Shown: piece by piece, positions 1 to 64,000 of the stretch | Position numbering within the stretch: position 1 is the stretch's first letter | Layout of the letters: each line of letters begins with the position of its first letter | NCBI GenBank assembly: GCA_001179505.1 | Contig: CDMY01000395.1 | Span: forward strand, 310,001 to 374,000 | Direction of reading: 5' to 3' | From: Vitrella brassicaformis CCMP3155 | Lineage: Eukaryota > Protista > Chromerida | Length of the DNA stretch: 64,000 nt | Translations under genes and position numbers: made by a program | Notes under the pieces: model-generated | What the model was told of the DNA's origin: nothing | The model's database searches: none | Seen by the model: only the letters and a program-made list of their open reading frames with translations

Positions 1-1535
1 GCCTGCATCTCCGACTCGACAACAGCCGAGTGCCCAACATCAGCCGCCATGGCACTCGGCTTAGGAGAGCGCACCCATGGCACATGTGAGCTGGAAGCTG
101 GCGGCGGATTCTCAGCAGTGAACTGGGGAGAGGGTTGTATTTCCACTGCATGTTCCGCTCCCCCGCCTTCATCTTCTTTTGCCCTGGCGACTCTGAGCAG
201 GGCCTGCTGCATGATCATCTCGTCGTGCTCTCGGTCAGACACTTCACTGGTTTGCGCGTCTCCAACGTAAGCCGAGAGGCGATTGTCGGAAAGGTCCGAG
301 GGCGCTTCTGACGTCGCACGGGACGCCCTCATCGGTACTTGAAGTAGGTTGCGCCGCCCCTTTTCCGCTTCCAGTCTTTCGCGCAGATCCGGATGGGCAC
401 TGAATCGAGCAAAAGGACGCAGAGCTGATGAGTACCAGCATCGCTTGCACCCTTCCGTACCTGTCCATCAGCAGCTTCATGACGTGCTCCTTGTCCCCTT
501 CTTCCTTCACCCTGCTCAGAGCAGCCGCTTCACTCACACTCACCCTCCTCCCCATGCCACTTCCCGCAAAAGGAGCGTCGCCCATCCATCCACTGACGCT
601 GTGTCTCGCGAGGGTCCTCCTTCTCGCATCGGTGACGGGGGAGGGACCTGCAGTTGCGTCATCTGCCAGGGGCTGCATTGCGTATGACATGTGACGCGGC
701 TGTGATGGCGGTCGGGAGGGCCCGGGAGAGGACAGTGCTGACGTGGAAGGGCTGTTGCGTTGAGAACATGTCTCGAAATACGAAAACTGTGAAGCAGGAG
801 CAAAGATGTGTGTGATTGAGAGGTGCGCCTGTTTTTTGTCTTCTCGTTCAGGTCACCCTTAGCTGTTGCCATCGCCTTGCAAGCCTTGTCTGACGATACT
901 TGGCCTGCCAATCCTCTGATTCATCCTACCAGGAGACACACGGACTTCCTTCATTGAAGACGAAGCCTTTCTTTCGCCCACCCGGCTGTCGACCGTGTCA
1001 ACGTCCGTCTCTTCCTTTACCGTCGACATCCTCCGGTGTCTCATCGCGGATCGAGGCCGGGCGTCGGCTGTGTGACGGCGGGTCGAAGAGCGACGGAAGG
1101 GCGGATGGCTTTCACCCTGCAGGAGAGAAACAAAAGGTACACGTCATTCATTGGCGCAATCGGATTTCGTCTCACCTTGGTGGCAAGCTCCATCAATTGG
1201 TCCATCCTTTTCTTGACGGCCGACGAGAACCGCCGAGAGTCCTCCTCGCCGTCCTCCTCTTGCTCGCTGTCGTGGAACAGGGGCATCGATTCCAGCAGTG
1301 TGGACGACGGATGGCGGGAGGGATTCAACTGGGCGCGGAGCGAGGCAATCTCGATGTCTCGAGACACCTGCATCGGCAGAAAACACCCGGGTCTGTGCAA
1401 TTGGGTCTGTGCCATGGCAGTGGCCAACAAGCACACCTTCTCGGCGACGAGTCTCCTGTTGAATGCCTCCAGCACCCTCAAACGGTCTGACACGTCGGCT
1501 GCCATGATCTCCAACTCACCCTGTTCCGCATCCAT
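1..1535 (-). CDS. Multi-exon hypothetical coiled-coil/low-complexity protein, 3' end runs off the window start
   Basis: Protein-like minus-strand ORF pieces 1041..1535 (MDAEQGELEIMAADVSDRLRVLEAFNRRL...), 859..1044 and 244..690 separated by GT-AG introns; no family motif recognised. Confidence 0.55.
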
Positions 1536-1604
1536 GATAATCGGGCAGGCAACGGCAAAGAGGAAAGCACTTTTTGTACCGGCTGCCCACGAAACCCTTC
1601 AGCT

Positions 1605-1613
1605 CTGCGAGCT
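1605..1613 (+). promoter_or_regulatory. CTGCGAGCT candidate promoter motif between divergent genes
   Basis: Exact 9-mer in the ~200 bp gap between the ATG at 1535 (-) and the ATG at 1741 (+); the same 9-mer recurs upstream of six other gene starts. Confidence 0.45.
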
Positions 1614-1740
1614 TAGTGTCATCCCTCCGGCCCAAGAGGCAAAGGAGCGAAGAGAATGTAGCATGGCGACGACGAGGGCAGAGCCCGTTGACGCCACAAA
1701 ACAGCACTCCGATCCATAGCTTTCGCGACTTGGCTGCACG

Positions 1741-3708
1741 ATGGCTGCCAGTGCCGCCGCCCAGGTGAGAAGAGGGAGCTGCAGGCCAGGCAAATCCCTA
1801 CATCATGACGTGAATCACTTGTGCTCTCTGTGTGTGGTTTGTCATTCGGTTTGGTGCAGATGAGCGCGGTGATACGGGCGCAGCTGCTGCCGCAGGTAGA
1901 GGGCTATCGGCTGAAGCAGGCTCAGGTATCAGCTAACCAACACATACCGACTCGTCCATTCCATGCAGTGCATCCAAAGCTCATCGGCTGCGTGCTTGTG
2001 TGTGGTGTGCAGGTCAACAGCTGCATCGACCAACTTCTGCAGATGGACACCGCGGCTTCGGTGGCACCACTGATGCGGCAGGCTGCCAAACACACCACAA
2101 GCCCTCTGTGTCATGCTGCTTTCGTCGTTTGATTCATTCGTCAGATGGTGGCCAAGGTGAGTCGTCAGTTTGCTGCCGTGTCCGACCTGCTGGCCGAGTT
2201 GGCAGAGACCATCAACTCGACCATCGCACTCACAAGACATCGCCGCACACAGGTGAGTGGGGGAGTGACCACAGGCAGGCACACACACAAGACCCACACT
2301 GATCTGGTGTGCACCTCTTATGTGCTGTGTGTGTGTATGTCCTTCTGTCTGTGTGTCATCAGGCGCGACGGTTGCACCTGACTGACATCCCTGCCGAGCC
2401 CATGAGCGTCATCATGGAACTTGCTGACCTCACCGCCGTCGCCCACCTCAAGTCGACAGCCCGGCCCATCAGAAATGCCTCCGGCCGATCGTCCGCTGCC
2501 TTCGGCTGCCGAAGGCCATCGAGCGGGCGGGGGCGGGCGGTGTGGTGCAGTTCGACCCTTTGCTGAGCCACGGCGATGTGATGAAGGCCATGTGGGTGGT
2601 GGAGGAGGGGGGCGAGGGCGGCTGGCGGGAGGTGAGCGACACACTCAGAGTCGCCGAGCATTTCGGCTATTGTCAGCTGCCGGTCACTGTGGGTGTTGGA
2701 TACCTCCAGACACACGCCACCAAGGCGGTAAGCGCGATACACAGAAGAGGCAATGGGCGAGCTGCTGGATGTGTGTGTGTTGACTGCAGGATTTCCTGGC
2801 GATGCCCCGGTTCTGTGAGCAGTGGATGCTCGTCGGCCGCAATGTGGCCCTCCGCCGCCCCACTGGCCAGCAAGACGGCACTCTCGAGCTGTTCCGCCAC
2901 AACAACAACGAGACTCGCGCCATCCGCAACGAGCCCAACTTCGCCATCGCCATCAACCCGCTCCTCCCCCTCCCTGGCCGCCCCGTCCATCCCTTCTCGC
3001 AGCACCCCTTCACCCACCACGCCAAGCCACACGACCCGCCAGTCCGCCACCGCATTGTGTGGGAGGATGGTGTGGGGTGGGCGACAGGTGGCGCCAACGA
3101 TGCGCCTGTTCTCACATCGGCGAGTTCCCTGCTGAAGGAGCTGATGCTGGTTCACCGGCTCGTGTTTGCTGTGGGCGGCTTCACCGAATCGCCAGCAGTG
3201 GTGGTGGACCGGTGAGTGGATGGACGGCATACAATGAGAGGGCGAATGGCTATGTGGTGCGCTATTGATGTGTGTGTCAGGCGTGTGCGGGGTGGCCACC
3301 TCGACCGCATCATGACTCGATCGCCGCACACGCCCCTCAACGGATGCTCGGACGTGGTGGCATGGGAGCGGGCCGATGAGGTCTGTGGGCAGACGCATCT
3401 GCTTACGTCATCCAACGACCCATTCATCGCATGGATTAACTATAGCATCCAACCAAACAACAACCAGAACGGTACGCATTCACATTGACAACACATCAAC
3501 AACCCATCATCATGCTGTCGTGTCGTCTGATCCTCTGCTCTGCTGTTGTGTGCGTGCAGTGCGCGTGATCATCACTACCACCGAGGCGCCAGCAGTGGGT
3601 GTGGCCAATGATGCGCCCTTCGCCCAGCGGTTCCCCCTGACGGCCGCTAAGGTGCGCCGCGTCCTCGGGCCCATCGCGGCCATCGTGCTCGACGGCCAGG
3701 CGCCTTAG
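1741..3708 (+). pseudogene. Dispersed 8-exon gene family copy 1 (N-terminal helical region + F-box-like segment + variable C-terminal domain), disrupted
   Basis: Exons MAASAAAQ / MSAVIRAQLL / VNSCIDQLL / MVAKVSRQF / ARRLHLTDIPAEP / DFLAMPRFC / GGHLDRIMTRSPHTP / ...LGPIAAIVLDGQAP* align with copies 2-4 including introns. Intron-3 donor is GT>AT at 2073 and there is a 1-bp deletion frameshift at ~2478 (aatgcctccgg vs aatgccctccgg). Confidence 0.85.
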
Positions 3709-4592
3709 ATACAGCGTTCCCACACAGATGATGCAGAGGATACCTGGTGGTACGGATTGTGTGAGTGTTGGGTCCGTGTTCTGCAGGCAAATTGGCGTCA
3801 AGGAACGCCACAGAAGTAGCTGACTGACTGTCTGACTGACTGACTGTCTGGCCGGCGGGTGGGAGGACGGGCTGCGCGTCTGGTGGTATGTGCATCTCAT
3901 ATCTGCTGCTGCATGATGGACTCATCCTGTACGTGTAGTGTGCGGACAGACAGACAGGTGCGGTGCGGTTCGGTTCGGGTCGGTGCGGGTCGGTGCGTGC
4001 GCAAATTCCGATGAATTATACATGTGTTTAATTACTAGAATGTGGTTCCCACATAGCATGGCATGGCACATCCCATCCCATCCATCACAAGTCGTCTTTC
4101 TGTCTGACAAACCAGGTCATAAACTAAATCCCCTGCCCCGTTCCTCTCCCCAACTACCACACACTACACCGTCCACTGTCGTAGTTGATGCAATAGACCC
4201 CTAAAAAAGGTGGGAGAGCTGAAGAGCTCGCAGAGGACAGCCGTGGTGCTCACTGTGAGTGAAGTAATGCGGGATAAATGTGGTGAATTGCTAGGACTAC
4301 ATCTATATTGACGTTTTTTGAGGTCCTTTTTTCCCGTTGTGACATGCGTGCGACATCGATTTAAGTGATGAGTCTTCGCATTCATATCTCTGTCAGACAG
4401 GGAAAGGCGACTCATCCATCATTCGCTCTCTCCTACAGCCAGCTCATCGGGCCCTTCCTTTAAGCCGTGCGGCCCTTCAATCCATCATCAGCCAGGCAGC
4501 CTGTACAGCACACGCCACCAGATGTGCATACATATCACTCTGCCGGTGTTATGTGGGGGGGCTCTTACCTTCATATGTTACCGGGTGTGTGT

Positions 4593-6589
4593 CTATGGCG
4601 CCTCGCCATAGAGCACGATGGCTGCGATCGGCCCGAACACGCGACGGGCTTTGGCGGCCGTCAGGGGGAACCGATGGGCGAAGGGGGCATCGTGAGGGAC
4701 ACCCGCTGCTGGTGCCTCGCCGGTACTGATGGTGACGTGCACTGCATGCACACAGCAGCACAGCGAATGAAAAACGACACGGCAGCATGAGCATGTGCTG
4801 TTAATGTGTGTGCGTACCGTTCTGGTTGTTGCCTGGGGGAATGTCGAAGGAAATCCACGCGATGAATGGGTCGGCAGCCGTTGTCAGCACATGCACTTGC
4901 CCACACTGGCCACTGACCGCCTCCCATGCCGCCACGTTCGAGCATCCGTTGAGGGGCGTGTGTGGCGATCGAGTCATGATGCGGTCGAAGTGGCCACGAC
5001 GCACACGACTGACACACACATCAATAGCGCACCACATAGCCATTCGCCCTCTAATTTGAGTGCCGTCCATCCACTCACCGGTCAACCACCACTGCTGGCG
5101 AGTAGGTGAAGCCGCCCACAGCCTCAAACCGGTATTGCAGCATCCGACGCTTCAACATGGAGCTCGCCGATGCGTCAACGGCCCCATACACGCCAATCGT
5201 CGCCCAGCCCACACCAGGCTGTCAGCAGAAGCGGCAGCGGACTGGCGGGTCGTGTGGCTTGGCGTGGTGGGTGAAGGGGTGCTGCGAGAAGGGATGGACG
5301 GGGCGGCCGGGGAGGGGGAGGGGCGGGTTGATGGTGATGGTGAAGCCGGGCTGATTGCGAATAGCGCGAGTCTCGTTGTTGTTGTGGCGGAACAGCTTTA
5401 GTGTGCCGTCTTGCTGTCCGGTGGGGCGGCGGAGGGCCACATTGCGGCCGACGAGCATCCACTGCACACAGAAACGGGGCAGTGCCAGGAAATCCTGCAG
5501 TCAACACACACATCCGGCAGCTCACCTATTGCCTCTTCTGTGTGTCGTGCTTACCGCCCTGGTGGCGTGTGTCTGCAGGTCTCCAGCACTCACAGTGACC
5601 GGCAGCTGGCAATTGCCGCAATGCTTGGCGACTCTGAGTGTGTCGCCCACCTCCCGCCAGCCGCCCTCGCCCCCCTCCCCCACCACCCACATGGCCTTCA
5701 TCACATCGCCGTGGCTCAGCTGATCGTCGAACTGCACCACACCGCCCGCCCCCGCCCGCTCGATGGCCGTCCGCAGCCGAAGGCGGCGGACGATCGGCCG
5801 GAGGGCATCTCTGATGGCTCGAGCTGTCGACTTGAGGTGGGCGATGGTGGTAAGGTCAGACAGTGCGATGACGATGCTCATGGGGTTGGCTGGGATGTCA
5901 GTCAGGTGCAACCGTCGCGCCTGATGACACACAGACAGAAGGACATGCACACAACACACGCATAAGCCATGCACACCACATCAGTGTGGGCCTTGTGTTT
6001 GTGCCTGCCTGTGGTCACTCCCCCACTGACCTGTGTGCGGCGATGTCTTGTGAGTGCGATGGTCGAGTTGACGGTCTCTGCCAACTCGGCCAGCAGGTCG
6101 GACACGGCAGCAAACTGACGACTCACCTTGGCCACCATCTGACGAATGACACAACACGACGAGAGCGACGCCAAGCAAAGTAGACTCCACAGACCCACAG
6201 AGGGCCTTGTGGTGTGTGGTGTGTGTGGCAGCCTGCGGCACCAGTGGTGCCACCGAAGCAGCGGTGTCCATCTGCAGAAGTTGGTCGATGTAGCTGTCGA
6301 CCTGCACACACACACACAAGCAAGCAGACGCTGAGCTTTGGATGCACTGCATGGAATGGACGAGTCGGTATGTGTGTTGGTTAGCTGATACCTGAGCCTG
6401 CTTCAGCCGATAGGCTTGAACCTGCGGCAGCGCGCCCGTATCACCGCGCTCATCTGCACCAAACCGAATGACAAACCACACACAGAGAGCACAAGTGATT
6501 CACGTCATGATGTAGGGATTTGCCTGGCCTGCAGCTCCCTCTCTGTCACAAAATAGCTCTGTCACCTGGGCGGCGGCACTGGCAGCCAT
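4593..6589 (-). pseudogene. Dispersed gene family copy 2, disrupted; convergent (tail-to-tail) with copy 1
   Basis: Same exon-intron structure. 4-bp deletion in exon 2 at ~6431 (gcgcgctgccg vs gcgcagctgctgccg) and TGG>TGA nonsense codon at 5222-5224 (CRFC* vs CRFCWQPG in copy 3). Confidence 0.85.
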
Positions 6590-6740
6590 CGTGCACCCAA
6601 GTCGCGAAAGCTATGAATCGGAGTGCTGTTTTGTGGCGTCAACGGGCCCTGAACGCCTCTGCCGTCGCTCTCTTCGCTCCTTTGCCTCTTCCCGATCGGA
6701 GAGCAACCTTCCAACGAGCAGTTTCACGGAATGCGGTCTT

Positions 6741-6749
6741 AGCTCGCAG
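6741..6749 (-). promoter_or_regulatory. CTGCGAGCT motif in the divergent promoter between family copy 2 and GCN2
   Basis: agctcgcag on the + strand, between the ATG at 6589 (-) and the ATG at 6891 (+). Confidence 0.45.
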
Positions 6750-6890
6750 ACTTCGCTCTTCGTCATCCTCCCGCCTTTTTCGGGCGTCACAGAGCCAAGC
6801 CAGTCCGCCAGCATAAGTGCCTGAGGTTTCTTTCATCAGCCAGCGTGTTTGGTGGATGTGAGTGAGCCGATGAGATAGTTGAGTCAATCA

Positions 6891-8417
6891 ATGAGTGAGG
6901 CGGATGAGGGCGGCTGGCTGGAAGTCAAGACCCGCCGCAACAAGAAGAAGCGAAACAAGACCAAGCAGGACAAGCACAGCCATGCGCACATCAAAGCCAG
7001 CCAGCGCGACGCATCCCTCTCTTACTCAGTCTCACCATCGGAGGGCGAGCACAAGCACAGGCAGCAGCGAGGCGGCAGGAGAGATAATGAGGAGCGCGAT
7101 GAAGACGACTCGGTGGAATGGGAATTCGACCTCAAGATCGAAGAGGAAGAGGAAGAGGAGCAGGAGAAAGGTAGGTGGCCGTGACAGTGCACGCAGATGT
7201 GTGTGTGTGTTGTATGGTCTTGCTTGTGTGTCTGTCGTGTGTGTGTGTGTGTGTGTGTGTGTGTCGCGTAGATCAAGAGCCTGTCATGACGCCGGCTCAG
7301 CTGAGGGAGTGCAGGCAGATCCAGCAGAACGAACTGGAGGCACTCAACTCTATAGTGAGTGAGGCAGATGGCAATCACACTGTCACCCACCACACTGTCA
7401 CTATCACTGTGCCCTTCTGCCTGCTGTGTGACTGCGTGTGTGTCAGTTTATGGACGATATCAAGCTGCAAGAAGCCGGGTGATGAGCTGAGTGAATGAAG
7501 CGCACAAGTGTCTGCAGCAGACGCACGCAATCTCTGTGTGTGTGTGGGTCCCCCCAGTCTCCTGGGTCGCCCAACGCATGACGATGAAGAGGACGACGAC
7601 CTCATCTGCTTCGAGGACGAATCCAACCCGCCCTCCATCCCGTCGGCGCCCTCCTCGCCCACTGACAGCACATCGCTCAACGTCAAGTACACCGTCAGAT
7701 GCCGCCCGCAGCACTCCAGCAGCATTGGGCGCAATGAGGAGGTCTTCGCCGACATCATTGTCACGTACACACCCAGGTACGTGATGGTGTGATGGATCGA
7801 TCATTGTACACGTGTGTGTGTGTGTGTGTGTGCAGCTACCCGTTGGTTGCTCCTCGGTTGGAAGTGGGTGCTGTGGGAGGCATCAGCAAGGAGGGGGAGG
7901 ACCAGCTCAAGAAGGCACTCGAACAGTGGATCAAGCACTGGTGAGTGCAGGCAAACACACCACATCCACATCTGTATGCCATGCGTCCATGTGTGTCTGT
8001 GAGATGCATATGCTATGCTGCATGCAGGCGTGGTCATGAGTGCATCTACGACATCACGCTGGGTGCGAGCGAGCTGCTCGACAAGTTCCAGGCACCCACC
8101 CCTGCACCCCTGTGGGACGAGGTGAGCACCCAGCCACAAGTGAACGCGGGTGTCCATTTCCATCTATCCATCCATCCATCCGTCATTTTGTGTGTGGTCG
8201 GCTGTGTGTGGTTGCGTGCAGATGCAGGCGCGTGTCGAGTTGAAGCAGCAACGGCGACAAGAGGAGCAAGAGGCGCAGCAGAAGGGGTACGCACACACAC
8301 CTGTCACACCCACCACCACTGTGTCTGTTGGTGACCCCGCCGTTCAGTGCGCAAGACGACGAGATCGAGATGCATGCCCTCAAAGGCCAGAAACTTGAAG
8401 AGGTCAGAGCTTCCACA

Positions 8418-8451
<34 letters not shown>

Positions 8452-11400
8452 CAACGCACAATCCCTCCCCCTCCGTCTCTTTCTTGTGTGTGTGTGTGTA
8501 GGAGGTGCTTCGTTATCACGCCAAGGTGCAGGCGCAGCGGGCGAGGGCGCACTCGATGTCGGGCTCATCCCCCAGTGACAGCGCCGCCACGAGTGACTTC
8601 GAGGAGTACTCCGACACGGCAGAGGGCCCATCGCCGCAGCAAAACAGACACGCACATGCATCCGACCCTCACACACCACGTAAGCAGCCACGCATCCCCA
8701 AGACATCCATCCATCCATCCACGTGTGTGTTGGTGTGTGGGTCCACGGTCAGACAAGCGCCACACGCCCCAGCACGCGCCCCAGCAGCCCTTCAGCGAGG
8801 GCGAGAGAGACGACAAGAGCGACCACGAGTGGGTGGGCGAAGACGAAGACCACGACGACCAAATGGAGACATTCGAACTACAAGTAAGCATCTTGGAGGG
8901 TGGAACGCGTGCTGCATCCATTCACTCAAACGCGCCGCGCATCGCAATGTGCGCGTGGATGTGCGTGTGTTTGCAGGCGCCTGAGTGGTCCACATGGAAC
9001 CGGCCGGGGCGGCGTGTGCGTGCCACGTCTGAGGGCGCCGATGGGCTGCTGTCGCAAATTCCACCGCCATCGCCACACGCGGTGCAGAGCCCTCGGTCAG
9101 CAAGCATATCCCCGTCTGTCCGCATGCGCCTATGTTATGTGTGTTGTGGGTGATTGTGTCGTGTCAGGGGGTCACCACTGCCGCCGTCAGGGCTGCTCAA
9201 GTCACAGAAGGCTGTAAGCACAGGAGCAGACACACACAGGCGCATCCATGGAGGCGTATGCGCGTGTGTTGTGTTCGTGTGCGCAGCGTCCTCACGGCCA
9301 CCACCACGCGCAGTTCGCGCCACTCCCGCCTCCCCAGATCACAATTGAGGGCGACGAAAAGAAACCTGGCAGGGAACAGAAGGTAGGTACCCAATCCACT
9401 CACTGCACTGACGCGAAGGCGCATCCACGGGGGCGTCTCTCCCTATGTCTGTCTGTGTGCAGATGGTTGTGCGTGGCGAGCGGCCTGTCCCCCCGCCTTC
9501 GGCGGCCCAGAACCATGCGGCCGTGTACAGCAGATACAGGAGCGACTTTGAGGAACTCAGGTGCGCACACAGACACACACATGCTCACAGACATCGACAC
9601 ACATCCGTCCGTGTGTGTGTTGGTGTGGATCATTCGGTCAGGGTGCTGGGCACAGGCGCATTCGGGTAAGCGCAAATATATTAAGGAAACAAAGACACAC
9701 ACCTGTACTGTGCGCCCGCAAATGCGTCACGTGTTCGTGTTTGTGTGCTTGTGTGTGTAGGGTTGTGACCAAGGTGCGTCACCGCATCGACCGCCGCGCC
9801 TACGCCGTCAAGCGCATCCAGCTGTCACCACACGACGAAGAGCTCAACAGGAGGACTCTACAGGTACTCACTCAACCACACACTGAGGGGGCCTATTGGT
9901 GATGCAGTCATGTCGGTGTCCTATGTGCGTGTGTGTATGTGTGTGTGTGTGTGTGTGTGTGCAGGAGGCTGCGTTGCTGCCTCGTCTGCAGCATGTCTAT
10001 GTGGTCCGGTACTACGCGGCTTGGCTGGAGAGCAGCACATCGCCGGGAGACAAGCTGCCACCGGTTCGTTCGGGAGCCAGCGCCACACCACACGACACCC
10101 TTGAATGATGGATGTGTCTTCAATGTGTGGCTGCCTGTTCGTGTGTGCAGGGTGTGTCCACCCTGGGTGTCGGGGTGGCCGACTGGATTTCCAGCGAGTC
10201 GCCATCAATGCTCGGAAGGTGCGCCTGCCTGCCTGCCTGCCTGTACCCTCCCCATCTGCCGACATTAGCGTGCCTGTGTGTGTGTGTGTGTGTGTGTAGG
10301 GGTCCACATGACGACAAGGGGAAGGGTGTTGGCGACAAGAAGGGCATCGGTGGTCGGGAAGGGGAGGGCGGTGGCAAGGGCGGCAAGGAGGGGAACGCCG
10401 CAGCGGCCATGGAGAGCAAGACGTACCTCTACATCCAAATGGAATTCTGGTGGGCTCTTCTAGCACAAAGAGGCATACCTCGATGCACCCAAATGGATGG
10501 ATGGATGGATGGATTGTCTCAGTGGGGGCCGCACGCTGAGGGAGGCGATAGACTCAGGGCAGATGGCCAAGGATCGCGACCTCTGCTGGCAGATCTTCAG
10601 ACAGGTGCCTACTGATGTTTGTGCTATGGAGATGCACACACTCAGACAGACACTCGGACACACACACAGACGGTTGTCTTGTCCGTTGGTGTCTGTCGAG
10701 GACAGCTGCTCGAAGCCCTGCTGCACATCCACCACAGAGGGATGATCCACAGAGACCTCAAGGTGGCTGACCAGCACGGACAGCCACATCACATCCATCC
10801 GGTGTGTGTCAATGTGTGTGTGTGTGTGTGTGTGTGCGCGTGTATGCATATGTGCAGCCGTCCAACATCTTTCTGGACAAGAGCAACAACGTCAAGGTCG
10901 GCGACTTCGGGCTCTCTGTCCTTCTCACGCAAACAAACGTCCAGGCAAGTCCCCCCCGCCACTCGCACACAGAGAGAGAGAGAGATCGACACACACGCTC
11001 GATGGCCAATTCGTGTGTGTGTGTGGTGCGTGCGTGGTATTCAGCAGACGCCTTCAAGGTCCAACAGCCAGACCATCACCATCACTGTCGCCAAGGAGGG
11101 GGGCGGGCCGTCCACCAAGGACACAGCCACACGCGCCGCAGCTGCAGCTGTTCAGGCATCAGTGGTGAGCATGCACACGCCATCCATGTGTGTGTGATGG
11201 GCGTGTCTGTGTGTGTCAGAGTGACGTCTTGTCGCAGCAGCAGCGGCTGTCGTCCGGTGTTGGGACGATGTTCTACCAGGCCCCCGAGCAGCGGGAGAGC
11301 AACACCTACGACCAGAAGGTCGACATATTCTCACTCGGTAGGTACTGTCACACAGACAGACAGACAGACAGACATACACACAACACATACACGCACACAC

Positions 11401-14400
11401 CTTCCTCGTGTCTGCGCCTGCAGGTGTGATCTTCTTCGAGATGCTGCATCCGCCCTTCACGTACGCCTGATGCATCGATGGGGGAGAGGAGCGCATTCAC
11501 ACACGCCAATCCGTGTGTGTGTGTGTGTGTGTAGGACGTTGATGGAGCGCGCCCTCGTCCTGACGGCCCTCTGCACGTGAGCGACCTCGCACCATCCACA
11601 CACACACACACATTGCCACACATGTATATGGGTGTAAATGTGTGTGTGTGTGTGTGCCTGTAGGCGCCTGGAGTACCCCCGAGGCTTTGTCGACACGGCG
11701 GGCGACGACGCCGTGGCCATGCTCACGTACACGAAGTCATGACACCGTGTGTGTGTACAGAGTGCGCCCATGTCTGTCATGTGTGTGTGCAGCCAGCTGC
11801 TGCAGCAAGACCCCTCCCACCGGCCCTCTGTGAGTGAGCTGCTGCGAAGCCCTCTCGTCCCGCCGTCTGTCGAGCAGCAACAGGTACGCACCATGTGTTA
11901 ATGTGTGTATGTGTGTGTGCATCGTCCGTGCGTTTATGTGTGTGTGCAGCTGCGGAGTGTGCTGAATGTGCTGTCCAACCCCTTCAGCAGCGAGAGCGTG
12001 GGCCTCATGAGCATGCTCTTCGCACCGCCCGAGACGCACGTGGCGCAGGCCAAGGACAAGGCATACTGGAAGTTCTTCCAGGTGCCTCGGCGTACCCGAC
12101 AAGACCCCCCCCACACACACATTTGTGGATGTCTTTGTATGTATGTGTGTGTTCGTGTGTGTGGGTCTCACCAAGGCTCCCAGCCGTGTGGAGTTGGTGG
12201 TCCGAGAGGAGATCAGCCACAACCTGGAAGAGATATTCAGGTGTGTGTGCTGATATATGGATTCATACCTGTCCATGTGTTATGTCTGTGGCCCCATTTG
12301 ACACCAACAGGCGTCGCGGAGCCGTCCGGTCTTTTGTGCCGGTGCTGCAGCCCGTGACAGAGACCACTGCTGACCTGCAGGCACTCAGATCCTTCGCTGG
12401 TAACCCCCCTATCGCCCCATAAACACGCGACTCCTTCTATAACTTGTGTGTGGACGGATGTGTAGACCGTCCGTCGAGCACCACCGCAGCATCAGCGGCA
12501 GCAGCGGCGGCGGAGAGCAGCAGCAGTGTGCTGAGCCCCTCGTGGGCGCCGATGCACCACTCGGCCGCCATCCTCAAGTCGCGGCAGCAGGTCATCGACG
12601 CCTCGAACACGCTCCTCCACCTGCCCTTCCAGGCACGTCAGCTCACGCACACACGTGAAGACGCCAATAATGCGTGTTGATGTGCACATGGACTGATTGA
12701 GTGGGTGGGTGGTGTCTGTCTGTCTGTGCAGCTGACGCAGTGTTTCGCGCGCACTGCGCCGATGGTGATGGCGTCTTCCTCTCATTCGGTGCTGAGGCGA
12801 TATGCCATCCTGCCCGTCTACAGGTACACGACACACACACGCGAACACACACACACACACACAGAGAGAGAGTGAGTGCGTCCACACGCATTGTGTGTTT
12901 GTGTCATCTACTCGTGGACAGGGAGCCCCCACCGCAGCCACGTGCGCCCGAGCTGCCCGGCGCGTTTGCCGAGGAATACAGCGAATACGGATACCCCAAA
13001 GAGCACCTCGCAGCAATGTATGTATCTAGCCGCTCCCCCCCAACAGATAGTCACACGCGCAAGACATGACATCCATGTGTGTGTGTGTGGTCCATTTGAT
13101 TTGTAGGTATGAGGTGCTGTTGGGGCCGTCCGAGCTGTTCACGAGCGACGCTTTGGTGCCGACTGTGCCAAGCCGGAACACCACACAGATGGACTCCTCC
13201 TCCGAGAGCCACGCCGACGACCACAGACAGCTCATCACCGCCGAACAACGGGCACTCATTCTGCTGCAGGTGAGGACCATATACAACTCATCCATCCATC
13301 AAGGGGCATACGTGTCTCTGTTCGTGTGTGTGTGCGTGTGTGTGTGTGTGTGCGTGCAGGCCGAAGTAGTGGAGACGCTTGTCGAGGCGCTGAGTGCGCA
13401 TGCGGCGACGCTTGGCCGCGTGGAGCTGAGGTGGACCAACGGGCACCTCCTAGAGGCTTTCCTGGAGGAGACCTGCAGGGTACCCACACACACATAGACA
13501 CAGACACACGTGTGTTGATACATCCATCAGTGTCTTGTGTGGTGGTGGTGGTGGTGGTGGCTGTGTGGTGGTGTCAGTTCCCGCGTGATCGTGTCCCGGA
13601 GGTGATCAAGTGGCTGCGGCACAGCACCTCCACACCCACTTACACACAGCTCAAGGAAAAACTCCAGGTGCGGTAGAGATGGATGGATGGATGTGTCCAC
13701 TGACTGGGTGTGTGTGGTGTGTGTGGTGTGTGTCCAGAGCATCCTGCCGTCCACTGCCAGCGTCAAGCTGCCGGCTCAGTATCTCACGCGTGTCCTGCAC
13801 AGACGGGGGAGCACTGAAGGTATGTGCATCAACGACACACACACATATAAACACACAAAGGCTGTTTGTTGTGGATGCCCCACACATACAGATCTGCTGT
13901 CCGAGATCGAGTCGTTGTCTCGCTCATCTCACGACCACGCCATGCACGACACGCTGCCGCCCCTCCCGCCATCACACCGAACGCACCCCCACCTCACACA
14001 CAGGTATGGCCCCATACACACAGACACACATACACACATACACACACACGATGGGGCATGTATGTATGTGTGGGCGCAGGAAGCCCTCGAGCACGGCTCA
14101 GTCGTCGCCCCGCACGAGTGGCGGCGAGGTCAAGGAGAAGGAGAGCAGCGTGCCGAGAGTTCTCCTCCTCTGCGCACAGGTACACCGACACCCACATAAT
14201 ACCACCACCTGCACACGTCAACACAGGTCACCTGTGTGCGTGTGTAGATCCGGTTGTTCCTGGAGGTGTGTTCGTTGCTGGAGGTGCGTCAGCGGGTCGA
14301 CCTGACGTTCGACCTGCTCCTAGACTTCGACGCGTGGCTCTACGACGAGGTATCTCGCACCGAATACGCACCCTCTCGATGTGAGTGAGTGTGTCACGCT

Positions 14401-15507
14401 CGTGTCAATGGTTGGTGCGTGCAGACATTCGCGTTCTTCGGCACGGTGTCTGGCGGGGACATCATTGCCTCAGGCGGCAGATACGACCAGCTCATCGACA
14501 GACTGCAGAAAGGACGGTAAGCAGACCACATCAACTGATCTGTCCACTCATCCATGTGTATCCATCTGTGTGTGTGTGTCTGTCGGGGGGCACGTGCAGC
14601 TTGGGTCGGTCCTACAACATGTCAGAGTGGCCGCGGCTGTCCGCCATTGGCTTCGAGATCGCCCTCGAGAAGGTCATCAGGGCTGCCATGCAGGTACTTC
14701 CACATATAGACACGAATCGACCTGCGCGTGTGCCGTGTGTGGATGGATGTGTGTGTGGGTGTTTTGTGTGTAGGCGGAGAGCCGTCCACGCCACGCTCGG
14801 CCGCGCAAGGGCCAGGGCGGCCGACTCGCGCAGACATACAGATACTCGGATGCCAACGCCCCACAGGTCATCATCGTCTTCCTGCGCGACGAGTCATCCC
14901 TTCTGTTTGGAGCCATGCACCTGGCAAAGGAGCTACGGAAGCTAGGTCGGTCGAGTGGGCATGCAGACACACATAGACACGTGCAGCTACACCGTATGTG
15001 TGTGTGGGTGGCTTCCCAGGTATCCGTGCTGAGTTTCGGCTGACGCCCGTGTCGCAGAGCGGCGATGTGTACGAGAAGGCCAAGCTCAACACGGTCGTCC
15101 AGTGGCTCGTCCTGCTCAAACACAAGCAGGTTTGTACGCTTTCTCTCCCCCCTCCCCCCTCCCTCACACACACGAGCATCAATATCTGTCTCTGTGTGTG
15201 TGTGTGTGTGTGTTTGTGATGCAGACGAGTACATTGGCTCAGCAGAGGGAAGGGGGCGACCTGCGTTATGTGCTGAAGCCCTGCAAGAGGGCTGGCGAGG
15301 GCGGCGCGGGGGAGGGGGTCGAGCCGATGTCCAACAAACAGGACGACAGACGGGTACGTATGTCAGAACAAGATGTCGATCCACGCGCACACACAAGGAA
15401 AGCGATGAATGTCTCTGTGTGTATGTCAGGAGTTCGACAGCTGCCAGGACACGGTGAACTTCCTGGTGCATCACACGAGACACCCCAAGGCCATCACCTA
15501 CTGGTGA
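6891..15507 (+). CDS. GCN2: GCN2-type eIF2-alpha kinase (RWD + kinase with insert + HisRS-like + C-terminal anticodon-binding-like domain), dozens of short introns
   Basis: RWD-like (IQQNELEALNSI; IIVTYTPR/YPLVAPRLEV). Kinase motifs RYRSDFEEL, LGTGAFG, YAVKRI, LPRLQHVYVVRYYAAWLE, LYIQMEF, IHRDLKPSNIFLD, VKVGDFGL, VGTMFYQAPEQ, KVDIFSLG. HisRS-like GGRYDQLI and AIGFEIALEKV. Last exon EFDSCQDTVNFL...ITYW* stops at 15505-15507; start codon less certain. Confidence 0.92.
8419..8448 (+). repeat. (ACAGGC)5 intronic hexanucleotide microsatellite
   Basis: Direct reading; lies in a GCN2 intron. Confidence 0.8.
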
Positions 15508-16371
15508 CTCATTCACGAGGACCTGATGTGACGGACTCCATCCATCCATCCATCCCTACTGATGTGGCATTCATTCTCGAAGCCGCCCTGGTTGGTTGGA
15601 GCACCTCTCATGAGCTGTGAGGCGCTGTGACAAGGGGGGCCTTAAGTACGCCACAGCAGACGGTCAGAGAGGCGAAAAGACGAGAGAAACGAGCGAGTTG
15701 TGTCCGTAGTTAGCTATCTGTTTATCGGTGTGTTGTGATTCGGGCATGGGTGCTTGTGATGCGATCGAGTGGTGATGCTCGTGTACAGTACAGCTAGAGA
15801 GACAGCCTGCTATGCTACGGGCAGCGTATGCGCTTCCAGATTGAAGCGACCGAATAAATTCACGTCGGTGGGTCGTCTGTCTGTGTGTTATTTGTCACTT
15901 TATCTATCGGGACGAGGCGAACACTCGCTTACACGAGTACGGTACGAGTGTGTGTGTACGTATGTGTGTGGGATGGATGGATGGATGGATGGGAAAATGG
16001 TTTGGTTCGGTTCAACACCACCTATTTGTTGCCATACTTGATTATACATACACACACAGATGGATAGGATACACACATACATACATGGGTGTCTGTGTCA
16101 ATTGGGGACATAAATACAAAAAACGGCGTGGAGGGATAGCTAGCTAAAGATGGATGGGATATATGGGTGGGTACACTTATTGGAAGCGGCGCGCTTTGGC
16201 ACCCACACACACACGAACACGCAATGGGATAACAAATACCAACCTCACCTACCCTGCTGCCACTAATTGCTGTAGTCGGTCGACAAAACACCACGCCCGA
16301 GGTGTGTGTGCATCGTCATGCATTCATGAAAGAAGTATTATCCAACACGCCGCACGTCGGAGAACGTCACA

Positions 16372-17611
16372 TCACACCGTCGGCAGCAGCTTCTGCACCA
16401 AGAATAGCTCCATGCCCAGGTCGAAGAGCTTCGACTGACAGACACAACAACCATGGGACACAGCAGACACACACAAGGATGGACACAGGCACAGGTGTGT
16501 ATGGTATGGGTGGGCCCTTTGTGTGTGTGTCTCGCTCACTCACCAAAGGGTCGTCTTTCATATTAGAGCGCATGGCGAATTCGTTGAGGGACTTGCTCAG
16601 CCGGTCAGGCACCACCGTCCTGTCATCCTGCCCATCCACACAAGACACAGACGCACACACTCATCAGTGCAACACGTACAGAAAGGACCCCTGCTGACTT
16701 ACGCCCTTCATTTTGAGCACCGACGACACGGCCCCCGCCACGTTGTTGAGCCTGCCCTTCACAGGATCCGTCAGATCGACATCTCCATCACCGCCAAACA
16801 GCACATCCGCCGCGGCCATCAGCGGCTCGACATTCGTATCCTCCTCCTTCGCTTCCTCCATCTTGTCGGCATCAACATACTCACCAGTGAGCTTGCTCAT
16901 GACTTTCTCGGCCTCACTGAGTTTGTTCACGACTTTCTCGGCCTCGGCCTCACCGACGGCCCCCAGAGCGTCACGCAGCCGCCCCCGCAGCTCCTGCACG
17001 GACCCCGTGAGCGTCTCGTCGCCTTGCAGGATCTCCATGACCTCCTCGCCGAGCTCCATGAACGACACACCCGTAGCCTTGCTGAGGTCTGTGAGCAGCT
17101 TCCCCGCGTCACTGGCCAGCAGCTCGGCCTCTCTCAGCGGGGTGCCCCTGCCGGCCGTCCTGATGTGCCGCAGCCCCTCCTTGAACGCATCAAGGTCGCT
17201 GCCGAGGGAGGTGGTCCTTCCGCCCTGCTCGTCCAAGTCGAAAATGAAATCGATGATGTCGCCGTCGAGGAAGTCGTTGTCAAGCGCGTCGAGCAGCGGC
17301 AAATCCAAGAGGGAGCCGGGACCGTCCTTGTCGAGGAGAGACAGCCGGCCGGTCGCGTCGTCGTTCGCTGCGGGGGCGTTGTCATTGGCTGCAGGGGGCG
17401 GTGTGACGTTGGCTGCCTGGGTCAGCTCGTCGTCGGCTGCAGGGGCAGGCGTGACATCGCTGGCCTGGGCTGCTGCTTCTCCTTGCTGGTCAGGGCCGTG
17501 TGGGAGAATGCGTGACTCGAGGAAGGGAGAGGGGATGAGGAACTCGGAGGGCGCCATGTCTGCTCCACATGCCAGCAGCAAAGACGAGACAAGAGCCAGC
17601 ACCAGCATCAT
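16372..17611 (-). CDS. Secreted acidic hypothetical protein (3 exons)
   Basis: Signal peptide MMLVLALVSSLLLACGA, Ala/Pro/Asp repeats, helical C-terminal half; spliced end ...KG/DDRTVVPDR...DPL/SKLFDLGMELFLVQKLLPTV*. Confidence 0.75.
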
Positions 17612-17780
17612 GGCGTTCAGAGGAGAAGAGAAGGAAGCGCACAGAGAAGGAGGAGATAATGAAATACGACGAACAGAAACGGCCTTTTGCTGTACGCGAG
17701 GTAAACTTCGCTCAACGGTCATGTCCTGGCCAAGGCTAGGATGATGTCTTTTCTCATGCGCATGAATCAAGAAAGTGTCA

Positions 17781-18459
17781 TCATCCGTTCTCTGTGAGGT
17801 GTCGGCCAGGCAGCAAGACGCTCCCACGGGTCTGCTGCAGCTCAAGAAGGGCCAGCACAAGCGGCACGGCGGCGCCCACCGCCATGGCCATGGCAGCAAC
17901 AGGCAGCAACAGGAGGCCAACGAGAGGGCACCTGCACTGGGTGTGGACCAGTTCGACGCCATTCTGATCTCTGCCATTCTGCTCTCTGCCACGCGGGCGA
18001 GTAGCTATGACAGAACCTGCAGAGGGCGGCCCCATATGACGATACCCTCCACACCTCTGGAATTTGGTCGACTTTGTTGAGCACGACCACCATGGGCTGG
18101 CACTCCTGCGTCTATGTCTGCACCCCCTTGGTCGCGTCAATCACCAGCAGCACCGAATCGATGATGCGCGCCCCCCCGATAATGGTCTTGATCAACGAGG
18201 CATGGCCAGGACAGTCCACCAAGCAGAACTGCAGCTCCCTCTCCCTCTCCCTCTCATCAGCAGCCTCATCAGCACCCAGATTGGTCTTGACAAAGAAGGC
18301 AGAGAAGCCGAGGTCAATGGTGATACCGCGTTCCTGCGACTGGGGGTGTTTGTCGAGGGCTGCCGTGGACGTCATGCGGCTGAGCGCCCGCACGAGGCTG
18401 GTCTTGCCGCTGTCGACGTGACCTAGCACACCCACGTTGACGTTCAGCCGACGAGCCAT
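17781..18459 (-). pseudogene. EEFSEC: Truncated selenocysteine-specific elongation factor (eEFSec/SelB) G-domain with in-frame TAG
   Basis: NVNVGVLGHVDSGKTSL, LDKHPQSQERGITIDLGFS, LVDCPGHASLIKTIIGGARIID are eEFSec-type. Reads KGVQT*TQECQPMVVVLNKVD with TAG at 18112-18114, about 8 codons are missing after EC, and no domains II-IV are seen before the next gene. Confidence 0.8.
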
Positions 18460-18817
18460 CGGGACGGAACCGTGCAGATCTGTCGACACACACATGCACA
18501 TGCATATGCATATCGATGACCGTCGACGTCAAGGTGTCCGTAGAAGATCTGACCTCGGTGTCGGGCGCTCCTTGTCAGATGAAAACCTGCAGATCAGATG
18601 GATAACAGGAGGACACATCAACATGTGAAGTCTGTTGCACATCCGTGCCATCATCATACATACGCACCTGACCGGTGGTCTCCACGGCACACAGGTGCAC
18701 GGCAGATCCGCGCTGCACTTTGCCGATCTCTTCACGTTGATCAATGCCCTTGCCGCCTCCCTGCCGCAATCTGGCAGATGAGATCCGCCATCCCTCGGCT
18801 CCCAACAACTCCCCAGA

Positions 18818-18838
18818 CTGCGAGCTCAGCTGCGAGCT
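18818..18838 (+). promoter_or_regulatory. Tandem CTGCGAGCT x2 in the divergent promoter between eEFSec and family copy 3
   Basis: ctgcgagctcagctgcgagct read directly. Confidence 0.45.
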
Positions 18839-18958
18839 TTTGAGCTCTCTTTCCACACACACGAAGAGAATGTAGCATGGCGACAGCAGAGGTGTGCAGA
18901 TCCTGTTGAAGCCACAAAACAGCACTCCGATTCATAGCTTTCGCGACTTGGCTGCACG

Positions 18959-20944
18959 ATGGCTGCCAGTGTCGCCGCCCAGGTGAGAAGAGGGAGCTGC
19001 AGGCCAGGCAAATCCCTACATCATGACGTGAATCACTTGTGCTGTCTGTGTGGTTTGTCATTCGGTTTGGTGCAGATGAGCGCGGTGATACGGGCGCAGC
19101 TGCTGCCCCGGGTGGAAGGCTATCGGCTGAAGCAGGCTCAGGTATCAGCTGACCAACACACATACCGACTCGTCCATTCCATGCAGCGCATCCAAAGCTC
19201 ATCGGCTGCTTGCTTGTGTGTGTGGTGTGCAGGTCAACAGCTGCATCGACCAACTTCTGCAGATGGACACCGCGGCTTCGATGGCACCACTGGTGCGGCA
19301 GGCTGCCAAACACACCACACACCACAAGGCCCTCTGTGTGTCTGTCGAGTCTACTTTGCTTGGCGTCGCTCTCGTCGTGTTGTGTCATTCGTCAGATGGT
19401 GGCCAAGGTGAGTCGTCAATTTGCTGCCGTGTCGAACCTGCTGGCCGAGTTGGCAGAGACCATCAACTCGACCATCGCACTCACAAGACATCGCCGCACA
19501 CAGGTGAGTGGGGGAGCGACCACAGGCAGGCACAAACACAAGGCCCACACTGATGTGGTGTGCACCTCTTATGTGCTGTGTGTGTGTATGTCCTTCTGTC
19601 TGTGTGTCATCAGGCGCGACGGTGGCACCTGACTGACATCCCTGCCGAGCCCATGAGCGTCATCCTGGAACTGTCTGACCTCACCACCATCGGCCGATTC
19701 AAATCGACAGCCCGCCACTTCACCAACGCCGTGCGGCCGATCGTCCGCCGGCTTCGGCTGCCGAAGGCCATCGAGCGGGCGGGGGTTAGTGGTGTGGTGC
19801 AGTTCGACGATCAGCTGAGCCACGGCGAAGTGATGAAGGCCATGTGGGTGGTGGAGGAGGGGGGCGAGGGCGGCTGGGGGGAGGTGGCCGACACACTCAG
19901 AGTCGCCGAGCATTCGGGCTATTGCCAGCTGCTGGTCATTGTTGGTGCTGGAGCTCTGCAGACACACGCCACCAAGGCGGTAAGCACGACACACAGAAGA
20001 GGCAATCGGTGAGCTGCTGGATGTGTGTGTGTTGGCTGCAGGATTTCTTGGCGCTGCCCCGTTTCTTTGCGCAGTGGATGCTGGTCGGCCGCCGTGTGCC
20101 CTTCCGCCGCCCCACTGGCCAGCATGACGGCACACTCGAGCTGTTCCGCCACAACAACAACGAGATCCGCGCCATCCGCAACGAGCCCAACTTTACTATC
20201 ACACTCAACCCGCCCCTCCCCCTCCCCGGCCGCCCCGTCCATCCCTTCTCGCAGCACCCCTTCACCCACCACGCCAAGCCACACGACCCGCCAGTCCGCT
20301 GCCGCTTCTGCTGGCAGCCTGGTGTGGGCTGGATTTCGATTGGCGTGTATGGGGCCGTTGACGCATTGGCGAGCTCCATGTTGAAGCGTCGGATGCTGCA
20401 ATACCGGTTTGAGGCTGTGGGCGGCTTCACCGACTCGCCAACAGTGGTGGTGGACCGGTGAGAGGATGGACGGCCACACAATGAGAGGGCGAATGGCTAT
20501 TTGGTGCGCTATTGATGTGTGTGTCAGGGGTGTGCGTGGCGGCCACCTTGACCGCATCATAACTCGATCGCCACACACGGCCCTTGACGAGTGCTCAGAC
20601 GTGACGGCATTTGAGGGGGCCAGTGGGCGGTGTGGGTAGGTGCATGTTCTGACGTCATCCAACGACCCAGTCATCGCAGAGATTTTCTTCGTCATTGCCC
20701 TAGGCAACAACCAGGACGGTACGTATACACATTCACAGCATATGTTCATGCTTTCGTCTCGTCTGATCATCTGCTATGCTGTTGTCTGCATGCAGTGCGC
20801 ATCTTCATCGCTACCAGCGAGGTGCGAGCAGCGGGTGTCCCTCATGACGCCCCCTTCGCCCAACGATTCCCCCTGACGGCCGCCAAAGCCCGTCGCGTCC
20901 TCGGGCCCATCGCGGCCATCGTGCTTGACGGCCAGGCGCCATGA
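18959..20944 (+). pseudogene. Dispersed gene family copy 3, disrupted by one nonsense codon
   Basis: All 8 exons are otherwise in frame; CAG>TAG at 20637-20639 (SGRCG*VHVL vs SGQCGQVHVL and SGWCGQEHVL in copies 2 and 4). Confidence 0.85.
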
Positions 20945-22296
20945 TCATGAAGGTGAGAGCCACCCAGATGATGCAGACATGCATATAATGGTGTGCCTCC
21001 TGTGTGTTGGTTTCTGTCATGCAGGATGGTCGTTTGGCTCGAAGGATGACCCGCTTGACTGGGCGGCTGACTGGCTGGCGGGCTGTTAGTGGGATGGTGT
21101 GTGTGCAAGTTGGCTGCATGTGGTGCGTCCGGCCGAATGGGATGGACTCATCCGTGGAGTGGACGCGTGTGTGTGCAGACAGACAGACAGACAGACGGAC
21201 AGACAGGTGCATGTGAGTGAAATCCATCCGTGACAGAGATGGAAGGCATAGGAATGCACGAACCATTCATTGTGGCTCAATAATATTGCACTCTGCCAGA
21301 GTCAGCTCGGCCGCTCAGCTCGCTCAAGTCAGCTCAACCACAGTGGCCATTCGCACTCGGCTCGCGCCCCGCTGATTGGCATGGCAGCCATGGCTACTGC
21401 TTTGTGTCCTCCCGTGTATGGTCTTTTTTGGCGACCGTGTGAATCATAGGTGTTTTGCTCGCGTCCGGGGTCGTCAGCCTGTGTCTCAGCGGGTGGGCGA
21501 AATGCGTTTGTTGGCGTGTGTGTCTCAGCGGGTGAGTGGTAGGCAATACAACTCTGTGTTCACAGGACATCATACACAGCCTGCTGCCCATGTGTGTCCA
21601 ACGGCTTGAAAGACCAACACTCAGCCGCCAAGGCGGTAAAAATCAGCTGAACCAATTGACCACTTGCTTGAGCCGAGCATCGTGCTCCTTAAAGCATTCC
21701 ATTCCACCCATACACCAGGGGATGCCATGGCTATTCCCGCATCCTCGGCGCAATACATAAACACGTCTCACTCCCTCCCCTATGTCTCTCTGCAAAAATG
21801 TCTCTGAGAGATGGAGCTGAAAAAGAAATGACCGCATTCATGTGCGGGGAGCTTCCGGCAAGGCAAGGCATGGATTGGATGGATATGGACATAAAGAACG
21901 GGTAGTACAAATAAGTACATAAACCACAAATCCAGACTGAGGGCCGAACACACAACACAACACGAAAGTATGGAAGCCGCGAAGGCGATGTGAAGTAGAG
22001 ACACGCAAGAGAAAAGTACGTCGCGCACAGACGGCAGGCCCACTGTCATCACTTTGACGCCTGCACGCTGGCCTCTATCGAATTGCATACCTCGCGAGCA
22101 GCTCAACAGCTACGCAGGCAGGCGCCCCCCCTCTCGCTCTCTACCCCCCTCTCTTCTCTCAGAGTGGCCCCGCCCCGAGGATCAAAGGGATCTTCAGCCC
22201 CTCTGGCACGACCTCAGACTCCCTAGTAGACACACATACACACACAGAATCATACACTCACTCACAGTGCTGGCTGTGTCGGTGTGGGTCTCGCGT

Positions 22297-24827
22297 CTAC
22301 CAGACGTAGGTGAACTTGCCGACGGTGATGGAGTACAGAAATAGCCTGTCGCCCAGGTCGTCGATGAAGTCAAAGCCCAGTCCAAAGTCCTCCGTTTCGA
22401 CCTCCGCAGATCCCTGTGGGATGCCGTCGCCGCCCACACCGGCGCCCACTTGGACGTACGTGACGCCCAGGACGCCGAAGCCGACCTGGATGAACACCTC
22501 TGTGTTGGCTGGATCGGGGAAGTCGCCTAGAACACACGCACGCACGCGCACACGCAAACGGGACAGAGCCAGGTGGATAGACCAGACGACTCGTCCATTC
22601 CTTACCATTGAGAACCAACTGGTATCCGTCGCCCCAGTTCCCTGCAGACCACGGATACTCACATGTGTCGGGTTTCTGGGTGCGTGGCGCATCCCCTACC
22701 CTGGAAGTCAGTCTCTCTCTCGTCGAAGTCCCGCAGCACGGAGAATTGATATCCCAGAACGCCGACGCTGACGGCGTATTCGGTGTCCTGAACATCTTGC
22801 CCCACTGCCACCGCCACCGACTTGTAGCCCGCAAACACCTCCGTGGCAAGCTCCTCATCGTCATCTGTCGTCGGGTCATCGAAGTCGTTGAAGTCGTGCC
22901 TTCGGGTGGACGATGAGAGGACGGATCGAGTATGAAGTGCATGAGAATTGTTAGTGTCTGCTGATGTCTGACCTGACGGCGACCTCGGTGTTCCTGACTT
23001 TGACGCGCTGCCCGTAGTCTCTGTCCAGGATGTCGACGTTGGTGCCCGTCTCAACGCCCCTCGCCACCACCTCGACCGCTGTCTGACGGTCGTCGGCGTC
23101 TTGGTCAACCTGATCGAGGAAACAGACGACACCAAGGGATGATGAATGGCCTCTCTCCTTACCTCCCCCCGTCCATCGATGTGTTTTTCTACTTACTCGG
23201 ACACTGTATGCCCCGTACGCGACGCCCGCCCCCGCCTCGGCGTCACTCTCGTCCGACGAATACGAGATCGCGAACTTGCCCACTCCCGCATTCACGCTGA
23301 CCTCCCGCTCCTTCTTGCCGACCCCCACGCCGACGAATGCCAAATCGTTGCCGACCTGCACTGCAGTGTCGCCGCCGGCCTCGATGTCTCTCCCCCATTG
23401 AACGCTCCAGTTGTCGTAGACAATCTCGTTGGACACCTCGGTGATGAGGGTCTGAGTGCCGGCACGTGCCCATGGGTTCTGCGCCACGGTTCCGAGAGCA
23501 GTAGGGAGAAGACCTTGGCCTTCCACCTCCCCGCTGGTCGGCAGCGACGTGACGACTGCGGGCTTCTGTACTGCTCCCGCGTCTGTGTCATTCCATGTCT
23601 GTAGCCTCCTCCTTCTCTTGAGGGCGGTCTTGCTGAAGCGGCATTGCTCATCCACGGAAGTCTTCTGGGCGAAGGCCGTCATCATGCACTGGACCTTGAT
23701 GCTGTCATGGCCGTGGAGAGACATCGGCTTCATCGAGAAGACGATCCTGCCGGGGTCTTGCACGCGCACACGGAAGTCCAGCTCGTCGCTGACAGGGCAG
23801 CCATTGACGACCAGATGGTGGACGCAGGCAGGGTCGGTGCTCTGATAGCCTTCGGGACAGAGGGCGTCACACAGCATGGGCCAGGGGTGGAAATCGCTCC
23901 CGACGACGCTCGACTCAAACACAAAGGAGCTGACACATACACACACACAAAGAGTCACGCTGCCAAATGGAAGTTGTGTGAAGGATTGCAGACCCTCACG
24001 CTTACTCGTCGTCGTTGGGGATGTGGATCGTCATATTCTCGCCTGCCAAAAGGCCGCTGGAGAGCATGTGCCCCTGGGCTACAGCCTTCATCTCGGTGGC
24101 CAGCGTTTTGTTGCCGTCGAAGGCAATCAGCGCCTGTGTGCTGCTCTCCCACCTGGCCGTTGGGTGGCACTGACCGGTCTCCTTGTGGCACGCACAAGTG
24201 ACGACGGCATTGTTACTCGCACCATACACGCGGAGCACCTGCACACAAACGACAGACACAGGCAATCGCAGGTAGGTCATTTCCACAAACTACAGGCAGG
24301 CTGTTCTCACTCACGTTCGTGTGGTAGACATATCGGTCGCTTTCGCTTGTCGCCATCCCGCACTTCCCCGGCCAAGCAGAGAAGTCCACAGATGCGATCA
24401 GTGCATGCGCAGGGGAGAAGAAGTCCTCAGCAAAGGTGGCGCCACAATCGGGGTCAGCAGTGCTGTTGCGGAAGCCCCCTCGCCGGGCGCCTGAGAGAGC
24501 CGGGTCGCTCGCGACGGCCACAGCGGCGGTCATGCGCTTGTCGGTGCACCAGGCGACGGGAGGGAATCCCTTGGGAACACCCTTTTTCTTCAGCCAGTCA
24601 GAAACAGACCACTTCTCCGTTTTGCCTTTCCCCGCCTCCTTCTCGGCTGCCGTCGGTTGTCGCCCATCAGGATGTGCAGAAGCAGCCTCCACAGCCCCCT
24701 TGTCGAGCCGCCGCGCTCCTGTTGCCGTTGCTGGAGGAGACTCGTCGTTTCCTCGGTCGCTGTATGCGTAGCTTCGGGCGTGGACGGAGATGAGCAGCGA
24801 CACGGCGACGAAGGGCAGATAGTGCAT
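22297..24827 (-). CDS. Secreted multi-exon protein: Cys-rich N-half, RRL motifs, beta-hairpin-repeat C-half ending in Trp
   Basis: Signal peptide MHYLPFVAVSLLISVHA; ORF pieces 24213..24827, 24002..24286, 22951..23958, 22659..23135 and 22297..22692 share the strand and are flanked by splice sites. Confidence 0.75.
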
Positions 24828-25306
24828 GACATTGACGGTGAGTGAGGGGCCGAAAAGGGGCGGGGATGGCAGATGTGTACGGGATCGACGCTCCTCAAGA
24901 GTTTACCTTTGGCCAAGATTTTGCTGAGTTGTCCCGGCGTAGCGAAAAGAATTAAGACAATAGGGGGTGCGCGAAGCGTCAAGACTGGAATAATGTGTTG
25001 CGCGTTCAGTGCGTTCATCACCATGGCCATAAAAGCCCGACACGGAGAAAGGACGTGTGTTGTCACTGCAAGAGCCAAAACGGTGCAGTACACACTCCCC
25101 CCACTCCCTCCTTCCTTCCCCCTTGATCACAATGACTGACTACCCCCATTTCATTCAAAAAGCCTTCCTTATTCCACACAAAAACAACACAGGGACCAAG
25201 ACACTTACATGAATCAGAGATGCAAACGAGACCAGGACATAAACCGCCAACTAGAAAAGGCAGGCCGACGGACGTCCCATTGTATGTCTGTCAGACTCTG
25301 TCTGCA

Positions 25307-27217
25307 TTACAGCTCCGCCTTGGTGGGCTTGTCTTTTGTGGTGGTGCCGCCCTTGCTGAGGCGATCGAGGGCAGAGAAGGCGAGATATGGATGGAGGGCG
25401 GCTGAAACAAACAACACAGAATGGAATTTCATGCACCGACCTGAAGTGCTCACATTGCCCACTGACCTCCGATGTCCAGCACTCGCTCGTCGAGGGCGAA
25501 CTCGGGATTGTGGACAGACACCGAAGTAGACGGCTGGCCATAAATGCCCTTGCCGTCACTGCACACGCTCATGGATACACACAGCACACCATAGGAATCA
25601 TCCTGTGGACGTCCCCTGCGCACTCACGCGTGTCCCAGCAGCACGAACAGGGCAGGGACGGCCTCGGTGAAGAAAGAGAAATCCTGCACTCATCGAATCC
25701 ATGGATCGATGTGAAACCACCGGGGATGGCTGGTGGCCGTCTGTGCGTCTGTGTGTGTGTGCGCCCCTCCCTCCCAACCTCTCCGCCCATCGTGGGAGGG
25801 ACCTCAGTGACAGACAGGGGGAAGTCCAGGAGGCCGGCAGGCAGCGAATCGCTGGCCTCGGACATCACCTGGCAGGCACACACACAGCAAGTGCACGAAG
25901 TGTCTGTCAGTGTGTCGTCACGCATCCCATCCTTTGTGTCCTGTCCTACCTCAGTGAACATGGTCCACATGTCGTTATCGTTGAGGGTGGGCGGCGCAAA
26001 GTCCTTGAGGTACGTCACTGCATCAAGATGTTTTAACACACCATTACGCACGGATGAGATGGTCTCTGTGGGGCTGTGTGTGTGCACGAGGTGTACGAGG
26101 TCACCTGTCGCATTGAGGCGGTTTGCCTGAGCGATCGACTCGGACATCGACCGTATCCGCTCACGCAGCTCCAGGACAGCCGCCGATGAAAGCGTGCGGA
26201 ATGTGCCTGCGTGTGTGGAAAAGATGGAGGGCCACACGGTCATGTGCAGTGTGTGCGCTGCGCTGGGGGTGGGGGCGGGGGCGATGTGCAGAGACGCACC
26301 TTTGAGCATAGCCCAGTCAGGAATGACGTTGTTGGCATCTGAATCTGTCTGCACACACACACACACGCAATGATGGAGACCCCTCCCCTCAGCTGTGTGG
26401 ATGTCGCCTACACGCAGGACGGTGACCGACACCACTTTAGACTCTATGGGGTCCGTATCTCGCGACACCAGGGTCTGCAGTGCCAGTGCCAGCTGAGCAG
26501 CCCCTGGGACGGGGTCAATCGCCAAGTGAGGCATCGCAGCGTGGCCGCCAACCCCTTGCAGCTTGATATCAAAGCTGCCATCAACACGCAACAGAAATGA
26601 TGAATGAACGATCTACCGCAGCAGTTGTGTGCTGTGTGTGTGACGCTACAAGTCTCCGGCAGCCAGGAGGGGGCCCCCACGGCCACCCAACGTGCCAGTG
26701 GGAAGCTTGGGCCACACGTGGAAGCCGAAGATCTGCTGCACAGGTGGGTACTGCGTCAAGACGCCCTGTGTGCGTATTGATTGACAAACACACAATCCGC
26801 ACAGACATTCAGGGAAACCTTATGCGGTGGGTGAGCGTCGGCACACCTCTTCTCGCATCATCAGTGCCCCAGGGCCGCCCTCCTCTGCACCCACCCACCC
26901 ACACACACACACAAGCAAGACACATTCGCAAAGACGTGTTGGTGGATATGCACTGCACCGATCCAGTCCCTCACCTGCAGGCTGAAAGATCAACCTAATC
27001 GTGCCCTACAACGAGACAGGCAGACAGACAGGGAGAGAGTGTCTGTCGTATCGACCTGATGTCTAGCTTGCGCCTTTGCGGACCTGAATGTCCTTCTCCC
27101 TCTCTTTGAGGAGCTTGGCTGCTGCGAGCAGCATCGTCGTGTGGGCGTCGTGGCCACACGCGTGCCTGACAGACACGGACAGACAGACAGACAGACAGGC
27201 AGACGGACGGACGGACG

Positions 27218-27254
<37 letters not shown>

Positions 27255-28010
27255 CGGCCACTGCTTGTGGTGCTGTGACCGTCCGTCCGTGGCGACCTAC
27301 ATTCGGCCAGGGTGAGTCGACTTGAAGTCTGATCGATGCACACAAGCAAGCAAGCAATGGATCAATGGGTGAACATATGCGCGCGCCGTGCACACAAACC
27401 GAGATCGGTTTCCTCCTGTATCGGCAGCCCGTCAATGTCGGCTGCAGGAAGGAAAATACATAAGCGCACCAGGTCCATCCATCCATCCATCGAGTTTACC
27501 TCGGAGAGCGACGCACGGCGGCTTCCCAGTGCCCAGGTCAGCCACCACCCCTGCAGTGGCCACACGGCACGGCACAGGGCGCCATGTACGTCTGTCTGTC
27601 CGTATGCCCCCCATCGACACTCCAGCACTGCTCAACACCCACCCCACTGACCCACCCACCTGTGCCTCCCGGCGGTCCGTCCGGCCCAGCGTTGGCATTC
27701 TTGCCCCACCCAGTCGTGTATTTGACGCCGATCTGCACACACAGATCAGTGGCCGACGGCAATTAATGTGTGTGGGCACTCATGCGATGCGATGAGTGAC
27801 CTCGTCGAGCGTCTGCTGGATGAATTGTGACGTCTTGAACTCCCGGAAGAACAGCTCCGGGATCTGGTGGAGATGCCGCCGCTTGCTTGAGGTCCAGGCA
27901 TGGATGTCTTTTGCCTCGCTGATCAGATCTGCGAAGGGCACTGCCGAGGCACGATGGCTTAGGAGCACCGAGGAAGACAGCAGGACGAGAAGCCGCGAAG
28001 ATGGAGTCAT
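25307..28010 (-). CDS. M20 peptidase-family amidohydrolase, IAA-amino-acid hydrolase (ILR1/ILL)-like, with signal peptide and C-terminal KAEL
   Basis: [84 protein letters not shown]; last exon ends ...DKPTKAEL*. Confidence 0.9.
27167..27252 (+). repeat. Compound (GACA)n/(GACG)n intronic microsatellite
   Basis: Direct reading; lies in an intron of the amidohydrolase gene. Confidence 0.8.
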
Positions 28011-28095
28011 TGCGAAGGCACAATCTTGGAGATGAGAAGAAGGAGCAGCGTTTCCAGGCGGAACAGGCAGCGGTTTCAGGGAGCGCCCAGGCCGT

Positions 28096-28104
28096 CTGCG
28101 AGCT
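28096..28104 (+). promoter_or_regulatory. CTGCGAGCT motif ~90 bp upstream of the amidohydrolase ATG, with no family copy nearby
   Basis: ctgcgagctaagct read directly. Confidence 0.4.
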
Positions 28105-28267
28105 AAGCTAGAGTGAAAGTGATTCATCAATTCACAGCATGCAATGCACACACGCGCCACACACGTACGTCCCATGACGTAACATGACAAAATCTCAAAA
28201 TCCCACCCCCTGCCCCGTGCAAATGAGCCCCATCCACTCATCTGATCTCCATCCATCTCCATCCTTG

Positions 28268-29560
28268 TCATCTGGCTGTCTTGACCCTCTCCAGCAGCTC
28301 TATCCACTGGTCCACCACATCAGGCGTGCCGTACCATCTGAACCCAGGAATCTTAATGCTCGGACCCAGAGAGGGCACGAACCCCGAGTGCTTGACGTCC
28401 TCCAGAACCATCGTCGAAGAGCCGGGCAGGAGTGCAGTGGACTGCGGCACCACCCCATCGCCCGTCGTGTCGCCCTCTCCACACAAAGCCAGGTAGCTGG
28501 CGTACGCCAGAAGCCCCTCCAGCCCTCCCTCACCCAGGCCGCCCTTGACAGACGCGCCAACCACAGAGTTGTAGTTAATGTGGTCAGAGTGGAAGGCCCC
28601 TGGATAGTTGTCGGCGATGTAGGTGAGCAGGCCTCTTGTCTGATCGAACTGCGCGAAAGGTGAGTCGGCCGGGGGCGGGTTGTGGGGCGTGCCGAGGGTC
28701 GTCAGAGAGGTGAAGAGAGACGCCCGCTCGTCGTCGTCGTACTCCTCTGCGAGGAAGGCGCGGACGATCCAACCTGCCGACAGACAGACAGGCAGACAGA
28801 CAAGCAGATGGAGAGAGATGGCTCAGTGATTGCGCTACTTACCGCCGATAGAGTGTCCCACAAGGTGCATCCTCTGCTCTGGGTGGGCCTCCCGAACGCT
28901 CGTCACACTTCGACGCAGCGCACGGTAGTAAAACTGGAGAACCTGCCCGGCCAGAAAGACACATCACACATGCTCCAGTGTGGGCGCATGACCATCACCG
29001 GCGGCTGCACACTCACTCACCTTGCTGGGTTCCAGCTTGCCCTGCCAGTAAGCAAGAGTCAGGGACGATGGGATGAGCTCCAGCCAGTCGAGCCTCTTCA
29101 GATCGACGGCATATGCGGGGTAGCCTCGCGCATTCAGCTCAGATATCATATCGAGATAGTCCTCTGAGATGCCAAGCTGGGCGGGGCATATGAGCACAGG
29201 ACTCTTCGGCTCCTCGGCAGCAGTGGCAAAAGCAGAGGGGCCGGAGAACGCACCTGAGAGGGCAAACATCACACAGATCCTCTTCTGCCCGACTGGTGGG
29301 TGATTCATGTGTGTGTGCGTGCGTGTGCGTGTGTGCGGCAGCTCACGTTGTAGCACATCAAGATGCATTCGTGAAAGATCCCTGGAGCGCCTGCATCCAT
29401 CGCGCTGTCTGCATGACGCCGATGAAAGAAAGCCACCATCCCGCCTTCTTGTCAGCTTCTCCCAGCTGGCTGAGGCCGCCGCGTCCAAGAGAAATGACGC
29501 CGCGCAGAGGAACAAAGCAGCCACTCGCATCTTCGGGTTGAAACGGCTTAACACATCCAT
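28268..29560 (-). CDS. Alpha/beta-hydrolase (PGAP1-like/lipase, plant-algal type), probably plastid-targeted
   Basis: VLICPAQLG, HLVGHSIGG nucleophile elbow, LTTLGTPH, GDGVVP, VKHS catalytic-triad motifs; hydrophobic leader followed by an S/R-rich transit-like stretch. Confidence 0.85.
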
Positions 29561-31097
29561 ACTTGGTGGTTCGAAAAGCCGTTCAGATGTGTCACCTTTT
29601 AAGCTCGCAATGACGATCCCGCGCCGCTCGTTCGTTCGTTCGTTAACCTCACGGGGACCTTGCCCCCCGGCCCCCCGAAGGGATACGCAAGAACGAGTCT
29701 GTGTGATGCAGTCCTGTCCACCCACCCACCCACCCCTATGGTCCACCACAAAATGAAACCTGCATAGGGATGGGCACAAAATGGCACTGGCACCGGCCGA
29801 CATGCAGATGACAACAAAGGGCACAGGTGACGAACACTTCCCCTGGCTACATACACAAGAACGAGCGATATCGCCCGACAGCATGAAGCCCTGGCAAGTG
29901 TACAGAAGCCAGAGGAAGGAAGCGAAACATGGAAGCCCACTGAGCCATCAAACGCAATTACCAACAATCAGGTGAACACACCACCATGTACACGCGAGAC
30001 CCATGTGCAAGGAAGGCAGGAAGACAACAGAAGGAGAGAAAGAAGGATGACCAAACAGGCCATAACACCCTACAACATGCAGACCGACGATGCCTAAGGT
30101 GCATTCCTACCCTCCTACCTTGGTCGCTGTGGTGAGCTCGCTAGAAAGGCTCTGTCAGAAGCCCAATCTGCTTATACATCCGCACACTCAGGTCAATAGG
30201 CAGCTAACAGCCACACATAGAGGGAGGCCTGACTGGACTTAGATAGAAAGATAGATGGCAGACAGAGGAAGCCCCGCCTCATCGATAGACATCCAGATAG
30301 ACATGAGGCCCTGACATGCAATGACATACTTGTGGACTCACTGGCAAGGCGACGGTCTATAAAGAAAACGCCGCCCTTTGGCGCGGGCGATATGCCACTT
30401 GGGATGGATACCAGGCAGAGAGACCACACGAATGACATCCATGGCCAGTTGCTTCACACCACCACTCGTAGACATACGAAAGGCAGGTAGAAGTCAGGGG
30501 AAGCAAGGTAGACAACAGATAAAGGCCAGAAGGGTCTCATACGAGATAGATACAGCCCGTACGTAGACGACATAGCATAAAAAACGGTTGACACATGCAC
30601 CAAAGCATACGCCCTCGAATCCCCGCAGAAACACCATTGCAGCATCACCAGGGCGGTTGCACCGGTTCAGCACACTCTGACGAAGGGGGACGAGGGGGAA
30701 AGCGCGTGTCCCAAAGGCAGGAAGGCTGATGACGCTGACGGCGACTCCATCCAGCAGATGCAGGAGCAGTTCTCGTCACGTTGGTCAGTTGAGAGAAGGC
30801 GCCAGCATGCGGATCTTCAGCCGAAGACCAGGAAGCGGCACGAGAGGAAATGGGAGGGCGTGCCGAGAGAGGGGAGGGACGCCATGAGATGAGTATGATA
30901 CGCTGACTGATGAGATAGCTGCCGAGACGGACGGCACAATGGGGGGAGGTCAGAAAGCTGACCACCACCAGATGGGCACAGCCGAAGACCGGACAAAGAT
31001 CAACGTGACCCTCAGAGGGAGGAGAGGCCGATGGCAGCCTCAGCCAAAAAGAAACGAGGCTGAGGATGCGGAAAAATGAGCAGGAAGCCAATTGGGA

Positions 31098-31106
31098 CTG
31101 CGAGCT
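31098..31106 (+). promoter_or_regulatory. CTGCGAGCT motif upstream of the OPR/HPR gene
   Basis: Exact motif ~165 bp before the ATG at 31269. Confidence 0.4.
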
Positions 31107-31268
31107 GGGCGGCTCGGAGTCGGAGATCTGCAGCTTTGAGGCCAGCTGGCGTTGAGGCAAGAGAATCGTTGAAGATCTTGGCATCACTCAACTGACGAAA
31201 CAGCCGCCCTGATTCGATTCGTGCTTTTTCCTGATGGATTCGGAGCGGCCTGCAGGATACGGACATAT

Positions 31269-34200
31269 ATGACCATCCTGCCATTATGCCTCCAGCTGCT
31301 ATTGATCACGTGCCAAATCAGCACCGCCTTCATCTATCCATCGCGGCCCCTCAAGCGGACACTGGCAGCCCCTCTACACAGCCATGCGGTCGTGCAGCGC
31401 ACTCTGCGGCAGCCCTCTCGACACACATCGCCTCCGCCAACAGACAGGGACAGCCGTCATCTCGTCACCAACCAGCGAATCGACGATGCTCAGACAACCG
31501 GGGAAATCATCCAAATCGTCCAGCAAGAAGGCGGTCCGTCACCTCTGCGGACGCCACTACTCGTGAGGGCCCTCCAACGAGCGGCCTGTCTGGAAGGCAG
31601 CATGAATGGAGTGTCGTGTTTGGTCCGCGAGGCTGTCGAGCGGGCGACAAATGGGGCCTTTTTGCCTTCACAAGTCGCCAAGCTCATGTGGGTGATTGCG
31701 CGATGGTGCCGACACAACGACGCGGGGGAGGAGCTTTGGAGCGCGTTGCTGACGTTCATGGATTTGGGTGACGGCAACTGGCGGGGGAAGGATTTGACTC
31801 TCGCGCTGTACAGTCTGGCGAAGAGGCGAGAGGGCGACTTTGAGCTGATATCGATGCTGCAGGATCGGCTGATGGACAGCCAGCTGACCGGGAGGGACGT
31901 GCCGATGGTCATGTGGTCACTCGGTACACTGCAGCGGCAGTTCTCGTCTTCTGTGGGCATCTTGCCCTCTCTAGTGGAGATCCTTCTCGCTTCCGCCTGC
32001 CGTCGCGTCAACGACATGACCACACAGGGCGTTGGCAACTGCCTGTGGGCATCAGCTGAGCTGCTCGCGGACCCTTCTCGCCCTCCCCCCGCCCTCGTTG
32101 CCTTCATGCAGCTGGCGGTGGAGCGCCTGAGTGCGGAAGAGGCCCTTAAGGACGGGGACATTGTGCAAGCTCTGTGGTCGACCGCGAGGATGCTCTATAT
32201 TATGATGGGAGAGGGCAATGAAGGTTTATCTGCTGTGCATAAGGCGCTGAATGGACTGGTTGAGAAGTGGAGTGGGCGGCTGGTGGGTCGGCTCAGGGCG
32301 GGGAAGATCCACAAGGAGGCCTACCTCGTGCAGCTGCTCATGTTTTGCGCTATCCGACGTACGCACGCACCATGGCACGGCACCACACAGAACCGGCATA
32401 GTGCAGTGAGTGCATGATTGTGTCATCGTCTGTCTGTCCTGTGTTTGTCTGATCAGGTCTGAACGCGGAACATGACCCCCTTCCGCGGGCGTTGGTCAAT
32501 CGCCTTGTGGACCCACGCCCATTGGCTCCTTTCGGTTCCTTCAAGGATGACAGCATGAGATACACACTGGCTGCGATGGCCCAGATGAACGTGTCGCGAC
32601 CTGAGGCCATCAATGCAACTGTACAGGTGAGATGAGATGAGATGCGGCGGCAGATAGACAGACAGACAGATCGATCACGAGAACAGATGGAGAAAAGGAA
32701 AGACTCATTTGCCTGTCTTGATGCATCCCTTCAGGTGCTGTCTTCGTCGCTGTCCACTCTGTCTCCGCGCACCCTCGCCCTTTGCCCATGGGCCCTGGCC
32801 ACACTCGCCGGCAACATGACACCACCCTCAGCACACGTGAACGACGGCATCGACGCGCTCATGCAAGACATCTCTCAGCGGATCCTTTCCAGTGTGGATG
32901 AGATGAACGAGGTGATGGTTGGCTCGCCGCGGCTGCTGTTTCTGTGCGCATGGGGGCTGGCCAAGAGGGGAGCGATGGATGCAGCGACACGAGAGCTGAT
33001 GGCGGGGTGGGGGCGAAGGGCCTGGAGGAGATTCAACCAAGAGGTGCGCCACTGGGATGCTGCCATCCAGCAATTTAATGGATCGACAGGGCTTGTGTAT
33101 GTCTGTCTGTTGTGTCTACGCAGGAGCTGTCGACATTCGTTTGGGCGCTCGCAAAAGGGAAGGGGAACGGCGGATCGCCTAATGTGGATGCGTTGATGCA
33201 TGAGGTCACGCAGACGATATATAAACGATATGGACCACTCTTTCTTCTGTGTGACCACTTATGTCTGTCATTGCGCATCTGCAGGTGTGTGCCGAGCTTC
33301 CCCTTGTCCTTCCACACATGACGGCCCGGTCCATTGCGAAGCTTCTGTGGTCGCTCTCCCGGCTGGACGCCCTCCACCCCCCGCCCCTCCTCGGCGCCTT
33401 CACATCCATTCTCCACCCCTCCCTCCCCACCCTCTCCCCACACACACTCGCCGCCATTGTCTCGTCCATCGGCTTCATGCTCAACCACAGAGGACGGCAG
33501 ACCGAGCAAAACAGAGACGCGGTGCGGGCCTTCCTCAGGGACGTCCTCGCTGAGTGTCTGCACCGGCCCGCCGCGTTTTCCAGCCGCGAGTTGGCGACGG
33601 TTGGGTGGGGGATGGTCACTTGTGGGTATGGGATCAGGGAGGGGTGGGAGGCTTATCTGTGGGCGGCTCGTCAGCGGATCGAGGATCGACGACAGCGCAT
33701 GGATGCAGGAGTGAGTAGTCGGGGACAGACAGACACACAAGGGAGGGCGGGTGGATGGACAGCAATTGAAATTGATGCTCATGGGCTTTCTTTGTTGTGC
33801 TGCTGCCCGCCCTTTCAGAGTTGTTCAGTGGTTGCCTGGGTCTTGGCGCGATCGAGTCACCACCACTTCACTGCCGATGCCGCCATGCAACAAGACATCA
33901 GGAGCTGTCGTGAGAGGCTGGTGGAGCGCCTCGAGAGCGAGACCGATGATTGGTTCGCGAGCCTCGGGCCCAGCGACGTCAGCGTGCTCACTGCCAGCAT
34001 CTTGACAGACGACATACCGATCCCGCCGTCCACCATCTCTCGTCTGGTCCGCCAAGCGAGCCGCCATCTGCCGGTGACGCCCTCCCCGCTACTGTGCCCA
34101 TCTCTGCTGGCCCTCTGCTCCCTCGCCCAGGCAGACGAGCCCACCCTGCCGCCCGCCATCGCCGCAGAGCTGAAAGGCTTCACTCGCGACGCTGCCGCTC

Positions 34201-34502
34201 GGCTGCTGGCCGATCACGGCTTGCGTCCGCCGTCTGTGGATGAGAGGACTCTTGCCGATCGCATTGCGGCCATCGCTGACCGATGGATGCCGTGCTTGTT
34301 GCTGGCGTCTGCCTGCCTGGCGGAGAGTGGCTGGGGGGGCGAGAAGGACGAGAGGTGTGTGGTGCTGGTGGGCGAGAGGGTGCTGAGGATGCTCGTGAGT
34401 GGAGAGACCAGGGTGACGCGACAAGACCTGGCCGCCATACGGCTCGCGGCACAGCTGCTGGGCAGGGGGCAGAGTGTGCAGGAAGAAGAGCACACGACTT
34501 GA
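31269..34502 (+). CDS. Helical-repeat RNA-binding protein (octotrico/heptatricopeptide repeat, FASTK-like), predicted plastid-targeted
   Basis: Repeated units LTGRDVPMVMWSLGTL, MTTQGVGNCLWASAEL, LSPRTLALCPWALATL, MSTQELSTFVWALAK, MTARSIAKLLWSLSRL, FSSRELATVGWGM; leader MTILPLCLQLLLITCQISTA-FIYP followed by an R/S-rich stretch. Confidence 0.8.
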
Positions 34503-35087
34503 TGGTGGGTGAGGAACTTGTTCGTTGCGGTGCCCTCAAGGGTTGGCATGGTGTGTGCAGAGAGAGAGGAGAAACATGGAGGGGTGATGCAGCTTCTCGC
34601 GTCGCACTGTCATTGGTCTGCGTGAGAGGCCGTGTGGCGGGCGCCAGATCGCCGCTCCCTCTCAACCGGACGATGCTGCACAAGAGACCCACGCCAGCAC
34701 TGATGGCTGCAATGTGTGTGCATGACGCAAATTGGCTTGCGCCATTGCTGGGTGGGTGCATCACGCTGTGGCTCGCCTCGTGTGTCGTGTGGCCCAGAAA
34801 CATTGAAAGGACGGTGTGATGAATGGGTGTGACATACAGGCAGAGACATGCGACCTCCCAAGTTGTCTTGTTTCCAATTCCATGGCGCAAGCAAGACTTC
34901 TCGAAGTTTCGTCCACCATGCGCACTCATTCGCACACACTACAGGCACCTCGTACAGCCCTTCTTTCAACACACGTGTAGCCTGCCAGCGCGCGCTTGCA
35001 CACGATCCATCCAACACATATAAGACACATAACTATATACGCGCCTCGTCACGCCATCATGATGTGTCTCGCTCTCACCTTCATGGT

Positions 35088-37090
35088 CTAATGCGCCTGA
35101 CCATCGAGCACGATGGCCGCGATAGGACCGAGGACGCGACGGGCTTTGGCGGCCGTCAGGGGGAACCACTGGGCGAAGGGGGCATCCTGAGGGACACCCG
35201 CTGCTGGCGCCTCGCTGGTGCGAATGATGACGTGCACTGCACGCAGACAACAGCAGAAGAGCGGATCAGACAAGACGACGGCATGATGATGTGCTGTGAA
35301 TGTGTATGAGTACCGTCCTGGTTGTTGCCTGGGTAAATGCCAAAGAGAATCCATGCGATGAACGGGTCGTTGGATGAAGTCAGCACATGCTCCTGCCCAC
35401 ACCACCCACTGGCCGCCTCGGCTGCCGTCACGTCTGAGCATCCGGCGAGGGGCGTGTGCGGCGATTGGGTCATGATGCGATCGAGGTGGCCACCCCGCAC
35501 ACGCCTGACAGACACATCAATAGCGCACCACATAGCGATTTGCCCTCTCATTGCATGCCGTCCATCCACTCACCGGTCAACCACCACTACTGGCGAGTGG
35601 GAGAAGCCGCCCACAGCCAACATCCGATGAGCCAGCATCAGGCCCTTCAGCAGGGAACTCGCCGATGCGTCAACGGGCCCGACGCCACCTGTCGCCCAGC
35701 CCACAACAGGCTGCCACGTAATGTGGTGGCGGACTGGCGGATCGTGCGGCTTGGCGTGGTGCGTGTAGGGGTTGCTGGGAGAAGGGATGGACGGGGCGGT
35801 TGGGGAGGGGGAGGGGCGGGTTGATGGTGATGGTGAAGCTGGGCTTGTTGCGGATGGCGCGAATCTCGTTGTTGTTGTGGCGGAACAGCTCGAGTGTGCC
35901 GTCTTGCTGGCCGGTGGGGCGGAGGAAGACGACACGGCGGCCGACGATCATCCACTGCGCACAGAAACGGGGCAACGCCAAGAAATCCTGCACCCAACAC
36001 ACACACATCCAGCAGCTCACCGATTGCCTCTTCTGTGTGTCGTGCTTACCGCCTTGGTGGCGTGTGTCTGCAGGTCCGTAGCACCCACAGTGACCGGCAG
36101 CTGGCAATAGCCGCACTGCTCGGCGACTCTGAGTGTGTCGCCCACCTCCCGCCAGCCGCCCTCGCCCCCCTCCTCTACCACCCACATGGCCTTCATCACA
36201 TCGCCGTGGCTCAGCTGATCGTCGAACTGCACCACACCGCCCACCCCCGCCCGCTCGATGGCCGCCTTCGGCAGTCGAAGGCGGCGGACGATCGGCCGGA
36301 GGGCATTTCTGATGGGTCGGGCTGTCGATTTGAGGTGGGCGACGGCGGTGAGGTCAGACAGTGCGATGACGATGCTCATGGGGTCGGGAGGGATGTCAGA
36401 GAGGTGCAGCCGTCGCGCCTGATGACACACACAAAAAAGGACATACACACATAGCACATGAGAGGTGCACACCACATCAGTGTGGGCCTTGTGTTTGTGC
36501 CTGCCTGTGGTCACTCCCCCACTCACCTGTGTGCGGCGATGTCTTGTGAGTGCGATGGTCGAGTTGATGGTCTCTGCCAACTCGGCCAGCAGGTCGGACA
36601 CAGCAGCAAACTGGCGACTCACCTTGGCCACCATCTGACGAATGAATCAACACGACGAGAGCAACGCCAAGCAAAGGAGACTCCACAGACACACAGAGGG
36701 CTCTGTGGTGTGTGGTGTGTTTGGCAGCCTGCCCCACCAGTGGTGCCATCGAAGCTGCGGTGTCCATCTGGAGAAGTTGGTCGATGCAGCTGTTGACCTG
36801 CACACCACACACACACACACACACACACACAAGCAAGCAGCCGATGAGCTTTGGGTGCACTGCATGGAATGGACGAGTCGGTATGTGTGTTGGTCAGCTG
36901 ATACCTGAGCCTGCTTCAGCCGATAGCCTTGTACCTGCGGCAGCAGCTGCGCCCGTATCACTGCGCTCATCTGCACCAAACCGAATGACAAACCACACAC
37001 AGACAGCACAAGTGATTCACGTCATGATGTAGGGATTTGCCTGGCCTCAGCTCCCTCTTCTCTCACCTGGGCGGCGGCACTGGCAGCCAT
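35088..37090 (-). pseudogene. Dispersed gene family copy 4, disrupted by a frameshift
   Basis: Exons 37067-37090, 36905-36970, 36738-36797, 36527-36634, 36050-36418, 35574-35987 and two more. +1 insertion at ~35772 (cagcaacccctacacg vs cagcaccccttcacc) shifts HPFSQHPFTHH to HPFSQQPLHAP. Confidence 0.85.
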
Positions 37091-37220
37091 CGTGCAGCCA
37101 AGCTATGGATCGGAGTGCTGTTTTGTGGCTTCAACGGGCTCTGCACCCCTCTGTCGTCGCCATGCTACATTCTCTTAGCTCCTTTACTCGCGCGATAAAC
37201 ATTGCGAGTCTCGGAGCTTA

Positions 37221-37229
37221 AGCTCGCAG
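37221..37229 (-). promoter_or_regulatory. CTGCGAGCT motif in the divergent promoter between family copy 4 and rlmN
   Basis: agctcgcag on the + strand, in the 180 bp gap between the ATGs at 37090 and 37270. Confidence 0.45.
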
Positions 37230-37269
37230 GCTTCCCTTCTCGGGACTCCCCTTCATTAATCCGGACGAG

Positions 37270-38922
37270 ATGCTGCTGCAGCTGGCGTGGTTGCTCCTCA
37301 ACTCGTTGATATCCCTGGTCCACGCCCGTCGTCGTGACCCGGCATTCATCGCACGACCAAGATCCCGTCAACTTCCCTTCAGCAGAACCGCTCATCGACA
37401 TGCGCTTCATCAAACGAGGAGAAGACAGCTTCCGAGCGGCGTACTGATGGCAACACTGACGCAGCAGCCGGCAGTGAAGAACGTCTATGAGATGACGATG
37501 GACGGCTGGAATCTCTGGATGAAGGAGAGGGGCCATCCTGCATATCGAGCCAAGCAGATCTGGCAGCATCTCTACGAGAGGAGGGCTGGCTCCTTCGACG
37601 CAATGACCAACCTACCCAAGACGATGAGGGACGACCTCAAGGCCTCTCTCACCTTTGGAGATCTCATGGTGGCTGACGAGCGTGTCAGCCGTGACGGTAC
37701 GCTGAAGCGGGCGTACGTTCTGCGGGATGGGCAAGTCATCGAGTCGGTGCTGATGCCCTACAAGGATGGCCGGAGGACGGCTTGCATATCCAGCCAGGCT
37801 GGATGCGCCATGGGCTGCGTCTTTTGCGCCACAGGTAGGTCGGGTACTAAAGCATTGGTTGCTGCACGGACCCACACAGTGTCTGTCTGTCTGTCTGTCT
37901 GTCTGTATGTATGTATGTATGTATGTATGTCTCCATGTCTGTTGCAGGTCAGATGGGCTTTGCCCGCCAACTGTCGAGCGCTGAGATCGTTGAGCAGGCC
38001 CTCATCTTCGCGAGGGAGCTTCACCAGCGAGGCGAGCGGCTGTCCAATGTGGTGCTGATGGGGATGGGCGAGCCGCTGGCAAACTATGACAACGCCATGG
38101 AAGCCGTCGAGAGGATCAACCAGTAAGCATGGCAGCACGACAGGGTGTCGAAAAATACGGCTGGCCGTGTGTGCGGGTGTGTGTGTGCGTGTGTGGTGTT
38201 TGTGCAGTGATCTGGGGGTCGGCATGCGTCACATCACAGTCAGCACGGTCGGCCTCCCCGAGCGCATCAAACAAATCGCCGACGAAGGCAGACAGGTCGG
38301 TCGGCGCACAGAGAGAGACGAAGGCATCTCTGCCCACCCATTGTGTTGACCTCCCGATGCTGCGTCTAGGTGACGCTGGCTGTGAGTCTGCATGCCGCGT
38401 CTGATCAGCAGCGATCTGCTCTCATCCCCATCAACAAGAAGCACCCAATACAGCAAGTCATGCAGGTCAGTGACCACGGGCAGGTCTACAGAACAGACAG
38501 AGGACACCTGTTGGTCTGGTGTGGTGGCATTCGACTATGTGTGCTGTCCACAGGCGTGTGTGTACTACTGTGGGAAGACCGGCCGGCGCATATCGTTCGA
38601 GTGGGCCTTAATAGCCGGCGAGACCGACACGCCTCAGCAGGCCGACCAGCTCGGCAGGCTGCTGAGCAGGGCCATGCGGCAAGGCCTCATCGGCCATGTC
38701 AACCTCATCCCAGTCAACCCCACCGAGGGCTACGACGGCCGGCCATCTTCCCCCCTTGCCGTATCGTCCTTCATCGACACGCTCAAGAGGCACGGCGTCG
38801 GGGCGACAGCGAGGCTGAGACGGGGGATCGACATAGAGGGGGGCTGTGGCCAGCTGAAGGCGGAGACGATCAAGAGGCAGCAGAAGGAGAGTCAGAGAGG
38901 CACGGTGGAGGTGGCAGCTTGA
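37270..38922 (+). CDS. rlmN: Radical-SAM 23S rRNA (A2503)/tRNA (A37) C2-methyltransferase RlmN, plastid-type leader, 5 exons
   Basis: [18 protein letters not shown] (CxxxCxxC), [49 protein letters not shown]; signal peptide + AF + R/S-rich transit peptide. Confidence 0.95.
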
Positions 38923-39340
38923 TGTATGTGTAGATCGTGCGTGGGGCATCCATCAGATGCGGCCTTGGTGTCGTGTCTGTGTGGGGGGTTATATCATGTC
39001 GTGAGTAAATTGGATGTGGGTGGGATTGGTGTTGATCTGATCATCTTGAAGCGCTTCTCTCCTCACCACTCACTTCTTGTGGCTTACTGTCGGTGGTCAA
39101 CTGATTCCCCGGTGTGAATGACCGTGTTTGCAGTGCGTGGGATATAGATAGTAGGCCGGGCGATGGTAATCCTTCCGTGAAGTGGTGGGACATGTGGACG
39201 GCCATTGATGAGAAAGCGTTGTCAGTGAAGGAACAAACAGGACACCGAGTAAGTGTGTCACATATACACGACTGGTCAACCACCTTACAGACACAACAGA
39301 CACGCCCAGACAGATACCGAAACACACAGAACCGCCTCCA

Positions 39341-41146
39341 TCACGCTGGGTTCGACCATCGTGTCACACGGACACCAATCGCGCCTGCCTTGTGTCCCCT
39401 TCCCGCACGACTACCCCCATTATCCCACAGCGACCTCTGCCTCTTCAGGAAACTCAGCTCCTCAAGTATCGTCCTCTCCGGCCCATCTTCATAGCCCTCG
39501 TGTGTGTGTCTCCGGACACACTGACCCCCATTTCTTCGTCCATCGAGCTGCCCAAAAATATGTCTCCGAAGCTGCCTGTGCTGCCTTATCAGCCGCCTCA
39601 CCCACTTCGGCTGCTCTTCCTCCTCAGTGGACACAGGCGACGAAGCTCGTGGGGGGCAGGGCGTCGTGTTGGGGCTCGGCGGGGGGTTCGCCATCGCGCC
39701 CCTCTTGCCGGGCGTCAGGGGCACATACGGCCCCGCCACAAAGGCAGCACTCCCACTGCCAGTTTCGCTCTCCTCTGGTTGGTGGTGTGTCGGGGCTGCT
39801 GGTTTGGGAGAGCTGCAAGGTGAGGGCTCGGTGACGGACGGCGCCTGAGATAGAGCGTCGTCTTCGCGCGACACGATTGTCTGCTTCGATGCCCGGAAGC
39901 GGGAGGTGGCCGCAGTGAGCAGATGGACTCGCCTGAATATCCTTGAGATGGGCGTGACTAGAGGGGTGAGAGAGGGAGCCTGTGGGCTGGCAGGAGAGCC
40001 GCTTGCCGCTTGGGGCGTGGCGCCATCGCCATCGTTGGAGTCCTCTTTTTTCTCCACAGCAAATGTCACACGAGAGTGCGGCTTAGCTGAGGTGCCATCG
40101 ATGTCTCTTGGTAAGTTATCCCCCACGCCGCGAGCCCGATCAGCGATCTCCTGTTTTCTCTTCTCCTCGGTGTCAAGCCGCTCTTCCAATGGTATGTGGG
40201 GCGCGCCGATGTCCCATCCCGACGGGCGGGCAAAGACACGCGCCGGCAGGAAGCAAGCGAACTGAGACGGCAGAGGGAAGTTGCTCTCGTCCCTCCGAGG
40301 CTGCAAGGCTTTCCGTAGACCAGCGGGATGTATTTCTCCCCGTTCCAGCTTCTTGGTGACTCTCAAGAGCCATGTAGTGTTGACGGGCCGAGTGGCTGGT
40401 CTCAGGCGAGCGAGACGGTAACCAACATCGGCGATCGAGAATGGGGGAGAGGACGACTCGGCGTAAGACTCGTTGTCGATAGCCATTCGACCCTTTTGGT
40501 CTTCTTCCCTTCTCTCGTCGGCACCAGGTTCTTCAAGCGCTACTTGCAGGCCTTCAGGCGGCTCCAGAGTCGGCCTGTCCACAGTGCTGATTGGAGGTTG
40601 ATGCTGCTCCTTGTCGTCAGGCAATCGTGGCGTCTCCATCTGCGTTACAAACACGCTGCCCAAAGTCTCGTCTATCTGCCCTTCGGCAGCAGGTACGCCG
40701 GCTTCCAAAGCAGGCAATGGTCTTTCCTTTTCTCCGGCTTCTTGTGGATGTTCCCCTCCCTCGGTCCCTGCCGCTGCCACCGCTGCTGGTGATGGTGATG
40801 ATGGTGGCGGCGGCGGTGCTGTGTCTTTCACGATTGCCGTCTCGTCTTCTTGCTGGAACTCCTGGGCTTGCACCACTACTCGCCGCTCCCTCCGTTTCTC
40901 AAAGTAACGGGTACCCCTGACCGGCAAGCGCACGTTGAAGGCAGGAAGCGGCTGTTCTTGGGAGAGGCCGGGAGGAATTGGCTGTGACACCCTCGGTATC
41001 CTGGCTGGCGGCCGTGGTGGTCGCGGTGTGTCCTCTGGAATGGGCGAGGGGGACGATGATGATCCCTGGCGAGAGAGCACGTTGCAACGGTGGCTCACCA
41101 CGCCAGTCGGAATGTCATCAGCGAAACGTCTGCAACGAACCGACAA
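39341..41146 (-). CDS. Pro/Ser/Glu-rich low-complexity hypothetical protein (large exon; additional 5' exons likely up to ~41650)
   Basis: 601-codon ORF with protein-like composition; no domain recognised. Confidence 0.6.
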   Translation of the reverse strand: MSVRCRRFADDIPTGVVSHRCNVLSRQGSSSSPSPIPEDTPRPPRPPARIPRVSQPIPPGLSQEQPLPAFNVRLPVRGTRYFEKRRERRVVVQAQEFQQEDETAIVKDTAPPPPPSSPSPAAVAAAGTEGGEHPQEAGEKERPLPALEAGVPAAEGQIDETLGSVFVTQMETPRLPDDKEQHQPPISTVDRPTLEPPEGLQVALEEPGADERREEDQKGRMAIDNESYAESSSPPFSIADVGYRLARLRPATRPVNTTWLLRVTKKLERGEIHPAGLRKALQPRRDESNFPLPSQFACFLPARVFARPSGWDIGAPHIPLEERLDTEEKRKQEIADRARGVGDNLPRDIDGTSAKPHSRVTFAVEKKEDSNDGDGATPQAASGSPASPQAPSLTPLVTPISRIFRRVHLLTAATSRFRASKQTIVSREDDALSQAPSVTEPSPCSSPKPAAPTHHQPEESETGSGSAAFVAGPYVPLTPGKRGAMANPPPSPNTTPCPPRASSPVSTEEEEQPKWVRRLIRQHRQLRRHIFGQLDGRRNGGQCVRRHTHEGYEDGPERTILEELSFLKRQRSLWDNGGSRAGRGHKAGAIGVRVTRWSNPA

Positions 41147-41768
41147 ATGAATTGATCAGTAGGACTGCAAAGTACCTGTCCGTCGGACAGTACCTCGTGG
41201 TCTTTGGACTGGGTGCTGTCCCCGGCCGCCTTGCAGTAATCCTGCCCCCGCCCTGCAAATGAGCGCCAGTCAGAGCCTCGTCTCCCCTCGGAGTCCTCGA
41301 CAAGCCTCGCCGAGTTTGCCCTCGAGTGGGCACACGTGAAGAGATCGGGGGCGACGAGGAGGGGATAGTGGAAGGCGTGTCGCGGCAACGGGGGCTTGTG
41401 AAGCCCTCCATGTGAGACCGCCCGACGTGCAGCAGGCCACGAGAGGGAGTGTCTGAGACAGACAGGCGAGACGCAAATGAGACACGCCTGCCCGTGATGG
41501 CTTTCCCTTACCTCGCTCACGCTGTGGCGTGGTTCTGCTTTTCAGTCTGCACAGCAGCCCTCCACCAACAGCCATGGCAAGCCGCGAACCGGCCTGAGGC
41601 CGCGCGTCGTGGCTGAGCGTCGGATCACGCTTCCGCACAAGCCGCCGTCTTCGTGTGGGTGGACTCGGCCCTGGGCGAGTGAGCTTTGTCAGCGGAAGGC
41701 TGGGAATCACCCCTTCGAATGTGGCCCTTTTCATTTGCACTGTTTGCAATGCTGTTCTCGCGCCTTGT

Positions 41769-41777
41769 CTGCGAGCT
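41769..41777 (+). promoter_or_regulatory. CTGCGAGCT motif in the divergent promoter upstream of the MFS gene
   Basis: Exact motif ~100 bp before the ATG at 41878. Confidence 0.4.
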
Positions 41778-41877
41778 TTAACTTCGCAAGGGACGAAGCT
41801 TGCGAACGCTGTAGTTTGAAGGCTGTCATCTTTCGCTCTGTGTCGCTGACCTGAGCGCAGCGCGCTGATGTGAGCAG

Positions 41878-44753
41878 ATGGAGGACATCTTGGACTCAAT
41901 CGGTGAGCCAAAGGCAGACGCACCGCAGGCAGGGATTGGACTGCTCACGGCGTTGTGCCTGTGCTTGTGTGTCACAATTATAGGCTCATACGGGGTCTTT
42001 CAGAAGAGAATATCGTGGTTCATCGACTTCCCCTCCTGGCTGCTGGTCGGTGCCCAGACCATCTCTTTGGTCTTCCTGACGGAAGAGCCAAACAGGTTCT
42101 GCAACAACCCCACAGACGCTCCCGGAGGCTGCAAGCACGGCGAGCTGTTGAAGACGACTGATTGCTCTCACGAGTTCAAGTCGGACACTACTTACACGGA
42201 TTATTGGCGAAAGGAGAAGAAGCCAAGCCCTTCTGGAATGAGTGATTGTCGTGTGTGTGTGTGTGTGTGTGTTCGGCAGGTATGACCCCGGCCGTTCGTC
42301 CATCGTGTCTGAGTGGGGTCTGGGCTACTGCAGCAAGGGTCTCTTCGACGCGCAGTTCGCTTCCTCGTGTTTCTTCTTCGGATTCCTTGTGGGCGTGTTC
42401 GGCATCGGCTACCTCGCCGACCACCTGGGCAGAAAAACCGCCTACGTCATCTCGCTCATCTTCATCCAGGTGTGTGGCGTCGGCAGCGCTTTCGCCCCTT
42501 CGTTCGTGGCGTTTGTGTGGCTGAGGTCCGGCACTGGTGTGGGGGTGGGGGGGCTCGGCCTGGCCATCTGGATCCTCAACACCGAGGTGGTTCGCTCTGA
42601 CAAGCGGCCTTTGATCACCATCTTGGCGCACTCCCACTTCGCTATTGGTGGCTGCGTGGTGGCCGTCATGAGCTACCTCATTACGTCTTGGCGGTGGCTG
42701 ACTCTCGCCATCGCTCTGCCCGGCTTCGCTCTTGTCTTCTGGCTGCTCGCGCCGGTCTTCGTCGAGTCACCGAGGTGGGCAGTGGCCAAGAAGGAGTACA
42801 AGAGGGCCTATGACGCCCTCCGCACGATAGCCGATATCAACGGCACCACAGTGCCTCCACATATCTCCCCCGCCTCCCTGCCCTCGCTGGTCAACGGCGA
42901 GAGCAACAGCGGCAACGACAACGGCACGCCCACCACCAGCAGTACTAGGCGAACGTCGTCCGTCGACTCGTCCACAACGCCCCCAGACTCCTTCTGGGAC
43001 CTGCTGACGATGCCGCCCGTGGCCGACCGGCTCTATGTCATGGTGCTCTTGTGGTTCAGCACCTCACTCGCATACTACGGGCTCTCTCTCAACGCGGGAA
43101 ATCTGGGCCCCACGAGTCAGGTGACAACTTTTATCAACGGTGCGCTGGAGGTACCGGCGATAGCATTTGGCGTGTGGGCGACCGACTGGCGGAGGTGTGG
43201 GGGGAGGAAAGGGGTGGTCAACGGGACGCTCATCATCGGGGGGCTGCTGTGCCTGCTGTGTGTGGTGCTGGAGAGTGGGGGCTGGGCCATGGTTATCGTC
43301 GCTGTGGCGGGAAGGTGCGCTGACGGACACACAGACAGACGTGTGGGGCCTGTGATGCTATGCAGGCCAATATGTGTGGCATTGGTTGGTGTTTACTACT
43401 ATTCAGGTTTTTCGTTGCCATGACGTTTGTGGATCTTTATCTGTATGGCTCTGAGCTGTTCCCCTCGTCGCGTAAGCAACTCATTTCCATCCACTGTGCG
43501 TGCATGGATGGTGCTCTCTGCTCTCTGCTTCGCCCTTGTTGCTGGCAGTGAGGAGCTCAGCAGTCGGGATGATGAGCATGGCCGCGCGAGTCGGAGGTCA
43601 GCACATGCATCATTTAAGCACACACACACACACACACACGCACATTCTCTGTGCTGTGTGTGCTGATCCCTCAGGCATTGCGGCCCCCCAGGTCGTCTCT
43701 CTCGGCGTGGCGTCTCCGGCCATGCCGAATTTTATCTTTGGCATGTCGTCAACGGTTGCTGGTCTGGCTGGTGCTGTTGGGCTGCCCGACACGCTGGGAA
43801 AACCCTTCTATGACACTCTCAAGGACATGCACAAGGACATGACACGCGACAACACAGACGGCCTCACACAGGTAGGGTGGGTCGTGGGTCTCACGGGGGG
43901 CGCCCCATCCGCCGGAAGATGTGTCTGTGCTGGTGGTAATATCTATCGGCTGTTTTTCTCGGCCGTGGTGTTTGTGTGATTGGTCGCGCAGGGCATCTTT
44001 CAGTCGTGTCTTTCGCGCATCTGCTGCTGTGCGTCTCTGCGGCCCTACCGCCACCTCACCCCCGAGGCAGAAGACAGTGTGGTGGAGATGACGATAGTCC
44101 AGGACGATGACAATAGTGGCACGGCAGTCGACGCCCTGCACGCCGATGACACCGACTTGACCTCCCGCCCGTCGTTCCCCTTCTATCGCCACCTCTCGCC
44201 CCAGCTGCCGCCCGACAGCAACCGCACTATGCGAGTCATCGGCCGCTGTAGTGAGGTCGACAACGTGTCCCCACCAGCGGCCGGTGGGCGAGGGGAGGCC
44301 GCCATTATCGGGGCTGACGGCATGATGGACAGGCAAGACAGGACGATGAACGGGCATCATGACGATGACAGCGACCCCGACGACCGTGACGGCGAAGATG
44401 TCATGCGGCAATATGAGCGTCGGAAGGTCGAGGCGGCCCGGCGCATACACATGATCGGGGATTCGAGTGCGGCATTGGGCGGCGGCAGCGGACACAAACC
44501 GAGGCCCCACCACTCCCACTCGCACCATGATCACCATCACCATCGCAGGCCGATCACCGGCGATGAAAGCTGCGGCAGCGACAGCACCCGCCCGACACGC
44601 AACCCGATTAAACGCACTGAGGACGACAGCAGCCGCGGCGCCGAAGTGGACCCCGGTGTGGATGGTGACGAAGAGGATAACACTGAGGACGAAGGCACCG
44701 ATGACGACGAACCCACCGACAGGCAGATGGGGCAGAGGAGACAGCATAAGTAA
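41878..44753 (+). CDS. MFS transporter, organic cation/SLC22-like, with a long acidic and His-rich C-tail
   Basis: RSSIVSEWGL, GYLADHLGRK motif A, VESPRW, LAYYGLSLN, ELFPSS/VRSSAVG, LPDTLGKP. Confidence 0.9.
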
Positions 44754-45888
44754 GGTGCTCTGGAGGGATTTTTCTCGTGTGTGTCGCGGGTCGGATGTTT
44801 GTTCATGGGTCAGATAGTGGCTGAGTGTCGTGTCAGTCATCTGTTTTTTGCGGCTTTGTGTGCATGTGCGTGTGCGAGAGAGAATGTGAGCCAACTGCAG
44901 CATTTCAGTGTATGTGTGTGTGTGGACATTCATTCGTTCCCGTCCGCCATCAATTCGGTGTGTTGATATATATGTATCGGTCTGTCCAGCTCCCTCCCTC
45001 CCTAGATGGGATGGAGGCATCCACCAGCCCAGCATGTTTGTTGCATGAATGCAATGCGCAACGATCGCCAGGGTCTTCAACCGAACCACCACAAGCACAG
45101 GTGTCCCTGCAGTTGTGGCGGTTCCTTCCTGCCCCCGACCATGACGGACGTCACACCTTCATCCGCACAACACACCGGCTGGCTATGAAGCCGTGCCTCA
45201 CTTGCATCGCATCGATCAACGGCACGCACACGTTCACCTTAAGCTATCCTCCATCTGATCAGTGCACCTCTCAGCTCCCGTCAGGTGCGCTATCTCAGGC
45301 CTTCACCCCAGGGACACCACACACAGACCTGATGATGCGTATGGCGAGCCACAGGCGAAGGCAAAAGCAGCACACACCGACAGAGAGGAGGCAAGCAGCA
45401 GCCATCTGTCGCGACGCCGACTCAAACCAAAAATCCACCCCAACACCACACCCCCGCCAGCAGCCATTCATCCACTTATCACACGCATAAACAGCCAGCC
45501 AGCCAGTCACCATGTGTCTAAACCACCCCCCTCCCTCCCACCACCGCCCTCCCCCTCCCCCCCTCGCTTAAAACGCCTCTGGTTATGTCAGCCGGGGGCT
45601 TGACCTCTCGCCTGCCATGCCAACCCATAAAAATCATGCAGCCACTCACCCGTCAACTGTGTGTGTGTGGAGTTGAAGTAGGGTACACTCTACGCTGTCG
45701 CCGACTTCTGCTGGGGGTAGCACACGGGATGGTACTCACTGTTGGGCACTGACGACAGAAAGAGAGAGAACGCATCACACGCATCGGATCACGTCACATC
45801 ACATCAGATCAGAGAAAGACCACATGTGGCTTTCTGTCTGTCTGTCTGTCTGTCTTTGCGGGTGGGGTCAGTGGGTGGATGGGTTGCT

Positions 45889-46536
45889 CACTTTTGGTCC
45901 TGTGGGAGAATTTGCCGTCCATGCAGTTCATCAGAGGCACACTGAGGGTCTGGCCTACCAGCTTGTGGGTTTGGTCCTCCGACATCTCGTCATAGCTGAC
46001 AAAACAGCCACCACCCACACAGACGATTAACACCCCCACACAGTGAGGGAGTGACACTGAGTGAGGTGTGCGTGCGTCTTGTCTTGTCTGTCCTGACGGC
46101 GGGCGGCTTACATGCACATGGCGCATGTGACGTCCCTCTCGTTGCTGTCCTTGCACTCGACCTTGAAGGACAGATCGGTGGTCCCACCACTCGCAGCAGC
46201 CGCCTGGCCCACCATATTCTCCAGCATCTGCACACACACCACACACACACACACCACACACACACACGACCACCCACACGCGCACACAGATCTGCCGCAC
46301 CGGAGCCAAAAGAGACACGACGGCCCATGTGGACAGCCATATGTCACCTGCTGCATGCCCTCCTCGTACATCTTCTTGTCAGCGGCCGGGATGAAGAATG
46401 AGGGTGTCGGCGTGTCCGGCGCGTCCTTGCCGCTGCTCTTGATCTGGCACTTGGCCACCGACGTCCGCCGGAGCGTCAGGGCTGATGACGTGCACGCGAG
46501 CACAAAGCACACGGCGAGGGCAACGAGGCACTTCAT
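45889..46536 (-). CDS. Small secreted Cys-containing hypothetical protein (3' end uncertain)
   Basis: Signal peptide MKCLVALAVCFVLACTSSA; at least 3 exons with canonical splice sites. Confidence 0.6.
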
Positions 46537-46669
46537 TCTGGCAGACGGGGATGAGCTGAAGGCGAAGATCACGAGAATCCCGAGACGCTTTTGAGATCGC
46601 AAGCAGCAGCAGCGGTTTCAGGAAGCACCCTAGCAGCAGCGGCGGGAGCACCCGAGAGTCAGTTCCAGG

Positions 46670-47789
46670 ATGGCTCCTGGAGGCGCCCTGCCCAAGAGAT
46701 ACGTCATTCCACAGGAGCCCGATGTTTGTGCCATCTGCTGTGATCTCCTCACGAGCCACGGAGGGACAAAGTGTGACATCGCCCGCTTCAAGTGCAACCA
46801 CTACTTCTGCTGGCAGGTAGCTAGGCAGCCTGAGGAGGCAGGCAGAAAATGACAGGGAGCTTGCTGAGCGACATGTACGGTTGTATGTGTTTGCAGTGTC
46901 TCAAGGGCGAAGCGCAGGCGTTCTTTCAGGAGAACGGCAGCCATTCTCGCGGCACCATGTACCAGGGCGGACGTATGATGCTGTTGCAGTGCCCCACATG
47001 CCGACAGGTAGTCGAGAAAGACGGCCGCCAGACGCACTCCAATCGAACGTGCACTGGACTGGTTGGCTGTTTGTCTGTCTGTCTGCCTGTATCTCCGTGT
47101 GCAGCCTGTCAAACTGGTCGAGCGGATCCAGAGGCCGTCAGCCTCCTTCACCCCACAGCCCGATCGATTCGGCGGGCCACTGCGGGATGTGACGGTCAAG
47201 GATGCCGACGGCGAGGCCACATGGGTGGCGAGCTACTACGCGCCTCGGGCTCTCAAGGACGGCTGTGTGGACGTCCGCGACTCCATGACCGAATCGGAGG
47301 CCAGGATGGCCATCTTCATGCTGCAGGCGTCGAGTCAGGTGACTCGCAAATCACTGCCTGAGGCCTGGAGCCGCCTGCGGGTGACCACCGGACGGGCCAG
47401 GCGGCATTCAAGGCATTCATGTGGGACTGGGAGGCCGAGTGGACCCGGGCGACTGTGAGAATCAACAACGCCAACATGGACGCCCACCAGGAGCATCTCA
47501 ACCGCCTCACCGGGCGGGGCAACGGGTGAGTGAAATGGTGACAGACAAGAGTGAACGGCCGAGAGAGAAGTGGATATGCCTGTTTCCCCGCTGTACCTGC
47601 ACTGCAGGTCTGGCCCCTCGTTCACTGTTGGCAATTTCGTTTGGGTGGCTGGGCTGCCCGACCACGAACTGAATGGACTGGAGGGCACTGTGGTGGCCGT
47701 CCTCCCGCCCAACACACGCGACAACAGGACGGACGTAACCGGGTTAGACGGACAGCACACGTGAGAGGGATACAGGGAATCTGTACTCA

Positions 47790-47827
<38 letters not shown>

Positions 47828-47998
47828 TGTGTGTCTGTGTGGTGTGCGTGTAGTTATCAAGTAGCGCTGGACATTGGCCCCACGCTGGCCGCGCGGGGCG
47901 AGAATCTCCGCCTCATCAACAAGATGACCGATGAAGAGCTCCTCAGCTTCGCCATCGCGAGCCTGGGAGGCCCCGGACTGCCCATGGCGCCTCGGTGA
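46670..47998 (+). CDS. RING-finger protein with a C-terminal SH3-like small beta domain
   Basis: CAICCDL...CDIARFKCNHYFCWQCL...CPTCR RING pattern; VWVAGLPDHELNGLEGTVV motif; head-to-head with the gene starting at 46536. Confidence 0.8.
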
Positions 47999-48649
47999 CC
48001 GCCAGGGCGGGCATGCAGCTGCAGCAGTCGCGATCCATGGAGTAGGCACCGCGCGAAAGGCAGTGATACGTATGGATCATGTATAGGTGGATCTATGTGT
48101 ATCTGTCTGTCTACATACGTACGTCTATGTATGAGTTTATGTCTTCGGTCTCTATTCTCGCTGTCGTTTTGTGATATCATCCTATCATCCACTTGCTGGG
48201 TTCTTCCAATGACTAGATGAGGCGCGGACCATGTGTGTGTGTGCGTGTAATGGGATGAATGAGTAGATCGACTTCAATCAGACAATTCAATCAATGATAT
48301 ATATGTCACCCAGCTCTGTGCTTCTTCACATGACTCGCCGAGTCAAAAGGTTCATTTGCAAGACGAGCACACTTCCCGATGCACGGCCAGGCATGTAGCT
48401 GTGGCCTCTGTTCAGGATGAAAAAAGGATGTGAAGGATGCCGATCACATAATGTTTGTATGAGACACGACGATGCATGTATCCCTGCCGTCCTCCGTTGC
48501 GTGCGTCTAAGTGTCTCGATGTCTCGATGTCTCCACTTAAGCTGAGCTTCGCGTCTTGTCATGTTTGCGGCTCATTCCTCAGGTGGAGGCCTGTACTCTG
48601 CAAGCAGAATCATTGACAAAAAGAATCATGGCAGTTACTTGATTTGAAT

Positions 48650-49771
48650 TCACCAAAAGAGCTTACTCGGATGGCCAGGGAAGTACACTTTGAAGTCCTC
48701 CTCTGGCAGATCCTTGTAAAAGCTGAATTTCTCGCCGGCGGTGCCAACGGCGCCAGGCCAGGAGGCAAAGAGGGGCTCCTGGTGCTCTGTTTGCTGTGCA
48801 GCAGGCAAGTCCTTCTGAGGCCTCCGTTTCTGGAGCTCAGCTTTGACCACAATCGTCTGCAAAGAGGAACAGCAGAGGGTGTCTGGAACAATTCGGTGCA
48901 CGGTTTACTTGCAATTGCCTGCCTCACCATGCCGGGTGCGAGGCAGTACATCCCAAGGCTCGTCCTCCAGCTGAACACTTTCAGTGTCCCTTCGATGCAC
49001 ACCAGGCTGAGAAGGTCCTTCTCTATCAGGCTCTTCGAGTCGTGGCACTCGCCAGTACCTGTCACGTCAAAGGGGCCGGTCTCTAGTAGCAACCCTTCGC
49101 TGGCCGCAGCCAAACGGTCCCCGTGTTTGAGTTTTGTCTGATAAACAATGCATGTCTCTGAGGTGCTGCACGAGGAGCCTAGCTTCGATGACCATCGGTA
49201 GCCCGTCATGTGATAGTCAGGGCGAGCAGCTGGTAAACTGGTAAAAGAGTCTTCAGGTACTGACGGATCCTGGACAAACACAAACCTACCTGGAAGCTCG
49301 ATTTCCTGTGTGTTTCTCTCCTTCGCACCTTGAACATCACTTTGCACTTCTTTGACGCGACGCTTTGCTGTTGCTGATCCATGTGGAATTGCAGCGTCGT
49401 GCTGAATGCTCCAGCTGCAATGCGGTGCACTCACGGAAAGATACACCGTCCATCCACGTCATGAACGACTTACTTGCGAGAGGAAGGAGGAGGACAAGGA
49501 GCGTGGGGGCCATGAGAGCGGTGGTCATGGACGGACAATCAATACGGCCTCTTCTACGAGAAAAAACTGAAAAAATCACTCAGTCGCATGACTGCCGTCT
49601 CAAGGCCCTCTGAGACTCCGCCCCCCAGTGGGGTGGGCCCCCACTGGGCCCCCACCCCACATCGCGCATAATCCTTGACTGATTGCCGTTCTCATCAATG
49701 AATTCCATCCTCTTGCTCTGCGCGTCGCTATGCGCCTTTCCCCTTACCGCGCGTCGCCCGTCTGCCATCAA
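48650..49771 (-). CDS. Hypothetical protein, possibly type II membrane-anchored
   Basis: ORF pieces 49580..49771, 49337..49579 (hydrophobic TALMAPTLLVLLLPL), 48610..49446 and 48650..48901; no family recognised. Confidence 0.4.
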
Positions 49772-50579
49772 AAGATTCCACTACGTCGCGCACCAGGCGG
49801 CGACTGTAGGTCCCGCAGCAGACTCCTGTTCGAACAAATTCCCCTTCAGACGGTCAGCCTTGCCTGCTGCAGGGACCGACCATGCCGAAACGATGCGCCA
49901 GAGTCGACAGCCGACACAGACAATAGAGTCGATGGCCGAAGTTGGCTGCATTTTGGTGTCTATCTTGCTGATGCTGCTGGTGGCATCTCAGGCGGCGGCA
50001 CTACTGAGACACTGGCAGGGACACGGCAAGACCCACCCTTCATGGTAAGCGATGGAAAGGCGATGTATGTTACATAGACGTATGGAAGTTATGCACAGGC
50101 CACATTGAATGGACGGTCAAGAAGTCGCAGTCTGAATGTCTGACCCACTCTTTCTCTCGTAAGTGTTGCAATACGGAGAGCGAGACAAAACGCCGATAGA
50201 CTCTTTACCGCAGGTTCGTGTCGTCAGTGTATTCATCTTGTTGTCTGAGAGCCAAACCAAGTCAAGTTCGTATATTCCAAGACGACAGACATAGTTCTTC
50301 TGGTTCATCTCAAGAACACTGCACGCAGTTTGCTCAAAGACGCACAAGGCGCATTGCTCGTCTGACACGGCCGCTATGAAAAACAGACACTCATCTGAAC
50401 TCATGTGTATTCACGGAAAGTAGCTAACACTCAGTCGGTTAGAAGTAGCACTACACAAGCAGCTGGGTCTACTATATACTTGCACATGGATGAAATTGGT
50501 TTAACTACGGTCTCGAAATGAGCGCTAAGTATTTCTACTGACAGAAACTGCACTGCGAAAAACAGAAGAAGTACAGTGA

Positions 50580-53500
50580 CTAGCAAGTCTGTTCCGATGC
50601 CTTTGAGGCGACCTCGTCCTCCTGCAGTCCACAACCAGACATCGATTCGCAGTCTGATTCAAGCATGTGCCAACAGTCTACCTCTCCTCGAAATCGGCGT
50701 TCGTATTCTTGAACATTTCCAGCAGCTGCTGTGCTTGAATGTCTCTCTCGGGAAGAATGCGCAGGACGGAGATGGCATCGATGACTTCTCTTCTCAGCCA
50801 AGGGAAGAGACGGTAGTGAGCAAACAAACAAGCCAAAACCAGAAGAGACCATGCAAGCGCCCCCAGGATCCACAGCTGCATTGAAGTGCAGACAAAGACA
50901 CAATACACTATGTGCAATCAAGTGTGGTTTGTCACTTATTTACTTTCGTCTCATGTGCGAGGAGGTCCGCATCAGCCTCCTACACGAAGAAACATGGAGA
51001 AGCTGGTCAATCCCACGGATGCTTACTCTCTCACCTCCATGAAGAGGTCTTCAAACTTCTCAAAACCTAAATGGATTACATGGAGATGAATAAACACTCC
51101 CGACTCTCAGCTTTGTCTCACCCCCCGAAAGGTCGTAATGCAAGCTGTTTTCCAAAAACCTACACCACATATCAAGATGACGAGAGCCGAGTCATACTCG
51201 GAAATCGCACGCCTCTCTTGCTTACCAGTAGTCAGGCGGCTCGTTTGCCGTCATTCGATTCATCACTGGAAGGGTGCCATTCGCCTCATTGCCAGCTATC
51301 TCCAATCGCCGAGTATGAGCAGTCACCGCGTAGTATGATGGCGGTGTACCGTTCCCATGCAGCCAGTTTCGATGAAAGCGCTCGGCCTCTTCGAACCTGA
51401 AAAGTGCACAAATATACGCCGGCAATCCGCAATCAATGCGGCTAGTCAGGCTCGGCTCGGCGCTTCGCGCCTCGCCTCCGCAGACAGGCCAGGTGATCAG
51501 TGCCTTGTATAGTCCCTGCTCCATCAAGTCAGAGAAAGGATATGGGTGGACTCTGTTTGAGCACGTTCCCTCCTGCAGGACAGGAAAGAAACGAATCGTC
51601 ATAGAAGGCGCGCGAGCCCGTCAGTCACTCAATGAACCGACCGATTTAGGCAGGAGACAAGAAGGAAAATAGAGCAATCTGAGACAGTACGAGTGCCATT
51701 AGATAAGGAGCATTCTCTATGTCGGCACAATCACTGTCTCTCACTTTTTCCGTGCTGAGAAACGACGATCCACGGGCTCTTCAGCCATGTCCTGATGGTA
51801 CAGAAGACTGCCCAGCTCACTCCTTGCCTCGTGAATGTCATGCTGAAAGGTAAGCCATACATCAACAGAGACGACAGAGAAAACAGAGAGAACGGCCGCT
51901 GATGCGTGCAGCTGATGAAAGACATGCCTCGATTTCCGCAGCAAAGCCTCCGCCCGAAGAATCTCTTCTGTTCGCCGATCGCCAAGGAAATAGATCTTTC
52001 TCCACCAAGTGCAGAGCGACAACCCCGGCTTGACGGAGCCTGCACAGAACACGGCAGATGATCAGGATGAGTTGACGCTCATCTCAGCGGCACGCACCTA
52101 AACTCAACCATCGTAGCCTAAGAAGAGACACGGACAGCTAATGTTACATCCTGAGGGGAAGCAGATGGTAGTGTTCTGCCTCACCTTGACCACCTCGTCG
52201 GTCAGGTTGTGCGACATTGTCATCAGCACGGCCTGCAGGAGACCCACGATGGGAACAAGCTTGTCATGGAGATAATAAAGCGCATGCACGCCGACCATGA
52301 ATGTGTATGTGAAGACGCTGTAAGCCAGGATGCTTCCCATGAAGAAAAAGAGAGTCCTCGAAAAACGCCCTCTTATGCACACGTTAAGCCATCGGATGAT
52401 GTTTGGCGGCTCTCTGAGCGGAACGGCAATGAGACAGCAGTGAGTGACTGTGAAGCACATTTCTACCTGAGCCAGCGATGTCTGACTTTGAAGAGAAGCC
52501 ATCTCCGATGACATGTGAACCAGCCTTTGTTCCGATCGATTCCGCTGCTGTCGATGGATCCGCGATGTGATCCATGCCGCCTGTCGGCCCTGTCGCAGTG
52601 ATGTATTGAGAAAATATCACATTCGTTGGTTCAATACCGCTTCTTTCTCTTTACGAGCTGGCTTGGTTGGGGCCGAATTTCCTGGACTCCTCCCCAGCAG
52701 TCATTGGAGCAGTAGCATCTCCGCCCTTTTTCAAGCTGCTGTCGCTCGCACGCCGTTGCTAACCAGAGAGGGGACCAGCAATGTGTTCATCGAAGAAAGA
52801 ACTAGTACTTTCGCATTGCGTACTTTCTTTGTTGCCTCGCTTCTTTTCTGCAGCAACTCAAAAGCTCTTTGTCTTTCGCTTTCATGTCGTTATCCTGAAC
52901 TCCTTTACGCTCGAGGGGCGGATTGGCATCACTCGCAGCACTGATGGCAAAGCAACAAAACGCAGAGTCGCCTGCGAATAGAAACGAAAAGTGGCGGGAG
53001 CGCTAACTTCTGTTGTGGCTGGTGCTGCTGTCTTGTCCCAATGTCCTTGCTGCCATCAGCTGGCTGCAAGTATATCAGAGTCGTATTCGTTCCTTCTGGA
53101 TGCTTCGAATTGATATTTCTGCTTACTGCTTCCAGTTTGAGAATTGCCGAAACCGTCTGCTCTGACACGTGATTCCACTGCTGCTCGTCTGCCAGTCCAT
53201 CCATGTCATTTTGGTGGTCCTCAATGTGCAAGTGGGCACCACGTGGGCCGCTCTCAGAAATGTCAACTGTGTAATCCGTCCGATCCGTCCGATACGTGGG
53301 CGTCTTATGCAGTGTCCCTCCTTTTGGCGACTTCACAGCCTCCATCTTCCCCGAGCTGTCGCTGTCTCCGCCGTCTGCCTTGGAGGTAACACAATCGATC
53401 TGCACCACGAGCTCTCCTGTCTTCTGACGGACGAGACCGTGTTTTGAGACCATCGAGTTGCCGCTCGCGTCATGCAGAGAACCTTTGCGTCGCAGAAGAG

Positions 53501-56500
53501 CTGAGACATGCACCCAACATAATGGGTAAGCTGTGGCTGCGGCCCCGATAGACCTGACCTGGGTCTCGGTGCTGCTTACCGAGGGCGTGCAATGCTCGCT
53601 TGTCTAGTGGCAGGCTTGATGGCACTTCAGACTTCTCCGTCGGATTTTCGCTCTCGGCCATTTCACTTTCACGTTTCGCCAAGAGGCCCTCCTTTCGAGT
53701 TTACCTGTGGCCCAACGCCACATGCACAGTGGATCCACACATTTGTAAAAAGTGTACGCTCGATGTGTGTGTATTAAAGTGTACGCTCGATGTCCTCAAG
53801 ATTGATCATTGACAGTGGGATGATAATCTTCCCATCTTCGGATATCTGAGGCGAGGACTGCACAGATTTGTTGTTCGGAGGAAGGGGCCTCTCAATGACT
53901 TGTCGTAGGCGCGATCGTCCAAGGCACCAGAAGAGCCTTGATGCAAAATAGATCGCGGCTGCAAGGCCGGCGAAATGACTCGTACATGTGGGTGGGCGCC
54001 TTTTGATTTGTCCGCCGGGGCAGTGGAGGCATCTCGATCACCTTTGCCATGGCTGGCGGTGAGCAGCGGTGGAGTGCCAGTGGATTTGAGGGCGGGCTTG
54101 GCGGGCGATCGACCTTTCTCTGTCTTCAGCTGGTCTCTCGCTTCATCTTCTTCCTCCTCGATATCGAAGCCGTCCTTCTGAAGGGACACCCTGCTTCCCC
54201 ACTTTGAGAGGACAGGCTTTTTCTGCCTGCAGAAAGACTGGAGACATTGATGGCGATAGATATACTGCTGTTTCTCACTCGTCGGCCTTTTCGCTGTGTC
54301 TATGCGTGGCGGCATGCGGGTCGACAGCTGTGTCGACCAAGCAAATGCCCCGTCGCGTCTCCCTTCCGAAACGCTTCCGCAGTCTCAGCTTCTGCACAAG
54401 AATAAACACCACGTCGTCTTCCACTCTTGGAGGCTCGAATCGTACTTGTCTGTGGGTTAGCTTGAAGGCAATGTGCAAAGCAAGGCCGACATCGCTTAGC
54501 ATATCAAACTCGCCGGCTCCCTTTTGGACCATGCGCAGGATCACTGATCCAGCGACAGGATGCACACGTCTTTAGTTGTCAGAGGAGATGGGTCTTGACT
54601 TACCAAAGCATGAGGTGATGTTGACGCTAAGGGTCACGATGATGCATGCCAAGATGACCATCTCTGATTCTGATCAAACGCACAAGACACGAGAACCAGA
54701 CGATCGATAGCGATGTCCCGGACCCCTCCCTCACCCTCGACGATGTGCCAAATGTGGTCGAGTTCGAGCTGAATGGCAGATTGGCACATCACATAGTCCG
54801 GCGCAACGCGCGTGTGTGGCTCTCACCTCGATAATGTGCACGCCAACCTCTCCTCCGTCACCTATACAGTTTTGCAACACCAGCTTGAAATTCGGCGACT
54901 CAATTGCTGCCCTCTCGTCAATGATCTCGCGGATCGCTTGCAGATACTCCGCTACTTGAAATTTAAGCGTCTAGTAATGAGGGAGGGTATGATGCAAACA
55001 GGAGATGGAGGGACATGAAGTTGTGAGCATGTTGTCACCGTCACCGTGCTTCTTGCATGAGCCCGTCGACAATGTCTCACCTTAAAATACGTCACCCCGT
55101 TGTCATTGAAGAATGTTGTCCGAATCGTCGGCTCTCGGTAGAATCTCTGGACCTCATCCATGTTCTCTTGGATGGATTTGTCAACAATAAAGCTGACAAC
55201 GTCACCACACAGACAGAGCGTGTCCAAAACAGAGGTAGCTATTGATTTCTTTTACCAGATCCGCCTACTTCGAGGCATGATTGATCTCTTTGACGAACTT
55301 GTCCATGGTTTGCAGCTGTTTTGTGATGCGCATTTCGTTGTGTGTGCTTGCGAGACTGCGTCTCTCATCGGTAAGGTTGCGAGAGTAGATCTGGACTGAT
55401 GTGATTGCATTGCAGACCTCGGTCCTGAAAGACGATGCGACATCACATGTGCTCAAGACCAGCTCCCCTTGTGTTCTGTACCAATCATTGATGAGCACCC
55501 GATTGTAATGGAGGTCGTGCATTTTCTGCGGGCAGGCACACAACGCATAAGTCACAGAAGGTCTGAAAGCCACTCGTGTTAGTACTTGCGTGGTGTATTC
55601 CATCTCATTTTTCTGCACCTGAGGACATACCCACACACACGACGAGAACGCATATATACCGATACTCTGCATGATGGGTTGCAGTGTGCCAGCGAGGCGA
55701 GAAGGCCAACGTACAAAGTGCGTCACAATGCCCATGACCACCATAATGGCCAGCCCTGAGAGAGAAGAGACACGAGGTCCAGCATATCGACAACTCGACC
55801 TTGAGCTCTTGCTGTGAGCATGCCGTACAGACCAATGATTGCAACAGCCTCCGTCAGATGGAGTCTCCTCTTTTTGCTCAACTCGATTATCTTAATGTGT
55901 TCCTCCTTGCTGCTTCCTGTGCACAGATCCGATCACACGAGCAACATCGATCCCCCGTTTGTGTGAGCGTTCGATATCTTGCCTCCTTCATTTGCCCCAT
56001 ATCCAGCCCCGCCGCCGCTGTTGCTGCTGCTCTCAAGGGTCGGGTCCTGAGAGAGAATGGCAGATGACTGGTCATCGGCCTCCGCTTGGAGCAACAACAA
56101 CTCGGCCCTGGTCGTGTGGAGGAAGATGCGCCAAGCGATTGCTTACCCGGCCCCTGTGGATACATTGCTCACCTGGATTCATCATTATAGAGCTGCCGCA
56201 CAAAGTTCGCGAACAGCTCGAGTGCCTAGTCACACAACCGAGGAAGGTGAAGACACACAAACGATCGGCTCGCCATGAGTGCCGTCATCTCCTCTGTCCG
56301 TCTCTACGTCTTTGCTGCGTGGAAAGCGGCGCAAGAGGTTGACGTAGCTGTGATGTGCATTCGACACAGCTTCAAGGGCCTGTCTTCGACAGAGGCAGGC
56401 CAGGTGGATCGATCCATCAGGAGCTCGTGTCTCACCTCGCGTAACATCGCTGCCCTCTGTCTTGTTGGCTTTGCCGAGGCCATCTTGCTTTCTGTCGCCA

Positions 56501-59255
56501 GAGCACGCCAGAACCTGGCCATCTTCTTTAATGCCTGCATGTGATTCATCTTGGCGGCACGTGACCACTTCTGGTATGTCTGCATACAGAGAAGAGGACA
56601 TGGACAACAGACTGACATATCAGGAAGCGTGGTGCACCATTATATCGATGAGGTTCGTCTTTTTTCCTCCCCCTCCGCCAAGCAATTCCATCTGTCGCGC
56701 TGTCTCAATGTCCTTGTGAAGCTGAAGCACCATGAAGAAAAGCAGAGATCAGTAATACGAAGAAGACAACAGGTTCCGCACAAGGAAGCCTCCTCTCTCT
56801 ACCTGGTAGAGGATGTAGTTGATGTATAGGTGCCACTTGGACGCGTGTGAATGTGACAGCTTTATGTACTTGTAGCACAGGAAGGTTTCGTCACTGAACA
56901 AGGGCAAGACGGTGGCAAGCAGCATCAGTCGACGCAAGCATCTGATGCCCTTACAAGAAGTAGCGATTTACGAGAGCCAGCCACTGGAATGAAAACACAC
57001 ATACGAGGCAGGCATCAACGAGTAATTTCTTTGTCCGTTTCTTACCATGTATGTGTAGGCTGTGAAGTTGGTGGACTGCAGAATGGCCAGGATAGTCTCC
57101 ATCATGACTCCCCTACAGAGAGACAAGTGTGATGCGCATTGCACGTATACGTGACACGCACTATCGTCCTGCGCATGACTTGCTTTTGTCACCTATTTCG
57201 CCAGCGCCTTCTCTTTGTCTGAATACAAGAACCTGAAGGGACACCAAAGCACACACGTGTGTGAGGGGACGGATTGTGCAGGTGACGGACCATTCGTCGC
57301 GAAAAAGGCGCAACACCAATTCGAGATCGGTCTCCCATATCACGCTCGATCGCAGCTGTGCAAGCCTGGCGAATAAAGTCAGGACATGTATGTGCGACTG
57401 GACACAGCCCGCGACTCTTTGTCGACTCACCCACCTGTACGAGTTCATCCGGTCTCGTACCAAGTCCGCTGGATCCCTTTCCTTGGGCTCCGTTCGAGCC
57501 CCGAGGATCCGTCTGTTGGCGATGACCGTGCTGGTCACGGTGGGTCGTCGTGTGAGAGAGCCCGCCGGCACTGTGGCCTCATCAGCAACGGGCATTTCCA
57601 TGATGGCCAGACGACTGGCCACCCGCTCGTGTGTCCTGTTCGCCAGGCTGTCACTGTCATCGCTCTTGGCGTCGGCCGCTCTGATCAAGAAACCAGCCAG
57701 CAACTGAGTGAGAGCTGCAGTACCCTTCCCCCCCCAACCCCACTCACTTTTCGTTAGGGGCCTCTCCTGTTTCTTCCGTTAAAATCGACATTATTGCAGA
57801 GTTGTATTCTTCTGAATGCACGGCTGAGAGTGCGTGCATCTCGGCGATCACCATGTCCTTCAACCGGTTCTTGCGCACTAAGGCGAGCCATGCCCCCAGC
57901 GGCAACACAAATAGACACCCGCCGAGGATTAACAGGTCCTGACAGACACATAGAGAGAAAGCCAGAGACGTTCTGTGCATCGTGTCGTAAAAAATAAACT
58001 CTGCTTACGTCGACTCCACGTATTCCCCTTATCAGCTTGAAGATACTGATGGCGAGAAGGATGGCTAGGATACCGTTCCTCATTCTGTTGGCTGCGTCGT
58101 GGAAGAACGGGGCCTGCGTGAAGAACAGGAGAGTGACGTAGCCCAGCGCTATTAAATTGACGGCAGAACAGTAGATGGCGAGGCCATTTGAGGACACAGC
58201 CACGATGAAGGTGACATTGATCAGGGTCTTTGTCGCGGTGTACCTGCACCGACACACAAAGACCCATCAGCTCGATTTCTGCACCGACCGCCGCCGCGAT
58301 CACTACCGACCAGAATTCGGCTCTTCCATGTGCCTGCACTGTCAAATCCGTCGAAAAGGGTTTGAAATTGTTGTAAAGCAGAGCTGTCACCAAACCGAGA
58401 GGCACCTGAGACACAGTTCGAAAGAGAAATCAAATGAAGGCGCCGCGGAGCCCCACACACCCCTCAAACCATACCAGGAAGCAGAGTGCTCCAATGGAAG
58501 GAAAGAGCATGACGATGTGAAACGCTTCCCAACATGCAAAGTCCGAGTCAGTCAGGCGATCGCGCATCAGCGGGCACGAAAAGAGCGACATCAGCACAGC
58601 CACGGATGAAGAGAAAAAGGTCGTCACAAAGCTGACAGGGGAAACCAGGAGGAACGTGCCTCACAGGTGATTGAATAATTTAGTACCTTCGGACGAATCC
58701 GCGCAATAGGATGATCGGTGTGATCAAGTGGACCTGAACAAACCAGGTGCGTAATACTCCAATGGTGGATGGCACAGATGGCACGAATTCTCACCTCCTT
58801 GGACTTGAAGGTTTGAGCAACTATCGCCACGACGCCGGCCGTCAAAAGAATGAGAGTACACAGCAGACCGACCACAACGAAGTATTGCACCTTTTCATGG
58901 CCTACACAGACAACATAGAGACGCAGACCACCAGTTGACGAGCCTGGGCACAGAATTACCCGCAAGTATCTCGAATGGCGACGTGAACAGTCCCAGGAGA
59001 CACCCCGCATCGTATAGATCCCATTTGTCGCACTCGAGCGCCTCGTTAAGCGGCAGCAGCAGCGGAACCAGCTGGAGCAGGTCCAGCACGAACACCACCG
59101 CTGTCATGACATACTGGGCCAACGGCACACGCAAACCTACAATAAAAGACAAAAACAGCGGTGCCACCATTGCAGCCCTTCTTGACGTAAGAAGCCAAGC
59201 CACCTGTGCCCACGATGATCGTTTCCTCAGGCTTCTCGTTGGTGGATGAATCCAT
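50580..59255 (-). CDS. Tiny macrocysts protein B/C (TmcB/TmcC)-like multi-pass membrane protein, many short introns (3' end approximate)
   Basis: N-terminal TM bundle (58000-59200); TPR-like segments ALKKMARFWRAL and ALELFANFVRQLYNDES; further TM blocks; C-terminal FPWLRREVIDAISVLRILP, which resembles the TmcB C-terminus. Recognised from memory of the family, not by HMM. Confidence 0.65.
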
Positions 59256-59642
59256 GACGTAGAGCACCCCTGCAGGCAGGCAGGCAGGCAGGCCAGGAAG
59301 AGAATGGGGTGCCGGGAGGTCTGAGCGCGCCTTTGCAGCCGCCTACCAAAAAGGGCTTCCTGTCATGGCTGATAGCCAATCAGATCCTTCGGGCCCGACC
59401 CCGAAACGTCCGTCATCGACGGATGCTACAGCCACAAAAGACTTGAAGAGGCCACAAAAACTACTACCACAAGCCCCGCGCCGAAACAAAGCTCTACAGA
59501 GTCACGGCTTCCGCTAAGCTCTACGAGTCACGGCCGGACCAAGAGGTGCAAGCGGCCCGATCGTCGCGCGCTAAGCTTGCAGAGGAGGGGGGGGCGGGTG
59601 GGGGCCGCCTTCGCCAGGTCGGTCGCGGGGGCTGTCGCTGCA

Positions 59643-60079
59643 ATGACTGACGTCAACCACGAACGCATCTTCTGCGCCGAGCAGATAAACGTCCCACAGG
59701 AACTGCCCCTCGTGCTTAAGGAGTTCACGAAAGAGGTCAGCGGGCGGCAAAAACGACAATGATTGACTCGTGAACTATTTCACCGTATTTGCCTGCCCAG
59801 ATCATCAGAAGGAACCCCGTGGAGAGCGAAAAGGGTGCGCAAGACGGCAGAATGTCTCTCTACTGACGGTTTGGTGTCTGTCTCACTGTCTGTGTGTGTC
59901 CGTCGCCAATATGAAGATGTTGAGCTGGCGAAGCAGAAAATCTATGAGTGGGCAGCTGAGTACTTCAGGAAGAAGGCAAATGGTAAGCCTCCCGCCCACG
60001 CAAGAAGAGACGGATGACACGCATGCGACCATGGTCCTTTCTCGCGTATGCAGATCAGAGCAAAGAGTTGAAGAACTGA
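59643..60079 (+). CDS. Small RIIa (PKA dimerization/docking) domain protein, ropporin-1-like/RSP11-like, 4 exons
   Basis: RIFCAEQINVPQELPLVLKEFTKE/IIRRNP...IYEWAAEYF. Confidence 0.85.
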
Positions 60080-60305
60080 TCACCTGCTGCCTCTGCGTGA
60101 TGTCTGCCGCGCAACCGACATGAATGTTTGACAATTACCTGAATAATCCATCCCCACGGCACGGCACGAGCCATGCAGCTGAGCTACACACCAACAGGGT
60201 CGAGCCATTCACAGGACAGCTGTCATACATACAGCCATATCGACCAACAGAAAAACACAAACACAGCACTGCCTGCCCTACTACCCGTCCCCCCACTCCT
60301 CTCCT

Positions 60306-62640
60306 CTAGCACTGGTCGTCATCTGAGTCCTCCTCCGTGCCGTCTCTGTCCTCGATGACCACCGCTTTGGTGCTCTGCGCCGTGGAGCTGTCTCCCAGCG
60401 GATGTAGGTGCAGCTTCCCTGAGCTTGTGAGTTCGTTGGTCAGGCGCCGGTCCAGACAGAGGTCGGTCCGCCAGTGCAGCTTGAGCACTCGCAGTAAGGC
60501 ACGCAGCACGGCCTTGGTCTCCTCGGGGTTCTTGATCCACACTGTTGTGGCACAACTCCTGCATAGACGAAGACCCAACACACACAACATCATCAAATCG
60601 GCCGCTGGCTCGGTGAGTTGTGTGTGTGTGTGTGCGTGTGCGTACCTCGTGGCTCTGTCATTGCCCGTGTTCAGGAACTGGTCTCCCACATGCAGGCACT
60701 CGTGTGGCTTGAGATCGAGGTAGTGCTGCAGACCCAAGACGCCCACGAACTTGTTCCCGACATCCACCCAGCTGTCATTGCCTCCGTTGAAGGCACAAAA
60801 CGGCACAGTCAGGCCTGACACACACTCCACACAGACACACGCCTATGAACATGTTTGCAGGCACGCGAGTGTGAGGGCTGACCGGCTTGTCTGATGGCGT
60901 CTTTGATGCGCAGCACTACTTCGTCCAGAATCTCGCGGCGCAGGCCACCTGCACCCGAACCTTCCGGCACCAGATGACGACCTGCATCAATCACATCAGC
61001 GCACGGGAGGCCGACGTTTCTGGCTATGTGGCTGCCTTGGATCTCCGTACCTTCGTATCCCCCAGGTACGATGCCAACAGCCTTCTCCTTTCGGATGAGC
61101 TTGACGCGCAACTTGAGGTCTTTCATCGCATCCTCCATGGTGCTCTGATAACAGACAGAAAAAGACACACGGCACTGCGGAGCTAGGTATGCCTGGACCC
61201 CTCATGGCTGTGCTGCCCGCGCGTGCCTGTGCTAGGTCCAGCAGAGTTTTGCACTGGGCTTCGTCGAATCGGAAGCCCGGCTGGAGGGGCTTCCACTCGT
61301 CCTCAAACACAGGGCTCAAGTGGTAGTCATCAGAGCCGTTGCACCTGACACAGACACCAGCAGCAGCAGCAGCAGCAGAACAACACGACACGGCACTCAC
61401 CACATGACGTGACACATGCCATCTAGCTAGCTGTCCACACACTCACCGGAACAGGAAGTTGCACTCGGCCCCGAGGACGAAGAACCTGGATACGACGTGG
61501 GGCTTAATCTTCTGCTGACGAAAGAAGTCCAGCAGACCTCTTATCCGGCCTTCGTACTTCTCGTGGTCATAACCGTAACCTACGCGTGACACTATGATCC
61601 ACACAATCACACAGATGGCGTTGGTCATTTGTGTGTGCTGTGCGAAGTGGACCTGCTGCAGTGACGAGGGCAATGTTGACGTTGCTCTTGAGGAGCTGGG
61701 TGAGAAAGGAGGCCAGCTTCACTACACACACACACACATACACACATGGCCATCAAGGTGAGATGTGTGTGTGTGTGTATGGGAGCTGAGCTTCGTGCCT
61801 TACTTACCGTCATTGAAGAACTGTCCATCCGAGTAGAGCGTCTCGTCGCCATCAAATGTGATCAGACGCACACTGTCGCGCAGCGCCAACACCTACACGC
61901 GCCCGCGAGTGCATACACACCACACACCAAGAGTGAGTGGATGGGGCTGAAACGACTATGCACTGCACTGCCTTGATTTGTTTCGTGACTGACCTGCGCC
62001 ACATTCAGTATGTGTCGGACCTCATCAGTGGACGGGCCAACGAACTGGCGGGACGTCATGCAGTACTTGCTGTCATAGATGTCAAACGCCTGCGCCCATC
62101 CGCCCATCCATCCATCCATCCATCCATTTATGCGCCCATCGTGCAAACAGCGGACGCACCTTGACGAGGGGCAGTGGCGTGAAGAAGTCAGCTACGCCCC
62201 TGCACAGCTGGGCCAGCCTGGTTTGGGCCCTCTGGTCTTCAGGAGCGGCACGGTAGTCATCTGACAACCAACAGTCAGACAGACGAGCACACAGCAATGA
62301 ATGAACTGTTGAACCCACCGGCTTTGTCCGCGATGATTCAGTGACTCACCGATGAGGTTTTGGAAGCACTGGAATGTGTATCTTGACTGCTGCGTCCGCT
62401 CATCTTTGGTCGTATTGATGAGGAACACGTTATGCAGCGCACCTCGAATGGCCTCAACCAAGCTACTGCAGGCAGAAAGGCGGCGCACAGGCAGAGAAAC
62501 ACACCGGGGCTTCAAGTTCTTGACGTATTGTTCGCTCCATGTGTGCTGACTCACTCGGTTTGGAGTCCTCTGTCTGCGGTGTTGATTGGGTCGGGGCCGG
62601 TAAGGGAAGGAAGAGAGGCACTGCTCACTGACAAAGCCAT
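60306..62640 (-). CDS. ISN1: IMP-specific 5'-nucleotidase ISN1 (HAD family)
   Basis: FFTPLPLVKAF, VGPSTDEVRHILN, LITFDGDETLY, IALVTAAGY, VLGAECNFLF, PFCAFNGGNDSWVDVGNK, CLHVGDQF, TVWIKNPEET. Confidence 0.93.
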
Positions 62641-62782
62641 GAGATGAGATCAAAACGAAAAAACTGCTGCTTCTTTCTCGGGCGGAGAGAGTTAGGATTG
62701 AACACAACACGGATGCAAGCATGCATGGTTCACTATACAGTGGGAGGCCAACGAACTTCTCCAGCTCATACACGTGTGTCAT

Positions 62783-63932
62783 TCATGCATAGTCCAAAGA
62801 GTCCCAGTCAAAGGATGCCGGGAAGGCACGCTCAGGAGGAATCACAACTAGCATCACACTCCTTGCCTGTTCGAAGCACAGACGCACACGCGACCCAGGC
62901 AAATCCCAATACACACGGCCCTCATCCCTCTCTCTTGCATCCTGGGCCTCCACCAGTGCTGACAGCCACCTCTCTGCCTCAGACAAAGGCAGGCGGCACA
63001 TGACTGTCGGGTCTTCACTCAGCGGCTCGGCGAGAGGGGCCGGACTGAGATAGGGATTGCCTCCGATGCACAGAACGACCGGCTCGCGGGCCTCTTCTCC
63101 ATCATTGGCTGCGTCTATCCATTGCTGACAAAGACCCTGAAGAAATACGGTGACACGCGAACACTTAGCCTTCCCTGTCTGTGCTGTGCGCATAGCTGCT
63201 CACTTGAACGAGTGTGTGGGCCTCTCCAGCAGTCGAGCACCGCAGAGCCACCACACGGCCCTCACGAATGTCCGCAGTGACGTCGCCGACCAAGTCGATT
63301 GTCGCTTTGTCGATCATGACGATGGGCGAAACGCTGCGGCGGTCGTGACATATGCCGGCCACAGAAAGAGCAGCCACAAAGGTGTCGGGACTCGGCAGGA
63401 TCTCAAGCCTGCAGCCATTGTCGTCTTCTGTGAGAGTCTGTGTGATCGATGCCACGCACTGAGCCAGCCGGCCTTCTTGTTGCCCAACTCCAAGAGACTC
63501 GTTTCCACAGTAGAGCAGGAACACCGACACACGGCGGCCGTCAGAACTCGTCGCCTCCTCCAGCACCGCCTCGAGAGAGAGCCGATCGGCCACAGTCTCT
63601 CCACCCTCAAGGCGCACCAGCTCGGCTTCCCTCCCATCTTCATCACATAAGAAGGCCAACACAGTCTTCTGAGTCGTCCCCCGCATCGCAGCTCCCAGCA
63701 GGCGACCCACAGACGGTGGGCAGCGCAGACAAAGAGTGTTGCCGCCCTCCTCGAACGTATCTCCGACGACGATGACGTGTGAGGCCTCGAGCAGCTGCAG
63801 AGCCCGGAGCGACACATCAGCGGCGTGGCTCAGCTCATCGGGGCACACATAGAGGTGCAGCAGACGGCAGGGGCCAGACGACGGTGCTTGCAGAGAGCTC
63901 CCCCGACGCTTCTTGCCCCTCTTGGCAGACAT
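62783..63932 (-). CDS. Divergent tetrapyrrole-methylase-fold protein, RsmI (16S C1402 2'-O-methyltransferase)-like, 2 exons
   Basis: ADVSLRALQLLEASHVIV and LEILPSPDTFVAALSVAGI resemble RsmI DITLRALEVL and VPIPGPSALITALSASGL. Confidence 0.55.
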
Positions 63933-64000
63933 CGTGGGGTGCCATCTTCCCCGCAATGAAGCCGGACGGTTGCGAATGGTAGGCGAGACGAATGCAGCAG

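What the first reader, a model, noticed from the sequence alone, without database searches (positions are those of the whole stretch)
1634..37200. Intron-retaining gene family that appears to land at host promoters: four copies, all head-to-head with unrelated genes
Seen: four ~2.2 kb copies (1634-3960 +, 4500-6690 -, 18860-21210 +, 35000-37190 -) share exons, introns and a ~100-110 bp 5' leader (..aagagaatgtagcatggcgacg..gccacaaaacagcactccgat.catagc). Upstream of that leader homology stops and unique DNA begins, containing CTGCGAGCT on the same strand as the copy. Every copy is divergent from an unrelated gene (a hypothetical, GCN2, eEFSec, rlmN), with ATGs only ~180-500 bp apart. The same motif also sits at promoters with no copy (28096, 31098, 41769), so it looks host-derived. 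Inference: a DNA-level duplicating or non-autonomous mobile gene that preferentially integrates, or is only retained, on the antisense side of bidirectional promoters, borrowing host transcription. This is reminiscent of Tf1 promoter targeting, but introns are kept and no transposase, TIR, LTR or poly-A is visible.
Basis: partly seen in the sequence, partly recalled or inferred. Interest (0 to 1): 0.85.

Follow-up and report, generated by a model that had tools for sequence, protein, structure and literature searches.

The report
Vitrella orphan gene family, mostly pseudogenes
The four look-alike genes belong to a family of at least 41 intron-bearing copies, most of them broken, found only in the alga Vitrella brassicaformis; the copies spread by ordinary DNA segment duplication and copy-to-copy sequence exchange, not by a transposon that aims at promoters, although they do sit back-to-back with neighbouring genes unusually often.

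Summary
The window has four copies of about 2.1 kb that share exons, introns and a roughly 100-nt leader, each divergent from a neighbour with start codons 180-500 bp apart.

The genome is Vitrella brassicaformis CCMP3155 and holds at least 41 copies. The protein is a Vitrella-only orphan with no Pfam family and no solved structural relative.

All four window copies carry a frameshift or stop; only 6 of about 21 near-full-length copies look intact (dN/dS 0.57).

The promoter-landing mobile-gene reading is only partly supported:
- Copy 3 is one colinear 3.3-kb duplication of a locus on contig C473. It brought its promoter and a dead 5' piece of eEFSec with it, and has no target-site duplication or terminal repeats.
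- 5' and 3' homology limits vary between copies, and no transposase is present.
- Copies are mosaics, which shows gene conversion.
- CTGCGAGCT is a genome-wide word (2906 sites against 967 for the control). Earlier notes of this scan, on other DNA of this genome, call it a promoter element.
- In the family it is the outer half of an inverted motif pair that travels with the copies.

Back-to-back placement is the rule (about 28 of 30 callable copies), but 8-10 copies are uncallable and the local baseline is already about 65%, so an excess is suggestive only. No RNA data could be obtained.

The parts
1605..4160 (+). Copy 1. Distal promoter word at 1605-1613 and leader at 1640-1740. Exons at 1741-1764, 1860-1925, 2013-2081 (GC donor), 2145-2252, 2363-2727, 2790-3211, 3281-3471 and 3560-3708. 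The 3'UTR (subfamily A) runs to about 4160. It is a pseudogene: one base is missing near 2478-2480 in exon 5.
4592..6749 (-). Copy 2, tail-to-tail with copy 1. ATG at 6589-6591 and promoter word at 6741-6749. It is a pseudogene: a 4-nt deletion in exon 2 (about 6430) and an in-frame TGA at 5222-5224 in exon 6.
18046..21269 (+). Copy 3 as one segmental-duplication unit, colinear with C473:63550-66786 at 84.9% identity. It holds the dead eEFSec fragment, the promoter with two tandem words (18818, 18830), the gene (18862-20940, with an in-frame TAG at 20637-20639 in exon 7), the 3'UTR, and a piece of a partner copy's inverted 3'UTR.
18112..18459 (-). Truncated eEFSec-type G-domain fragment of 115 codons followed by TAG. 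About 10 residues are deleted after it and the rest of the gene is absent. The intact gene is at C473:63643-63981 and onward.
35087..37229 (-). Copy 4. ATG at about 37085-37087, promoter word at 37221-37229 and a proximal inverted half-site 23 nt before the leader. It is a pseudogene: a 1-nt insertion near 35771 in exon 6. The rlmN ATG lies 41 nt beyond the word, at 37270.
1044..1535 (-). First exon of the unnamed divergent neighbour of copy 1 (164 open codons, positive coding score, no Pfam family).
6892..7166 (+). First exon of the divergent neighbour of copy 2, a long plus-strand gene running to about 15.3 kb. Its N-terminus looks RWD/GCN2-like by eye; Pfam did not confirm this on the piece tested.
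37270..38919 (+). rlmN, the divergent neighbour of copy 4. It is a complete multi-exon gene with an RlmN_N domain and a radical-SAM cysteine motif.

Best explanation
These are members of a Vitrella-specific, fast-evolving orphan multigene family. The subfamily studied here has at least 41 loci, and the wider superfamily has 33 clusters at 50% identity. The protein has an N-terminal helical hairpin and a C-terminal alpha/beta domain of about 250 residues with no known relative.

The family grows by DNA-level segmental duplication of 2-5 kb pieces with variable end points: sometimes the gene alone, sometimes the gene with its promoter and part of the neighbour, sometimes a tail-to-tail gene pair. 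Copies are then partly homogenised by ectopic gene conversion, strongest in the 5' half, and most decay into pseudogenes (birth-and-death evolution).

Each well-preserved copy carries its own core promoter, an inverted pair of the genome-wide Vitrella promoter word: TGCGAGCT facing outward and GCTCGCAAT facing the gene. The apparent 'common 5' end' is therefore the outer edge of this promoter and of the zone kept similar by conversion, not a transposon terminus.

Shown: copy number, lesions, variable ends, the co-duplicated neighbour fragment, mosaicism, and the motif pair.
Inferred: the duplication mechanism (break repair or template switching rather than transposition), and that the word acts as the promoter here.
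For: - At least 41 copies at 74-87% identity with introns included, clustered on a few contigs.
- All ten relatives I looked up are Vitrella proteins.
- No Pfam family, no solved relative by sequence, and none by fold for a confident model (pTM 0.82; best Foldseek E = 0.035; best Z = 5.5).
- Census: 6 of about 21 near-full-length copies are intact, and the other roughly 15 have a few (typically 1-2) frameshifts, stops or insertions. dN/dS among the intact six is 0.57.
- Copy 3 is one colinear 3.3-kb match to the C473 locus, including 800 bp of the eEFSec side. eEFSec is intact at C473 and truncated and stopped in the window.
- Upstream sharing is nested at 800, about 380 and about 90-150 bp in one group, and extends at least 1.5 kb in a second group.
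- 3'UTRs form at least five subfamilies.
- There is no TSD or TIR at the junctions of copy 3.
- Mosaicism: the best partner of copy 3 is C473 at gene positions 301-700 (0.96-0.975), counting from the leader start, but copy 2 at positions 1351-1600 (0.947 against 0.795). Copies 1 and 2 share a 111-nt block that is 100% identical within about 85-91% surroundings.
- The copy 3/C473 flank is 82% identical while the 5' gene region is 91-97%.
- Inverted motif pair: the distal half is exact in 10 of 15 copies. The proximal half has at most 1 mismatch in 5 of 15, against 1.3% of control windows.
- The word occurs 2906 times genome-wide against 967 for the reversed control.
Against: - Fourteen of 20 leader-bearing copies have upstream flanks unlike any other copy, and their homology limits crowd within about 50 nt of the leader start. 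Purely random duplication end points would not predict this.
- Back-to-back placement with a neighbour whose ATG lies only 76-210 nt from the leader start is seen in at least 9 copies and is the commonest arrangement. This explanation accounts for it only in part, through inherited bidirectional promoters.
- No RNA evidence for expression or start sites could be obtained.
Confidence: 0.62

Rival explanations
1. Promoter-proximal capture or retention. Duplicated fragments are inserted preferentially at breaks in the nucleosome-free promoter regions of other genes, or survive only there, giving back-to-back pairs. A sharper version holds that junctions form by short homology at the shared, often palindromic promoter word, which would force the divergent orientation.
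For: - The upstream neighbour is divergent in about 28 copies and same-strand in 2, with 8-10 uncallable. This comes from a coding-strand test that was trained without the family and checked on held-out family exons.
- ATG-to-ATG gaps of about 180-310 nt occur in at least 9 copies.
- In several unrelated contexts homology ends 2-6 nt beyond the distal word.
- In copies 1 and 2 the word lies in DNA that does not align with other copies, and the pair sits exactly between two outward-facing words.
- The distance from the word to the neighbour's ATG is 27-142 nt, as earlier scan notes report for ordinary genes.
Against: - The local baseline for divergent neighbours is already about 65% (8 of 12 non-family genes in the window). 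If the uncallable copies are not divergent, the family rate is about 74% and not significant.
- Copy 3 inherited its arrangement by co-duplication.
- Breakpoints also fall inside the leader, in intron 1, and 90-810 nt upstream.
- Copies that lack the family spacer mostly lack the word, so the word usually travels with the copy.
Confidence: 0.22
2. A non-autonomous DNA transposon (Helitron-, MULE- or hAT-like gene carrier) with defined ends, moved by an enzyme encoded elsewhere.
For: Many dispersed copies of similar size, introns kept, and some regional clustering that could be read as local hopping.
Against: - No terminal inverted repeats, no target-site duplication, and no TC...CTRR ends or hairpin at the one unit whose ends are exactly known.
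- End points differ between copies.
- The long shared flank on C929 is a low-copy local duplication, not a repeat family.
- No transposase-like domain or fold in the encoded protein.
Confidence: 0.05
3. Retroposition of unspliced pre-mRNA: copies begin at the transcription start, keep their introns and end at the poly-A site.
For: Homology in many copies starts near the presumed transcription start, and 5'-truncated classes exist.
Against: - No poly-A tracts or target-site duplications.
- Promoter DNA and a neighbour-gene fragment are co-copied.
- 3' ends include pieces of the convergent partner's 3'UTR.
- All seven introns are kept in essentially every copy.
Confidence: 0.02

Closest known systems
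Lineage-specific multigene families evolving by birth-and-death with gene conversion (for example the expanded F-box families of nematodes and plants, or subtelomeric families of Plasmodium). This comparison is from general knowledge.
   Same: Dozens of paralogues confined to one lineage, regional clusters, many young pseudogenes, relaxed constraint (dN/dS 0.57), a more variable C-terminal half, and mosaic copies.
   Different: The protein has no recognised domain. An F-box is only a weak lead (protein-atlas score 0.83; no Pfam hit). Copies are interspersed singly among unrelated housekeeping genes rather than sitting in long tandem arrays, and they usually lie back-to-back with those genes at very short range.
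Segmental duplication by break repair or template switching (NAHR, or MMBIR/FoSTeS-type events). This comparison is from general knowledge.
   Same: Variable end points, co-duplicated fragments of neighbouring genes, inverted (tail-to-tail) pairs, blunt junctions without target-site duplication, and local clustering.
   Different: The units here are unusually small (2-5 kb) and numerous, and their 5' limits crowd around a core-promoter palindrome.
Tf1/Ty-type promoter targeting and gene-carrying DNA transposons (Pack-MULEs, Helitron captures).
   Same: Multi-copy DNA lying next to promoters, and host-gene-like content with introns.
   Different: No LTR, TIR, TSD, hairpin end, integrase, reverse transcriptase or transposase. 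The ends are not fixed. At least one copy arrived together with its own promoter and a piece of its old neighbour.

Membership tests
Cut-and-paste DNA transposon (autonomous or non-autonomous) | Terminal inverted repeats and a target-site duplication at fixed ends | tested here: not met
   The junctions of the copy 3 unit (18046 and 21269) show neither. Homology limits vary from copy to copy.
Cut-and-paste DNA transposon (autonomous or non-autonomous) | An encoded transposase, or relatives that encode one | tested here: not met
   No Pfam family on any exon or on ten full-length relatives, apart from one distant relative that carries a Cyclin_C domain. No solved relative by sequence or fold.
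Helitron | 5' TC and 3' CTRR ends with a subterminal hairpin, inserted between A and T | tested here: not met
   The ends of the copy 3 unit read CCTCC... and ...CATTCA and are flanked by ...ATAC and TTGT....
Retrocopy / LTR retroelement | Intron loss, a poly-A tail or LTRs, and reverse transcriptase or integrase | tested here: not met
   All seven coding introns are kept, with GT/GC-AG sites. No poly-A or LTR at the ends. No RT or integrase domain.
Multigene family under birth-and-death and concerted evolution | Intact and pseudogene paralogues coexist | tested here: met
   Six are intact and about 15 are lesioned among about 21 near-full-length copies. dN/dS is 0.57.
Multigene family under birth-and-death and concerted evolution | Duplicated segments of variable extent, with co-duplicated flanks | tested here: met
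   Copy 3 and C473 are colinear over 3.3 kb, including the eEFSec fragment. Nested flank sharing and a C929 flank of at least 1.5 kb.
Multigene family under birth-and-death and concerted evolution | Mosaic copies that show gene conversion | tested here: met
   The best partner switches along the gene. A 111-nt block is 100% identical between copies 1 and 2. No formal GENECONV-type test was run.
F-box protein family | A recognisable F-box motif (Pfam PF00646 or PF12937) | tested here: not met
   No hit at E up to 10 on exon 5, or at E up to 0.1 on whole proteins. There is only a sub-threshold protein-atlas feature hit of 0.83.

The most novel reading that the evidence does not exclude
New copies are seeded at other genes' promoters through the short, often palindromic core-promoter word that the family shares with a large share of Vitrella genes. 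A break or stalled fork at one such palindrome pairs with the family's own palindrome, and the gene is copied in. This would automatically place the copy back-to-back with the host gene, leave the host's promoter word at its normal distance from the host ATG, and explain why 5' homology so often ends a few bases beyond the word.
Probability: 0.12. Interest if true: 0.75.

Novelty: new member of a known kind. Interest (0 to 1): 0.36.

Why it matters
It removes an attractive but unsupported claim, a promoter-seeking mobile gene, and replaces it with a documented case of how a compact alveolate genome builds and erodes a private gene family: small segmental duplications that can drag promoter and neighbour fragments along, followed by gene conversion and decay. 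Three things are worth keeping:
- A confidently folded protein domain of about 250 residues with no known relative, expanded only in Vitrella.
- An independent sighting that the TGCGAGCT/AGCTCGCA word works as an inverted pair in a bidirectional promoter module.
- A still-open statistical question: whether duplicates in this genome settle preferentially on the far side of other genes' promoters.

Tried and rejected
Expression, splice sites (including the GC donor of intron 3) and start sites are untested.
- Annotated context: the look-up of encoding contigs leaves out this genome.
- First coding-strand model: it was dominated by the family itself and was discarded. I replaced it with a family-masked model, checked on held-out family exons.
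- Position-specific GC alone was too noisy to call strands.
- Whole-protein fold searches returned only coiled-coil look-alikes for the N-terminal hairpin, so the C-terminal domain was folded and searched alone.
- Literature searches found nothing on this family or on Vitrella promoters.
Exons were searched one by one by reference. Full-length work used the database protein P0002 (CEM33548.1). Exons were joined only inside scripts for the lesion census and dN/dS.
- Helitron, TIR transposon and retrocopy readings were considered and rejected (see the membership tests).
Full report
**What is there.** A repeat search and a four-way alignment confirm four copies: 1640-3710 (+), 4592-6684 (-), 18862-20940 (+) and 35087-37185 (-). 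They are alignable from a leader of about 100 nt through all exons and introns to just past the stop codon, with block identities of 80-100%. My gene model has eight coding exons of 24, 66, 69, 108, 366, about 416-422, 191 and 149 nt. Splice sites are GT-AG except for a GC donor after exon 3, which is conserved in most copies.

**Which genome, and how many copies.** The window is contig C395:310001-374000 of a 72.7-Mb assembly in 1064 contigs. Database relatives identify it as Vitrella brassicaformis CCMP3155. A whole-genome DNA search with copy 1 gave 49 matches, which chain into 41 loci at 74-87% identity with introns included. They concentrate on contigs C395, C473, C929, C410, C656, C170 and C279. 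A fifth C395 copy lies just past the window end.

**The protein.**
- No exon and none of ten full-length relatives matches a Pfam family, apart from one relative that also carries a cyclin domain.
- An exhaustive profile search with exon 6 found 33 clusters at 50% identity. All ten I looked up are unnamed Vitrella proteins.
- The annotated member P0002 (441 aa) folds into a long N-terminal helical hairpin, a poorly modelled helical stretch and a C-terminal alpha/beta domain.
- Folded alone, that C-terminal domain is confident (pLDDT 84.6, pTM 0.82). It has no solved relative: best Foldseek E = 0.035, best Z = 5.5, and nothing from the profile search against PDB sequences.
- An F-box/SPRY cluster was the only named look-alike in the protein atlas, at 0.83, which is below the level at which such hits mean anything.
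- There is thus no sign of a transposase, integrase or nuclease.

**State of the copies.**
- Copy 1 lacks one base in exon 5.
- Copy 2 has a 4-nt deletion in exon 2 and a TGA in exon 6.
- Copy 3 has a TAG in exon 7.
- Copy 4 has a 1-nt insertion in exon 6.
- Across about 21 near-full-length copies only six are intact, and the rest have a few (typically 1-2) lesions.
- The six intact copies give dN 0.147, dS 0.257 and dN/dS 0.57, fairly even along the gene.
- Introns are as conserved as exons or more so (for example introns 5 and 6 at 0.90 against exons 6 and 7 at 0.84 and 0.77). Identity falls from about 0.9-0.95 in the 5' third to about 0.8 in the 3' third.

**The ends are not fixed.**
- Piling up 20 leader-bearing copies shows that many share the leader from its first bases. 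A second class starts about 40 nt into the leader, a third class starts inside intron 1, and a fourth shares only exon 4 onward.
- Downstream of the stop there is a short, possibly intronic stretch and then at least five distinct 3'UTR subfamilies. Their shared lengths depend on which pair is compared.
- Fourteen of 20 upstream flanks are unique.
- One group shares nested lengths of flank: about 800 bp, about 380 bp and about 90-150 bp.
- A pair on C929 shares at least 1.5 kb. That long flank recurs only a few times, all on C929, so it is a local duplication and not a transposon.

Window 18046-21269 aligns in one colinear match of 3316 columns at 84.9% to C473:63550-66786.
- The shared piece includes the first 115 codons of an eEFSec-type GTPase (GTP_EFTU, E = 4e-22).
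- In the window this fragment ends in TAG, lacks about ten residues that follow in the intact gene, and has no further exons. The next gene's start lies only about 430 nt beyond the end of the duplicated unit (18046).
- At C473 the same reading frame is intact and continues into later domains.
- Copy 3 therefore arrived as a block holding part of its old neighbour, the promoter between them, the gene, its 3'UTR and a piece of the convergent partner's 3'UTR.
- Its junctions show no target-site duplication and no terminal repeat.

**Gene conversion.** The closest relative of each window copy changes along the gene. Counting from the leader start, copy 3 is nearest to C473 at positions 301-700 (0.96-0.975) but nearest to copy 2, 14 kb away, at positions 1351-1600 (0.947 against 0.795 to C473). 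Copies 1 and 2 share a 111-nt stretch of 100% identity inside about 85-91% surroundings. The copy 3/C473 flank (82%) and 3' region (77-82%) are much more diverged than the 5' gene region (91-97%). The 5' part thus appears to have been kept similar after duplication. The tree is star-like, with some grouping by contig.

**The motif.**
- CTGCGAGCT is over-represented in the window (9 against 0.93 expected) and in the genome (2906 against 967 for the reversed control).
- Earlier notes of this scan, from other windows of this genome, describe TGCGAGCT/AGCTCGCA as a promoter or start-site word that is often shared by back-to-back genes and sometimes palindromic. I did not verify those notes beyond the counts given here.
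- In the family the word is exact 32-45 nt before the leader in 10 of 15 copies.
- A second half-site in the opposite orientation (GCTCGCAAT) lies 16-23 nt before the leader. It has at most one mismatch in 5 of 15 copies, against 1.3% of control windows.
- Copies whose homology starts 40 nt into the leader mostly lack the word.
- The word is therefore usually part of the duplicated unit, a small bidirectional promoter module, rather than a host feature found at each landing site.
- In copies 1 and 2 the spacer does not align well. Their words could be the neighbours' own, because the pair sits exactly between two outward-facing words.

**Back-to-back placement.**
- With no annotation available, I trained a codon-usage strand test on family-masked DNA. 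It scored held-out family exons correctly: the sense frame scored 15-26 and every other frame at most about 8.
- Upstream of the copies the coding signal is divergent in about 24 cases, same-strand in 2 and unclear in 12.
- Direct ORF reading rescues four more, giving about 28 divergent, 2 same-strand and 8-10 uncallable.
- At least nine copies have a divergent ATG only 76-210 nt from the leader start.
- In the window, 8 of 12 non-family genes also have a divergent upstream neighbour, so the baseline is high.
- Against 65%, 28 of 30 would be significant (p about 4e-4, my calculation). If the uncallable copies are not divergent, 28 of 38 is not significant.
- Some cases are not independent, such as the copy 3 group.

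**Verdict.** The thing is a private, decaying multigene family spread by small segmental duplications and reshaped by gene conversion. It is not a defined mobile element, and it does not need to borrow promoters. Whether its duplicates settle preferentially beside other genes' promoters, possibly through the shared promoter word, remains a modest open possibility that the public annotation and RNA data could settle quickly.

**Limits.** There are no RNA data. Most flanks are only 1.5 kb.

Noticed in passing
window 1640-1740 (and the same leader in copies 2-4): The conserved leader holds a start-stop pair (ATG TAG) followed at once by a 10-codon upstream reading frame, kept in most copies. This may be translational control.
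   Followed up: no
window 2082-2144 (intron 3 of copy 1) and its equivalents: Intron 3 appears to use a GC donor (CAG|GC) in most close copies. The only nearby GT is not conserved. There are no RNA data to confirm the splice.
   Followed up: partly
window 4225-4233 (-): A further exact CTGCGAGCT lies in the 880-nt spacer between the convergent 3' ends of copies 1 and 2, in DNA unique to this locus. It could be a relic promoter or an unannotated short transcript.
   Followed up: no
window 21300-21335: About 40 nt beyond the right junction of the copy 3 unit lies a cluster of near-matches to the promoter word (AGCTCGGC, AGCTCGCT), so the block was inserted close to promoter-like DNA.
   Followed up: no
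G000:C395:374412-376476 (-), about 400 nt past the window end: A fifth copy on this contig. It is also lesioned (a frameshift in exon 6 and a damaged acceptor) and also lies back-to-back with a strongly coding plus-strand gene.
   Followed up: partly
L022 (G000:C170:171094-173567): This copy carries a 374-nt insertion in exon 6 that looks like a partial tandem duplication of exons 6-7.
   Followed up: no
L010 (G000:C929:115357-117468) upstream flank: The divergent neighbour opens with the same roughly 30 codons (MADL.CQIAAGR...) that lie upstream of eEFSec at C473 and in copy 3. Here, though, the frame stays open for 167 codons, so it is unclear which locus is ancestral.
   Followed up: no
window 48000-60000: G+C drops from about 0.59 to about 0.50-0.54 and coding signal is weak and mostly on the minus strand. 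The content was not examined.
   Followed up: no
window 16670-17620 (-): A strongly coding gene with a signal-peptide-like N-terminus (MMLVLALVSSLLLACGAD...) and an acidic, proline-rich low-complexity region. It is the true host neighbour on the 5' side of the copy 3 block.
   Followed up: no
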